Numbered from the stretch's first letter, positions 1-64,000 are shown. The stretch: DNA of 64,000 bases from Octopus sinensis (GCF_006345805.1 NW_021831989.1:606266-670265), one strand, 5' to 3'. The notes: generated by a model not told the origin, from the letters alone. Translations and numbers: made by a program.

Positions 1-399
1 CTAATAATAATGAATTTAGTAATTAGAAACAATAATTTGACATGGTTTATTTAATTCGAGGAATAACGGATAGGATTTCATTTCCGTATGCCGAATCTTG
101 TTCAATGTAGCTGGAAACCGAATCCTTCATCGAATCCTATTTATTGGTAAAAATCAATTAACCGAGAAATTAAGTATTTGTTGAGTATTTTGATCATTAT
201 TTTGTAGAAATTCATTATTAGGTTGTTCTTTACAATCGTCATTTTGAGATAAACCACAAACTTCTATAAGTTCAACGTTCATATTATAATAATATTTTTT
301 AAATCAAATTAAAAATTTATAGAATTTTTGTGCATAAATTAACCAACAAAAAATTAAAAACCTTACCAGAAAGATCTAAATATGTAAGTTAAAGTGGGG

Positions 400-1450
400 G
401 AATCCAACTATGACCTGCTTTCAAGTGAATATTTATTGACTGTCAGGAAACGTAGGCTACAAGAACATAAACCTGAACTTTGCAAAGGGAGATACGGCTT
501 GTATATTGACCCCGGTTTTTATGGTATGTGACAGCAGTTGTAGCCATCAACTACGTACGGACCAGCCTTTACCTTCGTTTCGTTGACCACAAAAATGTCC
601 GCACTCGTGGTGGTCAACATCTTCCGAACGGCGTCTCCTTTACCGGAAAGGACCGGGTTAACAATAAACAGTGTTTCCTTAACAATTTTGAATGATCCAT
701 CGAGGAAAACAAGAACTCCATCAGAGTGACTGATAAGCCTACGTCATCCGACGTAACTTTATGCTCTTCATCCCTGGTCAGTCCTTGGAACAAAGGCGAA
801 AGGAGAAAAATCATTCTTAAATCGATAGATGAATCTTTTTTTCCTACTGAGAAAGTCCCGGAGGTGTTCCGCCTGCAGCAGTTGGACCCTTCGTCATTCC
901 TGCCTCAGGAAATATTCACGAAGTCGACTAAAATTTTTGCTCAAAATATGTAATAGATGAACCCTTATGCCATGAAAGAGACGATCGCGGCGATCAGAAG
1001 TTATAAAAACAATGCACCTAGATTTGACTTCATCTCTATGGTGATGTTCAAGAAGGCACCCGGATGTCTGATTCGTATTCTTGTAAAACTATTCAATGCC
1101 AGTTGAGACAATAGTCATGTCACAGCTGGCTGGAAGCGAACAATCGTCCGAATGCTCACAAAGCCTGGTAAACTGAATACATAGGCTGAAGTTATAGAGC
1201 AATTAGCCTTATCTCCACAATCTCGAAGATAATATAATGAATCATTTTCAATCGTTTATCGGCTTACGCCGAACAAAATAATTTACTCGCGGAAGAACAA
1301 TGAGGATTTAGACCTGGTTGATCAACAGCTCACTTTTTCTCGCTTCACGATGAAAAACTGTAAGGCTTGCCTAACGGAGGTCTTTTGGAACATCTGTCAG
1401 GTGTTTGGCAGTGTCTGACACTTTGGATTGTTAAAGAAAGTGGCAGAATC
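400..1450 (+). mobile_element. Degenerate APE-type non-LTR retrotransposon, reverse transcriptase fragment
   Basis: Frameshifted translation of ~960-1445 gives RT motifs: KNNAPRFDFIS..F, LVKLFNAS..GWKRTIVRMLTKPGK, SYRAISL, LLAEEQ*GFRPG. Several stops. Confidence 0.75.
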
Positions 1451-1670
1451 AGATGATAAAAAAATATTATTTAAAAAACAAAGACAAATGCATGCCATTT
1501 TTAATTATTGAGTTTTCTTTCTAAAAATATTTTTCTATCAATAGGAAATTTTATAACCACACAATTAATTTTATAATTTGACAACGTTCAATTGACTAAA
1601 TAATTCTTTAGAAAATTAAAAAAAATTAATACGGATTTTAATCAGTTTAGTAAAGTATTAATTTTTAGTT

Positions 1671-2358
1671 TTAGTCTCCTTGCATTAACGAATAAAACTC
1701 TAAAATATATGATTTAATTTGTTTTCAACCATTAAAATCTACTTCTCCTGATCCGTCCTTATCAGTCTCGTTAATCATTTCCTCGATTTCATCGTTAGAA
1801 AGATTTTCCCCAAGAGATTTAAGTATATACCGTAAATCGTCAACATCAATTTGATTTCTTTTATTTGCTAACATCCTGAAGGCATGTCTTAGTTCAGCTT
1901 CTTCTTGATCTTCTCGTATTTTTTTCTCTAATAAATTTATAAACATTTCGAATTCTATGTTTCCGTTATCTAAAACAAATGCTTGATAACATAAACCGTT
2001 GCAGTCAATGTCATTTTCCCATTTCTTTACTTGTTCAGGACGCAAATTATGCCCAATCGATTTAAAAACGTTTGTCAATTCTTTAAGTGGAATTTCTTTT
2101 CCGTTTTTTTTGTCGATTTCAAAAAAAGAGTTTTTTACTTCTGATTTATTAATACAAATAATGAAATTTTTCGTAATATTTATTAAAAGAATAATTATTT
2201 AATACGCAATTACTAATTCTCATTCTTTTATAGATAATATCAGATAAGATTTGCTGTGATTTTTAATGAAACAATAGAAAATATATACTTGTTATATATT
2301 CATCAGATATTCTAATTTCCGACTAAAAACATAAATATGACTTTAAAACTTGTTTCAT
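1671..2358 (-). CDS. Troponin C, mollusc/lophotrochozoan type (EF-hand protein), spliced
   Basis: Spliced product MKQ|SEIRISDEYIT|KVKNSFFEIDKK...KKWENDID...LLEKKIREDQEEAELRHAFRML...LRYILKSLGENLSNDEIEEMINETDKDGSGEVDFN|EFYSLMQGD*. It closely resembles scallop troponin C as I recall it; only EF-hand IV (DKDGSGEVDFNE) is canonical. Includes a 27-nt intron at 1970-1996. First exons are less certain. Confidence 0.75.
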
Positions 2359-2689
2359 TTCAGATAAGTGGATTTCATATTATATATAGCATGATCGATT
2401 CATCAAAATGACAGATATACGTAGAATGCTGTCATATTTGACAGATATTTCCATAAATTACATGTTTTTCTTTATTATTCTTCAATAATCCGCGGCTTTA
2501 ATTCCAATGGAAGGCCTACGTTCAGTGGGAGGCCAGAACATGCATTATTAGAATGGCTAAAAAAAGACTATCGGAGGATGGGAGGAAAGCTTGAATTTTA
2601 AGACGACCTAGACGATATTCGAATCCTAGCCAGAGACAAAAGGTTATGCGAATTGGTGACAGCGAGAATCTTTTTGGTTGCAGACCCCT

Positions 2690-3420
2690 TGTGACTGCAT
2701 AAAAAAATTTGCAGACCGCCAACATATTTTTACAATTTTTTTGTCAAAATTATTATTAAAAAGAAAATAAAATTAATAAGAAAGTTGAAGTTGTTTTTTA
2801 TGCAATGTTATCATTTTGAGGTTCAGTTATCGACAAACATACTCAATGTCATCTTCAATATTCAATCTACACGATGAGTATTTTTCATATTGAAAAGTGT
2901 TGAAAAGCCATGTTTGCATAAATACGTTGTCGGAACAATAAGCCACGAATTTAATGAATTTGGGCTCAGGGAAGGATAAAAATAACACATTTCACACCAA
3001 AATCTTGACAAATTCACAACAACGGCACTAATAGTTAATATTAAACAGTTCACAAACTTAATTGTATCCACAAAATCAACTTCCCTGAAGCGATTTGTTG
3101 AGTGAATTTATACAAGATAAAACATCTCTCCAGAAGGCAAGCTTGGATAGCCATCAACTATCCATCAACTTTGAAGTAGATTCCGTACGACATCATCGAG
3201 AACATATCTTAAATCTGAAGGTCGTGTTTTTGCAGTTAGTGCATATCGATGTACCATACAATACAAATGTTTCATTTTCTCGTTAGCCAGTCTAATTTTA
3301 CCTTTAATGGCAAAATCAAAGCTAATCATTGCTGGTGCTCCATCGGTTTTAAAAATGCCTTTTAAACATAGATCCATGTAAAGGATAATCCATACTTGTT
3401 ATTGTATTCAAAGATTTAAT
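2690..3420 (-). mobile_element. Degenerate hAT (Buster/Charlie-like) transposase fragment
   Basis: TDGAPAMI...YCMVHRYALTAK..LRYVLDDVV (catalytic D and CxxH motif) and a C-terminal PTTYLC...FS remnant. Confidence 0.7.
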
Positions 3421-3671
3421 TACAAGTCCTTAGCATCCTGACACTTTTCCTAATTAAGATTATTTTTATAATAAATCGATAGATTTGACTTTGCACATTG
3501 ACAATTTTTTTGATCTTAGTTTTTGGGCAATTATCTTTAATACTTTAAATATTCTTTGAAATTAATAGAGATAAAAATGATCTCTTTTTATTCGCAATTA
3601 AAATTCCATAAATTAACTACTCAGGAAAAAAAATTGCTAATTAAGGATCTAAGATAATCGACAATGAAATA

Positions 3672-5401
3672 TTAATAAAAAGCAGTAAATAATAAGCAAA
3701 TTACTAGTAGTATCAAAAAGAATTGACACATAATCTGAAATTATATATACAAAAAAGGAACTTTGTATTTCCAAACCTTGGCTTCTAGTTCAATGACTAA
3801 GCTGTCACTACTAGAATGTTTGAGTATGTCAATCTATATCAATAATCAAAAAATATCATACAGGAGGAACGACTCTATGTCTGACTTCGTTGGTAACGAG
3901 GTCATCATTCTGAACGATCGGCGACTCTTTATCAACAGAATAATGATCCAGTGAGAAAGAAGACAGCTGTATCACTCGACTATTAAGTACGGAAACAGTT
4001 TCAACCAAGTTCTTAACCTGGTCTACAAAATTAAAGAAAAATACCAACCAGATAACATAGCACACTTGGTTTGTTCCAATTCCAACTCAACTCTCAATTG
4101 GGTCGTCACGTTGTCAACCCAATCTGATGATATTTCATCATTTCCTTCCTCAAGAGCAGTCAAATCATGTACGGTAACTTTCAGATCAAAACAAGTACAT
4201 ACCAAATTTAAAATTGCCATGTCTTGCAGGGAGACAGTCTTCATTCTCGCTCTCACATATAAATGCTGGTTTAGTCACGCTATTGTCTTGTAGGAATGTA
4301 CGTTGTTCGTATTCCTCTATTACGGATTTAAGCTCGCGAACAGTCTCCTCAGAGTTCTGTGAGTAACAGCTTAAAATAAACATTAAGAAGTTTTTGGAGT
4401 TTGTCCCTTTCTTCAAACAGATTATTAAGTCTTGTTTCGCTGATTTCTATCTCCTGTTTATATTTGGAATTCCAGTCATTAAGGGATTCAATTTGTCTCA
4501 GCAAAGACGACATCTTAACCTTCAAATCAAAAAAATAAAGAATACGTCATTATTCGCCAAATCCATCGACAATTCATCCTTTTCTTTCAAAGTAGATTCC
4601 AATTGTGACTAAAAATCACAAAAGTATCAAAAACTTTGTATATCATTTCACGCTTAGCTGCCATGGAAATCACAGTCTCCTCGTCAAGCCCAGTTAGTGG
4701 TTTGGGGCCGAATAATGATAACTGTTCGTGTAAATAATTAATCCTGAGAACAAGTTCATTGACCTTGATGTTTTCCTGACAAATATAGCAGTTTAAAAAC
4801 TTTGAGATGGAAGTTAATTGAATCCTCCCAAATACTCAGATTGGACTCGAATAACTCCAATTGTCTTTCCACGTTTTCATGTCCCGTCGTCACTTCCTCG
4901 ACAAGCATCTCCAATTCCCCCAGTAGTCCATTGCTGACCACAATTTCTTCATTTTGACTAAAATAAATAAAAAACAATACTTTTCTTTTAAGTCGACTTT
5001 GCAGATTACACATGGATGGAATGCTAAGGAAATTATTGTTTGGGGAATAACCTCCATCAGGTGTTGTTACACTGACTCCGAATTGGAGGATTGTGTTGTG
5101 GAAGATTTCATAAGCAGGTTGATTGTCCTGGTCGTGATTAATTCTGCGGTTATTTATGAACGTCCCGTTGCTGCTGTTTGTGTCTTTGATGTATACCTGT
5201 GATTAAATTAAAATGGATTACTTTGTTATTTTTAGACCAAATTATTGCGTGATTTTTTGAAAGAACTCGACATTCGAAAAGTCCGTTTTCTGGACAAGAA
5301 CTTCCGTCAGCCTGGCGACCGATTATTATTTGATTTGAGAGGTCCAAATGTTTGTTTTCGAATTTGAAAGACTCTTTGATACATCTTAGGATGAGTTGCA
5401 T
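3672..5401 (-). CDS. SLMAP: Sarcolemmal membrane-associated protein (FHA + coiled coil + tail anchor), spliced
   Basis: N-terminal FHA motifs IIIGR..ENGLFECRVLSKNHAIIW..|VYIKDTNSSNGTFIN..ILQFGV, coiled-coil exons, and a last exon giving a hydrophobic tail IMCQFFLILLVICLLFTAFY*. Confidence 0.8.
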
Positions 5402-7489
5402 CTTTGCTTTCTTCTAAATAAAAAAGGTCACCAACAAATGCACACTACGATTCGTTAAATTTAATTTATTCGTATAAAGATTAAAATTTTATATATTTAA
5501 AATATTTAAATGATTAATTAATTATTATTGTAAAATTATTAAAAACTTGTTATTACATTTTCAAGTCGTTAATACTTTTATGCCAGTCCGCTCATCTCTT
5601 TAGAAATTGAATTTAAAATAATTTAATTCTTTCAAACAATAAATTTATAAAATTCGTTGTCAAGACGAATGCCATTGTTTTCTGCATGTAGAGTCCCAAT
5701 AGATATTACCTCTAGTAGTCCTCTAAGGGTAGCTGTTTTCTCAAGGGAGGACGACAGACGTCAGTTAGGGAGCTGCCCACTTGAGACTAAGACAAATTTT
5801 TATAAATGTCTGGAATATCTTACAGAGAGCTCTGAATCTAAATTTGATGTGGAAATGTTTACTTCCGAATTTAGAATATTCCTATAAAAGGAAAATGTTT
5901 AATTTCGCATGGAATTTCTTTATTTGAAGAAATAAGTCCATACTCGAAAGTCTAAACCTTATAGACTGCAAAACTTTTTATAAACATGAACGGTACATTT
6001 TATCGTGGTTGGATATGCTAGTTATATATATCCCTCTTAATTCAATTCCATCAAATTTTATAATTATATATGCGGGAGAATCAAATATGTTAAAGTAATA
6101 AACAAAAATACTCTTTCTTAAAACCTCAAAAATCTAAATTGGTAGACAATGTTATATGGTCACAATGAATGGAACGTACCCAACCAGCAAATAACCGGAG
6201 GTATAAAAATATAAAGATTATGTAACTTTACTCTTTATTAATAAAAAGAAACTAATTTACTAATTATTTGCCAGAACCTTCAAAGCAAACAGAGGATGGC
6301 ACTCCACGGATCTCCCTTTTTTTCCTCCTCTTCTCTGGCACTGTAAACCTCCGAGAAGGTGCAGTATAGCGCCTCTTGCTGACTAAATGTCAGGAAAGAC
6401 CTGGATAGGCGAGCATCAAACAAGATACTCTCCACAATCCTCTTAAGAACAGTTGACCGCATAGAAGCCTGTAGAGATTTATCACAAAAATCTAGGAAAT
6501 AAAACCGAAGCATGGCAGATGGATTTTATACTAAACCTGAGCAATCAAGACATTCACCGTTACTGATCTGATTAAACTTTGCATCGACAGATTGATACGT
6601 CTTGGGAAAAAGGTGGACAAGTTCGTTTGACGTCGTGCTTGAACTCATCGAATTTTGAAAGTAAAGTACTTAAATAAAGATTGAAAAACAGCAACAAAAC
6701 AACAAAATTGAAAAAACCAGATAAAATTAGTTTTTAATTATTGCGTCTGCCTTCAGTCGATTTCCCTCCTCTTCAAGCCCGAGCCAATGTCTTCAACGGG
6801 CACACTTACCTATTTTACAGGGCAGGCCACTTTTATGGTTGTTCTCGAGTCTGATTAGATGGTCTCATTAGGAAAAGCTTTCTCCGCCGTTGCCTTTGCA
6901 AACCGGGTAATTTGACGATCTTCGGGTGGGTACATGCCAAACTTATATTCTGTAAGCATACTCTCCAATGTTTTCCGAATGACCACAGACTGGCAGATTG
7001 AATATTTAGATCCCTTTATTAAAATATTGAGTTTTAAGGAAATATTAATTGAATTATGTGAATCAATAAATTTAAAAGTCTAATAATATAATTGATAGTT
7101 TAGAACTGACTCTCTCTTTGGATATAAAAATTATTAAATCTTTATGTAAAAGTACTATTTGAGGATCCTCGGTATATGCGTCTATAAAAGCAGCTATTTG
7201 AATTAATACTGTGAGCTAAAGCAATAGTGTCGTCTAAAAAATTTTTTTATTAGGTAGATTGAAAATAACTTTTCACAGAGCCATTCATCTGCAAAATACC
7301 TGCCTGATTTAATCGAGCATTTCAGTTAACGATATTAATTTTAGAAAAATTTATTATTACGGTCTTGAATTTATTCCGTAAGTAGTTGTTACACTCTCGT
7401 TAGTTCTTTTCATTATTATGTTTTTTATTTTGGATTATTTTTTAGCTTTTTTAAACTTTTTTTTTCTATCAATGTATTTTTTTAACAAA

Positions 7490-7687
7490 AGGAAGAAAAT
7501 ATAGGTTAATTAAGGTTGTTTAAGAGCAGAAAGGATAGCGTGGCTATTACCCCTGACAACGGTTGTTGAAAGGCGTTGAAACAGCCATTCGGTCTCCCTT
7601 CTATCTTTCGTCTGAACCGAGATCAGGGATCCAAGTTTCCTAATGAAAGCGATTGATTCCGGACCAAAGACTCCGGATGACTCCACA
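7490..7687 (-). mobile_element. 5'-truncated 3' end of a CRE-like RLE retrotransposon, near-identical to 43020-43215
   Basis: Reverse complement matches 43020-43215 with few mismatches; encodes VESSGVFGPE..RETEWLFQRLSTTVVRGNSHAILS. Confidence 0.85.
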
Positions 7688-8514
7688 AACTATTTAAACT
7701 ATTTAAAGTAAAGGTATAAACTATTAATACCGTTAAAAAAATACAGACAGCTTTTAAATGATACTTGTTTTTAAAACGAAAAAAACCTAGAAAGTATATT
7801 ATTCCCGCTGTAAACAACCGTTGTGGGTTTGATTCCAGAAGAGGATGGGGTTAATCTTGTCAATGTTTCCCCCCTTGAGGCACAAATGTTTAAAAGAGAC
7901 CTCTTATTCTCCCTGATTTACGTTATTGATAGGAGGCTGCCAGGGCATTTACAATCTCTTCATTTTTGAAGATTTGGAGGTCTATGTTGATCAGGCGGCA
8001 CAGTGTTTAAATGCTAGCTGTTGTCCATTTGGTGGAAGGTTCATTGCATCTACGATGCTTTGAAGAGGGTTTGACAAGTGACGCCGTCATCAGTGGCCTT
8101 CCACTGCGAAACAGAAATCAAATAAAGATCATTTCCAGGCCCTATCTACGATTAGTTAAAAAAATTAACTCTTTACTAAAAATAAAGTGTTTGTCGTGCC
8201 TGTGCGAAGCAGGGAAGATAAGGGTTATGATAAAAACGAAAGGCATATCCAACTTAATACTTTAATGATGATAATTAAAATAAAAACACAATTTTAGATT
8301 CAAATTAGTGAGGTTTTTTGAATATGTTCAGTAATATTTCAGCATTTAAGTCAACAGATTCAAAAATTTTTCTAGACTAATTTTTTTTAATTTTCATCAG
8401 TATCATAAAAATTTATTGAATTATTTATTAATTATATTTATATGAAAATTTGAATATATGTTTTTCCACTGGAAGACCATAATAAAATTATAAAATTACT
8501 TGTATTTATTTTAA

Positions 8515-9240
8515 ATGCACAAAGCTTATCATCTTTATGCGCCAAGTCATAACAAATATTTGCAAAAAAAATGGGACGATCTGAAATATTTAGAGCATAG
8601 ATGTAGAGTATGATTTTATTAAAATATTTGTTTCAGGTTAAATCTGCTTCTCATGTCGTCGATAATAAACCTCCACTAAATGTTCCGCATTTGAAGGCTC
8701 CCTCTAAAAAAACTAGGGTTAGAATAAATACTAATCATTTAGCTTGCAAAAGAAGAACAAGATAATATTGACAAAATGAATTTTAAAATTTTAAATTCAA
8801 TAAATAACTATAAAAGCACATCATTTAAGCCCACTTTTTACTCTATTAAAAGGTTATAAAAATTAAATATAAACTTTCTTTAGCCTAAATTCGGAAAGTA
8901 ATAAGAAAACTGCAGCGACTATTTCAAGTGAAAATAGTGATATTCTGAAACGCCTTGACAATGTGAAAAAAGTATATTCAAGAAAAAATTGGGAAAAAGA
9001 TTTTAAAAAGAATCTCGTTTATATGAACATGATTACTTGTTATCCTCTGAATTGGTGGAAATATAAGGTATTCTTAAAAAAATATTCATTATTGATTTTA
9101 AAAAGTTCTATTGTTTAATCTACTCTTCTGATCGATCTAATGTGATTTCTTAGGATACCAGAGTAGTCTACAGCAAGTTAGAAAAGTTCCCTCCTACCAT
9201 GTCTAAAATCTATGGAATTGAAAAAACTAATAAATCATAA
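8515..9240 (+). CDS. CFAP97-domain (Hemingway/KIAA1430 family) ciliary protein, CFAP97D1/D2-like, spliced; absent from the ORF track
   Basis: Spliced MHKAYHLYAPSHNKYLQKKWDDLKYLEHRCR|VKSASHVVDNKPP..HL..KK..|..|SLN..ENSDILKRL..YSRKNWEKDF..ITCYP matches the family pattern NKLLQKKWD..EHR..VDNKPP..SLN..ENQ.IL.R..YS..W. Confidence 0.75.
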
Positions 9241-9529
9241 ATTTAAGCTAAATTTATTGACTAACTAATATCTTTAACATTATAATGTTTACAAACGTCA
9301 TTGATGATTAATGTCTTAATTATTATCCTTAAACAAATAATTTAATGTAAATAAAATAATCCATTAAAGTTGTTATTTCTATTATATGCAGTTTTAAAAA
9401 GGCTATCATGCTATTAAAGTCATTAAATTTCAAAAAAATTATAATTTTGGCAAAGTATTTTAATACTGCAGTTGAAGAAAGTTTTATAGAGAAATAAAAT
9501 CAATACTCTTCCATTAGTGAAGACTTCTG

Positions 9530-10620
9530 GATGAAACCAATGGCGGTAGAGACCAGTGTTATTCTTGGAGGAACCCTTGTGAATTTGTTTTGTTTGTCGA
9601 CTCTCTTATCTCAAAAAGATCGTGAAACCCTAGCATTTTCAAGTTGTCATGTTTTTTGGAATAAAAAGTATGTTCTGGTTATTGTTGACCAAATGTATGC
9701 TCTGAACATTTACTTGTAGCTTTTCTGCATATGTTTTAGAGCACGTTGCCACCAATCTATTAAACTTCAAAAAAACTTACAACATCATAATTTTTTTATT
9801 GCGGATTTGGGAAAGTATCAAGCAAGGAGGTCATATTTGTCAAGTTTTTCGACTTTCATACGTTTTTATATTTCATAGGATGCGTCGTCACTTGAATTAG
9901 TTTCATTTAATTTTTTAATAAAATGACATAGCGAGGAAAGTCTGAATCAGATTGAAGCATCTGAAGATGTAATAAAACAACCATTTCTGACATCATGGCC
10001 AATTTCCCAGGGTATGTAATATTAAAATATTGTAACAACCTTATTCCTGATGATTTTGTTAGAGCTTTTTTCTTTTCTGTAATTATTTAACTGTAAAAAA
10101 TTTTTAGGCTTTGACAATTACTAGAAATATCTCCTCTTGAATACTCAAAAAGCATGTCACAGAGACTAAAGAGAGCAACATCATTGGTAGATTATATCAT
10201 TTTTCAGGTCTGATATTTATTAAAATCTTGTTTGTGATCACTGAAAATTCTATTCTGACAAATGAAATTTTTCAACTCATCACGCGATCTCATTGCTAAA
10301 ATACTACGTTGGCCTGATCGAAATTTGAGCCAAATGAGTACGATGGGACCTTGTTGTCCAAACAGTACTTCGAAAGAATCACGTCCACGTGTTGGCAAGC
10401 AATAAGGAGAAATGATAATTGTCTTGTAGGGAGCTAGGACGTGGACTGAGTAACATCGTCCACTTTAGTAAACAAATTCTTACTAAAATGCACGACACCT
10501 TGTGGAGTGGGTCAAGTGTATCCCAAAGGAAGGCTGCCATCCTTGTTGTTGAAAAAGTGCGTGGTACTATATTTGGACCATAAAAGGTTACTTATCGGCT
10601 AAGTATAATCTGAGTGCTAC
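9530..10620. mobile_element. Degenerate R4-like retrotransposon fragments
   Basis: Minus strand VEKLDKYDLLA near 9830-9865 (RLE end). Plus strand VLRKNHVH..ELGRGLSNI..SQRKAAILVVEK at ~10350-10600 (RT thumb region). Confidence 0.55.
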
Positions 10621-10849
10621 CCAAGTGAGGTCCCTAGTAGAGTGCATCAAAATTACGTGATTTTTTCTCGGTTTTCACCATGATCTTGGTGTTTAAACAA
10701 ATAAAATAAATTGTGTGATGTGCGGCATTCCTCAAATGGATCATTCTAACATGGAAATAGTCATTTACACAGATTATATTTTAATTATGGAGTTTTTATG
10801 AAAAAATCAATATAATGGAAAAGCACTCTCGTCATTTTGAAAAAATTGC

Positions 10850-12330
10850 TAAATAGTGTCAGGATAAATACTTGTCCTTATCTTTTGAAAAAGTGCTGGT
10901 TGTTGGATTGGCAAGAACAGAAGGAAACCTGATTCTTGTATTAGCATCGAGTTATAAAATCCGTGGAAAATCTAAAATATCTTGGAATAGTTGTGGATGC
11001 ATCTGGATCATGTTAGACTCATATAATCAACAGAAATAACAAAACTACTGCAATGCTGTATACGATTTCGGTTGAAACCGGAAACCTTCCTATACGTATA
11101 CTCTGCCTGAATAGAGCCCTTCCTGATTTATGGATTTTAAGGATGGTTCAAAAGCTATGAAGGAAAAAACTTTGAATTTTTGGAAAAAACGTGAAAATAT
11201 TTATTAAGATCGGCACATGGCTTGGATTTAAAATCTAAACTAACCCCAAAGTTGGAGGGATCTGTACGATCCATTGAAAATTGTTACACCACTTAAATCA
11301 ATAGTCGTGCAAGGAATCATTATTTTGTCGATGGGACATCTGCTTTCGTATTAAAGTAGACTCCAATCAGCAAAAAACTTGGTTCTTTTGTTTTCTTGGT
11401 TTCGTTTGGTTCTTCTCCTTTTCCCGCTCAATCATTCATGGATTTTATTTCTTTAGCATAGTCAAATTATTTATAAACTTTTAAGTCTTTTTGAGATAAA
11501 AAGACGAAATACTCATCGATATTTTCACAATTTCAGAAAAGTATCCACATTTTCAAGTAAACATTATGAAGAGACCTTGAATTTCTTAACATAACAATTT
11601 ATGATTAACAAATTCGAATGTTTTCTTGATATAATCCACATTGCAATTAGAGAATTTTCATACTTACTACTGGCACACTGGTTTATTAGCCATTTTTACT
11701 TTGCACCTTGACATTGCTTTCTAGCTTCAAGTCAGTATCTGAAATAAAATTAAATGTTTATATATAATTTTCTCCATGATTTTGATTTCACTTTTAAGAA
11801 AAGTTGAGATACTTGTTAATTTTTTTAAGCTAATTGTCCAGCATAAGTTATATCATTTGTTTCATTTAAGTTTAGTAAAAAATCAAACTGTATTTTTGTT
11901 TAAATCTTGAACTTAAAAAATCAAAAACCGTTTGGTAATCAAAGTGTCTGTAGACCAGCGGTGCTCAACCTGGGCTCAAAAATAAATTTAATAATTTTAA
12001 TTTTTGTCAATGTTTCAAGAAAGCTAAATCCACTTCTTCATACTTACAGTCATTAACGGAATTCATTCGTGCTGTTTTTACAAGCAACAAAAAGACCTTG
12101 CTTTGCTCCGTAGACATCCACAAAGCCTTCGAATCTGTCTCGAGGAAGCTCCTATAAGGAAGATATTCTAAACTGAATTTCCGCCGAAACTCAAACTATG
12201 AATCACCAACTTCCTAAGTAGACGAATATGAAGGGTGTGCCTCGGAGGTCCCTGCTCTGGACAACTTTATGAGCGTGTCCTTTTTGTTGATACCCACTGG
12301 ACTTTCCATCAGGCTGTTTTTTTTCCAGGT
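10850..12330 (+). mobile_element. Degenerate APE-type LINE RT fragments, plus a solo hAT-like end (cagcggtgctcaacct, ~11956)
   Basis: ENLKYLGIVVD at ~10965-11000; LLSVDIHKAFESVS..ITNFLSRR at ~12095-12230. Confidence 0.6.
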
Positions 12331-12343
12331 TACAAAAAAAACT

Positions 12344-15300
12344 TTAAATAATGTTATTTAATTTTATGAATAGTTTGGAATAAATTAGTAAAGAATCCAA
12401 GTTTAGTAAAGAATCCAAAATAAATGACAAATATAAGCTAAAGGTTGGAGGGATAGTACATATCAAATTCCTATCACCCCGCACATCGTCAACCCGTCCT
12501 ACTGCGGGCCACACCTTGTTAGGAGAATTATTAATTCCCTGGAAATAAAAATAGTCGCAAACTAATGGAAATGCTGCAACTTCACGAGAATATGGTCTAT
12601 CCCAGTGCGAAGAACACACTACCCGTGCAGTATGAGGGGACATCTAAATTAATATAAAATTAAAGTACTTTGATTGGATTGCAAAGACGATCTATTTTTC
12701 CATTTTCCACATCTCGGATTTCTGAACGAATTCCTAAAAAAACTCTAGATAAATAGACCAATCATGGCATCACAGAATCTATTTAATTCTACCAAGGACT
12801 CTGATTCAGTAGGCTCTATCATGAGGACACTTCTCAAAGGGAAAGCCACAGTTGGAGCATGATATCCTTTCGTGTTAAAAAGAAAGAATCACCATAGTCC
12901 ATCAGTCTTTTAGCAACATCTATTGGTTCGATAGAAGCCGACTTGTTAAACTCTTCCAAACAAATGACAAACTCATGTGCACAGAACCCTACCAAAGTGA
13001 CTCCAAAATACCTTGATCATTGTGGAAAAGAATTCTGTAATGAGGGGCCAGACGGACTCGAAGGTAGTTTGCGTTGAGAAGTGCTATCTTAGAGGCATCG
13101 GAAAGACCACTGGCCCCCATCATTTTTAGGTAGAGTAAAGAAATCAACAAAATAGAAGCTGATCCGTAGTTCGCACTCGAAACTGAAAAACCAGGAACAC
13201 CACTCAGTGGGTCTGTAGGCAAAAAGGGTACGAGATCCTCCCGACTTTAAGTAATAAACCGATAAGTACACTCCAATAGGTCCCATTCCGGGCCCCCCGC
13301 CACCATGAGGAATCGTGAATGTCTTGTGAAGGTTAATGTGGCACACGTCCGCACCATATTCGGCCGGAAGACAAAGGCCAACTTGTGCATTCAGATTTGC
13401 ACCGTCGAGATAGATTTTTCCCCCAACATTGTGTACGAGCTGACAAATCCGTTGAATTTGGCTATCGAATACTCCAAAAGTTGAGGGATATGTTATCATC
13501 AGACAGGCGATTCTTTCTCCAAAACGCTTGCACTAAAAACGTCAATTTTATCTCATTACTAAATCCTCGAGTTGATCGAAATCGATTCCGCCGTTTTTAC
13601 ATGTTCTTAAAATCTTTACTTCCATTCCCGCCATTGCGGCACTGGCGGGATTAGTTCCATGTGCGGACTCGGGAATGAGGCAAATCTGAATTGTCTAAAC
13701 AAAATGAACTTTCCGCTGAGTCTCTCTCCGACTTTCAAAGTACCGAATAATGGCGAGGAGTCCTGCCAACTCTCCCTGGGCACCACTTATAATTTGATTT
13801 AAACTTCAACCTGTTTGGTTGGAATGAAAATTTAGAAAATCCCGTGATTTGACAGAGATAGTCTTCAAGTTCTTTAATTAGACGAATGTAGCCAGATGCT
13901 TGTTCGTGAGGGACGAATGGATGAATTGCACTAAAACCTTCCCAAGAAAGGGGCTTTAGATTATGCTGGTTTAGGTTACAGTCAAGGCTGTGGCTGAGTT
14001 CAGCTTCATTGTGCAGGATCCCAACGTTATCATCGAATGGACGAGGGAAATGTCCTTATTTTCCAACCGTTTTAGCAACCTCATAAACTCTGTCTCTGTC
14101 CTATAACTATTTTTATTATTTAACTCAAATTATTACTCTTTAAAGACTCGCGCTGTTAAAAAATCAGTTTTCCGAGAAAATTTGTTGTTTTGTTCGAAAG
14201 TCGAAGGTGTGGCAGTCCACGCCTCATTCTGAAAGATAGGGAACATTAAATTACTTTGTACGCTACGTCGAACACTTTGCACATTGTTTGCATATCTTTG
14301 GAAGTTACAGTCTCGTCCAACGCAACAATGATCTTTTTCAGATAAGTTAAAATCTTACGTGTCCATTAAAGTTGTATCGAAAGTTAAGTCCATTTTGTAT
14401 TGCCCTGGCTCGAATTTGATCACAGTTCATTTGGTCAACCCTGACAGCAATAGTGTCAAAAAAGTCATTAGACATGATCTCATATCCACCTTTCTTAAGT
14501 TCTAATAGTTTTAAAGTGCTGATATTTACGTTCGGCCAGATATTTCGCGTTTGAATTCGATTGTTTAGCAAATGTCTCAAGATTCTCTCGCCCGTGATAT
14601 ACACAATAAAAAGCACATAAATTCGCAAGCAATGCTTGAGATGTACATATGTTGCTTGTAGCCGATCCCCTCCGAATGTGCTGTTCACGAGTTTGCAGGG
14701 CTAGTCTGTAGCTATCCTCTCCGTCTTTAGTGCTCGAATAATTCACCAATCTTACATAGATTTTCCGATTATTCTGCCAGGTAGACTTCTAACGTAATCT
14801 CTCCGACAAGCTATAAAGGCTGCGTGGGGTCCTCCAAATCCAAGAGGCTGGCCGAGTCGTTGGGAGGATCCAACAGCAATGTCAACTCCAAAGTCTCCTG
14901 GGGGAGTTATTAGAGTGAGTGCAAGCAAGTCAGTAGCACAAATTGTTACAATCTACTCAAAATAAATTAAGGAATATATCACGTTTTGTTCCTTCGATTT
15001 AGAAACAAGCAAAGAATAGTCTTTAATTTCGCCTAGAGTATTCGGGTATTGAAATACAACAGCAGCAATGTCATTGATTTGACTAAAGTTACTCAAAGGT
15101 AGCACAGACAATTCCCAACCAAATAATCTATAATTAAAAAACAGTGTACTTTGAACGAGAATAAACAACCGACATAGTTTGGGGGTGCATATTTTCGTCA
15201 ACAACAAAATGCCGCCTCTTTGTAATACTAAATATATATTGAATCTAAACTGAACCGATGAGCCATGGCCATTGCCTCAGCCACGGCGGTTCCTTCGTCC

Positions 15301-15862
15301 AAAAGCGATGCATTGGAAATTGGAAGACCTGTCAAGTCTGAAATAACAGTCTGGTATATAAAAAGAGCCTCAAGACGGCCCTGAGATATTTCTGCCTGAT
15401 ATGGAGTGTATGCAGTGTACCTTCAAAAATTTATCAATAAGGTACACCAGGCAGGGTTTTCAAGGACATTCCTAATTATAGTAGTCGGGACATGGCAGTT
15501 ATGGTAACCCATTCCAATAAATGAACGATAAACCTTGTTTGATTTTGACAGGAGTTCTGCATATTTTAGAGCCTGGTATTCATCTAAATTTTTTAAAAAT
15601 TAAAAACTTAGTTCTAGAGGGAGTTTGAGCCGTTTTTTGATTAGAATATCAGAAGGAATTGCTTTTGAAGCAAGGTCCTCAAGAGTCTTAAATATTGTAC
15701 AAAATATTCTACCTCTGCTTCGACCGACCTCAACATCCTCTCTATCTGTTCGTAACTGGGCCCGATGTGACGATTGACAAATTTTGATTTATATGCCAGC
15801 GTGGGGTGCAAGTATCGAACATTGAAGCGAGGTAAAAGGTGCATATTGAACAGATTAATCAT
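12344..15862 (-). CDS. GLDC: Glycine decarboxylase (glycine cleavage P protein), many micro-introns
   Basis: [87 protein letters not shown] (PLP lysine), [27 protein letters not shown]. Exact start (15862 or 15844) and C-terminus are uncertain. Confidence 0.95.
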
Positions 15863-15939
15863 TGATTTTAAATATTAAAAAATTACTATTTAAATTATTA
15901 GATATTTAGAAATCTAAATATTTTCAATAATGTGCAGTA

Positions 15940-16769
15940 CAGTCCAACCCCAGAATGGGGCAGACAACAGGGTTGGAACACCCTCTCATTTTTGGGGCGC
16001 CGCCATATTTTGAGGCACTTTTTTAAAATCAACAATAAAAATAATCAAAATTGTAATTTTAATACATAAAGGCGTGTTTATTATCTGTTTTTATGTGGAG
16101 ATATGGATAAGTGGAGATATGGATAAGTGGAGAGATGGATGGAGATATGGACTCAAATTATACTAAATTGAGATAAGGATTCAAAGAGACTATGGTACAA
16201 ATCCCTCACTTGCACTCAAGAAATTCGAGAGTCCATACGAAGAAGTTTGTAAAATAACTGAAATCCTCCCACACAATATGGTCAAAGTTCCAATGGAGGA
16301 TGGAACCACGAAAAAGACCCGTATGAAAAGAATTTAAAAAATTAAATAACATAAATTGTATTGATTGTTTGTTAATAAAAATAATTCTAATAAACAGAGA
16401 TGAATTTACAACTCGGCCATACCATGATTATTTGATACACTGAATAGTTAAGAACATGGCACAAGCAAAACCACAAACACTGTTTATTGTTAACGCGAAC
16501 GTGCTATAATATTTATTTTGACAAAATTAAAATAGATTTCGTATATTTTTTGAATTTTTTTCTAAATCTATAAGTGTAACCACCTAGATTTGGTAACGGC
16601 CTAGGCCCTAGGCTCGTGACATAATATCCGGTAAAACTCTAAAACTAAAATTAAAATAACGGATTATTTTGTTAAAAATATTATTTGATGTTTATTATTG
16701 ATTTAATTCAAAAATAATAACAAACCCCTGTTTTCGAGGCATTTGATCCCCTATTTGGGAGTCTGACTG
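15940..16769. mobile_element. pogo-type ends (TA-CAGTC..) enclosing the 3' end of a Ginger-like integrase element
   Basis: tacagtccaacccc at ~15938 and gggagtctgactgta at ~16757-16771 form imperfect inverted ends. The interior encodes DYGTNP..KKFESPYE..ITEILPHNMVKV and carries ..cctaggctcgtgaca (16607-16621), the same terminus as the 40314-40623 MITE. Confidence 0.5.
16095..16152 (+). repeat. Tandem 16-bp repeat gtggagatatggataa (about 3.5 copies, degenerating)
   Basis: Read directly from the sequence. Confidence 0.85.
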
Positions 16770-16831
16770 TAAAAAGTAAGATATGCACATAAAATAATTG
16801 CTTTTATTCTAAATTTGTTCGAATAAATTTA

Positions 16832-16960
16832 GTACTGGAACCAGTTGGGCTGGACCGTAGTGACGGAAAACATCCTGACTGGTCTACATTATTTCCGTTT
16901 AAGATAGGACTTGCCCTTGTATGGAATGTGACCTGTTTTGATTCTTTTTCCAACGGATAT
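16832..16960 (+). mobile_element. CRE-like RLE domain fragment
   Basis: LEPVGLDRSDGKHPDW..FPFKIG..LVWNVTCFD. Confidence 0.7.
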
Positions 16961-17023
16961 CGCTTGTGGAAATTGCCTGTCCATCCGCTCGGCGACTAAT
17001 TCAAATTGAACTTTCCCCTAACT

Positions 17024-18284
17024 CAGTGGTTCCCAACCTTAAGGTGCTCGCGGAACCCTTTTGGGCTAATTTATTTTTTGCGGAACCCCTCCAATTCAAT
17101 TATTATAATTTCACTTAAAACATAATAGTAATAACCAAAAACAATTTTAATGTGAACATTGGGGTAATTTTTTATCATAGCATAGTTGTGTAACGTTAGG
17201 AGTTATTGTTGACAACTGTATCCTCATATCAGCGGAAGCATTGAGTTTATTTCTATATTTTGTTTTGGTGGATGTATATATTGAAAACCCAGACTCGCAT
17301 AAGTAAGTCGTTGGAAAAGGTAATAGTTTACGTATAGCCTTTTCTGAGATATCTGGATATTTTGAAATGTATCCCCTCCAAAAATTAAAAAGGGATTCAT
17401 TTTTATATAACTGATATGACGCTGATTCTGATGTCAAATCAATAAGATGTTCATGTTCAATTGATGTTAGATTTGCTGGTATTACTTTAACTTTGAATGG
17501 GTTTTGAACCCAATCGTCATCAAATTTACCCGGAAAATATTTCGCTGGGGTCCGCGGAACCCCGAAAAATATTTCCAAAAGTTCCTGAATTCGCCTTGAA
17601 ATAGTATTATTTGACAAAGGAACAAGATCCAGATTCTTCGACATTTGTTCGCCATAAATACACTCGATGATTTTTTTTGAACATGGCTTTATAAGATTTT
17701 CGGCAATTGTATGTGCCTCTCCACAACGTGCTACAAGATAACTCACCTGTTTGATTAAAATAATTATATACTTCATAAGATGCTCTGGTCGATTTTAAAT
17801 TGTCGTCTTTCGCAAAATTGGGCATTTCCAACTTGCACCTTGTAGATGCATTTAATTTGTTTTGAAAAAAGGAAATATCTTTATCCTTTAAATGAGGATG
17901 CTTCATCAATAAATGTCTTGATAGTTTAGCAGGAACAAGAGATGTGTTAGACATTATATGATGGCATATTACACATTCTGCCGTATGTGGTAAATCAGAT
18001 CCATTCTGAGAAAACCCATATGAGAGGTAGCTTTCATCATATTTTCTTTTCTAAAATTATAATTATAAAAAAAACCTTTTTTGAATATTTTTTGGAATCT
18101 CTTATGCAATTATTGTTTCTCATTAAAAATCTTATAAAATTGACCAACTAACTCAAAAGAGAAACAAGATATAAGTGTGGATGTTTAATATATTTTAATA
18201 ATTAAAAACTATTAAAAAATAAATATAATAAATTTCGCGGAACCCCAAAACTGGCTCCGCGGAACCCCAGGTTGGGAACCACTG
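17024..18284 (-). mobile_element. hAT (Buster-type) DNA transposon, internally deleted, both ends intact
   Basis: 16-bp TIRs cagtggttcccaacct / aggttgggaaccactg; perfect 8-bp TSD CCCTAACT (17016-17023, 18285-18292); subterminal gcggaaccc repeats. Confidence 0.95.
17147..18123 (-). CDS. Spliced, internally deleted hAT transposase (BED zinc finger fused in frame to the C-terminal dimerisation domain, 308 aa)
   Basis: ATG at 18123; 25-nt introns at 18051-18075 and 17747-17771. RKYDESYLSYGF..CVIC..PAKLSRHL..KH, HTIAENLIKP, VPLSNNTISRRI, then joined to WVQNPF..FW..YP..LLPFPTTYLCESGFS..KTKYRNKL. Confidence 0.75.
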
Positions 18285-18344
18285 CCCTAACTTATTAATT
18301 TTTTTTTTTGTTATGAAAGCAAGAAAGAAATTAAAGATATCTAA

Positions 18345-18490
18345 GTTAATTAAAGGCCTCACGAGACACCCGACCAGCCTCGCGAATGGCGAAGCCGTTC
18401 CCTCGGATCACAGCAATCGACAGACGTTCCAGGAGCCAAGAAAACTCTCTTGGATCGTGACTAGTCCTTGAAATCCGTCGACCGAGCGAT
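18345..18490 (-). mobile_element. CRE-like retrotransposon 3' end
   Basis: LGRRISRTSHDPREFSWLLERLSIAVIRGNGFAIREAG; same family as 30330-30430. Confidence 0.75.
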
Positions 18491-19114
18491 TAATTATTCA
18501 GTGTTTAAATAAAATAATGTGTTCAAATAAATTGATATTATAATGATGAACTTAAAAAAATATGAAAAATTGGAAAATAAACGGTAAAGGCCACTTCTAA
18601 TCATTCGCAAACATATTTCATATGACTACATTTTTATGAATATTAATCATTTTGATTTATTGTATAATCAAGATCAAGATTATTAGTAGATATTGGCAAC
18701 TAAATATTTTTTTTATTTCAAAAGTATAAAAAAATTATTTTTTACTTGACTAATGATATTTTAAAGATTTTTGATTGTTGCTATTAAACCTGGACATTTT
18801 TAGAGGAATATTGATTTAATTTATAAGATATATTGATTGATTAGATATAGCCCATATGTTTGAATAAAATTATTGAACTAGTTTTATTAAACGGTATTAA
18901 TGTACACTCTGTTGATTGAACTGTTGGAAATAATACTATTGTCGATATGTAGCTGACTTTAGCAAATTTTAATAGAGAGTGCTTTATAATCAGTATTTCT
19001 TGACATCAATAATTGTCGAGATAACGTTTGTGTCATTAAATCGTTCAGATCTTTGATTTAGATTATATATACTTAATGATTTTTACTCGTTCTAGAATTA
19101 GAATTCACGGGAAT

Positions 19115-20686
19115 ATGCTCTCGCTCTTTATAGTTTTTGATCTTTTTATGGGAGGATTCATGGTCGAAAATCTTAATGGTATGTGTGATTTATCTCTTAA
19201 TCTCTACACTTTTAGATGAACACAGATTATTGTACGATTTATTTGAAAAACAGAGGTACAACCCACTTGTCCGACCTGTTTCCAATCATTCAACCCCCCT
19301 ATTTGTCCAATTCAGTCTGGCTTTTCAGCAGCTTATAAACATAGTGAATACGTTGAAAATTAATTTTTAGGACGAAAGGAATCAAATAATGAAATCCAAT
19401 GTCTGGCTCACATTTGTTCACAATCTTTTTAGTTGTATTTATAGAACTGGAAGGATTTTCAGCTCATGTGGGATCCTGAACAGTACAACATGGTAAGCTC
19501 AGTCCGCGTGGATCACTCGTTTGTTTGGACACCCGATGTTGTTCTTTTTAATAAGTTTCTATAAAATTGTAAATTATCAAGTGCCGACGGAAACTATGAA
19601 CCATCTTTCATGTCGAATGTGGTTATTTACAACACTGGGCTTATTCTCTGGGTTCCTCCGGCCATTTATAAGTCATCTTGTACAATCGATGTGTCCTTTT
19701 TTCCTTTTGATCAACAAATATGCGAAATGAAATTTGGTTCCTGGACTTATAATCCAGATGAACTTGACTTTTTGGACGTGAATGCAGATTTAAATGACTA
19801 TCGAATCTCCCAAGTATGGGATATCATCGATTACGAAACTATAACAAAAAGAATAAATAGTGATTTAGGAAAACATGTTGAAGTTGTATTTCGTTTTGTC
19901 ATACGAAGAAAGTCGTTGTTTTATTCTAGCAATCTTATTATTCCCTGTGTACTCATTGCACTGCTCAGCGTCACTGTATTTTATTTACCGGCTGATGCTG
20001 GTGAGAAGATTACTCTATCGATTTCTATATTATTTTCTATAAACGTTTTTTTGCTTCTGGTGTCCAAGATTCTGCCTCCGTCCTCGACAATTCCTTTGAT
20101 TTCAACATATCTTCTTTTTACGTTTATTCTTAACATTTTTACTATATTTGTGACTGTCATTCTCATCAATTGGAACTTCCGGACTCCGAGGACACATCGA
20201 ATGTCCAAATGGTTCAAGATTATTTTTCTTAAATATCTTCCTCGGATTCTGCTAATGGAACGACCTGACCATACCAAACGTTATCAAAGTGCAATGGAAC
20301 GCAACAACAATTATAAACAATTGGATAAACAGAATTTTGTCTCATATTCACCAAAAAGTTTTGAAACCCAGGAATCTGAAAAGTCCCCTCCACTCGAGTC
20401 TTCTCCATTTTTTCCGGCTGACTTGGTCAGACGAGATTCAACTGCAGAAGACGCTTTAAATTCTATCAATTTCATAGCTCATCATTTATATGAGCAAGAC
20501 GAATATAACGCAGTGAGGGAAGACTGGAAGTATATTGCTTCAGTATTCGATCGACTTCAGTTGTATATTTTTCTGCTTGTTACCGCAATTGGCAGTATTG
20601 CTACTTTAATGAATGCTCCATATGTTTTTGATTTTGTTGATCAGAAGGAGATTATCAACACAATAATTAAGAGAAAAAATACTTAA
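19115..20686 (+). CDS. Nicotinic acetylcholine receptor subunit, non-alpha type (cation-selective Cys-loop channel), 4 micro-introns in the 5' part
   Basis: Signal peptide; EHRLLYDLF..YNPLVRPV; DERNQIMKSNVWL; WTPDVVLFNNADGNYE; Cys-loop CTIDVSFFPFDQQIC; KFGSWTY; TM2 GEKITLSISILFSINVFLLLV; EDWKYIASVFDRL. No vicinal CC in loop C. Confidence 0.95.
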
Positions 20687-20899
20687 ACTGTTTAATTTCG
20701 TGTTTTTTCATAAAAATTATTTACTACAGCAATTCCCGAAAAAACTACGTAGCTATTTTACCGATTAGACAAAAATTTAAATTAACAATAATTCTGGAAG
20801 TCAATTCAGGTTAGCATGGTCATAGATTGTCGATATCCGGACTGTGGTCCTAGTTAAAATGATTGATTTACAAGACTACTTTGTCTTCGGTAACATAAG

Positions 20900-22690
20900 A
20901 TATTTGCAGGGACTTTCCTTCCCTTTCAGGGAAGGACGTCATCCAGTCGGGACTCTATCTGTCGCTTCTAAAAAGGCCACCTAGCTTAAGAGTTGAGGGG
21001 AACCCAGCCGACTTTAGAGCCCTCATGACAACGTCATTAAGTTGAGTGTGGCGAGGAATTTTACCGGCATTCTTCTTACACAACAATGCGTGCTTGCCGT
21101 TCGACGAAATTGTGGACCCGTACCGATAGGGATGAAGCTGGCAGATGTCCAAGCCCAAGCGTAAACAGATACCGATCTGTAATGATAATCTTCCAGTAGT
21201 AATCTCGTGCTGGGAATAGGGAGTGCTTTGAGTCAATCTCAGTATTCGGCTGACAAGCGCAGTTTAGTAAGGCCAGTTGAAGTTGATCTGACTTTGAACA
21301 AAGTTTGCGTAAAGTATTTAAGCCAAAGGTTTCGTCCCAGTTTTTTGAACTTAAGGAATCGCGAGGAAATCGAGGCCAACCGAGCTCCGAGAGCTCATTA
21401 AGTTCTATAGAGGTGAGTATAACTGAGCAAGCGGAATTCCTGGAAGCCGACGTGGAGAAAGATAGCAGGGCAGGGCCGGGTCCGCACAAAAGCGAATCCA
21501 GATTTCCCAGAAACGTGTAGGTAGATCGGGATAGGTAAAACCGTCATCAGTGAACGTGAATCACATTACTTGTTTTCTAAATTCGGGATTCAATTCTTGG
21601 TACTTGACAACGTCACTCTTTGAGGGCCACTTAATGTGTTTCTAAATGACGTTTCAAAAGTCATTTTTTCGGAAATTGGCCTAACCTTCAACGAGCATAA
21701 GCCTGAGATAATCAGAGTTACGAAGACATACTCAATTTTAACAGATCATTTTCTGCTTTCTCGAGAAACATCAAAAAATTTTCAGCCACAGAGATAAAAA
21801 AATCTAATCATTTTTGGTTCCCAAATCTACACAAAATGAATTAAAAAAACCCTTGTTAGAAGGAACTTTTGTTATAATGTGTACTTAATAGGTCTCGTCT
21901 CTGAGGGTACATCTGAGCTGTTCAAAACTTTTTTTATCTACAAACATTGTCCTGAGGGACTGTCTAAACTTGATGACCTGATTTCCTATGGTCTTAATTC
22001 CTTGCTGAACATCTAATTACATTGCGGTGGCATGTTACTGGCTAAACTGTCTTGTCGGTTAGTGCGAAATCAGAATCTAGTCCTAGAGACTTGGCTCTTC
22101 CGCCCTTCCTTAAAACTTCTTACGTTTTCCGCGATCTTGTTAACTCTATTCTTTATGAGTTGTCAGAATGCGTGGCCGCCTTGGGCATCTGTTCCGACTT
22201 AAATCTAGAAATTTCAAAGAATAAAAGTTCTCAAAAAATAGAAAACAATTTACTGTATGTCTGCTAGACAAAACTTTCGCTCCCGCTCAAAAAACTAGAT
22301 CTAGCTACCTTTAACACTGCCAGGCTATCACTTCGAACAGGTAGTCACGGCAAACGCAGTTAAAAGTGTTACTAACTCCCAGCTTTACGATGAACTTAAA
22401 ATCTTCGGGCTTTTACGAGAATTTTTCAGACATCCTGGACGCTTCCCCGTACCGGAAACTCCAGGTTTATAGAGGAAACCACCCTGCGGGACATTATCTT
22501 GGCCGAGAGTTTCCTGAAGACGTTAACGACCGCAATGGGCCTCACGCTACCATCGGCCTTACAGGGCAATGAAAGAAAAGGGAAGAGAAGAAGTTCTCTG
22601 GCGACAATTGAACTCAATCCTGAAAAAGGGAAGGGCAAATTTCCGTACGGAGCAGACATACTTTACAGTTGGAAAGATGCGAGTGGCAAC
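20900..22690. mobile_element. Scrambled CRE-like retrotransposon fragments on both strands
   Basis: Minus: GKHALLCKKNAGKIPRHTQLNDVV.RALKSAG, and ADGSVRPIAV.NVFRKL (CRE RT). Plus: YLDNVTL and RDLALPPFL. Confidence 0.75.
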
Positions 22691-22857
22691 GGATATTTTA
22701 TAGTTGTAATTTATTAAAACCCTTTGTCCTAAAAGAAGGATATTTTAATTTTTTATTAAGAAAGATTAATTTGAGTAAAAATAAATTAATATGAAAATTA
22801 TTGATTATAAAATATAAACTTGTTACTTTTTCTTGCTGTTGTGTACATTCGCAGATT

Positions 22858-23955
22858 ATGAGCGAGACTCCAAACTTTCGAAATATAGACATTTTAAGCC
22901 CACCTGATCGAATAACCAGACTTCAGTTTCATCCCCAACAGCAAAACACTTTGTTGGCTTCTTCATGGGATAACTCACTTCGCTTATACAACATATCAGA
23001 AAATCAACTGTCGGCGAACCACAACTGCAGATATCCAGTCCTCGATTGCTGCTTTCAAGTATATTTATTGCACCCGACTATTATAGACGGACTATAGAGT
23101 TTGGGCTGCGTGTATTGACGGATCCATAAAATCTGTAGATTTCAACACCCTTTCTGGTCGAATCACTTTGCATTACAATTAGAACTTATCGTTGGGAGAC
23201 ATGAAAAGCCGGTCAGTCAAATATGCTACTCTGATGACCATGGAATTGTCATTTCTGGAGGATGGGACTGTTTTGTCAAAATGTGGGATCTGAGAATGGA
23301 CAAATTTGCCCATAATTTACAATTGCCTGCGAAGGTAGGAGGATTTAGCGTAATTTGTAGATCTATTCGATGAGGACCAGCCATAACACGCTAGTAGTTT
23401 CCAAGTCCGACAATAAAATCTCGATTTATGATTTGAGGAATCCAGAAAAACCAATTTTTTTAAACGGACCCTCGATAACAGGCAATTCAAGGTGTATTGG
23501 GCTGTCCAAGATTAATTCGGATATTTGTTCTCTTGGCACGACGGAAGGTCGAGTTCATGTGCTCTTTATGGGGAGTGAGTCGGAGAACTCTGATCAGACA
23601 CACTACTCCTTCAGATGTCACCGACTCTTCGAGGACAACTGCGAAATGATATACCCTGTCAATACCATCGAGTTCCATCCTACCTTTAATCAAATTTTTT
23701 TGTCTGCCGGGTCGGACGGAATGGCCATTCTTTGGGATGCAGTAAAGAAAAAAAAGTTGTACGAGTTTGAACGGTTTTGATTTTGCATGAATTAATAGCT
23801 TTCCTGCGGGGATTGCCAGTCTGTGTTTTAACTCTGATGGCTCCCAGTTGGCGGTTGGGTGTTCTTATCTTCATGAGTTTGGCGAAATTCCCAATCCTCC
23901 TCCTACCAGTATTACCATTTGTGAACTACAGTCTCGGAAAATTAAATATAGTTGA
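22858..23955 (+). CDS. BUB3: Mitotic checkpoint WD40 protein BUB3, spliced
   Basis: PPDRITRLQF..LLASSWDNSLRLYN..VLDCCF; SGGWDCFVKMWD; GTTEGRV; YSFRCHRL..MIYPVNTIEFHP..SAGSDG..WD..KKKL; FNSDGSQLAVGCSY. Confidence 0.9.
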
Positions 23956-24199
23956 ATTCCCTTGTGCATTGTTAATGGATGAATTGTTTTTTTAATTAAT
24001 GTTAGCTCATTTAAACGAAGTTAGTAGTTTAATCAATTTGTTGAGTTAGTAGTTTAATCGACTAAAAATAATGTAGATTAATTTACTCAAATAAAATATT
24101 ATTTCAATTTATTTGATTTTATTTTTAAGATTTAATTGTTTTAAATTTTTTTATTAGTTTAATTGGCAAACGTGTAATTTTATTTTGTGTGATTTAAGA

Positions 24200-26154
24200 A
24201 TGGAGTCTAATGATAGCCCCCCAGGCACAATTCAGACTATCATATCGACACTGGGGAGAATGTTATTAATATATTTTACAATTTCATTTGTCTTTAATAT
24301 GTTTTCGCCGTCACAAAAATCTCAAAACGTACAATCTGGTCAATTCAGAAATATTTATTCCAACGACGCTAAAATTGTCATATATTAAAAAATAAGTATT
24401 TGTAGGACATTTATTTTTACCTGAGTGATTCCGCGGTTGTCACCGACTACTCTCAATATATCTGGACTATTCCTAGCATCCCTTATGCAGACTGGAATGG
24501 CTCATATTCTTACTCGCATACATTTAATCCGTCAGTGGTATACTGTCCTCTTATCACTCTAATAGAAGTCTCTGAATAACGGTTCGATATACCTCATTTC
24601 CGTAGCCGTGATTTCCGGCGATAGTCCTGATCCACAAAGTAAGGCTTACTCGTCCAAGACATCAGTTCAAAACTCCGAAAGTTTATCTTATTTTCTTATT
24701 AAGGTCTGACAAAATATTTAAAAATTACATTTAAAAAATCTGTAAATTTACTGAGCGGGAAAAAAAGCAATGAATATGTATTCTGGTGGTGATTGATTTG
24801 GTCAGAATAAGGAATCTATAATAGTGTCTCACTACCACCCCAATATCACTGTTAATTTATTCTGTGACGACCATATCTGGCCTTCCGTCGAGGTCAATGA
24901 CATCTTGAAGCAATGTTTTATATTTTTAAATGAGTAGTGAACAGTTATCAACTTTCAGCCTCAAGACAGTTCATACAAGCCAGTGTTCTTTTTCAATGAT
25001 TTTTGGAACCTTCGAAGTGAGTACGAGCCCCTCAACGACACGACTCCGTATTTTGTAGTTTGTAAATTCAGGACTTTGGAACTACACTTGACTTATTCCC
25101 CAATTTCTCTTCTAAAAACGCAATTCTATTTGGGGGCCTCTAGGAAGAATCCGTACATGAACTACTTCAAGACTGATGGTGACGAAGAGGACGAAGATCA
25201 AGATAGTCTTAAGGTGTTGTTTGTCCTGAATTATCAAAGACTATGCTGTTGGAGACAAATCCTTACCTGCTCGTCCTTACTGTCGTGATATCCCTTGTTC
25301 ACAGCGTGTTCGATTTCCTTGCCTTTAAAAACGGTACGCTGAGTTGCTCATTTGGAGATATTCAATTTTGGCAGAACAGACAGTCCGTCGTGGGATTGTC
25401 AGTTCGTAGTATCTTCTTCAACATTTTCCAGTCTGTCGTCGTGCTTCTCTACGTCTTTGACAACAACACTAATTTTATGGTGAGACTTAGTCTTATCGTC
25501 TCCCTTGGAATCGAAGTTTGGAAAATTCCAAAGGCCTGCAACGTTGCGGTTTTATTTTGAAATCATTTCATAGGTCGTGTGGTACAGCTTGTTCTCATTT
25601 TCTTTTCCATTTGTTATGCTTACTAACAAAGAGGACTATGAAGAGTCACAAACTTTGAAATATGATCAAGTTTGCCTTTTTAATTGAAACTACAAGTTGG
25701 CGTTTCGATACTTATCATGGATTCTGTTCCCGCTGCTTTTTGGTTATGCAATCTATTCGTTAGTCTATTTGGAGCATGTTGGGTGGTATAGTTGGGTATT
25801 GTCTATGTTGTATGGATTTCTGCTCATGTTCGGTATATATCTTTATTTAGAGGAGTAGGGTTCATAATGATGACTCCTCAATTATTTATTAACTATAAAT
25901 TAAAGTCGGTCGCACACCTTCCTTGGAGAATGTTGACTTACAAGGCAATGAATACGTTTATTGACGATTTGTTTGCATTCGTGATTAAGACACCTACGTT
26001 GTACAGGATTGGGTGTTTCCGTGACGGTAAGGCAGTGGTTGTTAGTGTAGATATAATCTTCTTTATATATCTTTACCAGAGATACATTTATCCAACTGAT
26101 AAAAAGAGGGTTAATGAATTCGGGACTGATGGAATGGTCGACAAAATAGATTGA
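24200..26154 (+). CDS. CLPTM1: Cleft lip and palate transmembrane protein 1 (lipid scramblase family), spliced
   Basis: FFNDFWNL, LETNPYLL, FDFLAFKN|DIQFW, GLSVRS, GFIMMTPQLFINYKLKSVAHLPWRMLTYKA.NTFIDDLFAF, YRIGCFRD|DIIFFIYLYQRYIY..RVNEFG. Confidence 0.93.
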
Positions 26155-27329
26155 TCATATTCCACATTACTTAACTAACTTTTGTTTTCTAAAATAAATT
26201 AATTGTTAAATAGTTCTCCAGAATAATTAACATAGTGTTGAACTATCTTGTTTTTAAATCTAAAAGTACTTTTCATATGGAACATTTAACGAAGCAAACG
26301 GAGATTTTAATCTGATCACTTTCCCGACAACATCCTAATATTATACAACAAAGTTAGTCTTTCCGTCAATCCCAAAATTATCATCGTATGTCTGGCCATC
26401 TATCTTTCAGCGTTGTCTTTAATACTTAAACGTTATTGAATGAGTATTTCAAGCATAAGAAACAAAAGAACATCGACAGATTTTGAGTTTATTAGCTTTT
26501 GGGTACTATAGCAATAGATTTATAAGCAATTTTAATGCCTACTCAAAACTAAAAAAATAACTCTTAGTTTAAGGTGGGTACCAAGTATTTGACCTTGACA
26601 ATCAATCCTATCCATCCAGTTTAAAGATAATTCGAACCGTTATACCGAGATTTTTTTTGTACAGACATTAAAACACTAAGCAGATTTTTAAACTCCAGAT
26701 ACTTAGACATTACTGAATAATACATGAATTAATCTGAATCATGAATTATGAGAAGATTATACTGCTAAGAGCTAGATATTAATTTTGTATGAAATCAATG
26801 AGTGCCATATATTCGGCCATTTCTCTTTTGGTTGAGGTGGTGACGTACCTCTGTCTGTTTCGGATATGTCTTTTTCGCGTTTTACAACTTTCGAGATGTC
26901 CCCCACGTATTCATTTGGGTGCTTTAACACTTCTGATGATCTCGACAATCTGAGAGAATTGGAAAAGAGGAGAGGCACCTGGAGAAGGTTGTGGAACAGT
27001 ATTGTTGTTTACGCGGCACAAGGGAAGCTTAATTAGTTTTATGACTTCTCGGGAGTGCTTTTAATAATAATATGAAATCAATCAATATAAGCATCTTGCA
27101 AATCAGAAGGGAGGGGACTGAAGAAATGCTGTTAGAGAATAGAAATAAGGTTAACCTGCAATCCGCTTTAAATGTTTTTACATAAAAATATAAGACCGTG
27201 AAGTCAAAGCTTTGTGCTTGCATAGCTGCTACAAAGAGATCTTAATAGATAAGCCTTATTTTATTTAATAAAAATGAAATGTCAAAACACAGACGAGATG
27301 AAAAGTGAATCTTGGATCTAAAATTTGTG

Positions 27330-28166
27330 AATGAATGAATATGGTTTATTTAAAATTTGTCCTTTGCAGTTGATGCTACCACACATTTGAACGACCTTAT
27401 TTTGGAATTACAGGGCAAAACAAGCTCATAACTCATTTGTCAAATGATATTAAGTTTTTTATTTCGAAAATAAAATTATAGAAGTTTCAATTATTAAATA
27501 AAGATTTAACTAATTTTTTTACTTGTAAAGAGCTGAAAAGTACTGTTGGTGCACGTACTGTAATGAATTTTTCCAGTAGGAAAAAAACTGGATTTGTTGT
27601 TAAAGGAATTTCAGGAAAGATTCAATGATTTTTCGTCTTTTGAACAGGAATTTTCATTATTTACAGCACCATTCGCTTTTGATGTCCAATGCAGATAAAA
27701 GTTGACAAATTGAATTGTTGGAAATCTATACTAAAGGCTAAATATTTGGAAGTTGGAATATTTGCTTTCTTTACGCATCTTCCTGAAAAGATTAAAAACT
27801 TTAGAAATTTTGCTGCCAAAATAATTGCTATTTTTGGTTCGACACATGTGTGTGAACAACTTTTTTCATTTATGAAATTAACAAAAACTGTTCATAGAAC
27901 ACGACTCACAGATAAAAATCTGTTGACTTTAATTAATGTCGGGACTACACGAATAATCGAGTCTGAACTATCAAAAATTGTATTGGAAAAAAGAAGTCAA
28001 TCAGATGTCAAGATGTGAAGTAGGTCTAAGCACGATTAAAAGATGGTGATTACATATTTAGATTTCTTTATTTTTGGGTTTTCACTAAAATGAATAAATA
28101 ATCTTTTTTTGATAAAAAAATTATTATAAATGCGGCTCCTGAAACAAAATGAGTTTGACACCCCTG
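27330..28166 (+). mobile_element. hAT (GTF2IRD2/SPIN-like) transposon 3' part with right TIR
   Basis: AFAVD..HLNDL.LELQGK; FGSTHVCEQLFSFMKLTK..RTRLTD; terminal gagtttgacacccctg at 28151-28166. Confidence 0.8.
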
Positions 28167-28699
28167 ATCTATACATTGCTATGAGAGGTGACCATAATCG
28201 AAAAATAAATTGTCTTTTTTGCTTTTTATGTATATCTATGAAAATTGTAAATTTAAAATATATTTTTGTTTTACTAAAATATATTATTTTTGAATTAATA
28301 ACAATTACTACATACATTAGTTCTTGTTAATTGCATCTCCAGTTAAATGTCGAATCCAATGAAAAAGTTTATGATATGCGCAATTTCGATATTAGTTATT
28401 CCTATATTGTCATATTTCGTCAGCAAGCAGTATATTTTTCAAGGTATTATACATTTGTTGTATTAATAGACATTTTACTTTACGATAACAAAATGAGTGC
28501 CATATATTCGGCCATTTCTTCAATTGTGATTGTTCATATAATTTTAATTTACTACATTTATTTGGCTTATCATGAGGAAGAATCTGAGAGGTTGAAGATT
28601 GATTGATTGATCGACTGCATGCCTTAGTCATTCACTTACTTATTTTTAAATCTTTTACTAATAAAAACAACTTATTAATACAAAAAACTGTTATTTAAA

Positions 28700-29630
28700 G
28701 AACTTAAAGTAAGTATTAATTAAATAATCTCCTTCTGGTCGATACATCTTCTATTCGCACAGAGATTAAGGTAGGCAATCCCGTCTCTTTGTTTCAATGT
28801 TCTGGCAGGCACTGGCAATGTTGTGTACACATTCATTTGGTGATAAATCTTTTTCATTCTTTTTTCAGTTCAAGCGTCCTTTCCCATTGTTCAACTGTAT
28901 TTTTATAGTAGACAATCATGCTCTCAAGGGTTTTCTTTATAGTAGATGATTGAATGTATGTGTGAGTTCTCTCACTGATGTTAAGCGAGCGTGCATAGTG
29001 TAGAAATTATTGAGTTACCACTCCATTCCATGTTAATACAATAGGTTTGACGAACAAATCGGGTTTGTTATGTTCCAAAGCCAAATCAGTCTTTATAAAT
29101 GTGTTCACCCTGATTTCAGCGTTTTCACTTGTCGATACAGATTCTAGTGAATGTGTTTTGAGCTTTTTGTTATTTTTGAATCCGAATTCTCGACAGAAAT
29201 GAAAGTGTATGTATCTCATTACTTTATTATTTCTCCTGACATAATCCCCATTTAACATCCCCTCACATCTAGTGGCACAGTGATTGACGGTCTTCATCCA
29301 CCTCATGCAGTGGAAACACATTCAGTTATGTTCTGTAAAGAATAAATTTTTATTTTGCACGAGATAGAATAAGCTTCAGACCGTGGGGAGTTTTTGCCTT
29401 TGGCTAGCCAGTGACTAAAATTTTTGAAATTCACAAAATTCTCCACAACACTTTTGTATAATATGGAATGAAGACACTTTGAAAAAATCTGTATAATCTC
29501 TGTCTGTTTGCCGGTCGAAAATGTATTCTATTAATTTTGCCAGATTGCATTGTCCACCATTTCATATTCAAATGGATCATATCGACTAGTCCAATGTAAT
29601 AGTTGTAAGTGAGAGTGCGTGTTCATTAAT
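28700..29630 (-). mobile_element. R4-like RLE retrotransposon 3' half, degenerate
   Basis: CFHC..TVNHCATRC (CCHC), YVRRNNKVMRYIH, AEIRVNTFIKTD..HNKPD, LTWNGVVT. Confidence 0.8.
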
Positions 29631-30329
29631 TTCTTCGAACATGTTCACTTCATTCAGTTTTGTATTTTCTAACTTTTCAATCCGCGTGAATTCTTCTCTA
29701 AAAATGATTTTCGGTTTTTTTGGTTTTTTACTTTTCAAGTTGAACTTTCAATTACTTCGGATACTTATATCCATCCATTTTGTCTGGAACTTTTGCCTCC
29801 GCCGATTTATTTTTTTTATTTATTAACCCCCAAGCTTGCATAGCAAACCCTGCACAAACAATCACAGCTAACTAATCGAATGAAGAACCCAAGAAAAGAA
29901 GGAACTGTCTGTGCCGATCAGCAATAGCCTCCAAATCTTCAATACAGCCTTTCGGATCCAAAGAAAGGTGGGCCCAGTTCCCATTTGTCAGCGTCCTACC
30001 GTCGCTCACCGCACATCATTTGTTTTCGGAAAAGTTTTTACATAAAGAAGATTTTGCATTGGTAATGTGATCAAGGGAAGGTATGACCCTTTCTACATCT
30101 GTGTCGTGCCAGATGGACTCGTCGCCTCACGGGTGGGAACGATGACAAGACTTGACCCCAGCGTCGCCTCACGGGTGGAAGAAAAATTTTTTTAATAAAT
30201 TTGCAACAAATGTGAAATCTGTAATAAAACTTGCGTACGCAACGGAATTAAAAGATACCCACATTTACGAGTTTTAAAAAATAAGAACTGCTATCTTCTA
30301 ATATTGCTAGATAAAACAATTAAGTTAAA

Positions 30330-30950
30330 CTAGTTAAAAGCTTCACGAAACGCTCGACCAGCCTCGCGAATAGCAAAGCTATTCCCACTGATCACAGTAA
30401 TTGACAGACGTTCTATGAGCCAAGATGTTCTTAAAAAATTATGGATTAAATTTCTAATGAGGCATCTACGGAGACAAAAAACGAAATGAAATCCGATATA
30501 TCTTTTCAAATCTATGGACAAATTTTCCCTCTTTTTATAACTATTAAGTATACTTTCTATGTGAATTTAGAAACTGTTATTTACTAGAAGTTAACAAAGC
30601 CATCTATCCGAAGTGGACCCCGCCAACATAATTGACATTGCGTTGCCTCTCACGATAGCAACGGAGATCAACTGGAGAAGCCACCGGGTCTCACGTGTGT
30701 CGTGGCTTTTTAATGTGGCTAAGCGTCCGAGCTTCTTTAGGAAGCGAAGTGATTTCCCACTTATTCCTCCAGTTGTCTCGACTACAATCGGACAGAACAC
30801 GAATCGGTCTCGCAGCGCTTCATATTTTCTCTCCTTTGCCCTCATCGTTTTTTCCGCGGCATACAGTCTGTCCACTGCGCTCCCGGCAATGTTGGACGGG
30901 CAGAGAGTGTCCACACAGGTTGCGTCCCAGACTAGGGGTTTCCCCTCTTC
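30330..30950 (-). mobile_element. Two CRE-like retrotransposon 3' ends (30330-30430 and 30591-30950)
   Basis: GKPLVWDATCVDTL..AKERKY..FCPIVVETTG..WLLQLISVAIVRGNA. Confidence 0.85.
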
Positions 30951-31239
30951 AAAATTAGATTGATTAATATCTAGCCTGGGAAATTCGAACAAATTGATAA
31001 GAATGTTCGCAGAATTTTTTATTGAGATTCATATTCATCTGCGACCGGCAAACAAAACAAGAATTTACCTATCAGAGAATAAACTTGGAAGAGGCCTTAA
31101 CTATGTCAGCAACAAATCTGAACAAGTGTTTTTCAATTTTACCATGATTTGGAGCATAAAGTCAATTACTGCCTGAGAAGGACATGTTTTTGATAAAGAA
31201 TTATAATTAATAGTTATTCCGTTTTCGTTATTTGTAGTG

Positions 31240-31805
31240 TTTTATTCTATCAACCTCAGTCTCTTAGGGCCCAGGTTCAGTCCACGGATGGCCAGATTCA
31301 TGTCAACGTGCAGTCTAAATTCAGGGGCTACCTCTTCAACAGGCATCGATAACCCGTGCCTTGTCTCGGCTTGCATGCTTTCTAAGGTCTTCCGCAACAT
31401 CAGTGTCTCGATGTATGCCTTCACCCTGTCCTCCACGCCAAGCACCGCCAGATGGTTTTTGAAGTATTTTGACACTATTCCGTCCAAGGTCATGACGACA
31501 GGGACGATTTTTTACCTTCGCCCGGCGGATCGTTCCCAGTTCATTTTCCAAAAAGTCGTATTTGTGGAACTTTTTCACTTCGACCTGCTTGAGACAATTC
31601 TGTGAAGTGATCCCCACCTCGATAAGCGTAATTGTGTTGCTCGATTTGTCGTGAACAAATATGTCGGGTTTGTTATTCGGGACAGCATTATCAGTCTGGA
31701 GGTTTGTATCAAGTCGGAATTCCACAAATTCATTGGTGGTAACAGATTGGACTGAATGGGTTTTTAATTTTTCGACTTTTTAATCCCATATTGGCGACAT
31801 AGATG
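31240..31805 (-). mobile_element. R4-like retrotransposon RLE domain (3' end)
   Basis: EFRLDTNLQTD..NNKPDIFVHDK..ITLIEVGITSQ..EVKKFHKYD.LENELG; DGIVSKY..AYIET.MLRKTLES. Confidence 0.85.
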
Positions 31806-31807
31806 TA

Positions 31808-33060
31808 CAGTGGGCCCAAAAAGTCATGGCACCACTTAATAAATTTTAGTATTTTACGTTTTTACCCATAAAATATGAAGTATTTTGACTTTTAATTATT
31901 TTTTTGAAAACTTAAAAAGATTGTGAATTAGAAAATAATTTTAAATCTTTAAAATTACCGATAACTGACAAAGAAAAAACATTTGTTTAATTTTTAGCGT
32001 TATTTAAGGGTCAATAAGTGTTGGCACGATGCCTTATTAATATTTTGTTGCATGCCCTTTTGCAACAATTACTGCTTCTAATCTTCTTTAGTATGTATCT
32101 ATTAATTTAAAGCATTCTTCTTTGGAAATTTTATTCCACTCCTCACGGCAGAATGCTTTTAACTCCACTATATTTCTAGGTCTTCGGTTTCCTACCTTTA
32201 TTTTCAACGTTTTCCATAAATTTTCAATTGGGTTTAAGTCAGGAGATTGACTAGGCCATTTCAGAACATTTATTCCTTTATTATTAGGCCATTCAGTAGT
32301 TATTTTAGCTTTATGTTTGGGATCGTTGTCGTGTTGAAACGTCCAATTGCTTCTTAGCTTTAATTTATTGATGGACGGAACTAAACAATTTTCCAAAATT
32401 TCGACGTACATCTTGGCATTCAATATTCCATCTATGAAAAATAGTTCACCCACTCCTCGAGACGAAAAACACGCCCATAAAATTATGCTCCCTCCTCCGT
32501 GCTTAACTGTCGGTATGGTACATTTTTTGTCATATTCTTGATTTTTTTCCTCCAAATATATTTTTTATAATTGAGGCCAAAAAGTTCAATTTTGGTTTCA
32601 TCTGACCATAATATGTTCATTATATATTCTAAATTTTTATTTAAAATATTCTGAGCGAATTTTAGTCGCGCTGATATATGGACTTTTTTTAGTAGAAGAA
32701 TATGTCGTGCCCTCCTTTTATGAATTCCTTGTTTGCGTAATGTATTAGTTATCGTAGATAAACCAACTTTGATTTCCACGGTCTCTAAATCATCTACCAG
32801 CTTGCTTCTAATAATTCTGGGATCATTTGCCACTGTACTTTTTATCATTGAAAGAGAACGGCTCGATATCTTTTTAGGTGCACCAGACCTCGATTTATTG
32901 CAAACATTTCCTCGTTCTTTCCAACGGACTATTATATTTCTTACTGAACTTTTCGGAATATTGAATTATCTGGAAATTTGGTTGTAACTTTTTTTTTCTT
33001 GGTGGGACTTGACGATCATCTGTTTTAGCTCAAAAGAATATTCCTTCCGATTTCCCATAA
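31808..33060 (-). mobile_element. Tc1-family DNA transposon, degenerate; 5' TIR missing
   Basis: TA+cagtgggcccaaaaagtcatggcac end; HTH..RSGAPKK; ILWSDETK; TVKHGGGSIILWACFS; FQHDNDPKH; SPDLNPIENLW. Contains stops and frameshifts. Confidence 0.9.
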
Positions 33061-33099
33061 AGTATCCATCGAGCCCATCGAGTAAGCAAGCTTTCATAG

Positions 33100-33365
33100 A
33101 TATACAAAGACATGACATTCGTCACAGATTTTTCATCATTTTTTTCCAATCCAGCTAGGTCAAAAAACGATTCAACTTCTACTATCATTTCCATCATGTC
33201 ATTGTGACGCGAAAATAGTTTTATATCGTCCATAAAAAGAAGGTGGTTAATAGCATATGCGGGTTCCCCCTTCCTGAGTTTCCCATCATTACTTTCGGGA
33301 ATTTTCCGTCGAGCATTCGGCTTAGAGGGTTCATCAACAGCACAAAGATCAGAGGTGAGAGAGTA
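33100..33365 (-). mobile_element. R4-like RT fragment (domains 4-6)
   Basis: LSPLIFVLLMNPLS..INHLLFMDDIKLF..GLEKNDEKS. Confidence 0.8.
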
Positions 33366-35160
33366 CAGTAGACTATCCATTTAACGAAAAAAAATTTAAC
33401 GAAAATATTCATTTTACGAAAGTCAAAATATTTTTTTTACGTTTTTCCTTAGATAAATTCAAAAATAAAATTTTTTTTCTTTGTATTAGTGAATATTTAA
33501 ATATATTTAACGAATATTTAAATAACGAAAATTAAAATTTTTGATAAAATTTTAAAATAATTTTTCCTCGCTATTTCTTTGTAGTAAACCATGTGTGCAA
33601 GGATGAACAATATGAAGAAAAAAAGAAAAACTTATCAAATTCAACAAAAACTGGAAGTTATTGATTTCAAGAAGAATAATCCTGCTGTTACTCAAGAAAA
33701 TTTGGCTCAGCGGTTTAATATGCCTATTGGAGTGATCAATTCAACGTTGAAGAAAATGCAATTGTATGGATCAAGGCGTCACAAACAAAAAAAGAATGTT
33801 ACACTTAAAAGTTGTACTGATAAGATATATGAACCACTATATGCATGGATTCAGAACAAACGTTTCTGTAATCACACCATAACTAATGAAATGGTACGCG
33901 AAATGGCACTCAAAATTGCTCAACGATTTTATATTGAAAATTTCAAAGCATCTCACCCATGGATTTTACGCTTTAAGGAAGAGTATAAAATAAAAACACT
34001 CACGATTTCTGGAGAAGAACAATTAGTGGATCCCGTTTTGCTTATAGATTCATATGAACGCTTTGCAGCCATGTTAAAAAAATATGGATCAAAAAATTTT
34101 TACAACTGCGATGAAACTGCCCTTTTTTCAAATGTACTCCAAAAAAAACATTAGTTCTTGACTCCGAATCAAGGGCTTCAGGAAAATTTTCTAAAGAACG
34201 AATAACACTGTTATTATGCACAAATATGGAAGGAGATAAAGAGCATCCGTTGGTAATCGGAAAATTCAAAAATCCTCATGGTTTTAAAAATATTAATATG
34301 AATAATCTTGGGATTCAATATGCAAATAGCAATAAATCTTGGATGACCAGTTTAATTTTTAAAAACTGGGTTGAACGGTTAAATTCCAAAATGAGTGTGG
34401 AAAATAGAAAGATTTTGCTTCTTTTAGATAATGCGCCAGTTCACTATTTTGATGGCGAATTCAGTAATATCGAATTGTATTTTCTTCCTCCAAAGACAAC
34501 ATCTAAGATTCAACCAATTGATCAAGGGATTGTGCATTCATTTATAACGTTGTATAAAAAAGGAATGACTAGAAATTTGAGTATGGGAACAAATATAGGA
34601 ACATTGTCATATACAGATGAACTTACCAAATTCAAATTAGTTAATGCTCTACCTTTAATTATTGAGGCTTGGAACGAAGTCACAGTGGACACTATCAAAA
34701 ATTGCTTTAACAAGGCATTAAATAATTGGGCGAAGATAGATGAAAAAATACTTGAAGAATCCACTGACGAAAAAGGTATTAAATTTAAATCATCTTACAA
34801 TTAAAGATAATAAAAGTGAAATTATGATTGAGTTTCCTGTCTGTGCACCTGTCGTCTGCGAAGAAAACGCGTATCTTGATACAATACAATGTGAGGAAGA
34901 AAATGAGCATGAAGAAATAGATAGCACAAATGACAATCCCATTGGTATGCAGACGCACTTAAATATTGGAAAATATTGAAAAAATTTTTTGCAAGAATCT
35001 GGTGAACATATTCACCTAATTACAAATTTGAGAAATATATTGGCAAAAATTAAAAAGAAGGAACCTAAAATTACCGATTACATGACACATTTTTAATTAA
35101 ACAATTTTTTTCGTTAAATCATTTAACGAATGCTCAATTTTCATTTTTGTTAAATGAATA
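33366..35160 (+). mobile_element. pogo/Tigger DNA transposon (CENP-B HTH + DD30D), near full length, frameshifted, with a 31-nt intron
   Basis: TA+cagtagactatccatttaacg left TIR; FKAS.PWI.RFK; NCDETALF; KERITLLLCTNMEG; LLLDNAPVH..30 aa..QPIDQG; C-terminal EPKITDYM (PIP-box-like). The right TIR ttgttaaatgaata is cut by the next element. Confidence 0.9.
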
Positions 35161-35953
35161 CAGTACCGCTCAAATGTTTCGGACCACCCTATTTTTCTCA
35201 ATTTCCAAGTCAATCCTAAATTATTTTTTACGGTTCTTTAGAGAAACTTATTAGATAAGCTTAAATACATTTATTCTATTCTAAAATTTTCTTTAAATTT
35301 TTTGTTTGGCGCCAATTGAATATAATTGATTTTTGACTCGATCATATGTTCCGGACCAGTTGCAATCATATGTTTCGAACCAGTTAAATCTCTTTAAATT
35401 TAAATAATTTTTGATTCAATTAAAAACAAAAGACTAATAAATAACAAATGCCGCGTGTTTCACTGGTTGATCGGGTCGCTATCATCACTTTTTTTAAAGA
35501 TGGAGCTTCACAAAGAGAAATTGCCGAAAAATTAAAAATATCCAAAACTGCTGTTCAAAGAACAATTTCCAGATATTCATCCGTTGGACTATATTCCGAC
35601 AGACCCAAATCTGGTCGACCGAGATTGTTATCCCCAAGATCTGAACGCAAATTAGTGAGAATTTCGAAAGCAGACCCCACAAAAACGGCAAATCAAATTA
35701 AATTTGATATGAAATTAAATTCTATTGTAAGCACAAATACAATTAAAAGATGCCTACAAAGAAATAATTTGAATGGGCGAAAGCAATGCCCAAAACCAAG
35801 TCTTTCCATATGCCATAAAAAGGCTAGAAAAAATTGGTGCATTGAGAAATTAACTTGGAGCCAAAATGATTGGGGTAAAATTATTTTTAGTGATGAATGC
35901 AAAATAAATTTGCATTCAAACACAAAAAATTATGTTAGAAGGCCACCAAACTC
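35161..35953 (+). mobile_element. Tc1-family transposon 5' half, truncated
   Basis: TA+cagtaccgctcaaatgtttcggacca with internal repeats (tgttccggacca); ORF from 35448 with HTH, SGRPR and IIFSDECK; truncated after YVRRPP. Confidence 0.85.
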
Positions 35954-36335
35954 TAGTATACATCTATTGATTTTAACTTCTCCCAGTGTTTTGCTTTCCA
36001 AATTTATACAGATTTTCCATTTGGTAGTGAGTTTCTTGATACCATTCAACATTGGAGGCCAGAGTTTTGCAGGGTCTTGATTAAGAATTCGTGATTGACT
36101 GAGTTAAATGCTTTCCTCACATCAATTCACATACAAGATAGCTTATTCTCATTTTGCTGGTTGATACAATGATTTACAATTGCCTGTTCCTTCGCTCCTT
36201 GACACATTCTTTGTGTTCCAAGTTGATTGTTGCTAACAAGACCATATGCGTCTAATTTGTTGTTCACACACTTTTTCATCAGTTTATACATGTTGGACAT
36301 ATACGTAATTGGTCTCAAATCCTTGGGCGAATCAC
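35953..36335 (-). mobile_element. R4-like RT fragment (domains 1-4)
   Basis: PKDLRPITYMSNMYKL..NNQLGTQRMCQGAKEQA..IDVRKAFNSVNH..LGEVKINR. Confidence 0.85.
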
Positions 36336-36511
36336 ATATATAAACTTTTGGTTAACCAGACTACTAAGACAACCACATCGATGGATAACTGTTGCCCGAA
36401 TATTTGCAACTCTCCTTCGAGTTGACTGCAAGTACACAGGAAAAATTTTGTCCAATTACTAGCAAACGATAAACGGAATAAGTCAACATTCAATCAAAAA
36501 TCGGTCTATTT

Positions 36512-37119
36512 CAGCGGTTCTCAACCTTTTTTAGACTGGGGACCACTTTTGCACTATAAAATTTTGTGGGGACCACCTAAATAAAATAAACATTTTTTGG
36601 TATTAGCGCACAATTTTGGCCTCGTCAGGGCCAGGTTTAGACATGTTCGAATATTTATTATAAAAATAACATGAACATTATGAAAATAACAGAAAATTTA
36701 ATAGTAATTTAGTGAGATTTCTGATCTTGTTTGCTCGGAATAATTTTACTTATATCAGGCTCTATGTTCGACAAAGCTACTCGCATATCATCTTGTACCC
36801 GTAGTCTATTCTATATTTTGTTTTTAGAAAAGTCAGACACGACATCGCCATTTCACAGTGATAAGTAGTGGGGAATACAAGTATTGATTCCAATGCAGTT
36901 TTACTAAAAATGGGGAATTCTTTATATTGTTATTTTTCGAAAATTCCTGGGGACCACTAAAAATTTTCTGGGGACCACGATTGAGAACCGCTTGATTAAT
37001 TTCAATGTTTTTGATTTATACTTAATTGTAAAATTAGTTTTAACTTTATATATTTTTATTTTTCGAAAATTCCTGGGGACCACTAAAAATTTTCTGGGGA
37101 CCACGGTTGAGAACCGCTG
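36512..37119 (-). mobile_element. Non-autonomous hAT (Buster-type) element
   Basis: TIRs cagcggttctcaacc / ggttgagaaccgctg; 8-bp TSD GTCTATTT (36504-36511, 37120-37127); ggggacca subterminal repeats; remnant FPTTYHCE..KTKYR..DMRVALS. Confidence 0.93.
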
Positions 37120-37212
37120 GTCTATTTACTGGCTTTAATAAAAAAATTAGTAATTTTGTCGGTAATTAAATTGTAGCAATGTTAATTCAACAGATTTATT
37201 AGTAAATAAAAA

Positions 37213-39820
37213 TTAATTTTTACCAAAATTTCTGACCTAATAATATAACAAAAACTTTTCACTTTTCTGATAAAATTTGAAGACCCACTCGATTTATTTG
37301 TATTCTCGGCAATCATTGAAGTTTGTTCAATCTGTTCATTTAACGATGCATTCAACAAAGACATTGTCGTCAGCTGGTTTCCATACTCCCTTACACTCAC
37401 TTCAAACTCGTCTCGTAGACTGTCGTAATCTCTTTGTTTGCTATGCAACAAATCGCACATCACATTCCGATCGCGAGTAATTTTTTCCAATTGTGCTTCC
37501 AAAGCAAAACACTTTGATAATTATATAAGATAACACCTCAGTACGATAAAATACTGATTTGCTGTCTGCTTCTTTCAGTTCCGAAAAAATTTGAGCTATC
37601 CTCGAATTAAAATGCTCACGAATTAATTCCTCTCTTAAATTATTTGAGTTTTCAGGGTCAATTGATTCAAGCGAAAATATTCCCTTTCAAAGTAACGTGA
37701 TTGTCAATACTCTGTTCAATTCATATTCAGGGGAATCTCCGTTCGTAGATAAAATTAAATTTTGCTTTAATTTGGCACGGGCTAATTGATATTCCAACAT
37801 CCAATGTTCCTTTTCTGACTCCAAGGTAGAAATCTGCCCATGATAATGTTCGACTTGCTCCTTTAATGCGTTCATATTACGTTTGGACTCAAAAAGTTGA
37901 ATCTCCATCTGAATTGCCTTGTCATTATCCATGTGAAGAGGTGCTTCTTTGTTGCAAACAATTTCAGCGAATGACGATGCTCTTTTGTGAAATTCGTCGA
38001 CAGATGAACAACAAAATCGAGGTTTTGTAAAAAGACTCTTTTTCCTAATTTCGTTTATGAAAGGACTGAATTTTTCTATGACCAAATCCATCTATAATAT
38101 ACAGATAATCAAAATACTTCTTTAATATTATTCCAAATGTTAGTTATATTTTGAGAAAGCTCCTTGTTAAGAAGTACAAGTTCATTACTTATATTTGGCA
38201 TTTCAAACTCATATGATAATAACGAGTCAAAATTAACCGCTAAATCTATTGTAAAGAAGGTAAACCAACAAAAAACCACTCAATGAAACGAATAGTCTAT
38301 TAAGACCATCAATAAATGCCATCTCTATCTGATATGGAGAATAATATTTTTCAGCGAAAGTGAGATCTAGTTTTCAAAATAATATGTATACCTCCACATT
38401 CCGTAACTGGAATGTACGCTTCATATATATCCTGGCATATAGCGTTGTAGTTTATCAATGATTGATGCGTACAAGATAATTTTGAATGTAATAAACCGGG
38501 AGAGCCAAATGACACCAACTCCGATTTAAAACTAAATATATTATGCTTTCCAAAAATCAACCACATATTCAAAGGATCTAGGAAATGATTGAATGCGCGA
38601 GTATAGTCCCTCCAACAACTCATAAATGAAGAGAGGTCACCAAGCGAAGCCAAAGAAATGTGATGACAACTTCCAGCATTAATAAACAGCTGTCTTAAAA
38701 GCCCGATAGCCCTCTCGAGATATTCCATTACGTCTTCTCTTTTCAGCTGGGACTCACCAAATTTGAAATATTTGAATCTCTTCTCAAGCGAAATATGTAA
38801 ATCAAGAAATGCTTTAAGAGTGCAAACGAGCACATTCGACAACCCCAAAATAAATTTTTTAGACGACTGGGGATTGCTTAATAGTCCCGAATTATCTAAG
38901 TCAATCCAATCAAATGATTCCAATTCTGAAAATAATTTTATTATCAATACTGGAGGCACTAAGGAACGTATCTAATGTCTGTATAAAGTCAGCTTTTGAT
39001 TCATTCGGCTGAAAAACTGAGGTAGTCTTGAACCTTGTGGATATTTAACATTCTATACATTTTAAGTTCTAAATTCAGTTTAATTATCTCCGAGTTTAGT
39101 TCTTCCACATCGTTCTGAATAGAATCATTTAAACATTAAAATACTGTATATGAAGTTACTTTTTGTTCTAGAAAACGATTTTTCCGCTGTAAAGCTTCAA
39201 CGGTGTCACGGGCTTTGTTCAAATCTGTCACAATCTGGTCATTTTTTTCGTTTAGTTTAAAAATTTCCTCTTCATGTTCAGATCTGTTTTCGAAAATCTA
39301 TTTTTGATTAAAACAAAAAACTCTTCTGTGGAGTTCCATGTTTTCCTCGACTTTATTGCTTAATTCAACACGAATGGCTTGATCATTAATGCATCCATCG
39401 GAATTCTATTTATTATATATCATTTAAATATTTGTTGATACTTTTTTTGTCTTTTTACTCTTTGGGATTGCATTTGCTTGTGCTAATTCTAACTGAAGTG
39501 CCCCTACTCGATGAACCAATTCTTCATTTCTAAATTTGAGGGTTTCAATGTCTCGCTCCTGTACTCTGATTTTTATCTCTTTAATGGCCTCAGAGGCCTT
39601 TGATTATTTATAATTAAAAACTTTGAGCTCATTATAGTTTGAATTTAGTTCTTTATATATATCTTTCAAAACAGTAAACGATGATTTTAACTACATTTTG
39701 GCACAATAACTATACTTTAGAATATTCTAGGGCAAGCGTCTTATATTTTTCAGTTTTGTCGGTTTTAGTGTCACTCGAGTTATACTAACTGATAAAAAAT
39801 TGTAAATATCTCTCAACCAT
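37213..39820 (-). CDS. PPP1R21: Protein phosphatase 1 regulatory subunit 21 (FERRY complex Fy-2, KLRAQ-motif coiled coil), spliced
   Basis: N-terminus EKYKTLALEYSK|LKSSFTVLK..ETLKFRNEELVHRV.ALQ.EL; C-terminus REELIREHFNSRI..ADSKSVFYRTE|C..LRDEF...REYGNQLTTMS..SLNEQI. Confidence 0.8.
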
Positions 39821-40313
39821 AACCACAACCAATAATTAATTATCTATTTAATTATTAAGAATTTATATTTATCTGTTAATTTTATTTTATTTTAAACTTT
39901 TAAAAATATTATTATAAAAATTTTCAGGAAGTTAAAGCTTAGGTAAACTTATAAATAAGAATTATTCGTGTTAATTGAATTTTTGGAGAAGTTATATCAA
40001 AGGCTGAAATAAGTCATTAATTTTATATTTCCATCCAAAGCCACTATCTAATTGCCAAAAAGTTCCAATAATAAAAATTTACTATTTTTTGATTATTTAT
40101 GAAACCTTAATACTGAGTAAAAAAGTAAATTAAGAAAAATGATATCCCTCGCAATAGTACGCTCGAACTCTTTCTTGATCGCGTCAGGCTCTCGCCGAGT
40201 AAAGCATCAGCTCTTTAATTCATTAATATAGATAAAGTTAAGCTTTTAAATTGAAATCTTTAGCATGAAAAAAAAAACGAAAAATGATTGAATTTATAAA
40301 GTTTGTTATAATG

Positions 40314-40623
40314 TGTCACGAGTCTAGGTTGTTACCGAGCCTAGGTCGTTACATTTCGCTTATTTTTCTATAAAGATTAAAAATTAATTTATCGCTAATC
40401 CTAATAAAATTATTCTTAATATTTAAAATTAATCTATTAAATATTAAAACAAAAATATCCGGATAACCATACATTTGTAATTGTAATATGTCACATTTAA
40501 TAGATTAATTTTAAATATTAAGAATAATTTTATTAGGATTAGCGATAAATTAATTTTTAATCTTTATAGAAAAATAAGCGAAATGTAACGACCTAGGCTC
40601 GGTAACACCCTAGGCTCGTGACA
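40314..40623. mobile_element. Foldback MITE with ~129-bp TIRs (TGT..ACA ends), Ginger-like
   Basis: Arms 40314-~40442 and ~40495-40623 are reverse complements with about 2 mismatches; 5-bp direct flank TAATG (40309-40313, 40624-40628). Confidence 0.9.
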
Positions 40624-40689
40624 TAATGATTCACTTAGCAATTGGGTAGCAAAATTTAGCAAGTGGAAAAGTCCAATAAACATTTCTTC

Positions 40690-40970
40690 TATTTTTGGGG
40701 CCACTACACCATTAATCTATCTCACCCAGTCGTATTGCAGCAATGAGGCTGACTCCTCTGGGAAATCATTGCACTTCCAGTTCTCTAGCAATATAAGCAT
40801 GTTCTCAAACGTTTTCTTGATTGTTAATGACAGGATGTATGCTTTAGACAAAATATCTATGTTTAAATTTTTCATATATGATTTATAGAACTTGGTCACT
40901 AATCCATCCTATGTCAATAAAATAAGAACCATGAATTTTGCATTCTGGATTTAGGCCAATTCTCCAGCAT
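40690..40970 (-). mobile_element. R4-like retrotransposon 3' end
   Basis: DGLVTKFYKSYMKNLNI..KAYILSLTIKKTFEN. Confidence 0.65.
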
Positions 40971-40973
40971 ATA

Positions 40974-42508
40974 CACTCCTCGCCAAAAAAATGATTCAAA
41001 ATTCATATTTAGTTTTTCTTTGAAAATCTTATAAATATTCTAATTTCAAAAAACTTAGTAGATTAGTTGTAATTATTATGATTTAATTTTAATAAAATAT
41101 TTGCTAATTACATTAATTTGGAAAAATTAAAAGCATGACACACAATATGTTAGTATATGTCAGTGACAAAAAAAATGATTCAAAAATATTATCTATACAA
41201 ATATCTTTTTTTATATGATTTAAAATCTCTATTTTAGGAAAAAGCATATGGATAACTTTACAAAAGGAAAAATTATTGCTTTATATGAAACAAAAATGAC
41301 ATTTCGGGCAATTTCTTTGAAAGTTGGGGTACATGAGGCCACAGTGTCTAATTTTATCCAACGATACAAAAAGAATGGCACAATCCATCGGAAACCAGGA
41401 TCTGGAAGGCCAAAAATACTTGATAAAAATGATTTGAAAGAATTGATAAAGTATTCGGAAGAAAATCCAACAAAAACATCTAAAGAGATCTCAAGTGTAA
41501 TGACGAAACTAACCAATAAAGCAATTTCCTCAAGAACAGTTATAAGAAATCTTAATGAAAATGGTATATTTGGACGTATCGCAAAAAATAAGCCATTTTT
41601 GAATATAAGACACACTAAAAAAAGATTAGAAATAACGAAAAGATTTCTTGCCATTTCTGATGAAAAATGGAAAACCACAATTTTCTCAGATGAATGCATT
41701 TTTTGCGCCAATCCAAACAAAACTCGAAAAATAGTATATAGGAAGAGCGGTGAACAACTTAATTCCAAAAATATTTCAACAACAGTGAAATTTGGAACGG
41801 GTTGATTTGGCTTGAAAACAAAAAATAGGGAAAATCATGATATGGGGATGTTTTTCTTTTAACGGCGTCGGAGAATTAGTTTTTGTTGACGGATCATTGA
41901 ATTCTGCAAAAAATTTAAATCTTTTAGTCAACAGCCTACCGAGATCAGTTGCAAAAATGGGACTTAATGACCTTGTTTTTCAACAGGATAATGCACCGTG
42001 TCATACAGCGAAGTTAATCATGAATTATTTTGATAAAGAAAATATAAAAACACTAGACTGGCCATCCCAGTCACCTGATCTAAATCCAATTGAGCATTTA
42101 TGGGCTCATATAAAAGCGGAACTCAGTAAAATCGATTTGAAAAATGCTGAAGAATTAAAGCAGGAACTTCTTCATATTTGGGAAAATATTCCTAAATATT
42201 ATATTGAAAAACTTGTTTTATCTATGAAAAAACGTTGTTGGGATATTTTTATGGCAAAAGGAGGAAATACCAGATATTAATTACAAAGTTTTTAATTTTG
42301 AATCATTTTTTTTGTCACTGACATATACTAACATATTGTGTGTTGTGCTTTTAATTTTTCCAAATTAATGTAATTAGCAAATATTTTATTAAAATTAAAT
42401 CATAATAATTACAACTAATCTACTAAGTTTTTTGAAATTAGAATATTTATAAGATTTTCAAAGAAAAACTAAATATGAATTTTGAATCATTTTTTTTGGC
42501 GAGGAGTG
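40974..42508 (+). mobile_element. Full-length Tc1-family (IR/DR type) DNA transposon
   Basis: TA TSDs; ~210-bp near-identical TIRs (cactcctcgccaaaaaaaatgattcaaaa...), each with an inner and an outer aaaaaaaatgattcaaaa direct repeat. Confidence 0.97.
41248..42280 (+). CDS. Tc1 DD34E transposase, 334 aa after removal of the 28-nt intron 41801-41828
   Basis: Splicing gives TTVKFGTG|KIMIWGCFS. HTH/GSGRPK, IFSDEC, FQQDNAPCH..34 aa..SPDLNPIEHLW, AKGGNTRY*. Confidence 0.9.
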
Positions 42509-42717
42509 TAGATAGTACTTTTGTAGTTTCTCCACTTCGATTTTTTTATTATCTTGGAATTTAGCCACCACTTAGATAATTTTCATCAAAAACAAAAATA
42601 CAGTCCGACCCCGAATTGGTGCACCAAGTGCCCCAAAAAGCGGGGGTACCCCAAAAACAGGGGTTTAATAAAAACAAAGATTTTTAAATATCAAAAATCA
42701 ATTTTATAAATATCAAA

Positions 42718-43242
42718 AAGGCCGGTTTCCAAGACATCATGCAATGAACCTAATTGTCAAGAACGCTTTGCATGCAGCTGGCTTCCCGGCACAGCTGGAG
42801 CCTCCTGGTCTCGTCCGCACAGACGGAAAAAGGCCTGATGGGATAACAATTTTCCCGTACACCAACGGGAAGTGCCTTGTTTGGGACTGCGCCTGCACCG
42901 ACACCTTCTCAGAGACAAACCTGATCGCCTCAGCCTCCTCTCCAGGATATGCTTCACAGAACTACGAAAAAATTAAAATATTCAGAGCTCAAGGACAGGT
43001 TCATAGTGCAACCGATTATTGTGGAGTCATCTGGAGTCTTCGGTCCGGAATCAATCTCTTTCATTAGGAAACTTGGATCCCTGATCTCGGTTCAGACGAA
43101 AGATAGAAGGGAGACCGAATGGCTGTTTCAACGCCTTTCAACAACCGTTGTCAGGGGTAATAGCCACGCTATCCTTTCTTCTCTTAAGCAACCTTAATTA
43201 ACCTATATTTTCTTTGAATTTATTTGTTTCAAAAAAAAAAAG
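42718..43242 (+). mobile_element. CRE-like retrotransposon 3' end with A-tail; preceded by a pogo-type end at ~42601-42670
   Basis: GRFPRHHAMN..LEPPGLVRTDGKRPDG..LVWDCACTDT..KY..VESSG..RLSTTVVRGN; A-run at ~43231-43241. Confidence 0.9.
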
Positions 43243-43317
43243 TTAGTTAGCTAATTAACCTGGTAAAAAATTGAAATTATCAATTTTTAAAGTTATTTTA
43301 TAAATTTTAGAAAGCCA

Positions 43318-44160
43318 ATGCCTAGAAAACTAAATCAAAGTGAAAAGATCAGAATTTGCAAGGATATACAGTCGGGTCATAAGGACAAAATGATTTGTGA
43401 AGGATTTAACATCTCTAAAGGAATGCTATACCGACTAAAAAAGAAAAGGGAAGGAATCTTAGCTCAAGGTTTCTCAACATCCGAAGGGACAATTGGATAC
43501 GAATTGAATGCCCAAGTTTACGAGATTTTTCGTAATCTCAGGTCGAAAGGTTTCCCAATTAATTGGTCAACCTTAAAGCTTATTGCACGTAAAATTGCGT
43601 ATAGAAATTCAAATCATGATTTCACTGCTTCTAATGGATGGCTTTATAGATTTAAGAAACAATTCGAAATAAAATTCAGAATATTACATAGCGAATCACG
43701 ATCAGCTGATAAAGAAGGTGCGGAAAACTTCCGATCAACTTTCAATGATTTGCTTGAAAACTATGGGGGAGAAAACATTTTCAACTGTGATGAAACTGCA
43801 TTATTTTATAAAGCTGTTTCCAAAAAGAGTTTTGTTGAAAAAAATGAGTCACACAGCGGACATAAAATAAGAAAAGAACGTATGACACTTCTTTTGTGTT
43901 GCAGTTACACAGGAGAAAAATATAAACCGCTTATAATTGGGCGTACGAAGTCACTAAGAGTATTAAAAGGTGTGAATCTGAGAGAAATTGGCATTGAATA
44001 TGATGCTTCGTGCAAAGCCTGGATGACAAAAAATATTTTTGAAAATTGGTTATCTCGATTTAACGAGGAAATGAGAGAGAAAAGAAGGAAAATAGCATTG
44101 TTAATTGATAATGCAACTTGTAATGCTGTTTCTCTCAAACTTTCAAACGTCGACGTAATA
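43318..44160 (+). mobile_element. pogo/Tigger transposase, 3'-truncated
   Basis: FTASNGWLYRFK, IFNCDETALFYK, KERMTLLLCCS.TGEK..PLIIG, AWMTK.IF, LLIDNA; third catalytic D missing. Confidence 0.88.
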
Positions 44161-44299
44161 TTCGATGCGAAAAAAACAAAACACTCGATTAAAATTAACT
44201 GATTTTTTTATTAAAAAATAAAAATTGTAGTTATCCGTCTCGGTTATATTATTAAGAGAGATATCGAACAGGCGAGACCTAAATTTAATGAAAAACCTT

Positions 44300-44890
44300 T
44301 TTTTGGGGGAAAACCTCAAAATTGGGGGAAAATTTCCCCAATTCGAGGTCGCACTGTACTACTAATCCAGCAAACCTGGTAAATGAAATCACGGTTGAAG
44401 GAGTTATGAAAGCAACGGAAAGACTAAAGAGCAATCGCTCTCCAGGACCGGATGGTATAAGTGCTAAGTTATTGAAATACGGTCCTAAAATACTAATAGC
44501 AATCGTGGCCAAAGTACTAAACAAAATGTTTGAAACTAACGACCACACAGAGTATCCAATGAAAATCTTTACAAGATGCGTAGTTCGCAGCCTATAAACA
44601 TGGATGTACTGAAAAGCCGATCGGGCCTCTTTGGATATACCCTAAGAATAGATGAAAGGACACTGTGTAATATCGCCATAGAAGTCTACTTCAAAGGACA
44701 AGAGTTTCCTAAATTCAGAGGAAGGCCTAGACACTGCCTATCAGTGGTAAAAAAAAGACTGGAAAAAATGCGCAAGAGGGCCAAATACAGAGGGAGGTGG
44801 AGGAATTTCGTGGAGAGGATGATGAAGAGGCAAAACGCAAAGTTGTGGGCAACGCGATATGTGCTAATAATAATTGCCACCAGTTGTGAG
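44300..44890 (+). mobile_element. RTE-like LINE, internally deleted
   Basis: LKSNRSPGPDGISAKLLK (RT domain 0) fused to the C-terminal LFGY.LR..RGRPR..A.YRGRWR. Confidence 0.7.
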
Positions 44891-45491
44891 TGATTTCAGG
44901 TTGAAAACGATCGCCGAAAGTTAACAGTAAGCGACTGAGAGTTAAAAGTATATAATCCTTAATTTGTTAATTATTTGTCATTCTTTAAGCAAGTCTACCA
45001 GATAAATATATTTGGTTCTTTGAATTATTTAAAGCTAGCTCAGAAAAATCTCCAAGCTTGTTTTTCTATTAATTTATAAACTATTGAGTACGGAACCAAG
45101 TTAAAATTAGGTTCTCCACGTCAATGCAAAAGAAATTCCCTGGGCGATTACTTAAGTAATTTTTTAATAAAATCAATAGCTTATAAATTAATTTCTAATA
45201 TTTATCCACATGCCGTTATATTTTTGAAAAGATATTCAAAAAATTTATATTTGAGTAATTTGCAGTTTTGTGGCATTGAGCTTTATCCAAAATTAAGAAA
45301 AGTGTTTTTTTTTGATTTAAGGTTTTATTTTGTCCTTGATAAAATTTGTACATAAACGAACTGTCACCCTTTCTTTATTTTATTTATTTCCATTACAAGC
45401 ATCCGTCGATTCAACAAACGACTTGTTCAATTTTTAGTGTATAAACAAGTTTAACCCCACTTAAAAATATTTTTGAGAGATTATAAATAAA

Positions 45492-45670
45492 GTGAACGAT
45501 CGAGAACCTATTGGTAACTCTATATTGCCTGGGTTGGAATCCCAGCGGCTGTCTGTGCTGGAAGCTTCGACCTGGGTAATGAGTAACCCCGTCATGTACA
45601 TCTCATCACATGCGGACTTCGGATGGAACGGATGGGATGTTGAGCTTCCTTAGCGTTTAATCAGCCGCAC
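45492..45670 (+). ncRNA. Candidate structured RNA or tRNA-derived SINE
   Basis: GC-rich island with a T-arm-like hairpin ctggg-TTGGAAT-cccag (45529-45545), a long-range helix gcggctg/cagccgc (45545-45551 / 45662-45668) and ggaagct/agcttcc. Confidence 0.4.
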
Positions 45671-45889
45671 TATAATAAAAACAAGTTTTAAATGTTTTAA
45701 GCATTTTTAAGCACTTTTCATAGAAAATAGTTTTAAAAAAATTTGATTTTTTAAGCCAGAGTATGCCCCAAATATGAGTTTAATTTGTCAAGAGCCAAGA
45801 ATGTAAACGAGTCGAGGATGAAACCATAACAGCTGAAATGAATGTCAATCACTGTTAAAAAATAAAAAAATCAAATATTTTCAAGCAAA

Positions 45890-46520
45890 CATTAACTAAT
45901 TATTGTTAATCATTTTTAAGTCATTTAAAATGGCTTTTCCTCACTATTCCCACACTATCTTTAACATTGACAAAATTTTTGAACCATTTTCTAACAATAG
46001 TGACAGCATCTTCATAGAGCTGCTCAAACCTTTGCTTGAACTCTGTGCCTTTGTTTGATTAGAGTATTTTCAAGGCCCGTAATATAAAAATTTCTTCTAA
46101 TTTGTTGGCCGCCTTTTTTCAAAATTTGTTAAGTAGGTTCCTAGTGAATTTATATTTTGATTTTATGTCAATAACCAAGAAAAATGATCATTTTGACTAC
46201 AAATAATAGCCAAGAAAAATGATTCTCAAATCTACAATAATAACCAATAAACTTTAAACTTTTTAAAATCAAATCGACTTGAAACCTTTCATTAGGTAAA
46301 TTAGCGATACTATAGCTTGAATCGTCATACTGTTTCAGTGGCACAGGAAACTTGCATATATTGATGTTTTACTTAATTCGAAAAATGTCGTTCTGAAAAG
46401 TGCATCTAGAGCATTATGCCCTCAATGGTTTGTTTTGTGGATTTCTTAAGGAATGATTTTCATTCCTTTGGTGCTTCTTAAAGCAACCTTGTGGAGTCGA
46501 TTAGTATTTTGCAAATATAG
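45890..46520 (-). mobile_element. Degenerate Gypsy/Ginger-type integrase fragment; partial related copy at ~51480-51725
   Basis: NERFQVDL..VID.KSKY.F..KIL*SNKGTEF; shares aaaatgatcattttgactaca..tctcaaatctacaataataa with 51668-51712. Confidence 0.6.
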
Positions 46521-47060
46521 CTTTAAGTAAATAAAAATAAAATTTGAAGCTTTCTTCTTTAGTCGAAACTTTCTAACTTTTGAAATATCTACGTCTTTCC
46601 CTTCAAGGAATGAATTTCAATCTTTTAAGGCCGTAATTGTTTTAACGTAGATTATTATTTTATGACGACTGGGAGTATTATGAAATCTGTCATGTTTTCA
46701 TCCTCAGCTCGCAACATAATATTATACCTGAGAAACGTGAAATACCATCAAGATTGCGACTAAGAGAAAGATGGCAAATCTTAAAACTTAATCAATATTT
46801 TTTCATCTTAGAAAATGTCCAGTACTCGTTAAATTATTGTCGTTTATATAAATTTGCAAGAGAATATAAACACGTAGTTTTAATTATTAATCACCAGATC
46901 TATCATTTTAGGAACTTTTTATCTGAATTAATTTGCAAATCCAAAAACCGGTAGAAGTAATTTAAGATTTATTATTCCAAAACTCTAATTTAGGATGCTC
47001 AATAATAAAAATGAGAAATTATTAGCGATTTAGAATGAAAATGAATTAGATATTAATCAA

Positions 47061-50000
47061 TTAAGATGAAAATCGGGAATCATCTTCCAAATTATCCAGA
47101 GGTAAAGGTCCTAGTGTCGTTAGTTAATATACGTCTATAATACCGATGTAAATAAGTAAGACTGGAAACAAAACAAGCAAATGTGAAGCCGCAACAAGGA
47201 TAGCTACCATAAAAGTTTTGAAGTAGTAGATATATATTAACTGTGTTTTACTCAATGATAGTATCACTATCCCGACAAACCATACAAAAACAAGTCCACA
47301 AACAATCTACCGAAAAATAAAAATTATATATCTACAATGCTTCCATTAAAGTTCAACATGTTGGTTACACGTTTGATTTTAGAGGGTTCTCGATCTAGAG
47401 AGAATGTATGAGCACTGTGAATCAGAAGTTGGATCATGACAGCCACAGACTTAAAAATGTAATAAACATAACAACCGTGATCAGATTTATTAATAGAATT
47501 GAATTCAATTGAATATTCAATGCTCCAAGTGTACCAAAAAAAACAAAAATTGCAGAAGCCATTGTAATGCTGACAATTAACGATGACCATAAATCAAGAG
47601 CAAAAAAAATTATAAAGCAAAAAAATAGAACACTAAGAAGCGACAAAACAAGAATACAGGTCGTCCTATACAAACCTTGATATTGCGCAAAAAAGATGTA
47701 GAAATAACTAAAAATTACTCAAACAGAAGTCATATGACCTATAAGGAAATACATCAACTGGTGAGTCCAGGAATTTGCTAAGATCGTTAGATATAAGACG
47801 TCCAATGGCATGTGCTTCCTCAAAGGCAGACAAATACTGGTCAGTAGTGTTCATAGAGATTTCAAAAGCCATGAAATTAGTAGCTATAAATATATTAATT
47901 TTTTTTAAAAATAACCCCCGATTTTATTATCTGTGTAATTTACAGAAGCCGAATATTCTGCCTTTCCACTAATCATTTAGTATTAATAAATACCCTAAGG
48001 GGCATGTAGCAGTAGGGACGTCACTTAAAAACCAAGGTACATGTTGCAAAAAGTCTTGAGAAGGTTGACATGGCATACATTTAGAATTTTTTACTATCGG
48101 AATATTAAATATTAATATACCAGATGAGTTGCAAAACATTCCAGTATCATTATAATAACGACAGCAACTTGAACTATCCTTCCACAAAGTATATTGATCC
48201 ACCCAATTATTACAAGAGGTTGCAATACCAGACCTATCAAAATACGCCAATGAAATTGAATACTTCTTTGAGAACTGGGAATATGCAGCAATCGTAGCAG
48301 ACAGTGATTTCGAATATGAGGAAGAAGTCCCACTCAAAGCCTTAAGATAACGAGGATTGCTGTAGTTGAATCCATCTTTGACAACAAAGTAGACTGGAGC
48401 TCCAATTCGGAGATATTTTCCCTGATCATCCAAATACTTGTTGAGATATGAGGCCTATGATTTGAATTTAAATTATGACTTTTGGGAATGAAGAATTAAT
48501 GTCCAGTCCAACCGGAAACTTAAGAAGAAATGTCCAGGAAATTAAATTCCAGATAACAAACGTCACAATCTGATCAATTATATATTATCGACTACAATTA
48601 TGGGACGAAGATAATTTTTTAAAATGAGCCGAGCAAACAATACTCTCATAAAATTCCGCAAAGGACTCATAGCAATATTTTTAGTCTAAACAAATATATA
48701 AAAATTACCATTCTATCAGGAATATTCCATCTTAATTGAACAACCGAAAATGCTAAAAATAGGAGAATGTTAAAAACGACTGAAACCAAGCCGCATAATC
48801 CATACATCTGTAGTATAGGAATTCGGACCACCGAAACTGCCAATTGAAAAAATTGAAGAAACCTGCAATAAATATTAAAATGTGAATGAGAAAAGTTTTA
48901 AATATAGTCGGTAACACTGTCTCACATACATCACCAATCAAAAGTTCTTCAGTAGAAGCATATGGCCAGTTTCTCCACTATGTATGCGAAATGTAAAATA
49001 TACCCAGATAGTATGGTATAGAGTAAAAAAATTAATGACTGATATAGAGAGGACAACCAAGAACACACTATACAACGCCATAAATGATCCGTCTATTCCA
49101 ACATAACTTAGAAAACCAACAGCTGATGTCAAAGAAGCCACAGAGACAAATATACAAATCAAAGATAACTTGATCTCACACTAATAATAATAGACAATAT
49201 ATTACAGGAAAACGAGGAAAAGGAAAAAGGAATCCGGAAATCATAAAAATGCAAATAAACATTGCTACAAAGCTAATGGAAATTATTGGAAAGTTGGTGG
49301 AAATCACTTTTTGGGTTTCTCTTGCGACAGAGATCTGTTTTGGTTAGTTAATAACTCCGATACCTGTGCAGAATATGAAAATAAAAAATATTTGGATTTG
49401 TATGTTTCCAAAAATGATAAAAATTTATTTTCCCACGCCTCAACTTTGGCCAAATATTCCAAATCCATACTATTCCTTACCAACAGAGTCACAATTAAAG
49501 CCTGTGAATAGAGATAGTCATTTCCTAATACATAATACAAGAATTAATTAACTATCGAATCCGCCAAATGATATTTCAGGTCTAACAGGTATACCTGATT
49601 TATCAATACATGGAATGCCAATTGATGGATCATCAAACGAGAGAGGGTGTCTAAAATTCATAAAATTAGTCACTTCGTGCAGAAATCAATGTGATCAATG
49701 TAATTGTAGCCGGTCTTAGACACCTTGTTTATATTGGAGGAATTTCCTTGAAAATATGAGCTGACACTCTGAATTGTGCAGTTCGAATTAAATGGAGAGA
49801 GAGGGGAAAAACAAATATCTGATAATTTGATCATAGATTTATTGTATTCTGCTTTGATCTCTGAGATTGAATTCTCCAATTCAAACAACTTTGTAAATAC
49901 ATATTTAGGAATATAAACCTCAAATAAAACTTCTTTATCCAAGAGAGAACTGTAATTAGTTTTCTTTGAATTTTGACTTGGTATTGGGGTTATTATTATT

Positions 50001-51402
50001 TGCTCAATTCGATAAAACGGACTGAAACGTATGATAATTAAAAATATAACCCAAAGCTCTCATCAAAGTATTGCTTCTCGAAAATGGCGGAATTGGATGG
50101 ATCCAAAAACAATTTCACAGGATCATTTACATCCTAAAAATAATTTTTTTATTAAGAAATAAGTAATCTCATAATTGATAAAAGAATGTTAAATTAGAAA
50201 AAAATGATTTTACAAATAAAAAATATTTAACCTTAAACTTATATATTCCAGAAGATAAAATTGCCACCAAAACAAGCGAGATCAATGATATAAGGCGAAT
50301 ATGGTGGGAACTAAACATTCCCCAAGAGCGAAATAGTTGAGAAAATAAAACGGATTGTTTTCTGAAATAATTTTTTCTGAATTTCTGAGTGAAAGGTTGC
50401 GGGGAATCTCCAAGAAGCGGTTGATAAGCCAAATCAAAATATGTTGTCCTGTCATACAAACCAAAATATATTATGTTCACTGTGGTTTAGTTTTATAAGA
50501 AAACCTGAGCCAAATATAATTATAAATGCAGATCCGATCACAATTGGCACAAAATAACGTATAGGCATGCCCATCACTATTCTCTCATCACTAGAAGGAA
50601 ATGTAGGTGCAATGCACATCCTAGGACAGTCTTGACAACTACAAGGCATTGCCGTTCCATTAAGGTCATCACTACACCGGAAAGCTGTAACTGTACTAGG
50701 AACTAATTTGTCCTTCGGGCCATCACTCAACTCAAAATGGATCTTTAATTTATTTAACATGGAAAACATCGAAAGGGACGTTTGGGTTGATTTTGGTGTT
50801 TCCTAGATAGTTGAGCATTTTTTTCAAAGTGCAGTTCGTGTCCATTCCGCAAAGGAAAGATATCGTTTTAAATCCTCCAACTCCGACCATATCTTTGCAT
50901 GATGAAAAAAGTTCATTTCCAAATGTTTCTGTGTATAAACATTCCAATAAAGTGACAGAATTATTTTGACCTAATTCCAGAGCTTTGCTGAACGTCCCCT
51001 GAAATGGACTGCATGTCATCTCGCAAAAAAAATTAAAAAGGTTTCTCAGACACGCAGGACAATTCGAAAAAATAGAGCGAATTAGTTCCAAGTTGTTATT
51101 CAAAATTTCCAGTTGTTCCGGGTCACAGCACGTGTAAGAACCTGGAACATAAAAATATTTAATAACCTTGAACATTATAAAATTGTGGGCATATATTTTT
51201 GAGTATTTTGTTTGAATCTTTGCCTTCTAAAATTTTTGCGTCTCCAGTGTAATCACAGTTTTTTTGATTTCCATTTTCGTCAGTGTAACAGATTCCATAC
51301 ATGCTACACCGACCAATTGGTTCATTCAAAATCTTTAAATTTTTAACTATAATTGGCCACTTTATTTAATAACAGGAAAAGAAATGCGTGACACGCAACC
51401 AT
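47061..51402 (-). CDS. NPC1: Niemann-Pick C1 family cholesterol transporter, many micro-introns
   Basis: Cys-rich NTD (CSMYGIC, TCCDPEQL..CPACLRN..FCEMTCSP.Q), CSCQDC, FYRIEQIII, LSDICFSPL..NCTIQSV..YFQ, AWENKFL, GAPVYFVV, WVDQY..W...SSCCRY, FPVLL.YIGP. First exon uncertain. Confidence 0.92.
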
Positions 51403-51794
51403 TAAACAAATTCCATAATTAATTCAAAAATAAATTTTATTGTTTAAAAATTATTCTAGTACTTAATTATATAAAATGATTTTTAACAAAATTTCATTCC
51501 TGAAAGTTTCCACAAATATCAGTGATGATTTCGCTCCACCATAACTTTTTGTTTTAATTCCTAACTGATACGACTGATACAAAATAATGGTTTTAATTCC
51601 ACTTTTGTTAAGTAGGTTCCTGGTGAATGCACATTTTAAATATATGTCAATAAGCAACAAAACAAAGAAAATGATCATTTTGACTACAATGTTTCTCAAA
51701 TCTACAATAATAACTAATAACTAGGGAAACATTTTTATTGACCTAAAAAAATTAGAACAATTATTAACACAATTTACCATCAATTATTTGAGGT

Positions 51795-52215
51795 TTAAGT
51801 AGTTCTTGTATGTAAAGAAGAACTGATGGCGATCCTGTTTCCCCTCACTATTGCTTGGGACACGTTCTGGAGGAGCCATCTCGTCTCCAAAGGATTGTGT
51901 GTTCTCAAGGTCTTAAGACGTCCAATACACTTGAGGAAGCGCAACGACTCCTTCCCAATCAATCCCAGGGTTTCGACAGCAACCGGCCGGAAAACGTAAC
52001 GATCGGTGAGCCCATCATATTTCTTCTTCTTGATGTCCTCTGCTTTATCCGCAGCTGTGCCATGCAGGCACTTTCCAACATGTTTGTCTTGGACAAGGAG
52101 TCGGAACATGTTGAATTTCATACGAGAGGCTTTCCTTCCAAAAACAGAAAGATAGTCATCCCGTCTGGGCGTTTTCCATCTCCTCGGTCCAATCCAGGTG
52201 GTTCCAGCACTGATG
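51795..52215 (-). mobile_element. CRE-like retrotransposon 3' end
   Basis: [47 protein letters not shown]. Confidence 0.85.
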
Positions 52216-52289
52216 GTGGTTCCAGCCTAAAAAAATTACTTTTAAAAATTCAATTTAATAGGCCGTAAAATTTTAAAAATTGACTGAAA

Positions 52290-52620
52290 AATTTTTTGAA
52301 TAGTGTCATTAATAATTTGACTGATTATAGAAGAATTTGGAGAAAAATCAATTTTTGTACAATCTATTAGGTAAGATTTTTGCGGATTTGCCAACGTTCC
52401 AATTAGACATTTAACAAATTTATTTCTCCCAACATTGGTTTCGTCCAAAATCAAAAAAAACCTGAACAACTAAATTATTAAAATTAACTTTCTCATTTGA
52501 AATCGCTTGATTCCAAAAAATCCTCTGCAAAATCAATCCAGACAATTATGCCCACAATAATTTGTTTCGTAAATTTTTGAGAAATAGTTCTGATAAACTT
52601 TATAATAAACATTGAAGTAT
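52290..52620 (-). mobile_element. hAT-related (CGGBP1-like) transposase remnant
   Basis: FLILDETNVGRNKFVKCLIGTL..YLID..NSSIISQII resembles the first catalytic D region. Confidence 0.45.
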
Positions 52621-52624
52621 TTAA

Positions 52625-53445
52625 TTAGCAGCAGAGGATAAGATGGAATGGCAATTCCCACGCAAGATGGCTATTGATATGCGTTGGAAAAGACATGTCA
52701 GGTCCCCCAGTTTAATAAGGAATTTTTTAGTTCTGGAACAGAGGACTCCTGACGTCTCCACTGCGATCGAGGCAAAGATATGACGGAGCGATAATGCACT
52801 GTATTTCTTGATTTTTAGCGTTTCTGCCAGGTTAGCTGCGGAGCCCGGCTCTGCGGCTAACGTAAAGATGTTTCAGGCCGTGCAAGTTGCGTCCCAGACT
52901 TGCCATTTTCGAAGGGGAATGTCGTTAGGCCGTCAGGACGTTTACCATTCTCCCGAACCAGGCCGACCGGTTCCAACTGTGATAGGAATTCGGCAGTTTC
53001 AAGAGTCCGCTTGACTATGTCGTTCAGGGCAGCGTGTCGGGGAAAGCGTCCGGAGCTTCTCTGACACGATAGTGGGTGCAATCCAAAGGGGTCAACGGTC
53101 GATCCACAACGGCACCGGTGTTCTCAAAATACATTTAGTCCCAGGGGCAATGAGACGGCGATCCTCAGGCAATCATCGTCCATTAAGGTTCCAATCGATC
53201 CCATAGGGATGGCGGTCAATCGAGCCCCCGAATATGGTTGCGAGGCAGACAATAAACAAGCCAAACGATGTTGGTTAAGCTTAGGCTTGAGGTTGTTCGA
53301 CTTCTGATCACAGAGAATCCTGTCCCATTCGTCTTGTGCGTGTGTATTCTGCGGAAGCTCAAGAGACATCCCAAGCCAGCGACTTTCTGCGGCGACTGAC
53401 TCCGAGTCGACAGGAGATTCGGTAACGGGTTGGAGAATCGTATTG
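52625..53445 (-). mobile_element. CRE-like retrotransposon 3' part
   Basis: RLACLLSASQPYSGA.LTAIP..IGTLMD; [24 protein letters not shown]; GKRPDG. Confidence 0.88.
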
Positions 53446-53769
53446 AAGCGCAAAGAAATGATTTTCATTTTTCTATGCTTGTTAAAACTATAACAAGCTT
53501 GTGGAAAGAAGAATTACCATCAATTTTATTGAGTTTATGATCACGTTGCAACAGTCCTTCAAGCATGTCGAAATTAAAAAACTACGTAAAAGATTATATT
53601 CGATCATAATCACTTAAGAAGATTTCAGTAATCACTTAAGAAGAAATTGTGAAATCAGAGAATCAAGGCCGCTCAGTGTAGGCCAAGCATTAAAGTTTTC
53701 AACAGATTTTACTCCACAAGTTTTTATCACTAAATCAATCAAATTTTTGACCAGTTCAACAGAAAAGAG

Positions 53770-55120
53770 TTAAAATGCGCAGCGGATCGACTGGCAATTC
53801 CCGCGCATGATGGCCAATGAGATCCTTTGAAAGAGTCTGATCGACTCGTTGGGATCTTTCGTGGCAACCACGAGCTTAGATCCAAGGCGGCGGAGAAACG
53901 ATAGCGTCTGCGGGCCGATGACTCCAGAGGTTTCCACCGCGACTGCAGTGAATTGGTGATTCTTTGCCAGGACCCGGTACTTCTTCTGTTTTGTTAGTTC
54001 CGCCTGCTTTGCAACTGAGCCCGGTTCCGCAGCGGAGGCAATTAGATTCTTGGCGGAGAAAGTGTCGGAACAGGTGGCGTCCCAAATAAGGCATTTCCCC
54101 TTTTCAAACGGGAAGATTGACATGCCATCCGGGCGCTTACCGTCGCCTCTGTCGAGCCCGACTGGTTCGAGCTCATTAGGAAACCCCGCCGTCGTTAGGG
54201 CACGGCTCACGGTGTCGTTGATGGCGGCGTGTCGTGGGAAACGTCCGGCACTACGTGAGCAGGAGAGGGGATGATGGCCAAATGAATCCACTCTTAAACC
54301 GCAGCGGCACTGGTGTGTTCTGCAAATGGAAGTCCGAGGCGGAGAGAGACGGAATCCTTACACAGTCGTTGTCCATTAAGGTGCCGATTGACGCCATAGG
54401 GATTGCTGTAAGCCATGCACCAGAATATGGTTGCGAGGCGGCCAATAAGCAAGCCAAGCGATGTTGATTGAGTTTCGGCTTGAGGCTGTTTATCTTGTGG
54501 TCGCAGAGGATCCGGTCCCATTGGCCTTGAGCGTGTGTATTCTTCGGGATTTCCAGAGACATCCCTTGCCAGCAACTTTCTGCAGCGACCGACTCTGTGT
54601 CCATAGATGATTCGGTTACGGATTGGAGAATCTCCTGGACCAGATCGTTTGTCGCATTAACTGAAGATAAGTACGCCGGGATAGAAAGGTCGACAGATGA
54701 TCGGATACCAATACCGCCATGGCTTATAGGAAGGGTGGCCTGTTGCCAACCGGTAATATTGCAAATGAACTCCAAGCTGGATTTAAGCGAAAAATCAAAT
54801 GATTCGAGAGCCCTCAGGTTAAAGAAACATGGGGCACTTTTGAGGATAAAAAGAAGCTTTGGAATTGCAAAACAGTTGCGTAGGAAAAACAGGCCGGAAT
54901 GGGAATCGATTTTTGCTAGTTTGTTAGAAATTGCCACTAGCGAGGATGTTTTAGCATATAGGGATAATTCAACACCCAGATTAGATATGAGGGACCCTAA
55001 GATTTTCAAATTTTCGATCAAGGTCCTGCGGATATTTGGAAGGACATTCGAGAACGTATTAAATACAGAGGTAAAATCTTCTGGGGTAAAGCCAATATTG
55101 GCAATTTCGGTCCACAAGTT
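53770..55120 (-). mobile_element. CRE-like retrotransposon, RT C-terminus + CCHC + RLE; same family as 52625-53445
   Basis: ATLPISHGGIGIR..PAYLSS; [22 protein letters not shown]; DGKRPDG..LIWDATCSDT..KQKKY..AVETSG..QRISLAIMRGN. Confidence 0.92.
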
Positions 55121-55203
55121 AAAACGAAAAATTCTTAAAATAAGCTTTTTGACATTAAAATCTATTTAAATGGGCAAAATTCAGTTAAAAACAATAAACA
55201 AAA

Positions 55204-56170
55204 TCAATCAATAGCTAATAAAATGTTTTCCACAAGCGATCTCATAGGCTCGTATCGAGGAGAATTCAAAAACAATTCTATTATTTCGTCACACTTTCTA
55301 ATAAAAATATTGCCCCACATTGGTTCAATTGGAAGGAAACCTTAGAATAATTATAAATTTTCAACCAAGAAAATTTATATTAAACATTTTTGCAAGATTC
55401 TTTCCTCCGTCCTTAGCAAAAATATTCGAAATATTCTTCAAACTTACGAAAGTAAAATTCAACCTCACAATGGGGGCAGAGAAACCCAGACATATTTTCG
55501 ATAATTCCGAGAATAGAAAGGGAGGTCTCCTTACAAAAGGAAATCTCCCTGCGTACGTCAGCGAGGGATACGGCTTGAGGAGTAGTCACAAGAATGACGC
55601 CCCTGGGAGATATTAATTTGGCGATTGAAATATGTTCATCTGACGTTCCAGGAGGAGTATCCACAATTAGAAAATCGAGTTCTCCCCAGTTTACATTTTG
55701 GACAAGTTGGCGAATCATCGATACTTTCCGGGGGCCACGCCAAACAACGGGTGTGTCTTCTCTTTGTAAGAGAAAGCCAAGAGACACAACAGAAAACATT
55801 TTATCTGCGCTCCAATACACGGGCTCCCAGCTATTGTATTTTTGTTATAAAATATTATTTTAATATAATTTATCTTAAATCATGTAATATACAATATAAT
55901 AATAAAAGTTGCATTTATCACGTGTTAAAAAATATAATAAAAGTAACCCTAATTCACTTTGAATTAATTTTTTATTTTGGAGGCCAAGAATTGTTGGTGC
56001 AGAAGGTCCACATAAATCAATGTCCAACAAAGAAACCGTAATTTATGACATTATAAATTTACTCGATATCCCTTTACGTACAAAGAAAAAGCCAGGAATG
56101 CTGATACTGTTGTCTTTCCGACACCACCTTTCCCAGACATTACAAAAAGCACATTTCTACATGCATCCAT
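55204..56170 (-). CDS. NUBP2: Cytosolic Fe-S cluster assembly factor NUBP2 (Cfd1), spliced
   Basis: [75 protein letters not shown]. Lacks the N-terminal 4-Cys domain of NUBP1. Confidence 0.92.
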
Positions 56171-56419
56171 CACTACAACCTTAAAAAATTTATGTTAATA
56201 ATTTTATTAAATATGATCTCATTATTAAAAAAAGTTATTTGAAAAAATAAAAAAATGTCAGGAGGCCTCAGTATGAAAAACGGTCAGAAGAAAGTCGATA
56301 TCAAATGAAACTGCACGAAAAACAAGCTTTCGAAATGGCTGAAAAGCCTATTATTGCTCCCTCCAATTTAGCCAAGGTGCTTCTGAGGGAGGTCAGTCGC
56401 GGAAGAATTGATCGTACTA

Positions 56420-56735
56420 ATGATACAATATGTCTGCTAGCTTGTGAGGCGAACACCGGAGCTGAGGCTCTATCTTGGCAAAGCGAAGTCTCACATTTTT
56501 GTTATTAATGAGACAAAGTTGAAGGAAGGAATGAAAGTGAAATTTGAAGGCTAAAAGTCTATTAATATACCATGGAAAGTAGACTCAGTTGCGGGAACAG
56601 AAGCCTTGGTGTATTACAGGGCGAACCTGAAGATTAGGAACATTAGAGTTGTAGAGAAGTCACTCTATGAACTTATTGTGCTTGAGATGCACACAACTGC
56701 TAGCTGGCTAAATGTCGGGGGAATGTACTCAAGTT
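56420..56735 (+). mobile_element. APE endonuclease domain fragment of a LINE
   Basis: ELRLYL..SHIFVINETKL..KFEG..LNVGGMYS. Confidence 0.55.
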
Positions 56736-57515
56736 TCTAAGTTTTGCTTACTAAGTAAAACTTGACGGAAGACTAGAAGACTCGCAAGAATCCTCTGTGC
56801 CCGCAATCCAGATAGTCCTGGAGAAAAGTTGTGTTGAGTAATTATAATTTGGGTTAGCATGGAAAGAGACACTTCCGTGTCTTGTTTTATCTCCCGTTAT
56901 TTTTTTTCTTGTTCTTTGGGTTTTTAGTTTTTTGAACAATAAAAACAATTCAATTCAATAATGTAACTCCAAATAATGAATTTTAATAAGTTAAACTAAT
57001 TAATTTCATCTTAGTGGCAATCCTGAAAGAGACCTATTTAACAATCCGCAACACGATTGATTCTCCACTCCTGGAATTAATCAAAAAAATGTACATCAGA
57101 TACTTTATTAGGTATATATCATGACTACATTCCTGTTTATTTTATGTTAATTAATTTCATTCGCCATAATCCAAGTCAATTATTGGTCAATCTTTTTGCT
57201 GCCAGCTTATTTCTTTATTAATATGAACTAAAAAATAAAAACAAATTTTAATGTTAAAATGATTTGTTGCTAAAATATATTCCACAAATCGGACAATCCT
57301 TTTTAGGGCCAACATTTTGACAGCTACAGCCAGTTCATTGGGATTTCAGCGAAGGAGTAGCATTCGCGTTCTTTGCTTCGATTCGGAGAAAGTGTAGTTT
57401 TTTAATTAAACGAGTATTTTAAATACTAAGACAGTACTTAAATAAAAAATAGTCTTTGTTTTGCTTTCATAGCCGATTATTTAGTTTAATGTTAGTGATG
57501 TTTATTGTCATTAAT

Positions 57516-60461
57516 TTAATTAGTCATCTTTTTTGATGAAACATATTTTTTAAATCTGTTTAAAGTGCCCTTGGTACTTCTTTTAATCTTATCTTTATTT
57601 CTGAAATATATATTCTCAAATAGGTTTGCTACAACTGCCACACCAATTCCGACTATGGCCGTAAAAAAGACTCCTGAAAAGAAATAAAATGTTTGTAACA
57701 AAACCTGCAATTTGATAGAAATTCCCGTTATTTTCTTCTAATTTCAAATTACAATTATTTGTAGAGAATTTTAAATGCCATTTTAATTCAATATTTTCGA
57801 TGTCATTTTCTTGAAATTTATAATCATTTCAAACTTAAAATCTGTGTTAATATGCGGTCAAACGAAGCTTTAAAAGGACTGTTTTTAGCAAATGCTATAG
57901 CCAAGTTATGTTCAGCAAAATTAAATTTCAGTTGGCTAAATCGGCATTCTTTGTAACTCTCGTAAATCAACCGTTCTTTTGGCAAAATGAGACCATCGAT
58001 TTGGCTAATATTTAGACACACACCAAACTTGGTTTTTAAAGCGCTTAGTGCTTCTTCTGTTGAGTTATAAAATTTTTTTAATTTATTAAGAATTTCAAAG
58101 TATTTTTGTTCCGATTTTAGTGATTCAATGATATATGGATCGTTTACACCTCCAAAAATTGCGCCCTGCAAGTATCAATACACAAAACTAAATACAGGCT
58201 TCCCGGATTTTTCTAACTGAATAAACTCTGCGTGTTTGGTGACCAAAAATCCAGCCAATTGAGCAGTATATGAAGCAGATATTATCATGGTAAAAAAAGC
58301 CCATACGAGCCCTAAAGCACGGGCTGAAAAACTGCGCGGAATTCCTTCTCCAATTGCAGAATTTATCGCAACACTTAAAGTGAACCAGAATCCGCTTGAG
58401 ATATTAAGTGCATCTCTGACTGCACACGATTCCTCTTCGTGAAACGTTCCAAACGGAGAGACTCTGTCAAATACAAAAAAGGCTACCGCCGTTGAAAGGA
58501 TAGAAAAAATTATAAGCATCCACAAATTAAAAGAAAATGGATGGAGAAAATTTTGAATATTAATTTCGTTTATTTCCTTGATAGATTATAAATTTTCAAA
58601 AATATTTTATTAATTAATAAAAATATAAACCAATTTTTGTAATTTCTATATTTTATAAAATTACTTTATTTTGTATTAATACACTTTCTTGGCTTCTAAA
58701 AGAAAGACTGTATGAAATAAATTTTGCTCGTTCTGCTGTGATATATATTGGAGCTAAAATAACATCTGTTTTTCCACTGACTAAATCTCCAATTAGTCCA
58801 TTCCAGTATTTAAAAACAGCGTTGTTGTGCTTAAGATATTAATAATTACGTACATTTTCATATGTTCCTCCGACACTGTCGTCCAGTTTAAGTTCAACTG
58901 AAAAATTAATCTGACTTTTATAAATCATCAAAATGTCGATTAAATAGCCACTGCAACAATATATTATCTGTTCATTTTTGTTAACATCTGTTTTGTTTAG
59001 ATATATACATTCAATCTCTTCAAAGCTACAAGTCCCATTTTTTAAGCGTTTTTTTGTATACGGAATGATTTCTGTTGAAGTGATCTTCACGAATAGTAAG
59101 ATAAATGCCACCCTGATAAGCTTTTGTTTTGGGATGCCAATCTTACTACAATTATTACATTCGGAATACGGTCCAGACACTCCTGGAAACCAAATAAGAT
59201 TTTTGTTCATTTGAAAATCAATCTTAAAAATTATAAAATTATAATAACATTCAATTTGTCTCTGATAACTATTCCAACAGATACCAACAAGTTTTGTTGC
59301 TTGTTTACAAGAGAATAATTGTACCATCGACGTTGTCCCATATCCGAGAATATTATTCTTCCAGAATATCCATCACTGTAAGTTAAGATCATCAATCTAA
59401 TAAGGCCTCTTTTTTGAATTACTTTAGAATTTCAGATTCGACCGTAGAATGGCAATCTTCATAATTATTGTAAACTCTGTTAAGTAATTTGGAAAATTTT
59501 AATGCAGTTTGCGTCATATTAAAAGCATCTTTAACATAATTTAGTTCTTCTTCCATATTATTTTTAAAAGATAAAATTCCTAGTTTGGTAAATATTGAAA
59601 AGTTTTTTACCTTCAGGAGCTTCATTTAATTTAGCCAATTCTCCGTTTAAAATCCAAACATAAGGAATATCAAATAACTTAAGAGATTTTGCTATTTTAA
59701 AAATGGAAGGTGCTACTTCAATTCTAAATTAGGTTTTTTTTAATTCTGTGCTAGAAAATAAATAATCAGGTAATTAAAATAAAAAAATACTTAAATAATC
59801 CCAGAATTACGCTTCCAGGGGAATTTATAATTTGCCTAATTTTTTCGAAGCTATTTTCTATTCCCAAAGTAATGACAATGTTTAATTCAACCTTTTGAAA
59901 AAATTAAGAAAATACTTTTATTTGTGACGTTTCCAATGAACGTAGCATATATTTGCTCACAGCATCGTCACTGTTGATAAAAATAATTTGTGTCCAATTG
60001 TTTCTTTTGATTAGCAAAGTTAAAAGATCAAGTTCATCTTCAATTGATGGATACAACATGAGTTGTTTAATTTTATTCTAAAATTTCGTAAATCCGAAAG
60101 TCAAAACGTCTAAAGAAAAGTTCAAATCTGAATCATAATGTGACCCGATAACTAAAATTGGTATTTTTTTAATCCAGGATGTCAAAAAATTTAGACTAAT
60201 CAGTGATGATTTGTCGTAGCTGAGAATTATTAAGTTTGGTTTCACTATTGCAACTTTAGTACAAATTTGATCCATCATGTGTCTCGGATTTGGATTAAAA
60301 AGCAGTACTTCAAAATTTATATATTGATTTATTATTTGGCTTGAGTTTATGAAATTTTTTAGAATTGGAATATTCGACGGGTTCTTTAGAAAAACAAGAA
60401 TTCCATAAGCTGAGAAATGTGATAAAATATTTAAAAAAGGCAAGAGTATGATTGGCTTCAT
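57516..60461 (-). CDS. GRIN1: Ionotropic glutamate receptor, NMDA GluN1-like subunit (divergent), spliced
   Basis: CCSGYLIDIL; WNGLIGDLVSG.TDVILAP..ITAER; FDRVSPFG..ALNISSGFWF..INSAIGEGIPRSFSARALGLVWAFF.MII.ASYTAQLAGFLV. The GIGEG.PRSFSAR pattern is GluN1-specific. Confidence 0.82.
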
Positions 60462-60649
60462 TGAATCATTTTCAAAATTTTTCTATAAATATAATTCCTT
60501 AATCTCTAAGGATTCGCTAATTTAACAGCTAATGAGCACAGATAATATGGGAAATAATTATACTTATTGATAAATATGGCGAGCCATCCGTCTTATACAT
60601 TCTATCATGTTACATTTTTACCTATCTTAATAATAAAATGCTATGGTGT

Positions 60650-61390
60650 GTGCGCGAACCAACTTCAAATTAGCCAAATATAGATAAATTGTAAAAATCC
60701 ATTCTCCTTATAATTAGCCAATAATGGGAAACAAGTCCAAAATTATGAAGTCCTCCAAGAACCTTCCACCCAAAAATCTTACATATCAAAAATATCCTCG
60801 ATGATGAAGTCCTTAAAACCCTCACGCCAAAAAAATATTTTCTGAATCGTCCAACGAGACGACTCCACTTGAGTCCGTTATTAGTCCGGATCAGTTCAGA
60901 AATTTAAATATTCAACGAACGTATAGTATGATATGAGTCATTGGACTTGTTTTTCTTCAGGGCACCCCGTTCTTTGATAAGTGGCAGGATTTGTGATGAT
61001 AATCTTGGATTAAACTTCTTGTATGAAGCGACAGGTATAAATAATTTATCGGCTTTCAAAATGATAGTAGACAAGATCTTGGCCGTCCTTTCCACCGTGC
61101 AATTTTCCATAGTGAGATCAAGCAGGCAGTCGTCCACATACGATCCGAAACCATCCCAGTTAGCTTTTGAGTAATTTTTGAAATTCGTAGAACGGCTCAT
61201 TGAACAGAAAGGCCTTCTAAGTCTCAGTACAATGGGGTTATGGTCGCTTGAGAAACCATAACGAACATTCCACGAGATATCTACAGCCAAGGATGGAGTG
61301 CAGAGAGACAGGTCCGGGGATGTTGGGCTGTCTCTTTTGCGGGTTGGTGTCCTTTTATGAGCGTATGGGTCGTTTAGGATAGTCAACTTA
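60650..61390 (-). mobile_element. APE-type LINE fragment (end of endonuclease + tether); pogo-type end at ~61430-61453
   Basis: TILND..TSPDLSLC..W..GFSSDHNPI..NYSKANWDGF..ADKLFIP. Confidence 0.8.
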
Positions 61391-61739
61391 TTGAGTACTG
61401 AAAGAATGTACTCGCCGCGAATGTCGGCCGGTTAAGACCGGGGTTTGACTGTACTTTATGTGGAGTCGTCTCTCGAAAGTACATTAACATAAAAATTAAT
61501 GTCGCGCGCAATGGATGAAACGCGTGCCTAAAGTGAAACGCTGTGAACCTTGAGAAAACCACAAAAAACTTTGAAAATAAAATTAACAATCCTTTGATGA
61601 AAACAGGAATAAAACCGAGAAATCAATTTTTTATTATTATCGTTTGAAAGATTAACAATTTATTTAAATAATGGTTAGCCATTTTAAAATTACCAAAAAA
61701 TTAAAAATATTTTAACCTGAAAATTTACCTGTCTAAATT

Positions 61740-62262
61740 TTTTTAACTTGTGATTTAAATACTATTTTTTCATTTCCATCTTGATCTTTTATTTTAACTC
61801 TATTATTTGAAATTAAATCTTCAACAGTAAAGATTTGTTGATAAAAAAAGATTCTAATTTTCGCTTCTTCGTCCTTTGATTTGTATCAAAATCTTTTTTC
61901 AGCAAAACATTATTTCCAATTATTTCTTTCAATGTTTTTGAAAAATTTCGTTCCATTCTTTCAAGATATTTGTCATTTATGATAGTTTGATTTTCATGTT
62001 CTTCAATTAATTCATCATCATTATAATAAGAAATGTTATATCCTCTTGTTCGGAAAAAAGCCATAAATGGTGACATATTTATAGAAGAATGAATTGAAAT
62101 ATTGTACTGATATACATTTTTTTCTAACACATCCCCCATTTTTTCTGTTTGTCTGTGAGTTCTTTTTGAATCCATCTGCAAATGTTTGATTGCAACGCTC
62201 CACTTTTCCCTGTGATTCTGGATGTCTTGGACGTCCCCTTTTATGAATTATTTTTTACTTCA
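61740..62262 (-). mobile_element. Ginger/Gypsy-type integrase C-terminal fragment
   Basis: RGRPRHPESQGKVERCNQT..VYQYNISIHSSINMSPF..VLLKKDFDTN..KRKLES. Confidence 0.75.
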
Positions 62263-64000
62263 CATAATGATTATTTTAAAGATTTTTGATTGTGCTGTTA
62301 AACTGCAGATTTTTGGTGGACATTGATTTAATTTATAAGATTTATTGATTGAATTAGATAAGCCCCTTATGTTTGAATAAAATTATTGAACTAGTTTTAT
62401 TAAACGGTATTATGTACACTCTGTTGATTGAACTGTTGGAAATAAATACTATTGTCGATATGTAGCTGACTTTAAAATCAAATTTTTAATAGAGAGTTGC
62501 TTTATAATCAGTAATTTCTTGACATCAATAATTGTCGAGATAACGTTTGTGTCATTAAACGTTCAGATCTTTGATTTAGATTATATATCTTAATGATTTT
62601 TTCGTTCTAGAATTAGAATTCACGGGATATGCTCTCGCTCTTTATAGTTTTTGATCTTTTTATGGGAGGATTCATGGTCCGAAAATCTTAATGGTATGTG
62701 TGATTTATCTCTTATCCTCTACACTTTTAGATGAACACAGATTAATTGTACGATTTATTTAAAAACAGAGGTACAACACCCACTTGTCCGACCTGTTTTC
62801 CAATCATTCAACCCCCCTATTTGTCCAATTCAGTCTGGCTTTTCAGCAGCTTATAAACATAGTGAATACGTTGAAATTAATTTTTAGGACGAAAGGAATC
62901 AAATAATGAAATCCAATTCTGGCTCACATTTGTTCACAATCTTTTTAGTTGTATTTATAGAACTGGGGATTTTCAGCTCATGTGGGATCCTGAACAGTAC
63001 AACATGGTAAGCTCAGTCCGCGTGGATCACTCGTTTGTTTGGACACCCGATGTTGTTCTTTTTAATAATTTTCTATAAAATTGTAAATTATCAAGTGCCG
63101 ACGGAAACTATGAACCATCTTTCATGTCGAATGTGGTTATTTACAACACTGGGCTTATTCTCTGGGTTCCTCCGGCCATTATAAGTCATCTTGTACAATC
63201 GATGTGTCCTTTTTTTTTCCTTTTGATCAACAAATATGCGAAATGAAATTTGGTTCCTGGACTTATAATCCAGATGAACTTGACTTTTTGGACGTGAATG
63301 CAGATTTAATGACTATCGAATCTCCCAGTATGGATATCATCGATTACGAAACTATAACAAAAAGAAATAGTGATTTAGGAAAACATGTTGAAGTTTGTAT
63401 TTTTTTTTGTCATACGAAGAAAGTCGTTGTTTTTTATTCTAGCAATCTTATTATTCCCTGTGTTACTCATTGCACTGCTCAGCGTCACTGTATTTTATTT
63501 ACCGGCTGATGCTGGTGAGAAGATTACTCTATCGATTTCTATATTATTTTCCTATAAACGTTTTTTTGCTTCTGTGTCCAAGATTTCTGCCTCCGTCCTC
63601 GACAATTCCTTTGATTTCAACATATCTTCTTTTTACGTTTATTCTTAACATTTTTACTATATTTGTGACTGTCCTTCTCATCAATTGGAACTTCCGGACT
63701 CCGAGACACATCGAATGTCCAAATGGTTCAAGATTATTTTTCTTAAATATCCTTCCTCGGTTCTGCTAATGGCACGACCTGACCAACCAAACGTTATCAA
63801 AGTGCAATGGAACGCAACAACAATTATAAACAATTGGATAAACAGAATTTTGTCTCATATTCACCAAAAAGTTTTGAAACCCAGGAATCTGAAAATCCCC
63901 TCCACTCGAGTCTTTCTTCTCCATTTTTTCCGGCTGACTTGGTCAGACGAGATTCAACTGCAGAAGACGCTTTTAAATTCTATCAATTTCATAGCTCATC
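62246..64000 (+). pseudogene. Second direct copy of the nAChR locus (18733-~20485) with many 1-nt indels; pseudogene or assembly artefact; runs off the window
   Basis: Upstream DNA, introns and exons are collinear with 18733-20485. Differences are mostly homopolymer indels. Confidence 0.85.

What the first reader, a model, noticed from the sequence alone, without database searches (positions are those of the whole stretch)
17747..41828. Tc1, hAT and pogo DNA transposons all carry host-style micro-introns
Seen: a 28-nt intron in the Tc1 (41801-41828, restoring TVKFGTG|KIMIWGCF), two 25-nt introns in the hAT (17747-17771, 18051-18075) and a 31-nt intron in the pogo (34776-34806, joining DEK|DNKSE). 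All are GT..AG, of host size, and restore the reading frame. Inference: either ongoing micro-intron gain fast enough to hit mobile elements, or transposons adapted to (and were locked into) this host's unusual spliceosome. That would restrict horizontal transfer and could allow splicing-based, e.g. germline versus soma, control of transposition. I know of no description of this pattern.
Basis: partly seen in the sequence, partly recalled or inferred. Interest (0 to 1): 0.75.

Follow-up and report, generated by a model that had tools for sequence, protein, structure and literature searches.

The report
Parasite transposons that gained tiny introns
Three jumping genes in DNA that likely comes from a tiny kidney parasite of octopus are interrupted by 25-31-base GT-AG segments that are predicted to be spliced out like the parasite's own tiny introns; they were likely gained one by one, long ago, in some transposon lineages, while most of the Tc1 families sampled from the same DNA have none.

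Summary
The four segments exist as stated. Removing them gives frames that align with unspliced relatives: strong for the Tc1 and the inner hAT intron, good for pogo, weaker for the first hAT intron. No RNA run was listed, so splicing is unshown. The contig is likely a dicyemid co-assembled with an octopus; its own introns measure 22-38 nt, a known dicyemid trait. The pattern is not general: 3 of 20 Tc1 families carry an intron. About 20 positions in about 23 Tc1, pogo and hAT families follow the trees, and no copy lacked its family's intron precisely, so gains look old, not ongoing. The exon repeats the AG or GT in 12 of 21 inferred gains against 23% in host genes (post hoc). One hAT site is occupied in two clades that the data refuse to join (p-AU 0.0004), likely a parallel gain. 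Lock-in and germline control are untested ideas already voiced for other transposons. This scan found the pattern before on other DNA of this genome.

The parts
17024..18284 (-). Buster/ZBED5-type hAT, non-autonomous internal-deletion derivative; 16-bp TIRs, 8-bp target duplication
   Evidence: 10 or more other copies with their own 8-bp duplications
18051..18075 (-). Predicted 25-nt phase-0 intron 1 of the hAT (weakest of the four); joins the ATG exon 18123-18076 to exon 2
   Evidence: 23-25 nt in copies, varying in a T run
17747..17771 (-). Predicted 25-nt phase-0 intron 2 of the hAT, at ASYE|VSYL; same codon boundary as an intron of a separate hAT clade
   Evidence: 21 of 21 matching stretches 25 nt GT..AG
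33366..35160 (+). pogo/Tigger-like element, frameshifted copy; right end interrupted at TA by a Tc1
34776..34806 (+). Predicted 31-nt phase-1 intron behind the DDE_1 domain of the pogo
40974..42508 (+). Tc1 (DD34E) with about 230-bp inverted ends and TA duplication; coding 41248-42280, whole after splicing
41801..41828 (+). Predicted 28-nt phase-1 intron of the Tc1; 37 nt in a subfamily at about 84% identity; 27 nt, unrelated sequence, same site, in a sister family
32088..32965 (-). Second Tc1 family inside the span, no intron (one frameshift)
35161..35945 (+). Truncated Tc1 of a third family; its two full copies on the same contig have no intron
43318..44202 (+). Second pogo family, 294-aa open frame, no intron in the part covered
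12644..15781 (-). Host glycine decarboxylase with 20 introns of 22-38 nt (size yardstick)
   Evidence: against E. coli GcvP
19200..20686 (+). Host nicotinic receptor subunit with 3 introns of 27-29 nt; shows that the contig is not octopus DNA

Best explanation
The four segments are likely real spliceosomal introns of the size normal for the host, likely a dicyemid parasite co-assembled with an octopus genome, and were likely gained one at a time inside transposon lineages that had entered this genome without them. Shown: the segments, their frame effect, their presence in all copies examined, their absence from sister families and outside relatives. Inferred mechanism: a spliceosome that needs little more than GT, AG and about 25 A/T-rich bases tolerates a short insertion (probably filler DNA from repair of the breaks that transposition causes) when it lands beside an exonic AG or GT; the copy stays competent, founds a family, and the intron is then inherited while its inner sequence drifts. 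The gains are old and sporadic. A lineage with such an intron would depend on a micro-intron host, as a by-product and not as an adaptation.
For: Homology across the junctions. Host introns 22-38 nt in 23 of 23 homology-defined cases, median 25 nt in 1,419 predicted ones. A 9-nt indel between Tc1 subfamilies lies inside the intron with GT and AG kept. Same site, unrelated sequence, in a sister Tc1 family, 12 of 12 copies. The three intron-bearing Tc1 families form one branch (SH-aLRT 97) among intron-less families of the same genome; pogo introns at profile sites 204 (4 families) and 94 (2 families) each mark one branch (99, 99). The window's hAT and pogo group with outside, uninterrupted proteins, two of them from DNA contigs of 9 and 16 kb. 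Exonic AG before or GT after the intron in 12 of 21 inferred gains against 23% of predicted host introns (p 0.0009) and 4 of 23 homology-defined ones (p 0.011), as reported for young introns (PMC3488318).
Against: No spliced read was seen. Most outside homologues are unnamed and sit on 1-3 kb contigs that may come from RNA, so their genes could hold introns. My loose aligner also calls 'introns' with decoy dinucleotides (Tc1 6 true vs 1-5, pogo 12 vs 1-8, hAT 29 vs 11-21), so single-copy calls are soft; the list of 21 gains was chosen by hand and the AG/GT test is post hoc. The host set is ab initio (17 of 20 exact on one test gene, 0 of 3 on the other). PMC3488318 also reports the opposite trend for flanking signals in one gene family. 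The shared hAT site fits an old intron with many losses as well. No source sequence for any intron was found, so the repair step is a guess. The assembly has many one-base errors. Trees are quick searches without bootstrap.
Confidence: 0.7

Rival explanations
1. Shrinkage: the ancestors of these elements already had ordinary introns at these sites, which shrank with the host's introns and were lost from relatives.
For: Host genes of dicyemids keep ancestral positions (PMC2222250). Intron loss prevails in CACTA transposases (PMC4158355). One hAT site is shared by two separate clades.
Against: About 20 scattered positions, each confined to one branch, would need many independent losses. hAT copies on the chromosome-scale contigs and two proteins from long DNA contigs run through the site.
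Confidence: 0.12
2. Ongoing, fast micro-intron gain, for example by a mobile intron (introner), that hits transposons today.
For: Many positions in young, multi-copy families (copies 97-99% alike); duplicated AG or GT resembles a target duplication. An earlier AI note argues for ongoing gain in Ginger elements (unchecked).
Against: 0 precise intron-less copies for 28 junctions; positions shared across deep splits; no pair of the 1,419 predicted host introns with 3 or fewer mismatches, only 6 pairs with 4-5. Only about 1.5 Mb plus loci was sampled.
Confidence: 0.07
3. Selected regulation: the introns are kept because retention makes truncated, DNA-binding repressors in some cell types, as for the P element.
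For: Retention would end the Tc1 at 185 aa, after the DNA-binding part and before the second catalytic Asp, and shift the hAT frame after its N-terminal part. The hAT site was likely hit twice.
Against: Positions are scattered along the genes; the pogo intron lies behind the catalytic domain; most Tc1 families do without; intron-less families are also multi-copy and whole (346-aa and 621-aa frames).
Confidence: 0.06
4. The segments are inactivating insertions that are not spliced.
For: No RNA evidence here; public gene models read the pogo frame into the segment up to its stop.
Against: Fixed in all copies of expanding families; GT and AG kept over deep divergence while the inside changed; 71 exon differences between Tc1 subfamilies fall 43 at third positions, which points to a functional protein made across the intron.
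Confidence: 0.05

Closest known systems
Dicyemid and myxobolid ultra-short spliceosomal introns (PMC2222250, PMC6543705, PMC6736024, PMC13644364)
   Same: Size (mean 26.2 nt by cDNA, median 27 nt), GT..AG, weak signals.
   Different: Those papers, in the passages read, treat host genes and stress conserved positions; here the introns sit in transposases at positions that relatives lack.
Intron-bearing cut-and-paste transposons: Minos (60-bp intron, PMC2874221), BuT2 (five exons, PMC3942097), TLEWI (10.1101/656579), Ginger1 (PMC2836005), CACTA and plant mariner-like elements (PMC4158355)
   Same: Spliceosomal introns in transposase genes; gain reported for grass mariner-like elements; dependence on host splicing and a link to horizontal transfer already proposed.
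   Different: Introns are 24-37 nt; three superfamilies in one genome; many independent positions; elements keep their inverted ends and multiply (TLEWI lack them).
P element and Ac/Ds splicing control (as summarised in PMC4158355)
   Same: A retained intron would truncate the transposase.
   Different: No evidence here for tissue- or stage-specific retention.
Introners (PMC9860276, PMC12130899; search listing only)
   Same: Intron gain with a splice dinucleotide repeated in the exon.
   Different: No repeated intron family was found; here the transposon receives the intron.

Membership tests
U2-type micro-intron of dicyemid kind | GT..AG ends and 20-40 nt length like host introns | tested here: met
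U2-type micro-intron of dicyemid kind | Removal restores the conserved protein | tested here: met
   weaker for 18051-18075
U2-type micro-intron of dicyemid kind | Host-like inner signal | tested here: inconclusive
   13th-90th percentile of host scores, but the score barely separates host introns from decoys
U2-type micro-intron of dicyemid kind | Removed from RNA | not testable with these tools
   no run listed
Dicyemida (source organism) | Direct sequence match to a named dicyemid | not testable with these tools
   no named dicyemid among the 120 listed hits; assignment rests on intron size, octopus host label, two glycine decarboxylase genes
Tc1 (DD34E) | DD34E triad, HTH_Tnp_Tc3_2 and DDE_3, inverted ends, TA duplication | tested here: met
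hAT, Buster/ZBED5 type | Short inverted ends, 8-bp duplication, ZBED5-like transposase | tested here: met
   the group name Buster for ZBED5-like proteins is recalled
Autonomous hAT | Whole catalytic core | tested here: not met
   internal deletion in the window copy
pogo/Tigger | HTH_Tnp_Tc5 and DDE_1, short inverted ends, TA duplication | tested here: met
Introner | Near-identical introns at unrelated sites | tested here: not met
   (about 1.4 Mb sampled)
P-element-type splicing control | Tissue-specific intron retention | not testable with these tools
   no RNA

The most novel reading that the evidence does not exclude
Dicyemid transposases are a natural experiment in de novo intron birth: genes that arrived without introns gained at least 20, preferentially beside an existing AG or GT, and twice at the same codon in separate hAT clades; each gain traps the lineage in micro-intron hosts, and at the repeatedly hit site retention yields a DNA-binding-only repressor that selection keeps.
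Probability: 0.15. Interest if true: 0.72.

Novelty: new variant of a known kind. Interest (0 to 1): 0.42.

Why it matters
Clear cases of intron gain in animals are few, because the ancestral state is rarely known. Transposases that are uninterrupted in relatives give that state, and a host with minimal splice signals gives many events, so site preference, parallel gain and the claim that introns bar horizontal transfer become testable. In practice, the result also flags parasite contigs in a cephalopod assembly whose proteins carry the host's name in public databases.

Tried and rejected
Decoy-dinucleotide test of the loose aligner: GT..AG ranked first in all three superfamilies, but decoys gave many calls, so I replaced it with a free-excision test. 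Of the 38 calls I kept 26 and dropped 12 (tc7:295, pg4:332, ht1:450, ht2:304, ht5:402, ht5:422, ht16:240, ht21:508, ht21:523, ht28:217, ht38:139, ht42:455); nine of those kept miss the bar of gain 20 and distance 5 and were kept for a shared site or several copies; two introns outside the profiles and one were added. Host-parasite transfer: the best hAT and Tc1 relatives on chromosome-scale contigs are at most 50% and 45% identical; one unplaced contig with a 94% match to chromosomal hATs shares nothing with the parasite-type stretches and is likely host DNA. Transfer of the shared hAT intron between clades: its sequence is no closer to the other three than A/T-rich host introns are (5%, 96%, 12.5% score as high). 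Introner test negative; the identical pairs came from duplicated genes and repeats. The careful Tc1 tree did not finish; the quick tree is used. Paramecium papers PMC5405496 and PMC13085455 gave no passage on introns in transposons. Retroelements were not surveyed.

Full report
1. Observation. All four segments are at the stated places with GT..AG ends. Excision of 41801-41828 gives a 334-aa Tc1 frame with a DD34E triad; 4 of 4 closest full-length homologues align without a gap over exactly this excision. The hAT intron 17747-17771 was chosen with 6 of 6 homologues, the pogo intron with 3 of 5, the first hAT intron with 3 of 6. In a free-excision test, the Tc1 and inner hAT introns were best or within 1 point of best among 175 excisions, with 8 and 7 near-best alternatives; the other two lie outside the profiles and were not tested that way. 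The hAT is an internal-deletion derivative with an 8-bp target duplication and the pogo copy is frameshifted, so only the Tc1 could make a whole transposase. No RNA run was listed: splicing is inferred.

2. Source. The assembly has 2.72 Gb in 13,516 contigs, and the window ends a 670-kb contig. The window's nicotinic receptor is 99% identical to a database protein labelled Octopus sinensis on a contig of that length, but only 50% identical to the O. vulgaris protein. A second glycine decarboxylase lies on a chromosome-scale contig. Host introns defined by homology are 22-38 nt (23 of 23); an ab initio model gives a median of 25 nt and one intron per 46 codons in 81 single-copy genes (exact on 17 of 20 and 0 of 3 test introns). 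Dicyemids live in cephalopod kidneys and have introns of this size (PMC2222250, PMC6543705, PMC6736024, passages; PMC13644364, parts 1-2 of 3). A dicyemid source is therefore likely; it was not confirmed against a named sequence.

3. Copies. All copies examined carry their family's segment, and none of 28 spliced junctions occurs in the DNA in hand. A Tc1 subfamily at about 84% identity has a 37-nt version with the 9-nt indel inside the intron; exon 2 differences fall 18, 10 and 43 at codon positions 1, 2 and 3. A sister family, about 60% identical in protein, has a 27-nt intron of other sequence at the same codon and phase in 12 of 12 copies, and a third has a 24-nt intron 11 codons upstream.

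4. Survey. I searched 1.4 Mb of three contigs, the window and 147 loci for Tc1, pogo and hAT genes. Tc1: 3 of 20 families with at least 190 aligned residues have an intron; they form one branch (SH-aLRT 97) among intron-less families, next to the closest outside protein (calls in a fourth family came from one rearranged copy). Whole intron-less families exist (346-aa Tc1, 621-aa hAT). pogo: 7 of 15 rows in the tree have a retained call, most rows being partial; sites 204 and 94 each mark one branch. hAT: 7 of 16 parasite-type families in the tree have a retained call. After hand selection (see Tried and rejected) there are about 20 positions in about 23 families. Decoy dinucleotides show that single calls of the loose aligner are unreliable.

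5. Gain or shrinkage. The window's hAT groups with outside ZBED5-like proteins, two of which come from 9- and 16-kb contigs and run through the intron site; hATs on chromosome-scale contigs do too. The window's pogo groups with two uninterrupted outside proteins. Many outside proteins could derive from RNA, which weakens this. The inner hAT intron shares its codon boundary with introns in three families of another clade; holding the four together is rejected (84 log units, p-AU 0.0004, quick tree), and the intron sequences are not notably alike. Two gains are simpler than one old intron with many losses, but the latter is not excluded. In 12 of 21 inferred gains (one more is ambiguous) the exon repeats the AG before or the GT after the intron, against 23% of 1,419 predicted and 4 of 23 homology-defined host introns (p 0.0009 and 0.011). 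The test is post hoc. It agrees with stronger exonic signal at young introns, though the same review reports a contrary case (PMC3488318, passages).

6. Ongoing? No polymorphic site, deep sharing of positions and no repeated intron family argue for old, sporadic gains. The sample is about 2% of a dicyemid-sized genome (67.5 Mb, PMC6736024).

7. Mechanism. Shown: position, frame effect, fixation within families, absence from relatives. Inferred: splicing by the host; gain by a short A/T-rich insertion beside an AG or GT, likely during repair of transposition breaks; spread by transposition; drift of the inner sequence. Predicted: intron-bearing lineages would fail in animals that cannot splice 25-nt introns. 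No close relative lies on the octopus chromosomes (at most 50%), but intron-less families were not tested for transfer, so the barrier is untested. Retention would cut the Tc1 at 185 aa; nothing shows that this is regulated.

8. Known and new. Introns in cut-and-paste transposases are known: Minos (PMC2874221, passages), BuT2 (PMC3942097, passages), TLEWI (10.1101/656579, part 1 of 4 and passages), Ginger1 (PMC2836005, passages), CACTA and grass mariner-like elements, with P-type control and an intron-transfer link discussed (PMC4158355, abstract and part 1 of 2 of the discussion). Introner papers were seen as search listings only. Nine searches listed no paper on micro-introns in dicyemid transposons; the library lacks most subscription journals, including Ogino et al. 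2010 (recalled, not seen), and no supplements were read, where repeat annotations of the dicyemid genome may bear on this. Seven of the eight earlier AI notes listed report the same pattern on other DNA of this genome; my reading was written down before I saw them and they are not independent support.

9. Verdict. Real feature; a known kind of intron in a known kind of element, with a new and usable twist: repeated gain in genes whose ancestral state is known. Interest 0.42.

Noticed in passing
whole window; G000 C8460, C8702, C8697 and many unplaced contigs: Micro-intron, likely dicyemid, contigs lie in a cephalopod assembly, and their proteins carry the octopus name in public databases; the public receptor model skips parts between the tiny introns.
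   Followed up: partly
window 34122; L061, L062, L065, L066, L068, L070, L075, L076, L078, L080: About half of the 20 pogo copies aligned share a frameshift at the same T run just after the first catalytic Asp; L063 lacks it. It may be a systematic sequencing error, a defective subfamily or a slippery site.
   Followed up: no
window 35161-37110: Nested insertions: a Tc1 sits in the pogo's right end, is itself cut by a retroelement fragment, and a deleted hAT with a duplicated end follows.
   Followed up: partly
window 63091-63769: A second, frameshift-rich copy of the nicotinic receptor gene at the contig end; possibly an assembly duplicate.
   Followed up: no
window 19565-20686: The receptor gene has a 373-codon exon although host genes average one intron per 46 codons; possible intron loss by retroposition.
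   Followed up: no
window 57500-60500 (-), 47300-51800 (-), 22800-26150 (+), 55400-56050 (-): Host genes that look like a glutamate (NMDA-type) receptor, NPC1, BUB3, CLPTM1 and NUBP2; names recalled from motifs, not searched.
   Followed up: no
window 40314-40623 and 16560-16620: A 310-bp element with 129-nt, 98% inverted arms (MITE-like), and a related end at about 16600.
   Followed up: no
G000 C8460:356866-358009 (pogo): One copy has a 47-nt version of a 24-25-nt intron through an insertion inside it.
   Followed up: no
L246, L250, L251, L257-L260: A hAT family with three predicted introns whose lengths are all multiples of three (30, 27, 33 nt); three of four copies' intron 147 variants counted end in AT in 3 of 7 stretches.
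   Followed up: partly
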